Translations under genes and position numbers: made by a program
Part shown: positions 1 through 64,000 of the stretch, one piece after another
Position numbering within the stretch: position 1 is the stretch's first letter
Layout of the letters: each line of letters opens with the position of its first letter
Assembly (NCBI RefSeq): GCF_006345805.1
Contig: NC_042997.1
Location: 90,458,001 to 90,522,000 of the forward strand
DNA: 64,000 nucleotides
Reading direction: 5' to 3'
From: Octopus sinensis
Taxonomy: Eukaryota
Notes under the pieces: model-generated
What the model was told of the DNA's origin: nothing
The model's database searches: none
The model's input: the letters and a program-made list of their open reading frames with translations, nothing else

Positions 1-1
1 T

Positions 2-303
2 CCTCTATATAAAGGAAAAAGAGCCAGAACAATGTGTGGTAACTACAGAGGTATTGCTCTACTATCAACTGCCGGCAAGGTTCTGGCAAATATTCTTCTT
101 ACCCGTCTGAATGGGTGTCTCGTAAATGATGTCCTATCTGAATCTCAATGTGGCTTCCGATCTGGTAGAGGGACAATGGATATATGATTTTCACAGCAAG
201 ACAGATGCAGGAGAAGTGCTATGAGCAGAATATGGATCTTGTCCAGGTATTCATTAATTTAACTAAGGCCTTTGATACTGTAAATAGGGCCTTTCTATGG
301 AAA
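2..303 (+). mobile_element. Non-LTR retrotransposon (RTE-clade LINE) reverse transcriptase fragment, frameshifted
   Basis: Manual translation: PLYKGKRARTMCGNYRGIALLSTAGKVLANILLTRL...ESQCGFRSGRGTMD, then a frameshift to MIFTARQMQEKCYEQNMDLVQVFINLTKAFDTVNRAFLWK. These are the NYRGI-LLS, QCGFR and (D)LxKAFD RT motifs. Confidence 0.9.
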
Positions 304-1591
304 AGGCCCTATTTTAGGGTGATTGTCTTAACCTTCAGGAAATAGCAACTAAATTTCCCTCAAATTACACTGTGCTATCTTAGAAATTGATAATCTAATT
401 CTGGATAATCTGATCCTGAGTTCTTTCCACCCAGGAAGGTAAGAACAATACGTGATGGCCATGGTTACAATACTTTTGATAATGTTTGCTCCATCGGGAC
501 TGATCCGGTGCTAAACAGCATCTGCGAAATCGTACCCCAAATAACATATACACATTAATTGTCGTGCTACTTAGTTTCCTACAGCATCCAACATTATCCA
601 CCTATCATTGACACACCCAAGCTTTATACATGGCACCAAACAATATCACGAAATACAGTAACGCGGCACCCTATCAAATATATCCACACTGCCATACTTC
701 GACCATAGCCACACTTATTTTAATACATAGCTGCCGGCTACCCAATCTGGTCATGTTTACAGCAGCTTGACTGGTTGATCAGGCTAGAAACCAAGATGTC
801 TGATATGGAGTATAGATCGAATCTATATGTTCGATCAATAAAGACTGACTGGGTGCTCAACAAGAATAGCGACAACAATAACAACAACGAGGACATTGAA
901 ATTAAAACAGTCACCAGCTCTAACCTTCAAAACAACCTCCGCCAAAAACAATACCAAAAATCCTACCCTGCACTCTAATCCTCATTATCAACACTTCTAT
1001 CGGTACTACCACTACAACTACTACCACTAATACCTACACCTTCACCCCCATTTGATACCCGCCAGAATTGTCTGACAATGCTCTGATATCCCTTTGATCT
1101 GCTACCGCAGTCAGTACTCTACGCCCTCAAGGCGAAACAACAGAGAAGAGTGGGTTAAATAAGTCGTTTTCTTCTCCTTTTGTTCCTTCAACACAGCATC
1201 CTTTGAATCGCAGATTGCACAAGATAAGGAACCAGGGTAGATGCTTCATAATATGAAAATGTCCTGCATCCATTATTACAAAGAAGCTCCGGATGATCCA
1301 TCACGAATAGGATACGGCAGAACACTAAAAACCAGCATCATGACACATTAACACAATAATAAAACTATGTATACCACCACCACTACCAACAACAACAACA
1401 ACAACAACTACAGCCTATATGCGTAGCTCGTTCTCTTAGAATTAGCCTGCAATCTACTTCAAATCACACCCTAACAACTTAAATTCTTAAAGAAACGTTG
1501 GATAACGTAATCGCAAATATATATGTATGCGTAACACACACATGTATATGTAAGTATGTACGTATACATTCATAGATACACACATATATAA

Positions 1592-1624
<33 letters not shown>

Positions 1625-1762
1625 TACATATACACATATGTGTGCATATGTATTTATGCATAAATGTATATTTACATGCATAGATACCTCGAACACACAC
1701 ATATAAACATATATATATGTATAATTTTTATATATAAATGTGTGTGTGTATATATACATACA

Positions 1763-1820
<58 letters not shown>

Positions 1821-2276
1821 CTTGGAAAAAAAACATGATAATCATGGCTGAAAAATCTTCGTTTATAGGTTTGTTTGATACGAGATGACAGCGGGTGGGG
1901 TGGGGTGGGGGCGGGGGCTGACCTTTACACATAATCAACAACAACTGTGTCGTCAGGTTACATAGAACAAATATAATATCTTCACACACTCTTAAACACC
2001 ATCATTGAGGAGATTACAATTCATACAAAATATCCTGGTACATAGACAATTCAGCTAACACAAGCTAACTTCATTTATATCCTCAATAGCTACGCCTACG
2101 CTATAACCAACACACCTGCATATGTCAGGAAGCTATTTAAAATGACAAACTACTCTCCTGACGTCACTTATTGCTTTGCATTCCAAATTACCCTAACCAT
2201 TTGACAAATAATCCTCAGTTCAACTCAAACCATCTCCCCATCATCATGTTACATTTTAATATTTCACTTACGTTAA

Positions 2277-2490
2277 GGTGATGAGCTGGAAGAATCGTTA
2301 GCACGCCGGACAAAATGTTTAGCGGCGTTTCATAGATCACTACGTTCTGAGTTCAAATTTTGTCTAGGTCGTCTTTGCTGTTCATCCTTTCTGAGTCGAC
2401 AAAATAAATACCAGTTGAACACTGGGGTCAATGTAATTGACTTTCCTCGCTCACCGAAATTGCTGGCCTTGTGCCAAAATTTGAAATCAG
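2277..2490 (+). mobile_element. tRNA-derived SINE, family B (GGCGGCGAGCTGGCAGAA head; CCTTTCATCCTTTCGGGGTCGATAAA central domain)
   Basis: Pol III-type head with GAGTTCAAAT B-box. Homologous copies at about 7985-8095(-), 8128-8342(+), 23580-23976(-), 31615-32008(-), 32530-32720(+), 41290-41485(+), 43060-43480(-) and 55010-55150(-). Confidence 0.8.
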
Positions 2491-2565
2491 TATTTTGCTT
2501 AGGCATTGCGATACTAATAATTCGGTTTAGAATTCAATATATATATATATATATATAATATATAT

Positions 2566-2624
<59 letters not shown>

Positions 2625-2642
2625 AATTCAACAGCAAATATA

Positions 2643-2684
<42 letters not shown>

Positions 2685-2865
2685 ATTAGGGCTTAGTAAA
2701 ATAAATTACTTTGCCACATACTGAACTTAGTAGAAATAGCAGCCAAAAAAAATTTTCTTAGCATTTCTACTACTTAAAGAAAATTTCTCTCAGATAATGT
2801 TTACTCCAGACAGCTCACGAAGGTTTGGGGGTAAATACAGAAAAATATCACAAGTACATAGATCG

Positions 2866-2928
2866 TTTGAGTACGTCAACGTTTCAAGATTAGCCAAATA
2901 AAATCAGCATTTCTTTCGTCAGCTCAAA
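2866..2928 (-). ncRNA. Type I hammerhead ribozyme (copy 1)
   Basis: Minus strand: TTTGAG-CTGACGA-[AAGA...TCTT stem II]-GAAA-CGTTGACG-TA-CTCAAA. Stem I is TTTGAG/CTCAAA and the cleavage triplet is GUA. Confidence 0.85.
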
Positions 2929-3432
2929 ATTCTTATTTGGATTTGGGAACACTAAAAAGAAGGAACTTTACCTATCAGCGAACTTGTCGCTTCAGATGAA
3001 CCACTCCAACTAAACAGTGTCAACAAATTCAAAATGCGCAGGCGTAAAATTCTGCACTCCCCATTCCACCCACGTGGTCTATCTAGCAAACATCATATTT
3101 TAACCGCGAGAACCGAGGCAGTATGACCGAGAGAAATGAATTATAATATCAACAATTGAGGGTAAAATTAATTAATTAATCAATTTCACCAAGTGTTCAG
3201 TATGTAAAAGGACCATTTAAGGCGAATTCAAAATATTACATTATATAATTAGGGCTTAGTAAAATAAATTACTTTGCCACATACTGAACTTAGTAGAAAT
3301 AGCAGCCAAAAAAAAAAAATTTTCTTAGCATTTCTACTACTTAAAGAAAATTTCTCTCAGATAATGTTTACTCCAGACAGCTCACGAAGGTTTGGGGGTA
3401 AATACAGAAAAATATCACAAGTACATAGATCG

Positions 3433-3495
3433 TTTGAGTACGTCAACGTTTCAAGATTAGCCAAATAAAATCAGCATTTCTTTCGTCAGCTCAAA
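3433..3495 (-). ncRNA. Type I hammerhead ribozyme (copy 2)
   Basis: Same motif as 2866-2928, one repeat unit (567 bp) away. Confidence 0.85.
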
Positions 3496-4129
3496 ATTTC
3501 TTAATTTGGATTTGGGAACACTAAAAAGAAGGAACTTTACCTATCAGCGAACTTGTCGCTTCAGATGAACCACTCCAACTAAACAGTGTCAACAAATTCA
3601 AAATGCGCAAGCGTAAAATTCTGCACTCCCCATTCCACCCACGTGGTCTATCTAGCAAACATCATATTTTAACCGCGAGAACCGAGGCAGTATGACCGAG
3701 AGAAATGAATTATAATATCAACAATTGAGGGTAAAATTAATTAATTAATCAATTTCACCAAGTGTTCAGTATGTAAAAGGACCATTTAAGGCGAATTCAA
3801 AATATTACATTATATAATTAGGGCTTAGTAAAATAAATTACTTTGCCACATACTGAACTTAGTAGAAATAGCAGCCAAAAAAAATTAATTTTACCCTCAA
3901 TTGTTGATATTATAATTCATTTCTCTCGGTCAAACTGCCTCGGTTCTCGCGGTTAAAATATAGTGTTTGCTAGATAGACCACGTGGGTGGAATGGGGAGT
4001 GCAGAATTTTACGCCTGCGCATTTTGAATTTGTTGACACTGTTTAGCTGGAGTGGTTCATCTGAAGCGACAAGTTCGCTGATAGGTAAAGTTCCTTCTTT
4101 TTAGTGTTTCCAAATCCAAATTAAGAAAT

Positions 4130-4192
4130 TTTGAGCTGACGAAAGAAATGCTGATTTTATTTGGCTAATCTTGAAACGTTGACGTACTCAAA
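4130..4192 (+). ncRNA. Type I hammerhead ribozyme (copy 3, inverted arm)
   Basis: TTTGAG(4130) CTGACGA(4136) AAGAAATGCTGATTTTATTTGGCTAATCTT GAAA(4173) CGTTGACG TA(4185-4186) CTCAAA. Confidence 0.85.
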
Positions 4193-4487
4193 CGATCTAT
4201 GTACTTGTGATATTTTTCTGTATTTACCCCCAAACCTTCGTGAGCTGTCTGGAGTAAACATTATCTGAGAGAAATTTTCTTTAAGTAGTAGAAATGCTAA
4301 GAAAATTTTTTTTTTTTGGCTGCTATTTCTACTAAGTTCAGTATGTGGCAAAGTAATTTACTTTACTAAGCCCTAATTATATAATGTAATATTTTGAATT
4401 CGCCTTAAATGGTCCTTTTACTGAACACTTGGTGAAATTGATTAATTAATTAATTTTACCCTCAATTGTTGATATATATATATATAT

Positions 4488-4553
<66 letters not shown>

Positions 4554-4554
4554 C

Positions 4555-4613
<59 letters not shown>

Positions 4614-4618
4614 AGGTT

Positions 4619-4718
4619 TCTTTTACTGATGAAGTGTGACCTATGGTAGACTAGCTTAATTTAATTAATTAAGCTGGTCTATCATTAAAGACACTGAAAC
4701 GATGCATCGTATAAAAGA
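4619..4718 (+). ncRNA. Type I hammerhead ribozyme with very long stem II (second family), within a ~240-bp (TA)n-flanked element at 4611-4850
   Basis: TCTTTTA CTGATGA(4626) AGTGT...ACACT GAAA(4696) CGATGCATCG TA TAAAAGA. It has a 7-bp stem I and a palindromic stem III (ACGATGCATCGT). Confidence 0.85.
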
Positions 4719-5616
4719 TGAATTAGGGTAAATGTTTTTAAATTTTCACCTTATTTCCGAATTACACTACTTGGCGGTTGGAGTTCTGGCTGCTCTTTCT
4801 GGTGGATGAATGGCCTGTTTAGGCCATTCCTAAATTGTTATATTTATATTTATATATATATATATATATGCTTCAGAGCATATATATAAGACACTGAGTT
4901 CTAGACTTGTTAAAAGCTAAGCTTCCCCCCACCCCCGGATCTTTACGTTCTGCTTTCAAATCCCGCCGTGTTCAACTTTTCTTTTCATGCTTGCAGCGTT
5001 CAGAAAATAAATGTCAAGTACGGTTGACTTCTCCGTCCCCATCCAAATCTGTGGTTTTATGTTTATGCGAGAAGTAATTACTTTCTGGTATTGTAGCAGC
5101 TAGCTTGCTTTACAGAAATATTCTTATCATGTTGCGTCAAGAAATGAGATTAATCGATAACTTTATTAATAATCATTGCTGACCTCTTTATTATTAAGGC
5201 AATTAATAAGATTGGATTAGTTCCACTGTTTTCAATATCAGAGCTATGTACACGGGCTAAATATGGTGATTAGGGAAAATGCAAAAGGCATCTTCACACA
5301 CAACTAACTCATCAACTCTGCAAACATCACAATGAGCATTGTTAAGCAAAACGTTTCATTGGTGCCGCAGCCGTGATGCAGGTTTGTGTCTGCGGTTTCG
5401 ATTTCCGGGAACTGCGATGTGACTTTATTTATATTGTAAATACTCTTAGAAAAGTGACGGATATCAAGGCTTCTCGTTTCATTTTAAATTCAAATAAAAA
5501 GCCTCTGTGTCGTGTTAAAGGAGAAAGGAAATTCCACAAAAAGTGGCTGGTTATTGTCTTCTTCTTCTTCCAATTAGGACTCACGCCATTATTCACAAAG
5601 AATAATCACTAATTTG

Positions 5617-5748
5617 ACCCTCCCCGCCGGAGCCTCGTGGAGCTTGGGTGTTTTTGCTCAATAAACACTCACAAAAGGTTTGGGAATCGAAACCACGTTC
5701 TTATGACCGCGAGTCCGCTGCACTAACCACTGGGCCATTGCGCCTCCA
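5617..5748 (-). mobile_element. tRNA-derived SINE family D, 5' fragment
   Basis: Reverse complement reads GGAGGCGCAATGGCCCAGTGGTTAG...GGTTTCGATTCCC, homologous to 49322-49632. Confidence 0.75.
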
Positions 5749-6009
5749 CGCTGGTTGTTGCTATTACAGCAGCTGTAGTTGCAATTGCAGTTATTGTAGC
5801 GCTGGCGTTGCTGCTGTTGCTGCTGCTGTTATTGTTGTTGTTTGTTAGCTTCGAGTCAACCCCTGAACCGATCTCCGTCGTGGCCATCTTGTCTTCTTTT
5901 TGTTTCCAGGCATAGTGTACCGTGGAAAACATTATTCAATTTGCCTTGCTTTTCTTTTAAGACAGAAGGGTGCGATATGCGAATTAGATTATCTTTTATT
6001 TTCTATCTT

Positions 6010-6423
6010 CTATCTTTTACTTGTTTCAGCCATTAGGCTGCGGCCATGCTGGAACACAGCTATGAAGAATTTTTAGTTGAATGAATCGACCCCAGTACTC
6101 ATTTTCTTTAGGCCTAGTACCCATTCTATCAGTCTATTTTGCCGAACCACTAATTACAGGGACGTACACACACCAACACTGGTTGTCAAGCTGTGGTAGA
6201 GGACAAACACAGACACAAAAACATGCAAACACACGCACACAAACACACAGACACATTTACGACTGGCTTCTTTCAGTTTCCATCTACCAAATCCTCTCAC
6301 AAGGTTTTGGTCGCCCCGAGACTATAGTAGAAGACACTTGCCCGAGGTGCCATGCATGAGAGCTGAACTCAGAACCAAAGGCTTGGGAAGCAAGCCTTTT
6401 ACCACACAGCAACGCCTGCACCT
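6010..6423 (-). mobile_element. tRNA-derived SINE family A
   Basis: Homologous along its length to 9986-10468 and 39622-40003. Confidence 0.8.
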
Positions 6424-6919
6424 ATTAGGCTACTATTTCCTGCAAGTCGAGGAACAGTTAGTGGTTTCTTCATTGGCTGATACTTAGCACACGTGAGAGG
6501 AGATAAAGTGGGTATTGGGGGTGGTATGAAACTGCCTGCGGTAATTATTTAAGTTAAAACGACACTTAGACTATTTTTTAAGTTTCTTGAGATTCAAATC
6601 ACAAGACTGTATACACACACAAACACGCACCTATATAAGTACACACAGACACACAGACACACACACAAACACGCACCTATATAAGTACACACACACACAC
6701 ACACACACACACCACACACAAGCACGCAAACACACACACACGCATGCAAGCATGCGCGCCCACACTTGCATAAATAAGAGGTTTAAGTGACAGACAGATG
6801 GACAGATAAATGTGCTGATAAAGGCAGTTACAAGAGGGAAAGCAGGTAGACAGACGGACCGAAAGGCTGATCGACAAACAGACAGACAGACAGACAGATA
6901 GACAGACAGGTAGATAGGT

Positions 6920-7008
<89 letters not shown>

Positions 7009-7047
7009 CACAAGTGTATGTGCGTGGCGTTCAAATATATAATAATA

Positions 7048-7861
7048 CTAGCAGTATAGCTCGGCGTTGCTCGGGTTTGTTTTTTAGTTGCGCTTAAAAC
7101 GGCAGACTTTGATGTCACGTTAACAAAGTTTTGACAGTTTCAAACTATGAATAAAAGTATAGTGTGGCGATGCTCCAGTTTGCTCTGAATGTACTGCAAA
7201 TGTGTAATGCCGACTTCAATTGTTGGTATTGTTGGTTAATATTCCTTCTATTAACATTATGGAGAAAAAATTTACCCGTAGGTTTAAAGCAAAGTGAAGC
7301 TCAAGTTTCGAACTGCACTGAAAATCTATTAAGAAGTTAACACTGCAACAGTATTCATTAAGAAAAAGTACAGGAAAATCCAAAACGTTAGTAAGAGCAG
7401 TTTGTGGTTACAAAAACAAAAACAACAAAAAATGTTATTTTGAAGCCAAACGGGTGGGCAACAGGAATCGTGGTTGTACCTGTAAAATGAATAAAATCGA
7501 CTATTTTACATCACGTATAACTAAAAAAAATCTGTAAAATCAAAACATACCCATTGAAGGCTTCATTTTAACATCGCAGATAGTAACATCATGCAGATCG
7601 CACATTTTCTGGTTGAAATACACCGAAAAATGGCGACACAGTAGTCAAAAAATCGTAAAAAATAGGGATTTTCATAGAAAAAAAGAACCTTTTTGGAGTA
7701 AATAATTTTTGGTCTTAACATGGTTCGATTTGAATTTTTTCTTTTACGGAATGAAGAGCAAGCCTTAACTCGCGCCGCAGGGTCTCGGAGGAGATAGTGT
7801 TAGTTGAAGGCTACCAAACCTGCCACACACACATAGACAACTTCAGCTTTATATATATAGA
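7048..7861 (-). mobile_element. Non-autonomous Helitron
   Basis: Minus strand begins A|TCTATATATATAAAG (5'-TC) and ends with an imperfect GC hairpin (CCCGAGCAACGCCGAG) about 8 nt before CTAG|T. It is inserted between A and T with no TSD. Confidence 0.75.
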
Positions 7862-9401
7862 TAAATAAAATATATATAGGCATATATACATACATATATG
7901 TACATACTGACATATATATACATATATATGTCAGTATGTACATATATTTATGTATGTATATATGCCTATATATATATTTTATTTATGAAAGGCGAATTCA
8001 ATCTCGGCAGATTTTAAACTCAGAACGTAAAGACGGACGAAATGCTACTAAGCACTTTGTCCGGCATGCTAAAGATTCTGCCAGCTCGCCGCCTTGTGAC
8101 CGTACTTCATATTTAAGTATCAGTAAGACGGCAAGCTGGCAGAATGGTTATCACGCCGGGCGAACTACATAGCAGCATTTAGTCCGTCATTACGTTTTCA
8201 GTTCGAATTCCGCCGTGATCGACTTTGCCTGTCATCCTTTAGGCGTCGATAAAATAAGTACCAGTTGATCATTGGAGTCGATGTAATCGACATACGTCCT
8301 CCCGTGGAATTGCTGGCCTTGTGTCAAAACGTGAAATCAATATTATGTTTCAGAGGTTATTTTATATATTTTTCTGAAACCAATTTAATAAGCTGTATTT
8401 GACGTTGAATGTAATATAAGCGATTCATTCAAATTTAAATACAAAACACCAGGAAAAAAGAGAGATATGAAAGGAAAAGGAAAAGGAGGTGGTAAAGCAG
8501 CAGAAGTTGAAAGGGGAGAGGGCAATGGATCACACATCCCAAACCAAATGGTGTCCTCAGCTGCGCCGGTAATGATCGTGATGGCGTTGCTGCAGAGAAT
8601 GGCCAACGACATTCGCTACTGCAGCCACTCCACCTCGCAGGACTCACTTCTCCGATGGGCTGCCGTCATCCCTATTTTACTGAAGAAATCTGTAGTACAG
8701 GATCCTTAAATCACCAAGCCCCTATAATTATTGATTTTCCTTTCTTCTGCATCACGAGCGGCGACACCCGGGTTTGCAGCCGACGCTGCAAGATTGGAAC
8801 CGGCGAACGTGTCGCTGCTTGCCACGTCCCACTGGTTATTGTTTATTGTAGTTATTTTTGTTGATGTTGTTACTGTACCTGTTGTGGTTCTCGTTGTAGT
8901 CGTTACTGTTGTTATGCTGTTTTATTTTATTGACGCCATTACTGCTTCTGTTGACGACAACGACAATAATGATGATGATGATGATGATGCTCATCGTGAT
9001 ATATCGCCAGATGGCAATCATTTTTTTTCCTTTACGCTCTTGCTATTTTTGTTGCTTTTCTTCCGCTTTCTATCTGGTTTCCTCTTTTTCACCCCACTTC
9101 TTCCACATTCTATACTTCCGCCTCCGCATCAACATCATCATGATCATGATCATGATCATCATTGTCATGATCATTATTATTACCATCATAATCATCATCG
9201 TCATCATTGTCAACATCATCATTGTCAACATCATCACTGTCACCAGCAAGTGACACGCGCGCAAGCGCTTTGAATTTGCAACAAATATGAGCATATCTTA
9301 TATAGATTTCTGGGAATATTGTTGTTGTTGTTGTTGTTGCTGTTGCTCTTCTTCTTCTTCTTCCTCCTCTTCTTCTTCTTCTTCTTCTTCTTCTTCTTCT
9401 T

Positions 9402-9434
<33 letters not shown>

Positions 9435-9985
9435 CCTTCTTCTTCTCTCTGTCATTGTTCTGTTCATCTTTTCATTTGCTACTCTACGATTAAAAAATAT
9501 AATAAGAGAGCCCCAACAGACTGTAAGCGATGCGAGGTACTTGAGTAGATGTGCATAGTGGAATAAACACAAATTTCTAGACCGCTAAGTGGCTTTTGAG
9601 ATACCTCGCTTTTTCACTTTCTCTTTCCCTCTCATTCTTTCACCGTCTTTCCCTCTCCCCCCCCCCACTTCCTCTCATGTACAAACACGGGTATATAGCT
9701 GATTCTACACCCGTTTCCACAATGAATATTCAGTTGTTCGATCAATTGAATAACCTCCTCACCTCTTAATGTGTACGTATTTCAACATGTACCATTCACT
9801 TAACATTTCCATAATTAGTCATGTTCCATTTTCATTCTACATTTCTGCAGGGCGTCCTCTACAGACGAGATTTGTAAGTTGCTAATGTTTTACTGTGCAG
9901 TTTTCATTGGTGTTGAGAGCATAATGATTGTTCCTTGTTGAGAACACACGGTTTGCTCACAGGAAAGCAACGTACATGTGTGAGT

Positions 9986-10199
9986 GTACTCTTTTACTCT
10001 TTTACTTGTTTCAGTAATTTGACTGCGGCCATGCTGGAGCACCGCCTTTAGTCGACCAACTCGACCCCGGGACTTATTCTTTGTAAGCCAAGTACTTATT
10101 CTATCGGTCTCTTTTGCCGAACCGCTAAGTGACGGGGACGTAAATACACCAGCATCGGTTGTCAAGCAATGCTAGGGGGACAGACACAGACACAAACAT

Positions 10200-10257
<58 letters not shown>

Positions 10258-10468
10258 TATATTATATATATATATATAATATATATATATATACATACAT
10301 ATATACGACGGGCTTCTTTCAGTTTCCGTCTACGAAATCGACTCACAAGGCTTTGGTCGGCCCGAGGCTATAGTAGAAGACACTTGCCCAAGGTGCCACG
10401 CAGTGGGACTGAACCAGGAACCATGTGGTTTGTAGGCAAGCTACTTACCACACAGCCACTCCTGCGCC
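9986..10468 (-). mobile_element. tRNA-derived SINE family A, full length, with internal (TA)/(TG) microsatellite
   Basis: Head GGCGCAGGAGTGGCTGTGTGGTAAG...GGTTCAGTCCC, then CCTTGGGCAAGT, and a (GTAAAAGA)n tail. About ten homologous copies occur in the window. Confidence 0.85.
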
Positions 10469-10825
10469 TATGTGTGTGACAATTTTTATTAAATTGTATT
10501 ACATATATTAGCACGTAGTTTCCTGTCTTACTCTTATGTTTTTGTCCTCTAAATGCTAAGAAATTTTATTTGGGAACTTCACCAACTCATTGATGTTTGC
10601 TGCAATGGATGCAGCCAGATAGCTTGTCTTCGGACTTTAAACATGTCAAAACTTCGGTGATTCTGAGTAAAGAGAGGTGTTCCATATTTTATCGCCTTTT
10701 CCGTTATCCCATATCCAATTCGACATTTGCTCCAAGGTTTCTAACATCTTACTAGTTATATTATTACTGTTGTATAGATGTGTATATATATATATACACA
10801 CATCTTACTACTTATATTGTTACTG

Positions 10826-10861
<36 letters not shown>

Positions 10862-10871
10862 GTTTACACAA

Positions 10872-10903
<32 letters not shown>

Positions 10904-11162
10904 ACATATACATCCACATATGCATTATATATGTAAATATATATATATATGTATATATGGGCATATACATGCAAATATATATATGTGTATATATCTATCT
11001 ATCTATATATATATACATATATATGTGAGTGTGCATATAAATACGTATACATAGGCATAAATATATATGTATATTATATAATACATATGTGCGTATATAT
11101 GAGCATGTATTTTAATTATATTCATATACATATGAATGTATATGCATGTATGTGCATATATA

Positions 11163-11228
<66 letters not shown>

Positions 11229-11282
11229 ACATGCTTGCATGCATCATTATATATATATATGTGTGTGTGTGTGGTATATATG

Positions 11283-11325
<43 letters not shown>

Positions 11326-11341
11326 ATACACACACACACAC

Positions 11342-11417
<76 letters not shown>

Positions 11418-12014
11418 GATGCATGCAAGCATGTATGCATTCAAAAATACATATTTTCATCAAAGCAGCTGCATATTTGCTTTGCATAGAAATACAAACA
11501 TTTTCAAATACCACCCATATACACACTGCACGCACACTGCACGCACTCTGCACGCGCACACACACACACACACACATGCACGCACGCACACACACACACA
11601 TACTCACACTCACATACAGACACATACATATGTATACACATATATATACACACACGCATACATATATATATATAAAGATATACACACGTAAATACATATA
11701 CATATATCTACATATATATATATATATATACGTACACACTGATTCACACTTTGCTTCTAACAAAGGATAATATGGGAGATGTATGAAGGTGTAAGCTAGC
11801 AATAAAATTCCTTGGTGTCAAAACACGAGCTGATTTCGCCAATATTACTTGTTATTTAACATCCAGCACTTAGATGTTTACCTGCCAAAAGTTGAACAAC
11901 TTGCCGAAGACAGAGGTGTCTATAAGATTTCACTGTTGCAAATTATTTTCGAGAAATTTGCGATAGTAGATCACTCCAATATGGATTTATATCCAGTAAT
12001 TAACGCTATACTGG

Positions 12015-12043
12015 TAATAATAATAATGATAATAATAATAATA

Positions 12044-12132
<89 letters not shown>

Positions 12133-12208
12133 AGTGATGATGATGATGATGATGATGATGGTAGTGATGATGATGATGATGATGATGATGGTGATGATGA
12201 CGGTGATG

Positions 12209-12240
<32 letters not shown>

Positions 12241-12678
12241 AATGATGATAATGATGATGATGGTGATGATGATGATGATGACGGTGATGATGATGGTGAT
12301 GATGATGATGATGAGGAGGAGGAGGAGTAGGAGGAGGACGAGGATTTCATTTATTTGTCATAAGGGCGAATAATAACCATCGCTGCCGCCATCGCCGCCA
12401 CTAGCGGCGCAAGTACTGATACCACCACCGCTATCCCAACAACAGCCAACAAAGACAATAATGGTGGTGAAGATGATGACGATGATGATGATGATGATGA
12501 GCAGAAGGAGGAGGATGTTGATGAGGATGATGAGGAGGGTCAGGATGAGGATGATGATGATGAAGATGACGATAATTATGATAATGATCATGGTATTAAT
12601 AATATGACATTAATAAGAGCGGTCACTCCCGTCGATTTTGACGTATGAGCGTTTGAAGGGAACTATGGGAAATAACGA

Positions 12679-12736
<58 letters not shown>

Positions 12737-13031
12737 AGTGGTCGTCGTTGTCGTGGTGGTCGTCGTGGTGGTCGTGGTGATGGTGGTCGTGGTGGTGGTG
12801 GCGGCGGCGGTGGCGGCAGTAGTAGTTGTGGTGGTGGTCGTCGTAATGGTGGTATATTAGTGGCGGCGGCGGCAGCGGCGGTGGCGGCGGCGGCAGCGGC
12901 GGTGGCAGCGGCGGCAGCGGCGGTGGCGGCGGCGGCAGCGGTAGTGGTGGTGGCGGTTATGGTTGCGGTGGTTAATTGTGGTGGTGGTTGTAGAGGTAGT
13001 AGCAGGTGCATTAGCAGTAGCAGAAGCAGCT

Positions 13032-13082
<51 letters not shown>

Positions 13083-13083
13083 A

Positions 13084-13124
<41 letters not shown>

Positions 13125-13150
13125 TTCGTTGTTGTCGTTGTTGTTGTTGT
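12015..13150. repeat. Compound trinucleotide microsatellite field (GAT/GGT/AGT/GGC)
   Basis: Seen directly; produces poly-M, poly-S and poly-A ORF artefacts. Confidence 0.95.
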
Positions 13151-13431
13151 TTACGTGTTGGTGTAAACGTGTGTGTTTAACGGATCAATACAAAGTGATA
13201 ACTTCGTCAGGTCCGCCTGCATTTGTCAGAGTTCAGCAAATGTGACCGCTTCAGTTTTCGCTATCTCTCTCACCTCGTTGCACGATCTAATAGCACTTTT
13301 GCTGCATATACAGGTGGCTTTGGAAACAGGTTGAAGCCGTAACGGTGTCGATGCCAGTGAACTGTTGGAAACTGGCAAGGCAATTAGCCGCTCACCTACT
13401 ATAGAAATATTGAGATAACGTCGGCTGTACA

Positions 13432-13462
<31 letters not shown>

Positions 13463-13701
13463 GTGTGTGCGTGTGTGTGTGCATGTATGTGAACATGTGT
13501 GTCCGTGTATGTGTACATGTGTGTAAAACTGCATTTGTGTTTCCTTACACACATACATACCCATATAAGTGTGCATGTGCGTGTGTAAATGAGTATGTAT
13601 ACGTTATATCAATGATGTGCGCGCGTGTGTCTGCGTATGTGTGTGTATGCACACACACACGAAAAATTAGTATATATATACATTGTATGTATATGTATAT
13701 A

Positions 13702-13740
<39 letters not shown>

Positions 13741-13809
13741 ACACACACATATATATACATACATATATATATATATACATATATACAGATATATGTGTTT
13801 GTAAAGATT

Positions 13810-13843
<34 letters not shown>

Positions 13844-15034
13844 ATATACACACACACATAATACATATATGTGCATGTGTGTGTATGTTTGTGTGTGCAT
13901 GTGTGCATACACTGGAGCAGTACCTGGTAAAAATGACAGTGTTTGTTTCTGTCTCCTTTCAGTAATTATGTTTCTACTTCAAACTTCGCTCCATTTGCTG
14001 ACTTGGTTTCGCTTTTCTTTTTTTTTTTTCATTCTCTTTTACTTCGAGCTTTTTTTCCCTCTTGTCTTCATATGTTTCATCTAGAAGCACTTCCTCGCAA
14101 TTCACACAGAACATTGACTTTCTGTGATAATCGTAGCATTCTTTTAGCAGTTGATAGACGAGTAATTTCTCTCTGTCTGTCTGTCTCTGTCTGTCTGTCT
14201 CTCTGCCTCTCTCTCTCTCTCTCTCTCTCACTCTCTCACTCTCTCCATTCAACTGCAGCCTTAAAAATAATATTCTTAAGGCCGCAATTTACTCACATGC
14301 AGCATCTTTCAGACTTTGTCGCTAATTCAGTTCTTAACCAACTGAAAACTGTCAGCATTTTTGAAGAGGACTGGTCCCTAGCTACATTTTGGCATAAGCA
14401 AATTACGATTTTGTCCAGTAGAAAAAAGTTTACATCAAAATGTGTAGCAACGTTATAAGAAAGTAACGCCTCCAATCAAGTTTAGATCAAAATAACTTTT
14501 TGTTTTATTTTAAAAGCAAAATATCTTAGGTTCAATGATAGAAGAAAGCATGAGGAATTTAATAGTTTTGGTCCCATGCAACAAACATTTGTATAAAAAC
14601 GTTGTGAGGTAAAATATCATGAAAAAATACAAGGCAAGAAAATGGATTTAAGTATAATTAAATTTTTCATTTTAAAAACAAACTATATTTTAATTAAGCA
14701 TCCATGAGAGAGCTCAATTCGAAGAATTTTATGGTAACAATCTCATGCAATGAAGTTTAAAAAAAAAAAAGTTATGAGTGTTTGTTTCTCAAATTTGAGG
14801 GTGATAATATAGTTCTATGCTTTTTTATGAATATAGTTCTATAAGGGGACTTTTAATATATGTCATCGGCATCATTGAGGTAAGGAAAAGATTATCAACG
14901 ACACCGCTAATTTTTAAAATATTATTTAGTGATTTATTAAACTTAATATTCAATTAAATTATTAATTGACACATTATTAATTAGCATAATAGCATAGCCT
15001 GGTAAAAACATGGATTACATGAGAAAATGAAAGC

Positions 15035-15842
15035 AAGAGAAATAATATTCTTAAGATAATAAACCTGGAAAATTACATGACAAGTAATTACACTTGGAAA
15101 AGTTCAGGACAAATTATTGCATCAGGTAAAGTACAAAACAAGAAAATTTTTACTTAATATATCGCAGCTAAGGATAAAAATTGAATATTCATTTTAATTT
15201 ACGAAGTAACATTATAATTACAAAAGGTACTATCAATTTGTTAAAATATTGACACACTAGAATACTTTAAAAAATGAGAGCCAGAAGTACCAATATAGCT
15301 AAAGTTTTATGCAAAATAGAATAGTATATATGGTAGACAAATTCATTACGTAAAAAATAGGCATTGGGTCAAGACTAAAAATGTGAAGACTTGGCAATAA
15401 CTTAGGCAAATTTTACTGTGAATTTGTTGTTATATTTTACTGTAATATATAACTAATTTTTGTATTATTCTATTTATTGTACTAATTATGTACTACTATT
15501 ATTTTTATAACCTATTTCCAAATTTCTAATTATTAATTAATAATTTTAAAAATTAATCTTTTTAACGTGCAAAAATATTTTAATTGAATTAACAAGTAAT
15601 AAAAAAACTTATAACTTGTAATAAAATTTTTAGTTTTAATAAAAGCTAATATTTTCTAAATCTAAATACATTATTTGAAATTTTATCCTTAGCTGCAATA
15701 TTTTAAGTAAAATTTTTCTTGTTCTGTACTTTACCAGTAATAACTTGACCTGAACTTTTCCAAGCGTAATAACTTGTCCTGTACTTTTCCAGTTTCATAA
15801 TCTTAAGAATATTATTTCTCTTGCTCGCAGTTTTCCATGTAA
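15035..15842. repeat. Diverged ~150-bp inverted repeat pair around a ~500-bp AT-rich spacer
   Basis: 15035-15183 (…GCAAGAGAAATAATATTCTTAAGAT…GGAAAAGTTCAGG…GCAGCTAAGGATAAAA) is the reverse complement of 15678-15842. Confidence 0.8.
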
Positions 15843-15853
15843 TATATATATAT

Positions 15854-15908
<55 letters not shown>

Positions 15909-16559
15909 CATACATATATACATATATACATATATACATATATATATCTACAAGAATAAAGCACCATAAAAGGTAGAATTATAAATAGCAATGATCGTAC
16001 TTCATGTTCTTCCGCTTTGTGTCCTGTACACAATGTGTATTTTTCATTTTATTTATCTATAATTGAATGCCACTCAGCCTTGACTACGGTAAGTCCTTAC
16101 CTCTATATATGATTTCTGCAACTACATACTGTTTTGTTTCTTTCTCTCATCGTCTCTCTTGTCCCCCTTCCCCTCGGCTTTTGTTAATTACACAGGCCAT
16201 TTTCTCGCGCGCCTGTCTTTTCTTGACTAGATGTGCACCGGGTTGGACGTCATTTTATGTTTTACTGAAGAGTGGCAGAAATAGCCTGAAACCAGGACTG
16301 GTCTGCCGGTACCGTCGCTAGAAAGTGGTAGGGGTTCGCTCCTCCGCTTGCAATTTATCGCATACTGCCCTGCATCGTTAACCAGCTAGAAGAGATATCC
16401 TTTTGGAGTTAAAATATCGCAGTAGAGTCCGTTTGCACAGACAGCCATGTTGAAGTGGCTAGGAATATTACCCCCGACATTTTTCTTCTACTATTTTCCT
16501 CTCTTCTAATTATTCTATTCTACTATTTTCTAACGCCGATTATTTCCTGTGTTCTTATC

Positions 16560-17238
16560 TCAGGCCAGGACTGAATACATAAACAAGTGCCTGTCCAACA
16601 GTGATTGCATCATCCATACTCTCAATAATGCGCCCTTAAATATGGTTTCTGATTACAAATATCTTGGGTCATACGTATCATCATCTGGAAAAGACTTTCT
16701 AACTAGAAAGGGTATGGCCTGGTCAGCCTGTAATGACATGCATAAGATCTGGTCATCAAATCTAAGTAGAGACTTCAAACTTGAAATCTTCAAAGCCACA
16801 GTCGAACCAATTCTACTATATGGCTCAGAAACCTGGACGTTATCAAAGAAGCTTGAGAGGCGGTTGGATGGAACCTACACTCGCCTCCTTATGAGAGCTC
16901 AAAATCTCTCGTGGAAGCGCCATCCAACCAAAATGCAAATATATGGGAAACTACCACCTGTGTCATCTCTTGTGAAAGGTAAGAAATTCCAGTTTGCTGG
17001 ACATTGCTGTAGAGTTGAAAAAGAGGTAATTTCTACTCTTGAAAAAGAGGTAATTTCCTCTGGAAGCCATCTACTCGCAATACCAGAGGGCGCACACTCT
17101 CCTGCCCTGATGTAATCTCCAGGGATACAGGCATCCAGCAACAGGACCTCCGTAATGCCATGATGGACCGTGAAGTCTGGCGTAGCATGGTAAATTCCAT
17201 TGTCTCGACCATGGTCGAACAATGATGATGATGAATGA
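16560..17238 (+). mobile_element. 5'-truncated RTE-clade LINE 3' end
   Basis: ORF 16549-17115 contains YKYLGS...VEPILLYGSETWTL...TYTRLLMRAQNLSW...FAGH, the RT thumb/C-terminal region of RTE elements. It ends in a (TGA)n tail at about 17222-17238. Confidence 0.9.
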
Positions 17239-17530
17239 TTATCTCCCCCTTGTAAACATAAGGACACAGGAAATGTGTCAAGGCTGACAGGAAGCGTTGC
17301 TGCTTCCTAGGGCTAAATAGCAGAAGTCTGATTCCCATCATGGGACTGTCACATTAAGTTGACAGTATACAACTACTCTATCGTACCACTACTGCATATA
17401 TCTCTCTGAGATATTTAGAAATGTAATATTTTTATTTTTGTAATCAGTGGATTTATTTCACTAGAATTCTTATATGTTTACAAGGGCTAGGTGGACATCT
17501 CCAACTAGCAGGTTCATCCAACTAGCAGGC

Positions 17531-19207
17531 TCACAGAAGTGTTTGTGTCGGTTATTTTGTATTTGCGGTTTTGAATTGGATTTGTCGATTATTGTTGTTG
17601 AAAACTGTTGCGTCGTGTTGAATTGTTGGATTTTTTGTTGGGTATGCCAGCCCAAACTTATGCGGGAGCAGCAGGCAAAGGCCTGGCTGCGAACGAATTA
17701 CAGTTGGAAGAAATAATTGTCGAAAAGGAAAATTTGAGGACATACTACGACAGCTTCAAGAAGGAATGTGACTGTCTGAGGGTTACACCACCTGAAGACG
17801 AAGTGAAAGAAGCGGAGAAAAAAATCGTAACATACAGAACGTAGAATGTGGTCTCAAAGAGAATAGAAGTAGCAGAGGTGGAAGAGATTGAGTAATGTCT
17901 ACAGGAAATTAAAGGAAGAACTACCTTCTACAATAGAGGTAGAAAATACGCTACGGTAGACGTCCGTTTTGAAAATGAAGACGAAGCGAAGAGAAACGCC
18001 ACGACAGTGTTGAGATAGGAAAAATGGGTTTTACTTCCTAGTTATTGTGGGAAAATAGCAGTGAGGATACGAATAAGCAAAATCCCACCGGAACTTGATA
18101 CCGAAAGAATAGTAGCTGCAATTATCTACAACTGCAAAGAGAGCGTGGACATACTTAAGGTGGAAAAGTCGAAAGAAATAAACTGGTGGGGTTATGCGGT
18201 GCAGGCTTCGGTCCACATAACCATGCCAGATTTGTACAACATCTTGAGGAGATGGTGTTCCCCGACGAGACACGACTGAGAGTCGTGGTGGAGGGGATAC
18301 CTCCAGGTGTTATAAATGTAAGAGCAGAGGGCACATGAAGGATGTGTGTCCTCAAAGAGAAATACAAGAGAAGACGATAACACTGGAGGAAGGAATGGAG
18401 GCTTTGACAGAGGAGTTAGAAAAGGAGAATGTAGAATTGCAAGCGGAAGAGGAAATCGTGACAACAAATAATGAGGAAAGTGGCGACGAGTTAGTGAAGG
18501 AGAAAGAAAAGGAAAGAACAGAAGAAAAAGATAACAGAAAGCGAACACGGATGGAATCACCACCCAAAGACCAAAAGAAGAAAAAAGCTAAAAAGAAGTC
18601 TGCCGACGAGACTGAGGAGAGAACACACGAAGGGAGAGATATAGCAACTAAAGTGAGTGAAGGTTCAACATGGGATGAAACGAAAGAATGGTCAACAAAA
18701 GTGGAAGAATGTCTGAAAACATGCAAGGAAGGAGGAAGACCAAAAGGAAGAAATCTCAAAGCTGTAATGTTGTACAAAAAGGATAAAGAAATTGAGAAAA
18801 AATTAGCGATAATGAAAAATCTAACGAGAGTGAAATTGAACTCGAGGATATACGATAACCAAATAAAGGCTGCAATTGTGGATAAAGAGACGGTAAATGA
18901 ATTAATAAATGTGTTTACAAATACAGCTGTGTGCATTGCGCACTACGTTCGATATGACAGTTTGCCCGGCGTTATAGAACAGGATGAATTACTCGTTTAA
19001 ATTACTGACGAACACCCCAGATAGTACAACTGTAATTGTAAATGAAACTGCGAGCTTTGGGGGGCTCGTAGGCCATTTCATTTAATTCATTATTTATATT
19101 TCATTTCATATCATCCTTTCTGTATTTTTGTTATATGTACCCCATGTCCTGTATTGTATTGTTATGACCCCTCTTCATTCGGGCCATTGTGCCTATAATA
19201 AAGATAC
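17531..19207 (+). mobile_element. ORF1-only non-LTR element (L1/Tx1-type gag-like ORF1; HAL1-like), degenerate
   Basis: 13-bp TSD CCAACTAGCAGGC at 17518-17530 and 19208-19220. Broken ORF from MPAQTYAGAAGK (17644) to a stop at 19000, with zinc knuckle CYKCKSRGHMKDVC (CX2CX4HX4C, 18308-18349) and a Glu/Lys-rich tail. AATAAA at 19197. No EN/RT is present. Confidence 0.8.
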
Positions 19208-19230
19208 CCAACTAGCAGGCCATGCTACTC

Positions 19231-19270
19231 CAGACTGATGACGAGCAAAGACTCAGAAACTAGTCTCCGA
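19231..19270 (+). ncRNA. Minimal type I hammerhead ribozyme (stem I with mismatch)
   Basis: CAGA CTGATGA(19235) C-GAG-CAAAGA-CTC-A GAAA(19256) CTAG TC TCCG. Palindromic stem III ACTAGT and a GUC site. Confidence 0.65.
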
Positions 19271-19565
19271 ATGCAGGTTTAGCTGGGTGGAGGTGCTTAT
19301 CTCCCGCTTGTAAACATAAGGACACAGGAAATGTGTCAAGGCCCACAGGAAGCGTTGCTGCTTCATAGGGCTAAATAGTGGAAGTGAGTTAGAACATTAA
19401 AACTTAGAGTGCATGGGCAGTAGAGATCAAGGTCAGCCTTTGCCAAGCGGCTTCACTCTGTGTGCTTTAGCTTCGTTACCATGACAACAGTCTGAATGCT
19501 TATTGATCAGACCCCGTAAATGTATGCATGTATGTATACACACACGCTCACACACACACATATCA

Positions 19566-19613
<48 letters not shown>

Positions 19614-20349
19614 GTGTGTGTGTTGTGTGTGTGTGTGTGCGTGTGTGTGTTCGTGCGTGCTGGCCAGTAACCAGTACGAAGCAGTCGCGACAGTTTTCTT
19701 CGTATAAAGTTTAGTACTAAATTTATGATTGTTAGCTAATGATATATGAGCACGATACGGAAACTGATTTATACTTACGTTATATATGTAGAATGTACTA
19801 AGCACACTTGATTTTTATTAAAATAAATTCATGCTTGTATTTCGCCAAAATATTTTAGTCCAATAAATATATAAAGTATTTACTGTAGTCTAAATATCAT
19901 AAGTAAAAAATAATTATATTAAATGTTCGGCTGGAAATTAGTAAGATTACTTTTTACGCGTAATATTTTTGCCAAGTTGCTCCATATAATGATATTATTT
20001 GTTTTTATTACGGGCATAATTGAATTTATATATTAAATAACACTTCGGTCTAATTTTTTAAAGCCACAAATCTCTAGATTCTAACCGTCGTAAACCACAG
20101 TTAATAATAATGAGAAAATACTTCAAAAGGAAAATAAAAATTATCTTTGTATGGCTTACACAGTTTTTTCGTTTGAGAGCTGATTTGAACAGAGTTGGAG
20201 TGAAACTGCTGTTTAGACAATATAGATATGATATCTCAACGCTATAGTTAATAACAGCTTGCTAACCTCAGTTTTAGGTGCAGTGTTATGCCTTATAAGG
20301 TGATGATTTTTTTCATTTTTATAAATGTAGGCTTAACTTTATTTATTTT

Positions 20350-20770
20350 TTGTGACGGTGTGGTAAGAATATTGCTTCCCAACCACATAGCTGTGGGTTC
20401 AGTCTCATTGCGTTGACTTTGGGCAAGTGTCTTCTACTATTGCCTCTGGCTGACAAAAGCCTTATAAGCGGATTTGGCAGACAGAAAATGAAAGAAGCGC
20501 GTCGTGTGTGTGTTGTGTGTGTGTTGTGTGTGTATACATGTGTGTGTGTCTTTGTGTCAGTGTTTGTCCCCAACCCCCGCCTGACAACCGGTGCTGGTGT
20601 GTTTACTTTTCCGTAAACTAGCTGTTCGGCAAGATAGACCGATAGCATAAGTACCAGGCTTTAAAAAAATGAGTACCGGAATCGATATATTTGTGTAAAA
20701 AATTATCCAAGGCGGTGCTCCAGTATGGTCGCAGTCTAATGACTAAAACAAGTAGAAGATAAAAGATAAC
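20350..20770 (+). mobile_element. SINE family A
   Basis: Homologous to 39622-40003. Confidence 0.8.
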
Positions 20771-21609
20771 TTCTACACTGCGAACTTTCTGATTTGTCCC
20801 AAATACTTGAAGGCTTTTTAGTCCTTCCAGTTTCTCTCCATCTATCTTTATATTTACTTTCTTTTTCTTCTATCTTATTAATGATCATCGTCGTCGTCTT
20901 TTACATTCATATTTAGGCCTCTCTTGTCACTATGATCTTTTACATCAGCAATTTCTTTGGTAATTTTCCATTGCTCTCATCCATTAATGCTGTATGATCG
21001 ATATATCTTATATGGATACCTTGTTAGAACACTGAATTCCAGCATTTTTTGCCTTGAGAGATCGCCCCCAAATATGCGCTTGATGCATAAAGGCACATAC
21101 ATAGATCGTAGAAGGCGAAATTCATCTGTCATGAGCGCTAATAATTAATTTTTAATAAGCCTGCTGACTATTTGCAGCATCAGCGTGTGAAAAGATGTTG
21201 ATATTCTATATACCGTAGCAGCGAGATTTGACTAGCAAGCAGTGACCGGTACTTCCCACTGATAAAGTCCAATAGACCGATATCACGTGGTATGGGAATT
21301 CCGGTGCACGTCACCACACTACTTCCATCGCTAATAATTATCATATATTATTTATATTTATGCCTTTGACTATGAGTCATTTGATATCATTTGACTCTCT
21401 GTTTAGTATCCCAGTTTAGATATTAAATAGATATATCGATAACATACATCCTTGTCTTACACCACTTTTGATCTCTGCTGGTACTGAGAAATCTTGATTT
21501 ATTTTGATGGCTGCCATTTAGTTCCAATGTAACAAATAAATGATTTTGATGTCCTTACTTTCTGAACCGGCTTTTTCTAAAGAGGTGATGAGCTCTCTGT
21601 GGTGTACAA

Positions 21610-22012
21610 GCCTCGCTAGTTGGAAACATGGACAATGTACAGAGCAATGGAAAACAAAATAGATACCCTTGAGGAGTGGATCTTTCGTGAATTGCACAAA
21701 ATAAGCTAGAAAAACAAGATAAAAACGCTGCAATATTAAAAATCTAGAAGTTCAAATACACCTGCTGTCGAGAATCAAGTCCATAAATCTCTTATACTTT
21801 GAACATACAACGTACCACGACTCATTGCCTAAGAACAAGAAGTGTGGAAGGGAAGGCTGCAAGAGGCCGTCAAATACGTTTGTGAATTGATGACATCAAA
21901 GATTGGACCGGAAACAAAACCTTGGTTGATTGTGTGCATGCAGTACAGCACAGAAGGAACTGGAGAATTTTGGCAAGCCGACCCCTGAACACAAGGAAGG
22001 CACCTGACTGAG
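21610..22012 (+). mobile_element. Degenerate RTE-clade LINE 3' fragment
   Basis: Manual translation: ETWTMYRAMENKIDTLEEWIFRELHKIS...VEGKAARGRQ...IDDIKDWTG...RRNWR. Confidence 0.75.
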
Positions 22013-22209
22013 AGCTGATGATAGTAAATAATAAGCAGCTAAAAGTCAAAATACCAAAGTAGATGTTTGCAATGAATTACCATTTCTTAAAACTAGCTAT
22101 ATAACTTTTCCAACATACGAATGGAAACTACTGAATAACATCGCAAGGTGGGAGAAAGGCATCCGCTAATAAAGTAATCACTAAATCATTTTCTTATAGC
22201 TAATATGTT

Positions 22210-22585
22210 CTTTTATTCGTTTATTTGTTTCAGTCATTTGGCTACAGCCATGCTGGAGCACAGCCTTGAATGATTTTAGTCAAACAAATCAACTTATCTT
22301 TTAAGCCTAGTACTTATTCTATCAGTCTATTTTGTCGAACTGCTAAGTTACGGGAGGTAAATACAACGACAACGGTTGTCAAGCAGTGATGGGGAGACAA
22401 ATACAGACACACAGATATACACACATAGACATATACATATATGTATGTATATACGACGGGCTTCTCTCAGTTTCCGTCTACCAAATCCATCCACAAAGCT
22501 TTGGACGGCCCGAGGCTATAGAAGACATTTTCCCAAGGTGCCACGCAGTGGGACTGAAACTGGAACTATGTAGTTGGGAAGCAAG
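22210..22585 (-). mobile_element. SINE family A
   Basis: Homologous to 9986-10468. Confidence 0.8.
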
Positions 22586-23579
22586 CTTCACGCTTATATA
22601 CTATATTTTCAGTAAAAATATCTACCCCCCTTCTCCCTCTGTCTTCCCCCTTTCTCTCACTCTCTCTTCACTGATGGAGAGCCCTTCACTCAATCTTCTT
22701 GTCTCCTTACCGATGTTTCTCGTATACTATAACAATGCATTGCACATGTATGTATTGTTAATCAGAATACTGTTTTACAATCGCAATAAAATGAATTTAC
22801 ATATCTCTCTTTCAGAACTTCTCCAAAACTAGTTTCCCATACTTTTGCATGAAAGAATTAAAACATTAAGTTTTCGTATGAATGAATTATAAAAATGATT
22901 AATGTTATTTTTTCGTCATCATATAATTATTTCTAGTTAAATTTTAACTGTTTATTCATTTAAATGTATACAAATTACGTTAACTATTGTATTTTATTCT
23001 TTTTTTGTATGTGTGTGTGCGTGTGGATGCCCTCCACGGGTTATTGTATAAACAATTCTATTTCCCTGCATCAACCAATATACAATAGTGATTCTCATAT
23101 CAATATTCCGTTAAGTATAATAAAGTCGATGCTTATTAATGAGACCGAAACTTATTCTGAGTGTAATTAAAATAGTATCAGACATTAACTAATTTCTTTC
23201 TTTTACGACGCTTCATAACTATTTCAAGTTAGCTTTTTAGTGTTCTTGTATTAAAAGTGTTAGCACCAAATTATCTAAGTATTTTAAATATTAATCTGCT
23301 ATTGAACTATACTATTCAATCTCCACAAAATTTCTCACAGATTATCAGTTAATTTAATAGTCATTTAGCGCTAGAGGCATAGGTTATTTGAACTAATGAG
23401 CAACTTAGGAAAGTGTCACGCCTCGAATAGAAGTTGGCGACGATAGTCAATCCCAAAAGTATGAACAAATTAACAACTGAAATTTTAATGGCATTCCTGA
23501 GACACTTAGTGTTCTTTTAAAGTTCAGGTCAGTGCTTATCTTATTTACTAGAATTGATATCTTTTATATTATTATATTC

Positions 23580-23976
23580 TTTTCTACTCTAGGCACAAGG
23601 CCCGAAATTTGGGGGGAGAATTCCAGTCGATTAGATCCGACCCCAGTATGCAACTGGTACTTAATTTATCGACCTAGTAAGGATGAAAGGCAAAGTCGAC
23701 TTCGGCGGAATTTGAACTCAGAACGTAAAGACAGACGAAATACCTATTTCTTTACTACCCAGAAGGGGCTAAACACAGAGGCGACAAACAAGGACAGACA
23801 AACGGATTAAGTCGATTACATCGACCCCAGTGCGTAACTGGTACTTAATTTATCGACCCCAAAAGGATGAAAGGCAAAGTCGACCGAGGCGGAATTTGAA
23901 CTCAGAGCGTAACGGCAGACGAAATACAGCTAAGCATTTTGCCCGGCGTGCTAACGTTTCTGTGAACACACCGCCT
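23580..23976 (-). mobile_element. SINE family B, dimeric variant
   Basis: Two tandem copies of the GGATGAAAGGCAAAGTCGAC...GGAATTTGAACTCAG segment joined by a fixed linker. The same layout is at 31615-32008. Confidence 0.8.
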
Positions 23977-24085
23977 TCGTTTATATTATATTAACCAGGT
24001 AATTATCATTATTTATTAGTGGGGTGTGGGAGGAGGGTACTAATGAAGAGAGGAGGTAGGTAGGAGTGAAGAGAGAAGTTAGGTG

Positions 24086-24997
24086 TCAGATGAAGAGAGG
24101 AGATGCGTTGAGCCCATATAGTGCAAATGAGTGAAGAGAGAAGATTAATTCCTGTTCACAGCGAAGGCGGGAGTCCGGGTGGCCCTTGTGCAAAAGTAGT
24201 CTGAACACAGACAGATGTTGTAGTGAATGACCGGTAGAGCGGAAATGCCGCGAGGCCGGGATGTTATTGCGGAGTCTGATGTCTCAGAGGAGCTTCGCGA
24301 ACCGGTCAGCCAAGCGGCGTTCCATTTGACTGTTGTACAGGGAAGAGCAGAAAGAGCAGGAGATGCAGTAAATGACGTTACTGGAAGTGCAGGTAAAGGA
24401 GTCGGTGATGTGATGGGGACGATGATGGGTGCTTGTGAGGACGGTGGTGTTGGAGAGGTAGAGACAGGTGCGACAGCGTGGACGGATGCAAGGGAGGCGG
24501 GGTTAGCTAAGAAAATGTGGACCAGGAGGTCACGCAGGTTATGGGCTCGATGGAAAGGGGTAAGTTGAGGAAGAAGTGCAAGGTCGAGGGGTCGGACTAG
24601 AGTCGCCGAAAGGCTCGAAGAATGATGCGTTGGTAGGGCAGTATGAAGAGGTGGTAGGAGTTGGGAAACGGAAGACGAGCAAGGGCAGTGTGGATAGTGG
24701 TGAGGGGATATCCACGTAAGATGAAGTGGTGAGCCATGAGTTGAGACTGAGTCTCAAAGTCATGGTTGTCACTGCAGAGCCTGCTCAGACGGAGGAATTG
24801 GGAGTAAGAGATGGAGAGCTTGGTGTGGGTAGAATGGGAGGAGGAGAAGTTAAGGTAGCAGTGTGAGTCAGTATGTTTGGAGTAGATGGAGGTAGTGAGA
24901 GCGGAATGCTATATACTGGCAGAAATGTCGAGAAATTAGACAGAAGAGTTAGAAATAGTGCAGAAGAATTCGAGGGCAGGATGAAAGGAAAGGACAA
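24086..24997 (-). mobile_element. Penelope-like retroelement (Neptune-type) RT C-terminus plus GIY-YIG endonuclease, degenerate
   Basis: Manual translation: SFHPALEF...FLDIS...[21 protein letters not shown]...[12 protein letters not shown]...RGYP...NLRDLLVH...CIRPRCRTC...FTCTSSNVIYCISCSFC...RRLADRF...HF...EQELIFSL...GLN. Confidence 0.9.
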
Positions 24998-25145
24998 ATA
25001 TACACGCATATGTGTGAGTCTATATATATATATATATATATATATAGTAAATTCCCCGCCCCCCAAAAAACGAAGAACAAACTCAAGAAAAAAAGTAACG
25101 ACGCGAAGACGCGGTGTGTGGATGTGTGTTGTGTGTGTGTGTGTA

Positions 25146-25176
<31 letters not shown>

Positions 25177-25232
25177 CATAAATATATGTATGTATATATA
25201 TATACATATATACATGTACACACATATATATG

Positions 25233-25274
<42 letters not shown>

Positions 25275-25327
25275 TTGAAAATGGATGCGTGGCGTTCAAT
25301 TAAATAATAATATAAATGATATATATG

Positions 25328-25358
<31 letters not shown>

Positions 25359-25388
25359 CTATATATTATATATATATATATATATTAT

Positions 25389-25454
<66 letters not shown>

Positions 25455-25480
25455 GTATATGTATATGTATTACTTATATT

Positions 25481-25577
25481 TAGCCCAAAATGTTTAAAAA
25501 CATAAATGCCATGATCTAAACCGATACCAGTTGTTTCCTTCTTACCTTCACTCTGCTGTGCATGTATGTATGTATGC

Positions 25578-25631
<54 letters not shown>

Positions 25632-25790
25632 CATATATACATACTTACATGCAGGTATACATACATACATACATACATACATACATACATACATACATAC
25701 ATACATGCACAGCAGAGTGAAGGTAAGAACAAGAAAAAAGCTGGTATCGGTTTAGATCATGGCATTTATGTTTTTAAATATATTTGGCTA
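25481..25790. repeat. ~90-bp inverted repeat around a microsatellite spacer
   Basis: TTTAAAAACATAAATGCCATGATCTAAACCGATACCAG...CTTACCTTCACTCTGCTGTGCATGTAT (about 25481-25575) is the reverse complement of about 25695-25790. Confidence 0.85.
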
Positions 25791-25809
25791 GTATGCTGTC
25801 AGCGGACGC

Positions 25810-25853
25810 CTGCCACTGAAGAAATTCAGTTGACTGAAATCGTGATCTGGCAG
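25810..25853 (+). ncRNA. Minimal type I hammerhead ribozyme (third family)
   Basis: CTGCCA CTGAAGA(25816) AATTCAGTTGACT GAAA(25836) TCGTGA TC TGGCAG. Perfect 6-bp stem I, AUC site, weak stem II. Confidence 0.75.
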
Positions 25854-26134
25854 TTCTAGCGTCAATAACAAGCGATTCTAGCCTTCTATGATATATGTCT
25901 GCTTTTGTGCACCATATGAGAGAACCTTTCAAATCTAATACCGCAGTATTCGGTGTTCTAACAAGATATTCACATTAAGTTGGACATATAAATTGCCTTT
26001 TGATGATAGCACTGCTTCCGCTGCAAATAATGTAAAGAAGATTTATAATTTTATGCATTTAATGATATATCGATGAATAGTAAAAGTGAAATAATCTTAG
26101 CAAAGAGTTGTAGATGTTACACGTTTATGTTTAA

Positions 26135-26645
26135 CTAGCAGTATTGCTCGACTTTACAAAATGGTCACATTTAATTCAAAGCGTTAAAAATGTTATGAAA
26201 ACAATTGGTATGTGTTCACAAAGTCCAAACAATTAATACGAAAAAACCCTCCAGGCTACATCCCGAAAATTCATTTTTTTGCCGAATTTCTACAATGTTT
26301 ACGGCGATTCGTTTTTATATCTTAATTCTATATTTTTTATGCAATTTACGCATGATTGCACGCGTGGTGAACACAGTTCACGTCAAACAGCTGACTGAGT
26401 AAAGTTCACTATTCAATGCATGGGATAAGGCCTAAACAAACACATTATCGATTTTTGCACTTGCGAGATGAATTTCGGAACAGAAATAGCGCAGTTCAAT
26501 TTTCATTCGCCTAAACCTTAAGTGACCCATTTTTGGTGGTTCTACGATTTGTTGGCTAGGAAGAGATGTGCCGGGAAGTTAAACACACAGACACACACAC
26601 ACAGATACACACACAGGCACACAATTTGAGTTTTATATATATATG
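26135..26645 (-). mobile_element. Degenerate non-autonomous Helitron-like element
   Basis: Begins ACTAGCAGTAT and ends ...ACACAC...TTTTATATATATA, paralleling the termini of 7048-7861. Confidence 0.45.
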
Positions 26646-26900
26646 TCCCAGATCAAAGGTTATAGCTCTGGTGGGACATCGCCATTCTTCTTCTTCTTCT
26701 TCTTCTTCTTCTTCTTCTTCTTCTTCTTCTTCTTCTTCTTCTTCTTCTTCTTCCTCTCCTCCTCCTCCTCCTCCTCCTCCTCCTTCTTCTTCTTCTTCTT
26801 CTTCTTCTTCTTCTTCTTCTGTTATTGTTTTTGTTGTTATACTTAAATGCTCATCAGTATTATGAGAGTAGACAGAAACATACATCAGCAGAAGTGAAAG

Positions 26901-26993
<93 letters not shown>

Positions 26994-27556
26994 GTGAGTC
27001 TACATATATATCAATAGATATGCCGATATTAATAGACATACAAATATATAGGTAGCTGAACTGAAAGGAATTGAAAGTAATCTCAATTGGTGAATAAGGA
27101 GTGAGCTTTAGAGATGGTTGAACAACGGAAAGTGCAGTCTTTTTTTTTTTTCATATATATATGAATAAGTTATATCTTTTTAATTCATCTTTTATCTATT
27201 TTTATTTAAATTACATCGTAACTGTCATATATATATTAAAAGAAGGTAAATAAGCAATAGCGTCTAAGTTCATTTCAATTATATACGAATGGTCAGTTTT
27301 GATTAAGTAGCAGGATTTCAAAAGAATTTTTTGAAATATCTTACTTGTGTTCAATATATTAGCATAATGTTTTTAAAGATGCTGGTTTATAATGAAGAAT
27401 TTCCTCAGTTCCCGCTAGTTGTATATTAATCTATTTATTCATTTGATGTATAATCATCAGTACTTCTTGTTTTCTTTTTATCCCATTTATAGTAACTTAT
27501 TAATATTGTTTTTCTCATCCGTTGCAGTAACAGAATCATGAAAATCTACATAAAAT

Positions 27557-27617
<61 letters not shown>

Positions 27618-27940
27618 TGCTTTTGTGCATTACCGCGAAACAAAATGATATACAACATAAAATGGAAGTGAGATAAATAAAGTATGTGTATATGTGTGTG
27701 TGTGAGTATGTGTGTCTCTGTTTCTCCCCTGCCATCACTTGACAACTGATGTTGATGTGTTTATGTCCCAGTAACTTAGCGGTCTAGCGGTTCGGCAAAA
27801 GAGACCGATAGAATAAGTACTAGACTTACAAAGAGTAAGTCCTGGGTGCGATTTCTTCGACCAAAACCCTTCAAGGCGGTGCTCTAGCGTGGCCGCAGTC
27901 AAATGACTGAAACAAGTAAAAGAATATATATATGTGTATT

Positions 27941-27979
<39 letters not shown>

Positions 27980-29001
27980 TATACATACACACACACACAC
28001 ATTCTTCTGATATATATATATATTGCATTTTTGCCAACACTCTATCACTCTATCTGTTGACAAGCGTAAACACCTCTTTATATATATTTGTTGGCACAGG
28101 AAAAGGAGCCAGCCGGTATTGTTTCAGTTGTATGTTGTGATTTCATCTGGGACAACGTAGTCCTTTGAACTTTAAACCTGATTTTAAATCTACTATTACT
28201 CGTAGCTCCTAGCCTGTTAGAAAGACTAATTTGCATATATAATGCATTCTTGATAGTTACTTTGATTAACAAATTATTGTGCGTTAACGATGTTTTGTTT
28301 CAATATTGTTTACATCTGTGTTTCATACAATGTTAGCTAAAAGTCTATAGACATATCCTGCAGTACGGTATAACATGCAAACAAAACACAGTTTAACCCA
28401 TCATTAAATAGATGTGTGCATGCTCGTGTGTCTATATGGATGCATGCATATATGAATATATGTGTCGTTTTATGTTTATAAGTGTACGTACACAAATGGT
28501 GTATGCGGAAGCAGACGAGTGTCGGATATGAAAAAAAAATGAAACAGAATAACAACTACGAAACAAACAAGATAATACAAACAACAGCAAAGAATCATTC
28601 GGAGTGGGTGTGGACTATATGGCCTGAGTGTAGGTAGGAGTTCTCTCTGACGTTTGTTTTAGCTGTCGTCTGTTTTAGTGAATTGTCAGCCATGAAAAAC
28701 GTTTGCACCTCCCTCGCATTATGTTTTTCTTTTTCAATCTAGGCTTTCAGTTACTCCCTCGTCCATTAGATTAGCCGGCAGGGATGAACATTCGGTCAAA
28801 GAACTCTTGTAACATGAGACGAGACGTCTATTTATTTATTTATTTATTTATTTATTTTGTCTTAGTTCTCTTTGAATATTGTTTCCCTTTTCTTTGGAGA
28901 AGTTTTGTTTTTTAATTATTACTTTGCTGCGTAGATCAACCTTCTGTTCGTTAAGACGTCACTAACGTCTCTCTTTCCTTCCTTCCATCTTTCTTTCTTT
29001 C

Positions 29002-29032
<31 letters not shown>

Positions 29033-29040
29033 TTCTTCCT

Positions 29041-29079
<39 letters not shown>

Positions 29080-29145
29080 CTCCCTCTCTCTTTCTCTCTC
29101 CCTCTCTCAATCTCTCTTGTTGCTTTGATTTCTCTCCCTTACTCT

Positions 29146-29211
<66 letters not shown>

Positions 29212-29390
29212 GTCTGTCTGTTTATCTATCTTTCTTTCTTTCTTTTTTACTTTCTTTCTGTTTGCCTGTCTCTTTATCTGTTTGTGTATCTATCTATGTA
29301 TCTAACGATCTATTTATCTATCTGTCTGTCTGCGTGTCAATCTGTCTCGCTGTTTATCAATCCATGTTTGTTTATCTAAGTCTATCTAAG

Positions 29391-29489
<99 letters not shown>

Positions 29490-29525
29490 ATCTATCTATC
29501 TATCTATCTATCTATCTAGCTAGCT

Positions 29526-29602
<77 letters not shown>

Positions 29603-30976
29603 CGTGAAACCAACAGATCAAAGACCATTTACCGCCGCCGTTCTTGGTATTGTTGTTATTGTTTAATTATTGTGTAGTGGTTATTTTTGTTGTTGGGGTG
29701 GGAGGCGGTGGCAGTAGTGGTGCAAATAACGGGAGGAGGGGAGGTGATATTAGTTGTTTTTAATTTTATTTTGTCTATAGTGTTGATATGCCTGTTGTAA
29801 CTATTTGTGATGAACTTCAGTGATGATAATAGCTTAAGCCTAGATCAACTCTGACCAAGAAGAGAAACATTCCATTCCGCGACCTTTCCGTCTTCCCGCT
29901 ATGTGCAGGGAATCCAAGACCACATTATCAAACGTGTTTTTCCTTGACTAGAGCGGTGGAGAGTGACATGAGGAAGATCTGGCAGTTATTTCTAGTAATT
30001 TGAGCGGCGGCAACTTAGAGGCTACAGTTGATGATGGTGATGCTGATAAGGAAGAGGAGGCGGTTAAGGAGAAGGATGAGGAAGAGGAGGAGAACGAGAA
30101 GAGGAGATAAAAAAGGGGAGGAGAGGACGAGAGGAAGAAGACAATGACAACAGTGGTGGTAGTGGCGGTTGTAGTGGTGGTGGTGGTGTGGCTGTGGTAA
30201 CGGCAGCGGCAGCGGCGGCGGTAGCGGCGGCAGCGGCGGCGGTAGCGGCGGCAGCGGCGGCGGTAGCGGCGGCAGCGGCGGCGACTGCAACGACGAGGAT
30301 GCTGACGATGGGCAGCGACGATGACAACGACACCAAAGACGAAGACAACGATAAGGATGAAAATGGGCGTGAAAATATTAAATGTATAGAGTGGGAGTGG
30401 TGATGACTATATAATGTGTACATACGTAGTTTACAACTCACACGTGCACATGTGTACATAACACACACACACACACGTGTACACACCATACATTACACGT
30501 GTCTACCATGTCATATACGCGTGTACAATAATATATATATATACATTTGATACACAGTTTAGATGTGCATGCGGGCAATATCACACACGTGTCGACAATT
30601 CCATAACACGTGTAATGAATACCATTAAATACGTAGGCAATAACCTCGCAAGCGTATGAAATATACTTAATGGTGTATATCGTATAATTACTGCATACAC
30701 ACAACACGTGCGTGCATGTTTGTGTGCGTGCCTATACATGTGTGTTTTGATAAATGTGTGGCGTACGCGTGTATTATTTACTGGTGAAGAAAACTCCTTA
30801 AATATGACAAAACAATTGCTTAGGTTTGATAAACTCTTCAGATTTGATAATTTAGATGAAACAAGATTTATACAAGTCAATTGATATTTATTATATTTCT
30901 AACCCCAGCTCAATGCTACAAAGTGGGCGTAACCTATTAATTAGTTGAATCGGTTATTATGTCAATGGTCAGTGAA

Positions 30977-31262
30977 GGCACATGTCCCAATGGTTAGAGC
31001 GTCGGGCTCACAATCATGAAGTAGTGAGTTCGATTCCCAGACCAGGTTGTTTATTATGAGTTGCGACGTCACTGGTGCCAAGCTGTATCGGTGTTTCTCT
31101 TGCCTTTGAATAACATCAGTGGCATGGAGAGGGGAAGCTGGTATGCATGGGCGACTGCTGGTCTTCCATAAACAACTTTGCCCGTACTTGTGCCTCGGAG
31201 GGTAACTTTCTCGGTGCAAATCCTATGGTCATTCATGACCGAAGGAGGTCTTTACCTTTACC
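30977..31262 (+). mobile_element. tRNA-derived SINE family C
   Basis: TGGTTAG A-box and GAGTTCGATTCCC B-box; body closely similar to 57972-58302. Confidence 0.8.
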
Positions 31263-31614
31263 CTATCAATGGTCAACATGCGGTACTCACCGGAAGTTAA
31301 TTCAACAAGAGACATTCATTCCGGATTCTGTCAAACTGATAGAAAAATCTACTAAATTAAGGGTTTCCAACCGAGATCCTTATGATCCCTGGGGGGGGGG
31401 GGTCCTTATAATATGTTAGTGGGTGGCAAGGACGCGAAATACTAAATTGGGGATCCTCAGTAGTATTTTAAATTTTCATGAAAACATTTTGCGTTACATG
31501 TATGTATTGCAAAAAACAACTACGTTACTTTCTCTAACGTGTTCCATTGTTCAACATGTTTCCGACTATTGAAACATTCTGTCAGAGAACGCTGTTGCAA
31601 ACCTATACAAGTCC

Positions 31615-32008
31615 TTTCTATTACAGGTAAAAGGCCTGAAATTTGGGTAGGAGAATAGTCGATTACATCGACCCCAGTACTCAAGTGGTACGTAATTTAT
31701 CGACCCCGAAAGGATGAAAGGCAAAGTCGATCTCGGTGGAGTTTGAACTCAGAACGTAGCGGTAAACGAAATGCCTATTTCTTTACTACCCACAATGGGC
31801 TAAACACAGAGGAGACAAACAAGGACAGACAAACGGATTAAGTCGATTATATCGACCCCAGTGCGTAACTGTTACATATTTAATCGACCCCGAAAGGATG
31901 AAAGGCAAAATCGACCTCGGCGGAATTTGAACTCAGAACGTAGCGGTAAACGAAATACCGCTAAGCATTTCGCCCGGCGTGCTAACGATTCTGCCAACTC
32001 GCAGCCTT
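31615..32008 (-). mobile_element. SINE family B, dimeric variant
   Basis: Same composite as 23580-23976. Confidence 0.8.
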
Positions 32009-33329
32009 AATGCAAGCTTATACAAGTGAATGCGAATTTTGAAAGTAGTATCATTACGGAGCCTGTCAATTTGATAGAAATATCTCCTTAATCAGGGGTT
32101 TTCAGTTACGATCCTTATGATCCATGGCAGACCGTTATAAGATTTTGGAGGCAGGTGCCCGCAAGCTAAATGGTAAATTGGGAATTCTCAATCGTATTGT
32201 TGTAACTACGTTTCTTTCTCTAATGTTTTCCATTGATAACATGTTTCCGACCACTAAAACATTCTGCCTGAGAGTATTATTGCAAACCTACACAAGTGAA
32301 TGCGAATTTCGAAGTAGTATCAATAAAACTGGGTTTTTTTCTCTAAACATCGAATGGCTATGGTTATTCACCAGTGTAAAACAGTAAGCAAAATGGTTCC
32401 TAAGTAAAACAAAAAAAAAAAAAGTTCAGAACTACTATACTCGACCCTTCAACTTCCACTTTTACGAGTGATCAAAGCCGGCGGCATGTGAATTCAGTTC
32501 TTAAAAAAAAATTAAACAGTCGCAACTGAATATCATTTGATATTTAACCACTTCTTATGACGTTATGTTCTCAGTTCAAATTCCACCTATATCGACATTT
32601 CCTTTCATCGACCCCTTTTCGGGATCGATGAAATAATTATCACACAAGTACTGGGATTGATATAATCGATTTACCCCCTCCATCAAAAACTGCCGGTTTT
32701 ATGCCAAAATTAGAAAGAATTTTGCAAATCCTAGAATTTAAGGTTTAATTAAAAGCTGTTTAAGATTAGAATGTTCAGACTGGAATTAGTTATTAGTGTT
32801 GGGATTTTAATTCAGGACACGGAACAAGGTTTAGTGAATTGATTGAACGCCATGCATTCTTTTCCAGGTAAGTTTTATTCTAATAATTCTGATGCGACTC
32901 TCTATTCTTCTTATTTCTCTTTCGTTTTTTCTCTCTTCCTTTCTCTTATTCTTTTACCTCCTCTCACTATTCTACCCTTTTCTCTTTCGTTTTCTCCCTT
33001 ACTTTCTCTTATTCTTTTACCTCCTCTACTCCCACTATTCTATCCTTTTACTCTTTCGTTTTCTCTCTTCCTTTCTCTTATTCTTTTACCTCCCTTCTCC
33101 CTTTCTTTTTTCTCTCTTATGCTATATCCAAATCTTTTCCTCTTCCCTTCACAGTTCTCTGTCTGCCACTCTCTCTCCCTCACTCTTCCTCCTTTTCTCA
33201 CGTGACTCCCACGTGACCATCGGCCATTTTTCTTCCTTCTTCTAACTTTTGTGTTTCTTTCTTTCTTCCTGAAGCAGCTGGACAAGGAAGACGCTTCCTA
33301 CCACAGCCACAATACACACACACACACAT

Positions 33330-33360
<31 letters not shown>

Positions 33361-33428
33361 ACTGAACGCCACACATACATATATATATAGACAGACAGAG
33401 AGACAGAGAGACAGACAGACAGACAGAC

Positions 33429-33524
<96 letters not shown>

Positions 33525-33526
<2 letters not shown>

Positions 33527-33912
33527 GCGCAGGAGTGCCTGTGCGGTAAGAAGCTTGCTTCCCAATCACATAGTTCCTGATTCAGTCTCACCGTGTTATA
33601 TCTTGGGCAGATGTCTTCTACTATAGCCTCGGACCTACTAAAGCCTTGTGAGTGGATTTGGTGAGCTGAAACTGAAAGAAGCCCGTCGTGTATATATATA
33701 TATATGTTTGTGTATCTGTGTTCCCCCTCCATCGCTTGACAGCCGATGTTGCTGTGGTTTACTTCCTCGTAATTCAGCGGTTCGGCAAAAGAGACCGACA
33801 GAATAAATACGAAGCTTCCAAAGAGAAAGTCCTGGGGTCGATTTGTTCGAATAAAGGTGGTGCTTCAGCATGGCCGCAGTCAAATGACTGAAACAAATAA
33901 AAGAATAAAAGA
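33525..33912 (+). mobile_element. SINE family A
   Basis: GGCGCAGGAG head, internal microsatellite, (AATAAAAG)n tail. Confidence 0.85.
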
Positions 33913-33941
33913 ATATATGTATATTATATATTATATTATAT

Positions 33942-33976
<35 letters not shown>

Positions 33977-36843
33977 TTGTATACAGGACGTCACAAAACG
34001 TAAACAACATGAAACACAAAAACATGAAAACTTGGGTATGCGAACAAGGAGAGAGAGTAAAGGAGGAAAAGAGAGAAACAGAGACAGATAGAAAACGGTA
34101 AAGGGGAGAAAAAAAGAATTAGAGAAAAGAAGAGAGAGAAAACGAAAGGCGGGGGAGAGAAAACAGTACAGGGTATATATATATAACCTTATAAAATGTG
34201 GAAACATCAAATTTTGACTTCCGGCATAGTATGATAAAGAAATGTTAGGTTTGGATAAAAAGTATAATCAATTATCAATTGGATAAATGAAGCAGAAAAA
34301 TTTTGTAGACCAAAAGAATGTTTACAAGCAATGTTTATTTATTAGTGAAGCAGTTCTCTTTAAGTTTTGTATTTAAAGTCAACTTGACATAAAATTCTTC
34401 TACTACTTCAACACAAAGTGAATTTCTATTGAGGAAAACAACAATAACCATTGCCTTAAAATTTACACAATGTATTTAAATGTTTTAGAAAGTTTTAAGA
34501 GCTATCAAAATTCTGTGGTTTTGACGGAAACTGTTGCAGCTTTCACAACTAATATTCAGAAACGCAAGGAATTATTAAAGTATGCCTAAAAAAGTATAGT
34601 GGAGACAAAGATCTATTTGGGAAAAAAATATTATAAAATTAATTTAGGTTTTATAAAATATGTGTAAACTTTGCTGAAACTGATTTAAGAAAAAAATAAT
34701 TAAAGCTAACAAATTTATTAAATATTTCACAAAATCTTATTGAAGTTGAAAATAAAAATGCTTAAAAATTATAAAAAGTATTTCAGTTCTAAAGCAGCTG
34801 ATCTTTTTAAAAAGAAAAATTATTAAACAACTGAAAAAAATTTTTGTTTTAAGAAATGTTCTTTTTTAAGTATGGATTAATATTTTACATCTTTTGAAAA
34901 TCAAAAGATCTCGAATAAATGCCTTTTAAAAAAGTATATAAAGTAATAACTGAAAAATTAGACTATTTGATCATCGTGAAAAATATCTTAGGTAAACGGT
35001 CTGGATTTAAGAAATGATTGTACGAACATGAGTAGTAATGCTCATGGGAATTATAAAATAATGTTGAGAATTCGCGAAATAGTTCATTGAAAGTTCAGAG
35101 GCGGGTATAGAACACAGTAGAAAATGTTTTTAATTGGCTAAAATGGTTAAGAAAATTTTTTGCTATGAAATACTTTCTATTCAGTTTGTAGTATAATTTT
35201 TTTAATGCTTATATTCCGGAAAAATTTAAATTATAAGAAGTTTCGATCTCTTTATTTCATCGTTATTACACAGTATACGTTCAAAACCAATTTCCTGCGA
35301 CTGATTGTTTAAGACTATGTTTCTAATACAATTGATTGCACGCACACACACACACACACACATACACTCACAAAGAGAGAGAGGGGGAAGTGAGAGAGAC
35401 ACAGAGGGTGGAGATCTATGTATAGTACATATGTATATTTATATATATACATAAATTTGTGTGTGTACAGACACACACACAGACACACTCATATGTATAT
35501 GAGGAAATCAATATCTCACAAACTTCACACTCCGAGTTTTCTCTAGGTATTAAAGATTCATCATATTGATATGCTATGTATCATTTTTTTACAAGTTTTT
35601 TTTTCTGCTTAGTTTAGTATATTATGGCTGTCTTGCGGCGATCGCAGTGATATTACTTGTCTGGTAACTTGTCGAATTTCTTATGTATTTTCTGTATGTC
35701 TATATTTCGAGATTGATTCTTGCTTTTTGTTCATTAACTTATAATTCTTGTGTCGCGATATTGTAGATCTCTATAGAGCAAAGTTCACAACTTTTGGCAG
35801 TTCTAACATAAACTTAGGCTACCTCTTTGTTAAGCTACTTCATCGCTTCATTATTTTTGCTATTCTCTTCTAGAAGCCAAATATATTTTGACAAAGCCAT
35901 TGAATTCTTGCATATATTTCAGAGTAAGTTAGTGTAATAACGTTGTTTTCTATGTGACCTCTACAGCCTTTTTTCTGTTTTTAGTTATTTTTTTTCTTTT
36001 TGTCGTCTCTTGTTTTTACCAATGCGTGATAAACGACACCCTCACATAATCACCCTCTTTGAATTGTTTAGGATCTCGAGATTCTAGTTATATTTGTGAT
36101 CGTCGAGATGTTCTAACCATTTGTACTTTAATTATAATTTTCACGTATGACTGCAACTGAAACTGACCTTTACATTATTTCTATTAAATGTATTTTAGCA
36201 CTTATGGTGAGAGGGAGAAATAGAAGTTCTCCACATTACTAGATTTTATGTTCCTAAAGAACAGAGGGTTAAAACAGATCATATTTCTTCTGTTTCTGAA
36301 TATTCTTTTGTTTCTCATGTGTCGCACAAGATTAACCCTGATCAGAAAGGCATTATTATAAGCGTTCCAGTTGTGACAATCCCATCTTTTATTCAAACGT
36401 GCTGTTTCTAGGACCATTTTATCTAAAGTATCCTTCATTTTTAAGAAGGTACGGTTTGATTTGAATGAAATTTTATTGACATTTCTAGCAAACTCTCTCG
36501 TTAGCTTTTATAAATACTTTTTTGTTTACACAAGATTGTGACATTTTATTGTACTTGTTATTCTTTAAGGTGTTGTACTGACGCTGGAAGTTTATTTATC
36601 AGTAGATATGACTCGTATTCTACTATTAATGGTCGCAGTCAATTGACACACCCTGATTCAGTCGAGTCTATCCTGTTTCATATCGCATAGTTTTATCAGC
36701 GTGATTACTTTCCCCTGAAGAAATATTAAATAACAAAGAATTTTCCGAAAACGGAATTTTGAAGTTATTTTAGCAATAATGCATCTCAGGAATTTACGTA
36801 ATTTCTGAAAGTAGTAGTAGTAGTAGTAGTAGTAATAGTAGTA

Positions 36844-36888
<45 letters not shown>

Positions 36889-38201
36889 CAGTAGCAGCAC
36901 AGCCCCAGATAGACTTGGTCGCATGAATGTATGATGAGATTCGTTGTAACCGTAAGTAGCCATCTTTTATTTTTCTGTCACAAGACGGTAGATTGGCAAA
37001 ATATTTTGAGCAACGGACAAAATATCGTGCAGTATATAGTGACAGCTTTTTAAGTTCTGAGCTTAAATCTTATCGATATAAACAGCCTTTTTATCCTTCA
37101 AGGATCGATAAGATCGATCAAGGAATCAAATACAGGGGTCGATATAGACGATTATACCCTTTCCATCAATTTCTCAATTTTTATCGTACTTATGTAAAAA
37201 AAAAATCATCTATCACCCACCCCGACCCCCACCTCCACCTTTGAAGGAGAGAAGGTGAGATTTAAAACAGATTTCGTTGCTATTTCAATTAGGTCTAGCG
37301 ACCACGTAGATGTTCTCTGGGTGGTTTCCTAAATCATGTTAGCCATGTCTAAAGCATATCCCTTTGGAATTGCATGGGAAGTAGTTACAACGTACCCGCT
37401 TTCCTCTCAAACCATTCGTACTGTAAATAAAAAAGAAATGTTGAAATCGGAACCCGGTCAGAGTTCATTCGCCATACATTTTTACGATCGTTCTACCAAG
37501 GCTCTGAATTTCAAAAGCCATTGAATTCTTTAAGCTAAATCGTCCATTTTGGCAGTTTACAATCAAAAGTGAGTGGAGTGGGTGGTGACGATATTTTTTT
37601 TTCTAACAGCCTCACATATGTCGCTGTCAGAAAACAGAGCTATCGGTGACAGATGAACCTAAGTCTGGTTCTATTTATACTTTAATTGATAAATGGTGAC
37701 ACACCGGAATATTATGGGTTTCGAATACCACACCCACGCCCTCCAGTCACATCTTCTTAATACGAAATGTGACGTCAGCCTGAGACACCCACCGTTTTCT
37801 TTATATTGCCTAACATCAAAGACACAGCAAAGGTGGTAGTCGTCGTCATTGTGAAAGTTGTGGAGGTAGTAGTGTGAGGTGCAAGATAGAGAAAGTGATA
37901 GCCTATTTCGTCGTTAAGTTCCGAGTGAATTCGGTCTCAAGCTAGGATTTCATTCACAAAATGAATTGTTTCACTTAAGTATAAAAGAACTTTGTATGTT
38001 AGGTGCATATGTTTGTGGATGTGTGTTTGTGTATGGATGAATGCGTGTGTCTGTATGTATGTATGTGTGTATGTATGTATGTATACATATATGTGTATAT
38101 ATATATATGTGTGTATATATATATGTGTGTGTATGTATTATATATATGCATACATGGGTTTGTCTCTCTCTCCCTCTCTCTCTCACTGTCTCTCTCCCCC
38201 C

Positions 38202-38247
<46 letters not shown>

Positions 38248-38533
38248 CATTACAAACACGCGCGCACGCATAGGTATATATATCATTATGGATATATATA
38301 TGTATGTGTGTGTGTATATATATACATACATATACGCACATACATATATGCGTGTGTATATGTGTGTCTATATTGTATGCATACATTTATGTACACATAT
38401 GAGCATATTTGTGCGCGAATTTGTACGTGTGACAGTCCATTTGTTTTAATCATATAATAATATATACCAGCATACAAACATATACATGTACGTATGCATA
38501 CACACACACATACATCCCCCCCCACACACACAC

Positions 38534-38732
38534 TGACCACGTGTGTACCGTTGGCGATGATTTTCCTCTGTCTTCCCTTCTCTGGATCTTTCCCTCTCCT
38601 ATGTTTCCGACGAAGAGCTCCGCTCGGAACGTTAAGCCCTCCTTCTTTCCTTCTTTCCTGAGCGTCCAATAATACTATATTTGTTCCTCGTCCTCGCGTT
38701 GTGTTTTTGTGCTTTCATGTTTGGATTAACTA
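38534..38732 (+). repeat. ~200-bp microsatellite-flanked repeat with mutated hammerhead core
   Basis: Homologous to 42258-42465; the core reads CCGACGA...GGAA instead of CTGACGA...GAAA. Confidence 0.75.
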
Positions 38733-38804
38733 TATATATACGTATATCCATGAATATTATTACCATGTATATTTTCTGAGGCCCTAATATATTATATATT
38801 CTAT

Positions 38805-38897
<93 letters not shown>

Positions 38898-38956
38898 AGA
38901 TAGATATATAGATATAGATATACATATACATATACATATGCATATACATACATACA

Positions 38957-38998
<42 letters not shown>

Positions 38999-39621
38999 TA
39001 TATATACACTCACACAAATATTCTTTTATTCTTTTACTTGTTTCAGTCATTTGACTGTGGTCATGCTGCAGAACCGCCTTTAGCCAAAGAAATCAATCCC
39101 AGGACTTATTCTTTGTGACTGTAGTACTTATTCTATCGGTCATTTTTGCCAAAAAGCGATTGAGTAGTCATTGCTGACGAGCTCACGACTGATAAGCGGA
39201 GCAAGTCTTGTCCAGTAATCTCTAGAGTCTTTCATCGGGAGGTTATATTGTGCGCTTCATACAGCCTTAAAACGTTTTTACCTACAATCGTTTTGCAGTA
39301 TAGGTGCTTCGGCATCCTCAAACCCAATAAATGACGATTAAAGTTTTCCTTTTCGGTTTTATATTGGGCCTAGGTGTTTGATTCAGACACCTTGATACTC
39401 TGAGTTTCAAGCGCGATGCATAGGAATTCATAGGAATTTGAATAAATATGCGTTTGTGTGTGTATGTACATATACATAACACACACACACATGCATGCAT
39501 ACATACATACATACATACATACATACATACATACATACATACATACATACATACATACATACATACATACATACATACATACATTCATACATACATACAT
39601 ATATATGTGTGTGTGTTATAT

Positions 39622-40003
39622 AGGCGCAGGCATGGCTGTGTGGTAAGTAGTTTGCTTACCAACCACATGGTTCTGAGATCAGTCCCTCTGCGTGGCACCT
39701 TGGGCTAGTGTCTTCTACTATAGCCTCGGGCCGACCAAAGCCTTGTGAATAGATTTGGTAGACGGAAACTGAAAGAAACCCGTCGTATATATATATTCAA
39801 ATCACAGACGCGTTTCTGTGTCTGTGTTTGTCCCCAGATCATCGCTTGACAACCGATGTTGGTGTGTTTACGTCTCCGCAATCTAGCGGTTCGGCAAAAG
39901 AGACCGATACGAGAAGTACTAGGCTAAAAAAGAATAAGCCGTGGGGTCTATTTGTTCGACTAAAGGCAGTGCTCCAGCAAGGCCGTAGTCCAATGACTGA
40001 AAT
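39622..40003 (+). mobile_element. SINE family A
   Basis: GGCGCAGGCATGGCTGTGTGGTAAG head; full body. Confidence 0.85.
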
Positions 40004-40144
40004 GAGTCACACACACACACAAATGCGCGCATGTGTTTATGTATGTACGTCTTGCATTCTGCCTGTGTTGTGTGTGGTAGGTTCAGTGCCATTATAAAGT
40101 GTGGCTGTCGACTGGTATATTGTGCCTATTATGTGCATACGCGC

Positions 40145-40177
<33 letters not shown>

Positions 40178-40193
40178 ATATACGTGATGTGTA

Positions 40194-40266
<73 letters not shown>

Positions 40267-41978
40267 ATATGTATGTATATATTTCCATATGATCTTTTGA
40301 TTTGAATATGATACGCCAGTGTTTTGTCTGGCATACTACATTGTAACAAGAGTAGTAATACAACACCAATCCCGTATGTTACATGAATGGTGAAGAAAGG
40401 GAGAAAGGAAACAAGGAAGAAGAAGAAGAAGAAGAAGAAGAAGAAGAAGAAGAAGAAGAAGAAGAAGAAGAAGAAGAAGAAGAAGAAGAAGAAGGACAAC
40501 AACAACAACAACAACAACTGCAATACCGACAGCGACAACAACACCAACAGCAACTATAAGCGACAACAACACCAACAGCAACTATAAGCGACAACAACAC
40601 CAACAGCAACTATAAGTTCGACTACTGTTACAAGAAAGTAAAAAAAAAGCATAAATAAGAACGTAAAATTAATATGTTGCTGGTTTTTTCAATCCCAGGT
40701 TAGCCCCGTGATCGAGTATATCTTTTAGATCAAAGCCACTCTAGCCGTGACCATCCCATTTTTTCTCAGAGAGTTCGTCTCAGATTGGTGTTGATAGTGA
40801 TGTTGGTGTTGGTGTTGGTAGTGGTGGTGATAGTGATGGTGGGGGTGGGATGGGAGTGGAGGTGCGGGTGATAGTGGTAGGGATTGTTGCGTTGTATGTA
40901 GCGATAATCATGTTAGCTGTGGGACGGGGCTTTGGTTATTGTACGGTGTATTTAATCGCCTATTATTATTCTATACAAAACTAGGATAGATTATAGGAAT
41001 ACTCACTCAACCCGTTTCTTGACAACTACTTTGTTGTTGTAGATGCTGCTGCCGGTGGCGGCTGTGGTGAGCTTTTTTTCAGTCCCATGTCAGCTTTGAT
41101 CGAGCAGACCTATGATCAATGGTAGTGGGGGTTCCGACCTCGATCATCCCAACTCTTTTTGTATAACAGGGTCTACATCGTCTTTTTTTTCCTGCCTTTG
41201 GGCAATAGGTATGATTTGGGTTAGATTTGGCTGCTATTTCTAGCAGATGCTTCCTTATCTTATGTCGTCATAGTTGGTGTTGGTGTCATTAAGCCGGACA
41301 AAATGCTTAGCGGTATTTCATCCGTCTTTACGTTTTGAGTTCAAATGCCACCAAGGTCGGCTTTGCCGTTCATCCTTTCGATGTTGATAAAATAAATACC
41401 AGTCAAGTACTGAGTCTGTTGTGATCGACTTTCACCCCATAAAAAAAAACTATTGGCCCTGTGACCAAATTCGAAATCGATATTACTATTATTGAGCCCC
41501 AAGTCAAAGGCTTTCCAGCCATGACTTCCCCTCAATTTTCCTGCTGTGGTAGCTTTAAGGTGACATAATTAATGTGCCAAGTGGTTACAGCGTTGCACTC
41601 AAGATCGCACGACTGTGGTTTCAATTCCTGGACTAGTTTGGGTGTTGTGTTCTTGAGAATAACACTTCATCACACGCTGCTCTGCGATTACTTTGACATC
41701 TGATGTGTGGTACACTGTGCACCTGTTAAGATATTGTAGATCTGATGGAGAGAGTGAACTAAAGTACATCACATACATTTGATCACTATAATAATATCAT
41801 TTGAGCAGGTCATTCTGCAAGAAATTGCAAAACCGTCTTTCTCAGGACTATGAATGACAGCCATCATTATCTAACGTAACTATCTCTATCTGTATATTAA
41901 TTTCCTTTCTTTTTCATATTGTTTTCTCTTTTTGTTTCTTCTTATATCTAACGGTTGTTATATCTTTCTCAATTCGCC

Positions 41979-42054
<76 letters not shown>

Positions 42055-42326
42055 AATAATAAGGGTAGAGAAATGATATTAATCAATTAAAACCAGTGGC
42101 TTAGCATATTTAAAAGATCCGAAGATTAAAAATTGTGTTACATACAAAATTTAGAGGAATGATCACTAAAGTGGACACCCTTTATGCTAAACATAGACGT
42201 CAAATTGCCATTACCACGAAGAATGTGGTAAAAAGACAATATATATATATATAAATGTGACCGCGTGTGTACCGTTGGTGATTTTTTTCTTCCGTCTTCC
42301 CTTCTTTGGGTCTTTCCTTTTCCTAT

Positions 42327-42361
42327 GTTTCTGACGAAGAGCTCCGCTCGAAACGTTAAAC
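42327..42361 (+). ncRNA. Minimal hammerhead ribozyme motif in a ~200-bp repeat (42258-42465)
   Basis: GTTT CTGACGA(42331) A-GAGC-TCC-GCTC GAAA(42350) CG TT AAAC. Stem III is reduced to the palindrome ACGT. Confidence 0.7.
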
Positions 42362-42510
42362 CCTCCTTCTTCCCTTCTTTCCTGATCGTCCAATAATACT
42401 ATACTTGTTCCACATCCTCGCGTTGTTGTGTTTTTCTCTTGTGTTTTCATGATTGGATTAACTATAACACACACACACATATATATCATAGTGTATATAT
42501 ATATTATATA

Positions 42511-42547
<37 letters not shown>

Positions 42548-42600
42548 TATGTATGTATGTATACATACATACATACACACACACACACCACACACACAAT

Positions 42601-42810
42601 GGGGTGCTGCATAGTTCCTGACTTTAAGGGTATCGTGAAAGACCTTGTTGGAGGCCAAACTTTCCGAGTTCATTTACAGGGTTTAGAAAACTCGAAGGAC
42701 TGCAGCAATAAGAGCGTGAATCTGAGAGGGGAATATGCTGAATAAAATCATAATTAACTGATCTTCCTGTATTTTCTTTTATGCAAACCCACGATCTTTT
42801 AAGCTCCCCA
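42601..42810 (+). mobile_element. Short mariner-derived element (transposase C-terminal remnant, diverged TIRs)
   Basis: Translation GLENSKDCSNKSVNLRGEYAE* resembles the mariner end G..KL..RW.KC...GEY.E*; bounded by GGGG...CCCC ends. Confidence 0.45.
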
Positions 42811-44410
42811 AAGTACATGTATATATGTATGTATGTATATATGTATGTATACATGTATGTATACATGCATGTATGTATGTATGTATGTATGCATGCATGA
42901 GTGCATGGATGTATGCATTTATATATGTGTATGTGTGTTTGTTTCCTTCACAGCTTGATACCCGGTGCTGGTTTGTTAACATCCCCATAACTTAACAACA
43001 GTAACCAACAGAATAAGTACCAGACTTTAAAAAAAAGCACTGATGTCGATTGATCCAAATTTTAGCACAAGACTAACAATTTTGGGTAGGGGTGGTAAAT
43101 CAATTACATCGACCCCAGTGCTCAGCTGGTACTTGTTTTATCGACCACGAAACATAGAAAATCAAAGTCCCTCGACGAAATTTGAACTGAGAACGTAAAG
43201 ACGGGCGAAATGCCTCTAAACAAACGATTCTGCCAGCTAACCCCCTTAAGGCAATAATAATAATAACCTTTTCTATTATAGACACAAGACCTGAAAATTT
43301 GGGGGAGGGGGCTCGTCGATTACACCGACTCCAGTGCTCAATTGGTATTTATTTCATCGACCCCGAAAGGATGAAAGGCAAAGTTGACTTCGGCGGAATT
43401 TGAACTCAGAACGTAGGGACGAACGAAATACCGCTAAGCATTTTGCCCTGCGTGCAAACGGTTCTGCCAGCTCGCCACCTTAAGTTAATAAGTAATAATA
43501 ATAATAATGATAATAATAATGACAATAATAATAATAATTAGAATAATTAGAATAATAATAATTACAACAACAACACAATGGAGTGTGAGTTGCGGGAGAT
43601 TTGGCTGTTATGTTTAGTTTGTCAATGACAACTTTTGAGAGGCTCCCTTCTCCCGTGTTGGAGTCAGTACTGTGATGATGGTGTAGCGGTCGTGTAATGT
43701 GTGTTTGCTTCAACCATGGTTGTATACTGTTGTTATTGTTATTGTTATTGTTGTTGTTTCTGTTGCTATAGTAGTTATTGTTGTTGCTACTATTGTTACT
43801 GTTATTATTGTTGTGATATTTGTTATTGTTGTTATTTGAGTTGTTGTTATACCATTGTTGTTAATTGTTGATGTTTTTGTTGTCAGTAACGTCTTTGTTG
43901 TTCTGTTTGTTCGTTTTTGACTGATTGCAAAGATTTGTCTTCTACGGACATCCGGGTCAATTAATTACCTATCAGTGGCTAATTATGGGGTATCGTTACA
44001 GTTTCAAATGGAGTGAGGTGGTCGTTGTGTGTTGCATACTCAAACAGACGTGACAGAGGTGGTGGGCAGATGCTACCGGAAGACTATGGTGGTCTGGTTA
44101 ATAGAAATGGTAGGAAGTAGAAAGATTATGACCGTAGAGATGGTGGGAATCGATTACAAGACCTGTTATTGTTGTTGTTGTTGTTGTTATTTTTCATCCC
44201 AGGGTCAAACCTAATCAAGCAGATATATAATCAAAGACACACCAGCTGCGATCAACTCGCCTTTTTAAGTGTATGGTATGCAGTAGCAGTCCTCAAACTT
44301 CGCTTTTTCTCACCACATACTGGTTTCATGCAAGACAATTTTTCTGCGGATCTGGGAATCATAGGTATAACAAAACACAGTAAAGTGCATAATATATCAT
44401 TCAATTATTG

Positions 44411-44462
<52 letters not shown>

Positions 44463-44469
44463 ATATACA

Positions 44470-44707
44470 CAGGGTGGCCCAAAAGTAGGTTTACAGTTAT
44501 TCAACTATCTCTTTCGCATTTATATATTAGCGGTTTAGATCATAAATTATTAAAAAAAATATGAAACCATTATTCTATGCTAATTCAGTTAATTTTGTCA
44601 AGCTCCCTTTTCCGGTTGTAAGATAGAAATTTAAATGCAATAAAATGTTTTAAAAGAAATTTAAAATGCCTATGTGATAACTGTAAACCTCCTTTTGGGC
44701 CACCCTG
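44470..44707. mobile_element. Tc1/mariner-type MITE (238 bp)
   Basis: 31-bp TIRs CAGGGTGGCCCAAAAGTAGGTTTACAGTTAT / ATAACTGTAAACCTCCTTTTGGGCCACCCTG, with TA on the right flank. Confidence 0.85.
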
Positions 44708-44727
44708 TACACACACACACACACACA

Positions 44728-44804
<77 letters not shown>

Positions 44805-44806
<2 letters not shown>

Positions 44807-45282
44807 CGTTAAAGAGGACAGAGTTAATTTGCTCCCGGAGACCTCTCGAAAAGCAAAAACTCGTAAATAAATGGTAATAAAACAACAGCAGAATGTAAAG
44901 AATATTTTATGTAAAATAAAGAGAATGTCAATATCATTTATTATAAAAAATATTTATTATTATAATCGTTTTCTAAATCACTTTCATTCGCTCTAGGCTC
45001 GCGCATACTATCACCTGTAGACGCGATCGCCGATTCACAAGCACTCGTAGATTTCTGTTTAAAAAACAAGTCTAGAGTTGTTTGCTTAGAAGAAACTTTT
45101 TGCACTCTCTGCAAATTTCTCGGTAATACGCAGCAGAATTTGTTATGGCAGTAGAAAATTTTGCACTTCATTAAAAAATTTGGATCTTGTGCTTGAAAAA
45201 TTTCAGCTCATCATACAAAAGTGAGCTGAAAAATAAACTCGTAAACCCGGGATCCGGTAAAGCGAGTCCTCGTAAAGTGAGA
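44805..45282 (-). mobile_element. Probable pogo/Tigger-derived deletion derivative
   Basis: ORF 44941-45171 carries KQTTLDLFF (QxxLxxFF PIP-box, as in pogo/Tigger transposase C-termini). Subterminal CTCGTAAA repeats are present. Confidence 0.4.
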
Positions 45283-45697
45283 TATTCTTCAAGGTGGTGC
45301 CCCAGCATGGCCACAGTCTAATGACTGAAACAAATAAAAGATAAAAGATTAAAAAATGCACACACACACACACACAAGTGTTTGTTTTTCTCGTCCTTCC
45401 AGTTTGATGAATTCGATGTCGTGAGATTTAGTTTCAACGATATCGATATTCGTATTAGAAAACATGAGCAGAGAGAGGGGGGAGATAGGGGAACAGAGAG
45501 AGAGAGGGGGGAAAGAGAGTTCCAAGCAGACGTATTTCTATCAATATGAATGGGTAAAGTGATTATTAAGTTTTTGAAGACGTAAGATACTCTTAAGATG
45601 ACTAAAAGACGAGAAGCGTCGGAGACGGTTGGGAAGTAGTTCTTGGTTCAAAAATAAGTACAACAGCGTTACCCAGAAATTTTGAAAGAAATTTAAA

Positions 45698-45901
45698 TCC
45701 TTTAACATTTAAATAGGCCATATCCGGCACCAAAATCATACCTGTTATATGTTCAAACTGATCAGACCTGGTCTCTTACACCTACCCCACAACATCATTC
45801 TTATAATATACAATCATATCTTCAAAATCTCAGAGCTACAAGATAATGCATGATTAATTTTAAAAAAAAGCATTTGACAGAGTAATCTGAATGTTAAAGG
45901 G
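45698..45901. mobile_element. TTAA-associated MITE (piggyBac/Kolobok-like)
   Basis: TIRs TCCTTTAACATTTA / TGAATGTTAAAGGG, followed by TTAA at 45902; TTAAA lies on the left. Confidence 0.55.
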
Positions 45902-46999
45902 TTAAATAATACAAAACCTCAGGCCGAGTGAACTAAGAGGGTAAACACATTTTTTCTATACTCTTAATGTGCTGGAGTAAAAGAGGAGTCTCCTGCCGGA
46001 CCGTTCCATGGTTTATTTCTGCTCATGAGGGTAAAAAACGTAACCAACTGCATTCACAAGTCAAAAATAGCATATTACGTTCAGCTATGGTGTAAAACAG
46101 CTCAAGTTAGCCTAGCACCACGGTGGCCTAATCAGCATATTTGTACTTTTGATGGGAATTCTATGTACAGTATAAAGTTTATGTTGTGTTGAGCGGATAA
46201 CAAATTGTGAGACAGTCTGTCAAGAGACTTCGTGCCCCCTTTAATAGCACAAAAACAATGTATTTACATTTTTAGCCCATATACATCGATATTTTGCAAA
46301 ATATACATGTATACATAGCTTCCTACTTACATACATACATACATACATAAAATAAACATTATATTTTGCCAAAAGTAGCTTTACTGTACCATAGGGTATT
46401 GACATATATACACACAAAGATATGCGCGGGTGTGTGTGTATGGAGAGAGAAAGAGGGGAGATGAGAAGGAGAAGGAGAGAAGGCGAGACAGAGAGAGAAA
46501 GAGAGAGAGTGAGAGAAACAGAGACAGAGTGGAAGATATGGAAGAAAATATCTATTTGTAAAAAGATTAAATTGAGAGAATGGTTTAGTTTGTGGCGGTG
46601 GTGGTGGTGGTGGTGGTTATGGTTGTGTATGTGTGTATGTGCATTTATATATCAGACGGTGTACGCGCGCGAGTGTGTACGAGTGTATGCGTTTGGAAAA
46701 CACAGTGTAACAGTGTATGAGAGAGAGAAAGAGAAAGAAAGAGAGAGAGAGAGAGAGAGATGTGTATCTGGTAGAAAGGTGAGAAATGTAATGGTGTGAA
46801 GGTTGGTGTGTACGGGTATCAAATTCTACGAGAACCGCCTTAAAAGTCAGAAAGCAACCAGGGGCGAACCGTGGTACCCGTATCATACCTCATTCGATCC
46901 TCATCTTGCACTCCATCATGGCTTATGTTAATGGACGTGAGGCTGTGTTAGGGATGAGAGCAAACCACAAGAGATATGGGTATCCCTCCTATCATCTCA

Positions 47000-47096
<97 letters not shown>

Positions 47097-47326
47097 CAGC
47101 CAGCCAGCCAGCCATCTATCCATTTATCTATCTCTCAGTCTGTCTGCTTCGCTTTCTCTATCTCACTGTCTCTGTCTCTTTCTCCCACGATTTTTCTCTC
47201 TTTCTCGCTTTCTCTCTCTCTTTTTCTCTCTATCTCTCTATCTCTCTCTGTTTTGGGTGTAAATACAGGGTGGGCCATAAGTCATGCACCAAAGCATTAC
47301 ATTTTATTTATATTGCGTTATTATTA

Positions 47327-47357
<31 letters not shown>

Positions 47358-47408
47358 CTATTATTATTATTATTATTTATATTATTATTATTATTATTAT
47401 TAATTAAC

Positions 47409-47456
<48 letters not shown>

Positions 47457-47465
47457 TATAATATA

Positions 47466-47528
<63 letters not shown>

Positions 47529-47707
47529 ACGTCTATACGGCTTTTTTTTTTATCATAGAAATATTTTTTCACCCGGTTATGTTTTCGAAATTAGTGATGA
47601 TCGAAACTTTTATTTTCTTTTGTCATCAGTCGATTAATGCAGTTGAAAATATGATCATATTAAGAGTCTTATCTCTCTCTCCGTCCGTCTCTCTCCCACT
47701 CTCTCTT

Positions 47708-47748
<41 letters not shown>

Positions 47749-48376
47749 CTCATACACACACGCACACTCATAAACACACACTCATACGCACAAACACAAA
47801 CACACACACACAAACATAGATAAACAGAATGAAAAAGAATTACAGTTAGACCTACGACACAAAGAGAGGTACAGAAGGATAGAGATAGACAAAAAAGAAA
47901 AAGACGAAGGATCAGCAAAAACAAAAAAATCAAGAAAGAAAAGAAGAGACAAATAGACAAGGAAAATACATAGATTGATAGAGAGATAACCAGATAGACA
48001 GATCTAACAATAGAACGACAGAGAGAAAGAGCGACAAAATCGGCGAAGTACATATGTTACATTCTACAGTAAACCCAATGTCGTCTGTCTGTGAGTGTAT
48101 GTGTCAGACAGAATCTCCATTTAATTGTTATTTAATCCCGTCTGTCTTTCAACTAGTTCTCCACCCTAATGATAGCCTGTATGTCTTTTACTTAGCAGGT
48201 TACGTTGTTATCTGGCTATATTGCTTGAAGTGTTATACTTTCCAGCTCTGCTTAATACTAAGCTTTCATCTCCCTCTCTGCTGCTTACACCCGTTTAGCC
48301 CTTTTGTACCGATGACAGGGTTATCGTATGTGTAAAGACCTGTTTCAGCATGTGAACATGTATGTATGTATGTATG

Positions 48377-48410
<34 letters not shown>

Positions 48411-48527
48411 TGTATGTGTATGTATGTATGACTGGCTGGATGGATGGATGGATTAATGCATCTGTATATTGCATATTGTACATGTGTGTCTCTGTGTGTG
48501 TAATATATAGGTGTGTATGTATATATA

Positions 48528-48614
<87 letters not shown>

Positions 48615-48714
48615 GCGGGCGAGAGGTCAAACGAAAGACGGAAGCAGTCAACACATTTAGTAGGTATTACATATATTATTATGTAAAACAATGTGAATCG
48701 GACCGATACAACTT

Positions 48715-48872
48715 AAAATTTCGTAGACTTCTTACAGAAACCTAACTCGTCCAAATGGAGGGATACAGGAAGTTCAAGATGGCTACCAAAACGACTACTT
48801 GGATTTCCTGGACCCCTCCATTTGGTTAACCGATCTCGACGAGCTAGATTTCTCTCAGAAGCCTACAAAAGC
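48715..48872. repeat. Imperfect ~155-bp fold-back palindrome
   Basis: GTAGACTTCTTACAGAAACCTAACTCGTC pairs with GACGAGCTAGATTTCTCTCAGAAGCCTAC. CCAAATGGAGGGATACAGGAAGTTCAAG pairs with CTTGGATTTCCTGGACCCCTCCATTTGG. Confidence 0.75.
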
Positions 48873-49147
48873 TTATGTCGCATAGATATGAATGAAACTG
48901 TTTTAAATATCAATATATGTATACCGTCCTTTCTTTGATTAAATAGTGAATTTTAATACTGATTTAAAATTTTGACAAGAGGTGAATCGATTACATCAGA
49001 GATGTACCTGCCAAGCCAGAGATTTGATCAATCTGAGGCTGTGTGTTGAAATTAAAGCAATATACAGCGTGGAAGACATATCAACAATTCGAAAGCACAG
49101 AAACTCTTTACAGTTAAATGTTTTTGTGTGTCCTTGAGTAGCCAATA

Positions 49148-49724
49148 CAGTAGTTCTCAACCATTTTCTTCTTATGGACTCCTTTGATTCCTATTCCACC
49201 AGAGTGGTTTCCCATAGCCATTCGATGTTTAAAAAAGTTCTATTGTATTTTTATAATTTATATTTTTAGGAACTGTATTTAAAAAAATGGTAAAATATTT
49301 TGTATATTGTAGGAGTATAAGCGGAGGCGCAATGGCCCAGTGGTTAGGGCAGCGGACTCGCGGTCGGAGGATCGCGGTTTCGATTCCTAGACCGGGCGTT
49401 GTGTGTGTTTATTGAGCGAAAGCACCTCCATGACGGTCCGGAAGGGGGGGGGGTGACCGCTGTTGTACTCTATCGCCAAAACTTTCTCTCACTCTTTCTT
49501 CCTGTTTCTTGAGTAACGCTGCGATGGACTGGCGTCCCGTCCAGGTGGAGGGAACACATACGCCACAGAAACAGGGAAACCGAGCCCATGGGCTTGGCTA
49601 GGCTTGAAAAGGGCGACAAGCAAACAAGCAAGAAGTATAACCAATTTATTGCACATAAATTTTAACGACAACATCTTATATGCATTCCCTCAAGGGTCAT
49701 ATGAACCCCGGTTGAGAACCACTA
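49148..49724. mobile_element. hAT (Charlie-type) MITE containing a nested SINE
   Basis: TIRs CAGTAGTTCTCAACC / GGTTGAGAACCACTA; 8-bp TSD AGCCAATA / AGCTAATA (7 of 8 match). Confidence 0.8.
49322..49632 (+). mobile_element. tRNA-derived SINE family D nested in the hAT MITE
   Basis: tRNA-like head GGAGGCGCAATGGCCCAGTGGTTAG...GGTTTCGATTCC; flanked by an AGTATAA direct repeat. Confidence 0.8.
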
Positions 49725-49896
49725 AGCTAATATATGTCTTGAGTGGTTAATATGTATCTCCCTGTAATCATTTTTAAAAATATGATAGGGGAGTTTCAAT
49801 GCAAAAATTAGATTTCAAATATTATGCCAGTATTTTTGAAAGAGTACACTGGTTCCAATTTCAATCCCACTTCGTGGCATCTTAAGCCACTATCAC

Positions 49897-50222
49897 TTTT
49901 ACTCTGCGTGCATGAGCGAAAGTAGGGTATTGTAATCACTCGTTTTTGTCTGTTTGTTTGCGCGTTTGCAAAATTACTGGAAAATAGCTGAACGGATTTT
50001 TACCACATTGGGTGAGTGGTTCGGAATGATGAACATTTGGTTTTATTATCTTTAAAAATAAATAAATTTTAAATCGAACTTACAAATTTCCTGATAAGCA
50101 AGTGGTCATATTATTTTGTTCACTTTCTTTTTCATATGAATCGACCCTCGTCTGCGTGTGTATAGATCATGGTGTACCAATGCGCGTAGACACATGTGCG
50201 TGCGTACATACATATGCGACTT

Positions 50223-50254
<32 letters not shown>

Positions 50255-50468
50255 CTTGTGTGTGCCTGTGTGTGTATACACTGATGGATTCGAGGGATTC
50301 TTTTATATTCCAGTTTTCTTATTTTGACCGGAGTATAAATTCCTATAAAAAAAAAATCAATTCAGTTCAATTAAAAAGCATGGGTATGCAACGCATTGTA
50401 AACCACAATTTGCGAAAAAAAATTACCAGCGCGCAGAGTATGCATCACCCCTCCGATGCCAGTTTTTT
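49897..50468 (+). mobile_element. Helentron-associated non-autonomous element (HINE/DINE-1-like)
   Basis: Subterminal inverted repeats TACTCTGCGTGC (49900) / GCGCGCAGAGTA (50429), internal GTCTGTTTGTTTG, a 3' hairpin GCATC-ACCCCTCC-GATGC, then a T-run. Confidence 0.65.
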
Positions 50469-51074
50469 CATTTCACTATTCTATTTATTTATTGTGACCC
50501 AATTCAGCCTAACCCTTGTAAGTGAAAATGGGTAAAAGAAAACTGTGCAGAAGTACGTCCAGCTCCATCACATACAGAGTCCCGCTCGATCTGATGGGAA
50601 CTATATTAAGCGTATTCTGTGTATCTGTGAAATACTCAGCCACTTATACGCTAATTCAATAAGCAGTTAGTCAAACAACAGAAAGCTCATCGTCAGAAAT
50701 TCTCACGAGATTCATTTTATTCATATTTATTGTAAGGTTATGGAACAAGAGCAAGATTCTAAATTTGGGAATTGCGAATTTAGGGGATTCGGAGTCAAAG
50801 GCAATGTGATACTTGCAAAATTGCTGAATTTTTTACAAGTAAATATTTTGCTGGAAACGAAGGCTTTAAAGCAGTGGTTCTCAGCTCTTTTTTACATATG
50901 GACCCTTTGTTCACCATTTTATTCCGCATATCTATTCGATGTCTAAAAACTATTTTTATAGATACTTCTTTCAAAATTCTTATTTTGTTATTCACTCATT
51001 CACTTGTATTATGTTAGAGAGAAAAAAAACGAACCTAGCTGTTTCTTTATTATTATAGATAATTTATATATATA

Positions 51075-51112
<38 letters not shown>

Positions 51113-51194
51113 TATATATATATACACACATATATATATATATACACATATATATACATACACACATGTATATATATATATTATATATATATAT

Positions 51195-51225
<31 letters not shown>

Positions 51226-51819
51226 GGGGGGAGAGAGAGAGAGAGAGAGAGAGAGAAAAGAGAAGAAGAAGAAGAAGAAGAAGAAGAAGAAGAAGAAGAG
51301 AAGAAGAAGAAGAAGAAGAAGAAGAGAAGAAGAAGAAGAAGAAGAATGCATATGAGAGGAGGGAGGTGGGAGGCGGGGAAAGAAATAAGAAAGAGGAGAG
51401 GGAATAAGAAACGATAGAGAAAACGTATAATGTAAAAATAGAAATATTTGCCACGTGTTTGCCGCCATGCAGTCACACTTCGGTCACGCGCCGTCACCCA
51501 ATCTTTCAATCGCACCGTTTAGCTTAAATAAACACATTAACAAAACGGAATGAAAGAAAATAACGAAAACAACCACCTACTTAACCACCAGTAATTTTTT
51601 GCTCGTCTTAGTTAACTCACAACTTATGGTTTACCTCATAAAGCGTATCTCCCGACCTTTGCCACGTTCACTGCTACCCTAATGCTTACTCTGATCAATT
51701 GCTTCATAAAACGTGTCTGCGTTTAATGTTTATAAATCCATTTCCGGAAATAATTTTAACACCCACCATCTTTGTTCATTTACTCTCCCGGTTTTCTATT
51801 CATCATTCGTTGCTTTTTA

Positions 51820-52183
51820 TTCTTTTATTCTTTTACTTGTTTCAGTCATTTGTTTGCGGCCATGCTGGAGTGCCGCCTTAAAGGGCTTTTTAGTCGAAGA
51901 AATCGACTCCAAGATTTATTCTTGTAAGTCTGATACTTATTCTATTTGTCTGTTTTGCCGAACTGCTAACTTACGGAAACATGTCAACATGTAAAGCAAT
52001 AGTGGAAGAACAAACACAGACACTAAGACACACACAAATACGCATAAATATATACATATATGTATACACACACACACGGTGGGCTTCTTTCAGTTTTCGT
52101 CTACCAAATCCACTTACAAGATTTTGGTCGGCCCGAGTCTATAGTAGAAGATATTTACCCAAGGTGCCATGCAGTGGGAATGA
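51820..52183 (-). mobile_element. SINE family A, head lost at the junction with Tc1
   Basis: Homologous to 9986-10468. Confidence 0.8.
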
Positions 52184-52184
52184 A

Positions 52185-53347
52185 CGAGGTGTGGACACGT
52201 ACAAAGTTTGAATTGTTTCCAAAGGAATTTTTGTCCTTTCTTCAGCTAAAATAGTCTCCAGTTCTTGTAGTGATGATAGTGGAGGATAACGACTCCTTAT
52301 TTGTTTTTCTAAAATGCACCGCAAATGTTCAATAATATTGAGATCTGGGGACTGTGGTGGCCAGATAAGATGTTCAACTTCACAAGAATATTGCTCATGC
52401 CATTCAGTAACAACTTTAGCTGTGTGAATTGGTGCATTATCATCCTGAAAGATTGCGTTTCCCCTCCGTAAACAGTTCCACAACCATAGGATTAATTTGA
52501 TCAGATAAATTCTTAAATAGTCTGCCATGAAGGGAAACCATTGGACTGGCTGAGTTCCAAGATATATCCCCCCCAAATCATCACAGATCCTCCTCCATGT
52601 TTAACAGTTGGAAGAAGGCAGAATGAGTCAAATGCTTCTTTTGGCTGTCTCCACGTGTATATTTGACCGGTGGTCGGAAATACGGTAAAGGATGACTCGT
52701 CCAAGAAAATAACATATTTCCACTGCCCTAGGGACCAATTCTGTAGGTTTTTACTCCACTCTAAACGCTTTACAACGTATGCTTTTGAAAGTAGTGGTTA
52801 TCTGATTACAGCCCTCCCGGGAAATTCGGCTTTGTGCAGCTCCCGGCGAACAGTTTTTGTGGAAACTGGGTTCTTGAGGTGGTCATTAAGTTCTGCAGTA
52901 ATTCTGGGAGCTGCACTTTTGTGATCCTTTCTAACAATTCGTGTAAGAGTCCGACGGTCCCTATCTAAAAGTTTTGATTTTATTCCAGAGTTTTGTTTCG
53001 ACGAAGAGGTTTTTTCTTCCTTCATAAAGGCTGTCATTACTTTCAAGACAATACTTCTTGATACACCAAACATTTTGGCTGTTTTCGTTATGCTAGCGCC
53101 TGTCATACGAGCACCAACAATTTGACTTCTTTGAAGGTCCGATAGAGCTGTCATTTTAATGAATTTTAATTACCTATTTTCTGATGATATCTGAAAAGAA
53201 ACAGCAATTTTAGCAAAACATATTATGCAACATTAATAATAAATAAAAAAAACATATAAAAATAAACAAGCTTTTAACAGTTTTATAGATATTTCAAAAT
53301 TATGATGATATGATGCTAGGTGTTTCCATTATTTTGTCCAACCCCTG
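52185..53347 (-). mobile_element. Tc1-family DNA transposon, degenerate DD34E transposase, one TIR retained
   Basis: Paired-like HTH N-terminus (ORF 52798-53154), DESSF, VKHGGGSVMIWG, and FQDDNAPIH...WPPQSPDLNIIE. TIR TA|CAGGGGTTGGACAAAATAATGGAAACACC at 53347. Stops and frameshifts are present. Confidence 0.93.
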
Positions 53348-54366
53348 TATATATATTTCGCTTAGGCATTGCAAGTCGAATAACCTGGTGTAGAACTCAA
53401 TATACGTATGTTTCAGAACAAAGTGTTTGATGAGTATAGATCGATATTATGAAAAAGAGATAATGTAAGAGAAACAACGGTTATGAAGACGCGGGACCTA
53501 GTGGTTAGATCGTTGCACTTACATCGCTAGATAGTGGGTTTTATCACAGGACCGGGCGACACCTTTCTCCTTATTGTCGATAAAACTAAGAATAAGTCCA
53601 AAGAGGTGATTAGGCAGCGTTGTTAGAACGTCGTTTCAAATGTCTTTGCCATATTTGTTTCGGCCTTTTGAGTTCTGCGTTCTTGGATGGTAGAATTCAT
53701 CCGACACCCAGTTTAACATTACCACATAGTCCTTGTGCGTCTTTAGCGAAGATCATTGTGTTGCAAGCAATCGGGCCATACTAACAATTAGAACTTAACT
53801 TCCCCTCTTTCTTCCATTAGTCTCTGAGCCTCTGGAAAAATACAGAGCCATGAGTGCCGTCCTTCCTACCTTGAATAAACGGTATAACAAATTAAAGCGT
53901 TATCCAATATATCGATCTCTTTAGTATGTAGTTTGAGAGAAAGAGATTTAGCTGCTATGCCGAGCAGACCATGCAGCAACATAGTGTCTTCCTCGTTGAC
54001 AAGGCATAACAAGTGTAAATTACCCGGGCGTCACGGTGTAACACATACAACGACTAAGAGGTGTTGGTGCGAGGAGTTTTTCCCAAAATCTCATTTTTAA
54101 CCCTGTTATTTTCCTCTCCTTCTATGTTTGGGTGTGAAGTAGAACGAATCAAAAGACCGCTGGGAGAAGTAAGTAGCGAAATAGAATTTCTGGTGCAAAT
54201 AATATATGAATATGTAATTATGGAAACAAAAAATATATTTCCTTATTTTTCTAAAATTTCGTTCAGTATTTCATAATTTTGTTATTGATATTTTAATGCT
54301 TCTTTTCTTTTTTCTGTTTTTTTCTGGTTCGTTCTTTATTAAGTCACATAATACGTATGTGTGTAC

Positions 54367-54408
<42 letters not shown>

Positions 54409-54430
54409 AGGTATTTATGTGTGTGTATAC

Positions 54431-54504
<74 letters not shown>

Positions 54505-55239
54505 TACATACATATATATTTATATGCATATATAATATATATTATATATATATATATATACATGTGTATGTATATTAGTATGTGAATATATACACATATA
54601 GACGCTTTGTTATTGACAACACCCAGAAGTAACCGGAACTTTGAGCAGGAGGAACTCATGTCATGAGACGGTGTCCAACGATCCTCGAGTGTCTCCACCC
54701 CTGAACCCTAACACCCTCCTAAAGGTGGATCAGCAGAAGTAGTCAAATTACTGTTCATCAACTCCTCACGGCCTCCAGCTTACTTCCTCTCTCTTGCTCC
54801 ATATCCATGTATGAGTACATATATATATATATATATTGGATAGACTGGTATTTTGTACTTTATTTTCTACATCTAATCTAAAAATACTGGTAGAATAAAA
54901 ACGATCGTTGCTGCTGTAAGTATGTGATATTTTCCATTCTTGTTCGTGTTACATACTCTGGGTTTCTTGAAATTCTTCTAAGTAATATTTAGATTCACTT
55001 ATCATACATGGCACAAGACCAACAATTTCGTTGGAGACACAAGTAAATTACGTCGATCCTAGTACTCATCTAGTATTTATTTTACCAACTCTGAAAGGAT
55101 GAAATGGAAATGCTACCGAGGTCGATTTTGCTGACGTTTCTGCCAGCTAGCCTTATATATTAAAATTGAATTATATTCATATTTAATAAACCAAATCATT
55201 GCTTTTCATTTGACCCACTTCGATCATAAACAGCTGTAA

Positions 55240-55420
55240 TGATTGGGACGATACTTAGAAAACCTCAGACAGTAAGTAGCTTTCGTAAATGCAGAATTCA
55301 AGATTTTGGCAAGGTGTAGGCCAACACGTTGGTGCTTATCGTTGGCATATTGGTCAGTGATCCACAAATAAACATCCATCTTAAGCGATACATCAAAGAA
55401 ACAACATATAGCTGCTACTG
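55240..55420 (+). mobile_element. Old L1/Tx1-type RT fragment
   Basis: Manual translation FVNAEFKILAR/..ANTLVLIVGILVSDPQ resembles LLNxDxKILAKxLANRL...LVxxxQ. Confidence 0.45.
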
Positions 55421-55700
55421 CGTGTGGAACGCTATTGCATGTAGGACGAATCCAGTTGTCAGCTGACTCCATCATGAAGATCATCCTGTCCCCACTTTAC
55501 CCGGGAAGTGCAGGCAGTTTTCCTCTGCCTGGTGTCAGTTTTATATTTTGTTGTCACTATTTATATTGTTTACACGTTTATTTAAATCTTCACTCTTCTT
55601 CCTTTTTGTATTGTCCTGAATATTTCTTACGGCCCTTGTGACCAATAAAATATTATTGCTCTTGACGTTATTGTTGTTGCTGTTATTGTTATTTTTATCT

Positions 55701-55743
<43 letters not shown>

Positions 55744-55744
<1 letters not shown>

Positions 55745-56457
55745 TCCTTCTTTCTTCAATTTTTCTTCCGTTTCTCGCCGAGTGTTTTCCGTACTCCTAG
55801 GGCAGAGAAGCTCCTTGTATGCATTCCCAGATTACACACGCAAATTCACAGATAGAATATGCATATAAAAAATTTATAAATAAATTCATGAATGGGTGTT
55901 ATTTTCACAGCGATAATGCTCTTCTCAGTACATGAGCAGTTCTAGTTAATACGATTTTTTGCACTTCCTGTAGGGATGGTAAGCCTGGTATCATTTTCAA
56001 ATAGGTTTCAGTACCTTTTTTTTTTAAATCATTCCTAGAGATCCTACAATCACTGGTACTGTAGTCGCCTTGAGATGCCACGTTTTTTCAATTTCTATAA
56101 GCAATATTTACTATATTTACTAATCTTGTCAAATTCTTTCGCCGCTGTATTGTGATCGCAAGGAATACTTTTTTGTCTGATCTTTTATAATAATATCTGG
56201 TTTATTAGCTTTTATAGTTTTGTCGGTATGTACGGGGAAGTCCCATAGAATCGACACATTTTCTCCCTCAGTCACAGCTTCAGGATGGTGTTTATACCAT
56301 TTGTCAGCGGTTTTTATTTTATAATGCCGAGATATTGTCCAGTGTAAATATATTCTACAGGTGCTAAGACTCTACACCCTGAGATTAGGTGGTCTATAGT
56401 TTCAATATCATCGTTACAGAATCGGCATTTTGGGTCAGTTCCATTTTCTGTCACATA

Positions 56458-56459
<2 letters not shown>
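55744..56459 (-). mobile_element. R4/Dong-clade non-LTR retrotransposon 3' end (CCHC plus restriction-like endonuclease), inserted in (TAA)n
   Basis: Manual translation: PKCRFCNDDIETIDHLISGC...KWYKHHPE...ILWDFPVHTDKTIKANKPDIIIKD...VPVIVGSLG...QKIVL...HVLRRAL*. Flanked on both sides by (TAA)n. Confidence 0.88.
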
Positions 56460-56540
<81 letters not shown>

Positions 56541-56592
56541 TATTATTATTATTATTATTAGCAACAGCAGCAGTAGCAGTAGTAGTGGTAGT

Positions 56593-56663
<71 letters not shown>

Positions 56664-56960
56664 CAGCAGCAGCGGCGGCGGCGGCAACAGCAGCAGTGGC
56701 AGCAGCAGTAGCAACTATAATTTAACACAATAATAATGCAAATGGCATGCTCCAAAATTTTATCCATTAAGCATAATTGAAATGAAGTATATTAGAAGTA
56801 TTTATTTCATGGCGGTACGTATATATAGATTTTGTTTTACATATGTACACATATACACATGTATATGCAAGCATATATATGCATAAATATATGTATGTGT
56901 CTGTTTATATTTATATAAATATATATATATATATATGTGTATATATATATGTGTGTGTGT

Positions 56961-57034
<74 letters not shown>

Positions 57035-57139
57035 ACATTCATGCATACATATATATATATGTACCCGTGAAAAGAAGTTTCATTATTGGGTTTGGAATTT
57101 TATCTTGCAATTGATTACACCAAGGTTTGGAGAAGGAAA

Positions 57140-57186
<47 letters not shown>

Positions 57187-57454
57187 GCACTCTCTCTCTC
57201 ACTCTATCTCACAATCTCTCTCTCCCTCTGCCCCTCTCTCTCTCTCTCTGTCTATATATATATCAGAAGTAAAAGAGTAACTCAAAGGCCGAAAGTTTCG
57301 TGAGTTGGCAGTATGCATGTGTGTATGTATGTATGTATGTATGTATGTATGTATGTATGTATGTATGTATGTATGTATGAATGGATGGATGGATGGATGG
57401 ATGCTTGTAAAATTATTTCTATTATAACTCGATATAAAAACAAGCATTAATAAG

Positions 57455-57845
57455 TGTGTGGTAAGAAATTTGTTTCCTAAAGATAGCGTCACTGCGTGGA
57501 GTCTTGTGACATAGGCAAGTGCCACCTGCTACAGCCCTGAGGTGGACAAAGCCTTGTGAATGAATTGTGAATGGAAACTGAATAGCAGCCCATCGCCTAT
57601 GTGTGGTGTATATATATATATACATCTGTGAATGTGAATGTGTGCGTGCGCGTGTGCGTGTATGTGTGCCTCTCTCTCTGTTCTTGGTTTGTTTGCATCC
57701 CATAACATAGCGGTCCGACAAAAGGAGACCGAAAGAATGAGCACCAGACTTTAAAATTAACTACTGGTGTCGATCTGTTCCACTAAAAGCCTTCAAGCCT
57801 GTGCCCCAAAATGGCTGCAGCCCGACGACTGAAACAAGCAAAGTC
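57455..57845 (+). mobile_element. SINE family A, diverged
   Basis: Homologous to 39622-40003. Confidence 0.7.
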
Positions 57846-57851
57846 AAAGTT

Positions 57852-57889
<38 letters not shown>

Positions 57890-57971
57890 TGTGTGTGTGT
57901 GCGTGGTGTGTGTGTGTGTGTGTGTGTGTCTGTGTGTCTGTCTGTCTGTCTGTATGTGTGTGTCTGTGTGA

Positions 57972-58302
57972 AGGCGCATGGCTCAGTGGTTAGAGCAGCG
58001 AGCTTACGATCGTGAGGTTGTGAGTTCGAATCCTGGACCGGGCTACGTGTTGTGCTCTTAAGCAAGACACTTTATTTCACGTTGCTCCAGTTCACGCAGC
58101 TGTTGAAATGAGCTGCGACATACAGGTGTCAAATTGTATCGGCCTTTGCCTTTCCCTTGGATAACATCGGTGGCGTGGAGAGGGGAGGCTGGTATGCATG
58201 GGCGACTGCTGGTCTTTCATAAACAACCTTGTCCGGACTTGCGCCTGAGAGGGTAACTTTTCTAGGTGCAATCCCATGGTCAGTCATCACCGAAGGGGGT
58301 CT
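57972..58302 (+). mobile_element. tRNA-derived SINE family C (CORE-like central segment)
   Basis: GGCGCATGGCTCAGTGGTTAGAGC...GAGTTCGAATCC followed by GTTGTGCTCTTAAGCAAGACACTTTA. Confidence 0.85.
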
Positions 58303-58860
58303 CAGCATATATATATATTTCAGAGTAAGCACATAAATGTGAAACAAGATGGAAAAAGGAGTACTCACATACTAGAGGTAGAGTTATGTGCTTTATTTAA
58401 AAGCAGCAGAAATATAACATTAAAACACTTACTCAGTTTCACGTTCCCGTTCGTTGGACAGTTTTGTTAGAATGGAACAGAAATGACGATACAATCAAAC
58501 AAAAACAAAAAAAACTAGTTTAAAGGATACGTCTTTGAAAATGGCTTTGCTTCATTGGTTCTTTCAACTAACGGTCTTAAGCATGCAATGATCAAAATAA
58601 ATTCAGTATAAATTCATCCTATTGTAAAATCGAAGGAAACCTTAAATCGAAGAACAGATTCCAAATACATATGGTAAATAATCATATACGAAATAGAAGT
58701 CAATTAATACATTTAAATTAAAATTAAAAATTTCACGCTATATTATATAAATATTTTTTCAGCAGTATATACGCATACTAGACCATCTATAATATACATA
58801 TATACACCAAAATACACAGATGCATGTACATAGTTATATATGTATTTAGACAAACATATA

Positions 58861-59130
58861 TAAGACATAAATATATACACAAATACACACATATACATAT
58901 ATGTACGCATACATGCGCGCGTACAAAATCTCTTGGTGTATACATATACGTGTAAGACACAAATATATATACAAACACAGATATACATATATGTACGCAT
59001 ACATGCGCGCGTACAAAATCTCTTGGTGTATACATATACGTGTAAGACACAAATATATATACAAACACAGATATACATTTATGTACGCATACATGCGCGT
59101 GCACAAAATCTCTTAGTGTATACATATACA
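58861..59130. repeat. 90-bp minisatellite x3
   Basis: Unit TAAGACACAAATATATAT...ACATGCGCGCGTACAAAATCTCTTGGTGTATACATATACGTG starts at about 58861, 58953 and 59043. Confidence 0.9.
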
Positions 59131-59407
59131 CGACATTTATTACAGACGAGAGAAATAGGAAGTATACCTTAAACGTAGGGAGGAGGGAAAGAAAAAGAAA
59201 AAGAAACAGAGACCTAAAAACTAGCGAGTGAAAGAGGAAAAGAGAAAAAGAAGAAAGAAGAAGAAAGAAGAAAAGGAGAAAAAAGAAGCTTGTTAAGAGC
59301 GCTAGCAATGTATCCAGTAGAAGAGAAAAGATACTTTGAGTAAGAAAAGAAAAGCAAGAGAAATAGATCACGAAATATGTGTAGCAAACGCGCAAATAAA
59401 ATAAAAT

Positions 59408-59455
<48 letters not shown>

Positions 59456-59461
59456 ATATAT

Positions 59462-59982
59462 AATAGAAGAACGCTGAAGATTAGCTATTCTTGTTGTAAA
59501 AACTTCGCCTCTTTCATTAGCCAACTCAACAAGAAAATAGTGCCGATTCTGATCCGAAGAATTGCAATTGCAAAGATAAGACCGCCTGTCCGTTGGAAGG
59601 AAAATGACTGGAGAAATTGATTGTGTATAGGGCCAAAGTAGAAACAGAAAGCTCACATGAATATAAAATGTACACAGGGGCTTCAGAAAAAATTCTTTCA
59701 AGACCAGGTTTTATTCACATAGAAATTCTTCCCGGTACACCGAAAATAGGACAAAGACCAGTCTGGCAAAGCATGTCTGGGAACTGAAAGAAAATGAAAC
59801 CCGTCCTTCCAAAGTTACATACATGGAAAATTTTAGATATAGCATCAGCTTACAGACATGGTGTCTATAAAAAGCCTATCAAATGTGATTTATGCCTTTC
59901 GGAGAAACTCTTTATTTTATTCCAGGACAATAGCAATTTGAATCAAAGACGCGAACTCTTAAATTCCTGCAACAAAATTTAA
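59462..59982 (+). mobile_element. Penelope-like element C-terminal GIY-YIG fragment (CNC..CPL type, probably Nematis-like), copy 1
   Basis: Manual translation: NRRTLKISYSCCKN...NCNCKDKTACPLEGK*LEKLIVYRAKV...YTGASE/FKTRFYSH...TSLAKHVWELK.../WKIL...CDLCLSEKLFIL...LNQRRELLNSC. Confidence 0.85.
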
Positions 59983-60524
59983 AATATCAGCCAACAAAAT
60001 ACCATATGGATAGTATATATTCTTTTAATCTTGAACTGGTTTCCTATACCACTGTTGAATTCGTGTTTCGTAGCATATGGTTGCTTCGCATCGCAACGAT
60101 ATTGTTTATATTTAAACGTATTCTTCAAGAAAGCCTTCGACTGTTATATATATCATTTTCAAGTTTAAACTTTTATTATTTTATTTTATTGTAATTTACG
60201 AACCTATTTAATTGTTATATTTGTAGATAATACTATGCATGGTGCTGCATTTTGCAAATGTCTTTTATCCGATTTTTATTATATATACTGAGCAATTTTA
60301 AAAAAAAGTTGTTTGTATATATACGTTGGGATCTAGATGTGTTTTATGTGAATGCAGTATTATAGGCATGCATATATATTTGTATGTGTGTGTCTGTGTA
60401 TTGTGTAAGTATACGTGCATGTTTATATTTACGTACATAGTATTTATATTTACGTACATAGCAAGAGAAATAGATCACGAAATATGTGTAGCAAACGCGC
60501 AAATAAAATAAAATTACATATATA

Positions 60525-60556
<32 letters not shown>

Positions 60557-60557
<1 letters not shown>

Positions 60558-61074
60558 ATAGAAGAACGCTGAAGATTAGCTATTCTTGTTGTAAAAACTT
60601 CGCCTCTTTCTTAGCCACTCAACAAGAAAATAGTGCCGATTCTGATCCGAAGAATTGCAATTGCAAAGATAAGACCGCCTGTCCGTTGGAAGGAAAAGAC
60701 TGGAGAAATTGATTGTGTATAGGGCCAAAGTAGAAACAGAAAGCTCACATGAATATAAAATGTACACAGGGGCTTCAGAAAAAATTCTTTCAAGACCAGG
60801 TTTTATTCACATAGAAATTCTTCCCGGTACACCGAAAATAGGACAAAGACCAGTCTGGCAAAGCATGTCTGGGAACTGAAAGAAAATGAAACCCGTCCTT
60901 CCAAAGTTACATACATGGAAAATTTTAGATATAGCATCAGCTTACAGACATGGTGTCTATAAAAAGCCTATCAAATGTGATTTATGCCTTTCGGAGAAAC
61001 TCTTTATTTTATTCCAGGACAATAGCAATTTGAATCAAAGACGCGAACTCTTAAATTCCTGCAACAAAATTTAA
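60557..61074 (+). mobile_element. Penelope-like GIY-YIG fragment, copy 2
   Basis: Tandem duplicate of 59462-59982 with extra single-base deletions. Confidence 0.85.
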
Positions 61075-61712
61075 AATATCAGCCAACAAAATACCATATG
61101 GATAGTATATATTCTTTTAATCTTGAACTGGTTTCCTATACCACTGTTGAATTCGTGTTTCGTAGCATATGGTTGCTTCGCATCGCAACGATATTGTTTA
61201 TATTTAAACGTATTCTTCAAGAAAGCCTTCGACTGTTATATATATCATTTTCAAGTTTAAACTTTTATTATTTTATTTTATTGTAATTTACGAACCTATT
61301 TAATTGTTATATTTGTAGATAATACTATGCATGGTGCTGCATTTTGCAAATGTCTTTTATCCGATTTTATTATTATATATACTGAGCAATTTTAAAAAAA
61401 AGTTGTTTGTATATATACGTTGGGATCTAGATGTGTTTTATGTGAATGCATGTATTATAGGCATGCATATATATTTGTATGTGTGTGTCTGTGTATGTGT
61501 GTAAGTATACGTGCATGTTTATATTTACGTACATAGTACGTGGACGTATATGTATATGAGAAACAACAATTACAACAGGCATATATGTATGTATATGTAT
61601 GTATGTATGTATATATATGTATGTATGAATGTATGTATGCATGTATGTATATACATGTTTATATATATATATATATACGTGTGTGTGTAGGTGTATGTGC
61701 GCGCGCGTGTGT

Positions 61713-61743
<31 letters not shown>

Positions 61744-61766
61744 GATAGATAGATAGATAGATAGAT

Positions 61767-61835
<69 letters not shown>

Positions 61836-62039
61836 CAGACATATGCACGAATGTCTTTTAAGTTATGTATGCATGTATGTATGTGAAAGACAGAGGGTAT
61901 GGGAAAGAGAGTAAGGGGGTGGGAGTAAATGATGCTGTTTACATGCGCATGCGTGTGAAGAGCAAGAAACACGATACATAATTAATAAACTATGAACAGA
62001 TAGTGTGGTGGATCTATTGCCAGGAAAATGTTGGATGAC

Positions 62040-62105
62040 AGTTGGGACACAGTCGGGGATGATGACGGTGACGCCGATGATGAGCATGTTGATCGTGAAC
62101 GTGCA

Positions 62106-62143
<38 letters not shown>

Positions 62144-63368
62144 CGGATGTGGTGCTGGTGGTGCTGGTGATGTTGATGATGATGGTGATAGAGATGATGA
62201 TGATGATGATGATGATGTTGTTGTTGCTGTTGTTGATGGTGGTGGTGGTGGTGGTAGTGGTGGTAGTGGTGGTAGTGGTGATGGTGGTGTTGGTGGTGGT
62301 GATGATGCTGGTGGTAGTGATGATGGTGGTGCTGCCGCTGTTGCTGCCGCTGCTGCTGATGGTGATGATGATTTTGGTTCTAGTTGTGGTAGTGGTGATG
62401 GTGGTGGTGGTGATAACGGGGACGACGAAGAGGAGGAGGAGGAGCGGGATGAGAGGAGGAGGAGGCGGAGGAGGAGGAGGTCGTAGTGATTTTTATGTTT
62501 ATGATGATGATCTGCCGACCATCCACGCACGCCGCCGAAGCAAGGTGTCAAAAGTGGACAGATGGCTGTGACAATATAGGATGTTATCTGATACCTTTTT
62601 TTTTACTATTTGAGCTATAGGGATGGTTGCGATGGTGGTTGTAGTGGCAGTGGTGGTAGAGGTAATGGATGTAGTGCAGCAAGGGCGAGGCAAAGGCGGT
62701 GGTAGTGATGGTGGTGGTGGTGGTAGTGGTAGTGGTAGTGGTGAGGGAACTAGTGGGGATGATGATGATAGTGTTGTTCATGATGATGTTGATGATGATG
62801 ATCACTATGGTGTTGTTATTGATGTTGGTAATGGTCATGGCGGTGATGGTGATGATGGTGGTGGTGGTGGTGTGGGAGTGGTGGCGGCGATAATGTTGAT
62901 AAAGGTGTTGTTGTTATTGTGATAGTGTGGAAGTAGTGGTCATGGTGGTTGTGGTGACGGTGATAGTTGGAGGGGTAGGAGTATCAATGAGGTAGTGGAG
63001 GTGTTGTAAGTTTTGTAGGGGTCGGTGGAGGAGGATATTGTTGATGTTGTGATAATGTTGGTGACGGCGGTAGCAGCAGTAATGGTAGTAGTCGTGGTGG
63101 TAATGGTAATGGTGATGGTGATGGTGGTGGCAGCAGGGTGGCGGTGGCAACGATGGTGATGTTGGTTGTGGTGGTTCTTGACGATGATGATGGTGTTTAT
63201 GATGGTGATGATGGTGGTAGTGCTGGTGATGGTGGTGGTGTGGTGGTGGTGATGATGATGATGAGGAGGAGGAGGAGGAGTAGGAGGGGGATGTTGATGT
63301 TGCTGTTGATGGTAGTCATGGTTGAGGTGGTGATAGTCATGATGATAATGATGATGATAATGATGATC

Positions 63369-63409
<41 letters not shown>

Positions 63410-63500
63410 ATTGATCATGATGTTGCTGATGATGAGGATGGCGATGATAATGATAGTGGTGGTAGTGCTGCTGCAGCTACTGTTGTTGCAGTGGTGGTAG
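62040..63500. repeat. Degenerate GGT/GAT/GAG trinucleotide low-complexity field
   Basis: Seen directly. Confidence 0.9.
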
Positions 63501-63876
63501 ACATGGCATGCCCGATGATGTAGATTTGTGCCAAGGTATCTTTGAGGACATCTTATCAAATTTATTCCGACCGTGACCACCTCATCTTTGTAATAGCAGT
63601 TGCAAAGGGGGAAAGGGGTAGAGAGAGGAGCAGCAATATTGTTGTTTGTTGTCCAGTTTTTGGTCAACCTGGACTGAGTAAAGTTATGACCAAGGACTTA
63701 CTGTGCGGTTCTTTTGATCCTTAATGAAGAATAGTTACATTTATCACTATTTTACCTGTGATGAAACTTAGGTTTCTTAGCAGACAGCATTGACCGAGAA
63801 GGTTGTCTTATCTAGGGAGCCTGTTTAGTATTTTTTGTGGTTGTTATTGTTGTTTTTAAACCCAGGTTATACATTA

Positions 63877-63907
<31 letters not shown>

Positions 63908-64000
63908 GAGATATGCTGTGTTACTCGGAAACTTAATTTAACTTAAAGCAATTTGTTACGTACTTAATACAAGCATGTAATATATTTGCAGATTTGATAG

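Follow-up and report, generated by a model that had tools for sequence, protein, structure and literature searches.

In the window, as the whole stretch of 64 kb that was analysed is called here, repeats carrying type I hammerhead ribozymes were found with a retroelement nested in one of them. We hold with considerable confidence that Penelope-like elements (PLEs) likely copy the hammerhead repeats in trans, and that one superfamily of them serves as the insertion site of Tx1-like LINEs and of an ORF1-only retroelement, with the promoter of the repeat likely borrowed. Features are listed in Table 1.

Table 1. Positions, strands and properties of repeats and retroelements in the window.
Feature	Positions	Strand	Remarks
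Family 1 insertion	2685..4473		About two tandem 567-bp non-coding units and an inverted arm, between (TA)n runs
Family 1 cores	2922, 3489, 4136	-, -, +	Predicted cuts after 2872, 3439 and 4186
Family 2	4611..4846	+	5'-truncated copy of 475-bp unit; core 4626
Family 6 copy	16263..16471	+	Cut 2 bases before core (16265); family 3 kin
Presumed RTE-like LINE, 3' fragment	16558..17238	+	Adjoins family 3 copy; outside ribozyme unit
Family 3 unit, upstream part	17236..17512	+	Ends in first 12-bp target duplication (17501-17512)
ORF1-only retroelement	17513..19207	+	Zinc-knuckle ORF1 from 17644 to ~19000; no RT
Second duplication copy (19208-19219) and family 3 hammerhead	19208..19380	+	Core 19235; predicted cut after 19265
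Autonomous-type PLE, broken 3' part	24071..24998	-	RT end and GIY-YIG region
Family 4	25782..25960	+	Old copy; core 25816; stem II mismatch, shortened stem III
Family 5 copy	38534..38734	+	Core 38607; GAAA box broken
Old low-copy hammerhead family, decayed copy	39160..39250	+	Core 39174; GAAA box lost
Family 5	42258..42466	+	Minimal hammerhead; core 42331; 4-nt palindromic stem III
Another abundant hammerhead family, decayed copy	58330..58620	-	Core 58457-58451, mutated

The ORF1-only element was inserted in the repeat at 19231 directly before stem I, with a 12-bp duplication. It has no RT, its own 3' end and its own duplications, as expected of a HAL1-like element. A 3' hairpin and AATAAA lie at 19182-19202, and ORF1 of this copy is broken by stops and frameshifts. 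Judged from sequence, the element retains ORF1 under purifying selection (median ORF1 dN/dS 0.20). The hammerhead at 19235 has one point mismatch in stem I, which is absent from its 3'-flank relatives. ORF1 as cargo of a Penelope-type element was rejected as the main route by the duplications and the off-target copies. The adjoining fragment was labelled from its motifs and tail as what we take to be an RTE-like LINE. The original prediction overlooked both the retroelement within the 19231 repeat and its site specificity.

Autonomous relatives carry an ORF1 with a CCHC knuckle and an intact 1,134-aa ORF2 with APE, RT and a zinc motif. The RT of these relatives scored 256-306 bits against proteins labelled TX1 at source, versus 212 against human L1 ORF2. 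The 3' ends of intact APE-RT relatives lay at the hammerhead-repeat site in 26 of 28 cases, as did those of the ORF1-only element in 24 cases among the first 30 of its 84 exact 3'-end matches; a Tx1 element counts as target-specific when a single repeat holds more than 20% of its flanks and duplications are present, and both proportions exceed this. In a wider, partly target-selected set, 75 of 81 ends were on target. Insertion points fell 20-39 bases before the core, with duplications of 12-21 bp and an offset that differs between element families, and a target duplication was detected in 21/25 autonomous loci. The target subfamilies that host LINEs are diverged, and their stems covary. Near-identical elements were present in at least five of these subfamilies, and both 5'-truncated on-target copies (L128, L119) and off-target copies (5/6 with 15-16 bp duplications in unique DNA) carry duplications of their own, which argues for independent insertion; some copies in the same subfamily may go back to a single insertion. 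Within the same LINE lineage, a sister group has other repeats as targets (6/6, and 7/9 resolved loci of 20), for which no Rfam match was found. The two hammerhead-targeting LINE groups formed no supported clade in an RT tree with weak deep nodes and no L1 row. No hammerhead repeat was found as a Tx1 target in the published literature, and the target list of the Tx1 clade appears to gain a ribozyme-bearing retroelement.

It is possible, though somewhat unlikely, that the LINE site is set only by the DNA preference of the endonuclease, promoter and ribozyme being incidental. Off target, the insertion sites look like the opening 4-6 bases of the usual target, the U2 start and the target share their first bases, and for Tx1 the accepted rule is choice by the endonuclease in the accessible text of PMC4494074. 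However, target sequences differ widely while the position relative to the core is constant, and a preference for 4-6 bases alone cannot yield 80-90% hits in a repeat making up a small fraction of 2.7 Gb. The donor leaders of L306 and L309 also begin at the same base, the one in L309 standing in place of the duplication.

One LINE copy was found at base 1 of a U2 gene with a leader from a hammerhead repeat, which suggests transcription from the start site of the target. Insertion just before the ribozyme likely lets LINEs borrow the promoter of the repeat, and the start-site reading itself, drawn from this U2 case and a few leaders, would agree with such borrowing. The extra leader in the window's copy and in L091 could be local duplications. 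Assembled contigs from presumed-RNA runs, which are blind to ends and strand, cover the units, and no contig bridging unit and LINE was found among them. TATA-like boxes were seen by eye upstream of insertion sites.

Families 1 and 2 are young, with units of 567 and 475 bp in tandem and inverted arrays within (TA)n and no coding frame in either unit. Inverted arms were present at 18/25 family 1 and 7/15 family 2 loci. The predicted (TA)n flanks were confirmed, being found on both sides at 19/25 and 12/15 loci against a background of 7% per side. In both families a partial tandem is accompanied by an inverted arm with a 5' truncation, and the 3' ends fall at two fixed positions ~90 bases apart. 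The family 2 copy in the window has a long stem II and a 12-nt palindrome as stem III, and stops in (TA)n, at the 3' end shared by the family. On these features, the layout reads as that of non-autonomous PLEs (non-LTR retrozymes). PLE-type copying is favoured because the arms, the (TA)n and the two 3' ends fit the PLE layout and the RT initiation at two sites described previously (PMC8557442, PMC11167929). A further non-coding tandem unit with a type I hammerhead, of 360 bp, was found at L216.

In relatives of the PLE fragment at 24071-24998, the 3' repeat contains a hammerhead motif like that of family 5, and family 5 matched the 3' repeat of an RT/GIY-YIG element at 70% over 136 nt (E 1.6e-7). 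No link to an autonomous PLE terminal repeat was found for families 1-4 and 6 in the two PLE families examined; the first of these gave no match to the window units and only a deviant hammerhead-like motif. No hammerhead unit of the window contains an RT/GIY-YIG frame, the sole fragment being separate and broken. A candidate hammerhead remnant after the PLE fragment, near 23960, was rejected as a SINE. The small non-coding hammerhead repeats are likely copied in trans by Penelope-type elements, and the Penelope-type context proposed for them at the outset finds support in the layout of families 1 and 2 and in the family 5 match. Small units might instead be dead, truncated ends of autonomous Penelope elements that do not propagate as units, as the resemblance of family 5 to a PLE 3' repeat and the truncation or decay of several window copies would allow; this is improbable, since families 1 and 2 occur as arrays in which whole units, 97-100% identical, follow one another head to tail, and the arrays contain no RT frame.

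At L040, L113, L115 and L119, the LINE 3' end and the ribozyme are present in both of the inverted arms. Such composites, with their Penelope-type inverted arms and (TA)n ends, could arise by hitchhiking, where one or a few LINE landings in a unit are followed by amplification of the composite by the Penelope machinery. As the only process this is quite improbable, given that one LINE subfamily occupies U2 as well as at least five target subfamilies, that tandem re-insertions at the target site have duplications of their own, and that the 5'-truncated copies have theirs.

The stems were as first described, stem III being a short palindrome. In predicted folds this palindrome was stable only as a duplex, i.e. 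in a dimer, which supports the suggestion that such stems suit dimers. Lunse and others reportedly described dimer cleavage of PLE hammerheads in 2017. Covariation, also anticipated, was seen within the family 3 superfamily: across 72 distinct motifs, 90% of stem positions were paired versus 69% with partners swapped; this control ignores relatedness, and the stem III parse favoured palindromes. Stem columns held several pair types, and the core pair was C3-G8 in 43 motifs and U3-A8 in 12. Copies of families 1 and 2 are too alike, at 97-100% identity, for covariation to show. Against the proposed mechanism, predicted monomer folds had a misfolded core, and in vitro cleavage by minimal hammerheads of PLEs is weak according to the accessible text of PMC4209133.

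Motifs were scored by CUGANGA and GAAA boxes, a UH site and three stems in type I order. The strict type I descriptor found five cores in the 64-kb window (two on the minus strand, 2922 and 3489, and three on the plus strand, 4136, 4626 and 42331) against a mean of 0.045 and a maximum of 1 in 200 block-wise dinucleotide shuffles. A relaxed descriptor added 25816 and 38607, giving 7 motifs versus 0.54, so that the density exceeds chance as predicted. All 11 named motifs lie where described and belong to genuine type I hammerhead repeat families, although only five pass the strict and seven the relaxed descriptor; the other six of the named set, against the strict count, are mismatched, truncated or broken copies from families with intact members. 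Half of stem I is missing at 16265 because the copy is cut 2 bases before the core, and other copies in the families of 39174 and 58422 retain core and stems. The seven families are not all unrelated, as had been claimed: at least two are related, 6/19 relatives of 16265 matching the profile of the 19231 superfamily (best E 8e-11). All three copies of family 1 belong to one insertion, and one motif per 6 kb was an overstatement that counted dead and tandem copies; intact motifs represent 3 insertion events per 64 kb. In this respect the window is ordinary: samples from elsewhere totalling 200 kb gave 5 intact motifs. The very large ribozyme-repeat population proposed for the genome is supported by copies found across it, with intact copies estimated at tens of thousands. 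Its diversity was borne out in that many families were found, but many families per genome are already described in the accessible text of PMC4209133. No hammerhead family was among the Rfam matches listed (150 of 294), no host-gene domain exceeded the Pfam cut-off in 135 frames from unique regions of the window, and no host exon was found in it. Chance motifs, or host-kept ribozymes cutting a pre-mRNA, have nothing found in their favour and are extremely improbable given the enrichment over shuffles, the repeat-family membership, the broken state of half of the window copies, the use of both strands and the lack of any exon found.

In the proposed mechanism, two hammerheads in a transcript of the tandem units, whose layout in the DNA was observed, would pair via palindromic stem III and would release RNA of unit length or in circular form. 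Starting at two internal points, a Penelope RT/GIY-YIG protein would copy this RNA into (TA)n, which would account for the tandem arms, the inverted arm with its 5' truncation and the two fixed 3' ends. APE-RT elements would insert before the core by target-primed reverse transcription, at the observed site and with the observed duplications, and the ORF1-only element would use its partner's ORF2. The insertion site would lie at or near the transcription start of the unit, LINE RNA would start in the target and read into the downstream ribozyme, and target-derived RNA ends would anneal at the new site. Composites of LINE and repeat are re-copied by the Penelope machinery too. As a tentative extension, a three-tier parasite system can be envisaged, in which PLEs would move the repeats, the Tx1-like lineage would home to sites where RNA polymerase II starts transcription (in ribozyme repeats, U2 and other repeats) using the target promoter and a hammerhead-cut tail, and the ORF1-only element would ride both. 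If so, the hammerhead-cut tail of the LINE RNA would match the next target.

Comparisons with known systems refer to the accessible text of the cited sources. Metazoan PLE hammerheads are minimal, with palindromic stem III, and most copies do not adjoin an RT (PMC4209133). The hammerheads here share the type I core, the extra base before stem II, the palindromic stem III, the U3-A8 variant, the many families per genome and the location of most copies away from RT; they differ in the long stem II of families 1 and 2 and in the estimated number of intact copies. As in non-LTR retrozymes (PMC7229834; bioRxiv 10.64898/2026.07.22.740005), the units are non-coding, stand in tandem, measure 300-570 bp, have a single type I hammerhead and are likely non-autonomous PLE derivatives, whereas the strong (TA)n preference, inverted arms and nested LINEs are distinct. 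Tx1 LINEs target other transposons (Tx1L in Tx1D, Tx1-Mar in Mariner-N4), and Keno is a Tx1-clade LINE targeting U2 (PMC4494074, PMC4640811). The present elements resemble these three as APE-RT LINEs with a zinc-knuckle ORF1, a fixed site in a multicopy element and tandem insertions; unlike them, they target a ribozyme-bearing retroelement, carry leaders from the donor target and have their single U2 insertion at base 1. The ORF1-only element is like HAL1 (half-L1; PMC5753468) in being non-autonomous with ORF1p as the sole product encoded, but is part of a Tx1-like lineage with site specificity, here in an invertebrate, and its ORF1 is only 25-32% identical to that of autonomous partners.

No report of PLE-type hammerheads in this animal group was found in literature searches, and the hammerhead collection alone is a known pattern extended to another animal group. 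The nested LINEs weigh more, as they add a target to those of Tx1 and include a selected, site-specific ORF1-only element, and their leaders mark the likely start of the repeat's transcript. Since target and LINE copies are young and intact, two questions become testable: the role of PLE hammerheads in vivo, and the way in which a LINE holds its position in a target whose sequence is drifting.

The window (36% GC, microsatellite-rich) was about half repeats. Among 135 frames of at least 48 aa in its unique regions, no host-gene domain exceeded the Pfam cut-off; the sole domain match was a reverse transcriptase (RT) fragment at 2-184. The closest named RT relative was from Argonauta hians (65%). 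Several copies of two SINE-like families lay in inverted pairs and had microsatellite-filled centres.

Features of the window
Feature	Position (strand)	Remark
Cores found by strict descriptor	2922 (-), 3489 (-), 4136 (+), 4626 (+), 42331 (+)	
Damaged core	19235	stem I mismatch
Damaged copy	16265	starts 2 bases 5' of core
Damaged cores	38607, 39174, 58422	boxes broken
ORF1-only element	17513-19207	zinc-knuckle ORF1, no RT, 3' hairpin, AATAAA
Broken member of RT/GIY-YIG family matching family 5	24071-24998	
Broken Tc1/mariner transposase	52139-53169 (-)	HTH + DDE_3
Direct duplication	59353-61538	1.1 kb, 95.5% identity
SINE-like family A	7985-8350, 23568-23977, 31612-32010, 43056-43483	abundant
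SINE-like family B	6020-6425, 10007-10471, 39620-40002	abundant

A strict type I hammerhead descriptor recovered five cores in the window (mean of 0.045 in 200 shuffles of the window), and a relaxed one recovered seven (0.54 in shuffles). The other sites named in the original prediction are damaged members of real families. First-look genome searches gave 1,986, 1,659, 2,300, 140, 3,196 and 1,121 candidates for families 1 to 6 and 24 for the 39174 family, which are not copy numbers. Twenty 10-kb stretches elsewhere in the 2.7 Gb genome, hand-picked at round coordinates, held five intact motifs (0.03 in shuffles), extrapolating to about 68,000 genome-wide (Poisson range 22,000-160,000). The large population that had been predicted was supported; the window itself is not unusual in motif density, because its five intact motifs are only three insertion events. 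The families had been called unrelated; families 3 and 6 are related, whereas the family 3 profile was matched by none of families 1, 2, 4, 5 or 39174.

Covariation was scored in 72 distinct motifs, picked solely by core and by position after a LINE 3' end (the LINEs are described below). Nine stem positions showed 90% pairing, and swapping partners lowered this to 69% (0/2,000; the control ignores relatedness), and most stem columns held two to four Watson-Crick types. Core position 3-8 was C-G in 43 motifs, U-G in 13, U-A in 12 and C-A in 4. Under a parse that favours self-complementarity, stem III was self-complementary in 66 of the 72 (20 strings). Pairing was 73% against 59% swapped in 18 spread representatives, broken and mis-parsed copies included. 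Stems in this set, from the family 3 superfamily, covary. The predicted free energy of stem III was 0 to -2 kcal/mol for a hairpin and -1.7 to -18.7 kcal/mol for a duplex, which would agree with the proposed cleavage as dimers; circular folds of three units had z-scores between -5 and -8 (40 shuffles).

Units of families 1 (567 bp) and 2 (475 bp) were non-coding, with copies 97-100% identical. For layout counts, duplicates (4 and 11 of 30 loci, respectively) and fetch-edge cuts (1 and 4) were left out. Inverted arms were present at 18/25 family 1 and 7/15 family 2 loci, and arms with more than one unit at 15/25 and 11/15. Flanking (TA)n was seen on both sides at 19/25 and 12/15 loci (background 7% per side). 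This is the layout of Penelope-like elements (PMC8557442). Their 3' ends fell in two clusters about 90 bases apart, which fits RT initiation from two internal sites (PMC11167929), although tails in that system are shorter. Family 5 matches an RT/GIY-YIG family in the sequence of the latter's 3' repeat; 18/25 loci of that RT/GIY-YIG family carried the hammerhead motif. Among two Penelope-like families examined, no autonomous partner of families 1-3 was found. An abundant RT/GIY-YIG element (L357-L379) carries a 3' hammerhead-like motif with U replacing core A6; a second abundant Penelope-type family (L325-L354) has a deviant hammerhead-like motif and, in the 3' region, an internal (TA)n run. 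In family 1, the unit's end region (3698-3840) also occurs in other, commoner sequences and weakly matches family 2; it is possibly a common RT recognition region.

The LINE is likely of the Tx1 lineage. Intact autonomous relatives encode an APE-RT ORF2 of 1,134 aa. The best 30 ORF2 matches gave 28 scorable ends (2 lacked a 3' end): 22 were followed by a hammerhead unit (19 core-intact), 3 were tandem, one had just the upstream flank of a unit, one was in U2 and one in (TA)n. The junction lay 32-38 bases 5' of the core, with target duplication at 21/25 autonomous loci. LINE-unit composites were recopied with Penelope-type inverted arms. A sister group (81-84% identity) inserts in other repeats (11/20 loci of one set gave no assignment). 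Copies of this group at L217-L224 and L395-L411 were position-specific in several further repeats, many of them some 30 bases past an AT-rich box.

The ORF1-only element splits a family 3 unit and is flanked by a 12-bp duplication. Its 3' end had 84 exact genome matches; in the first 30, where three pairs share one locus each, a hammerhead unit followed 21, a same-site second copy 3 and other DNA 6. Five of these 6 were 5'-truncated, with 15-16 bp duplications. In a wider, partly target-selected set, 75/81 were on site by our own classing. Many relatives kept open frames of 440-470 aa; 24 ORF1-only proteins clustered together, sharing 25-32% identity with 9 autonomous ORF1s, and median dN/dS was 0.20 (151 non-independent pairs). 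At L167, L168, L171 and L182, three or four elements stood in an array at 1.7-kb spacing, by repeated same-site insertion. ORF1-like frames upstream of family 6 hammerheads at L278 and L279 suggest that these are targeted likewise.

At locus L306 (G000:C3:19723000-19732500), a full-length LINE precedes base 1 of a full U2 snRNA gene, a member of a U2 pair, and behind the U2 duplication stands a 14-base leader identical to the opening bases of a hammerhead-unit target. At L309 a donor leader stands where the duplication was expected, and L091 and L411 carry further extra leaders. We infer that LINE transcription would begin within the target. By eye, several target types had an AT-rich, TATA-like box some 30 bases upstream; in family 3 these bases may instead be conserved for folding, because predicted structures pair them with sequence 3' of the ribozyme. 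Target co-transcription has been discussed as an integration aid for R2 and others (PMC4494074). We conjecture that a hammerhead cut of the target would supply the LINE RNA 3' end; the LINE's AATAAA signal argues for ordinary polyadenylation too.

Earlier work describes genomes with many hammerhead families, folding as dimers and weak cleavage in vitro (PMC4209133), retrozymes (PMC7229834, bioRxiv 10.64898/2026.07.22.740005), Tx1 elements in other transposons and U2 (PMC4494074, PMC4640811) and HAL1 (PMC5753468). A 2026 octopus repeat annotation (PMC13282606) reports active L1-Tx1 and Penelope families; the terms hammerhead, ribozyme and retrozyme are absent from its main text. No paper pairing a Tx1 element with a hammerhead ribozyme or retrozyme was found among the titles and abstract openings covered; Repbase, subscription papers or supplements could contain one. 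The hammerhead collection by itself is an instance of a known phenomenon, and what is added to the known pattern is the site-specific LINE with its ORF1-only element.
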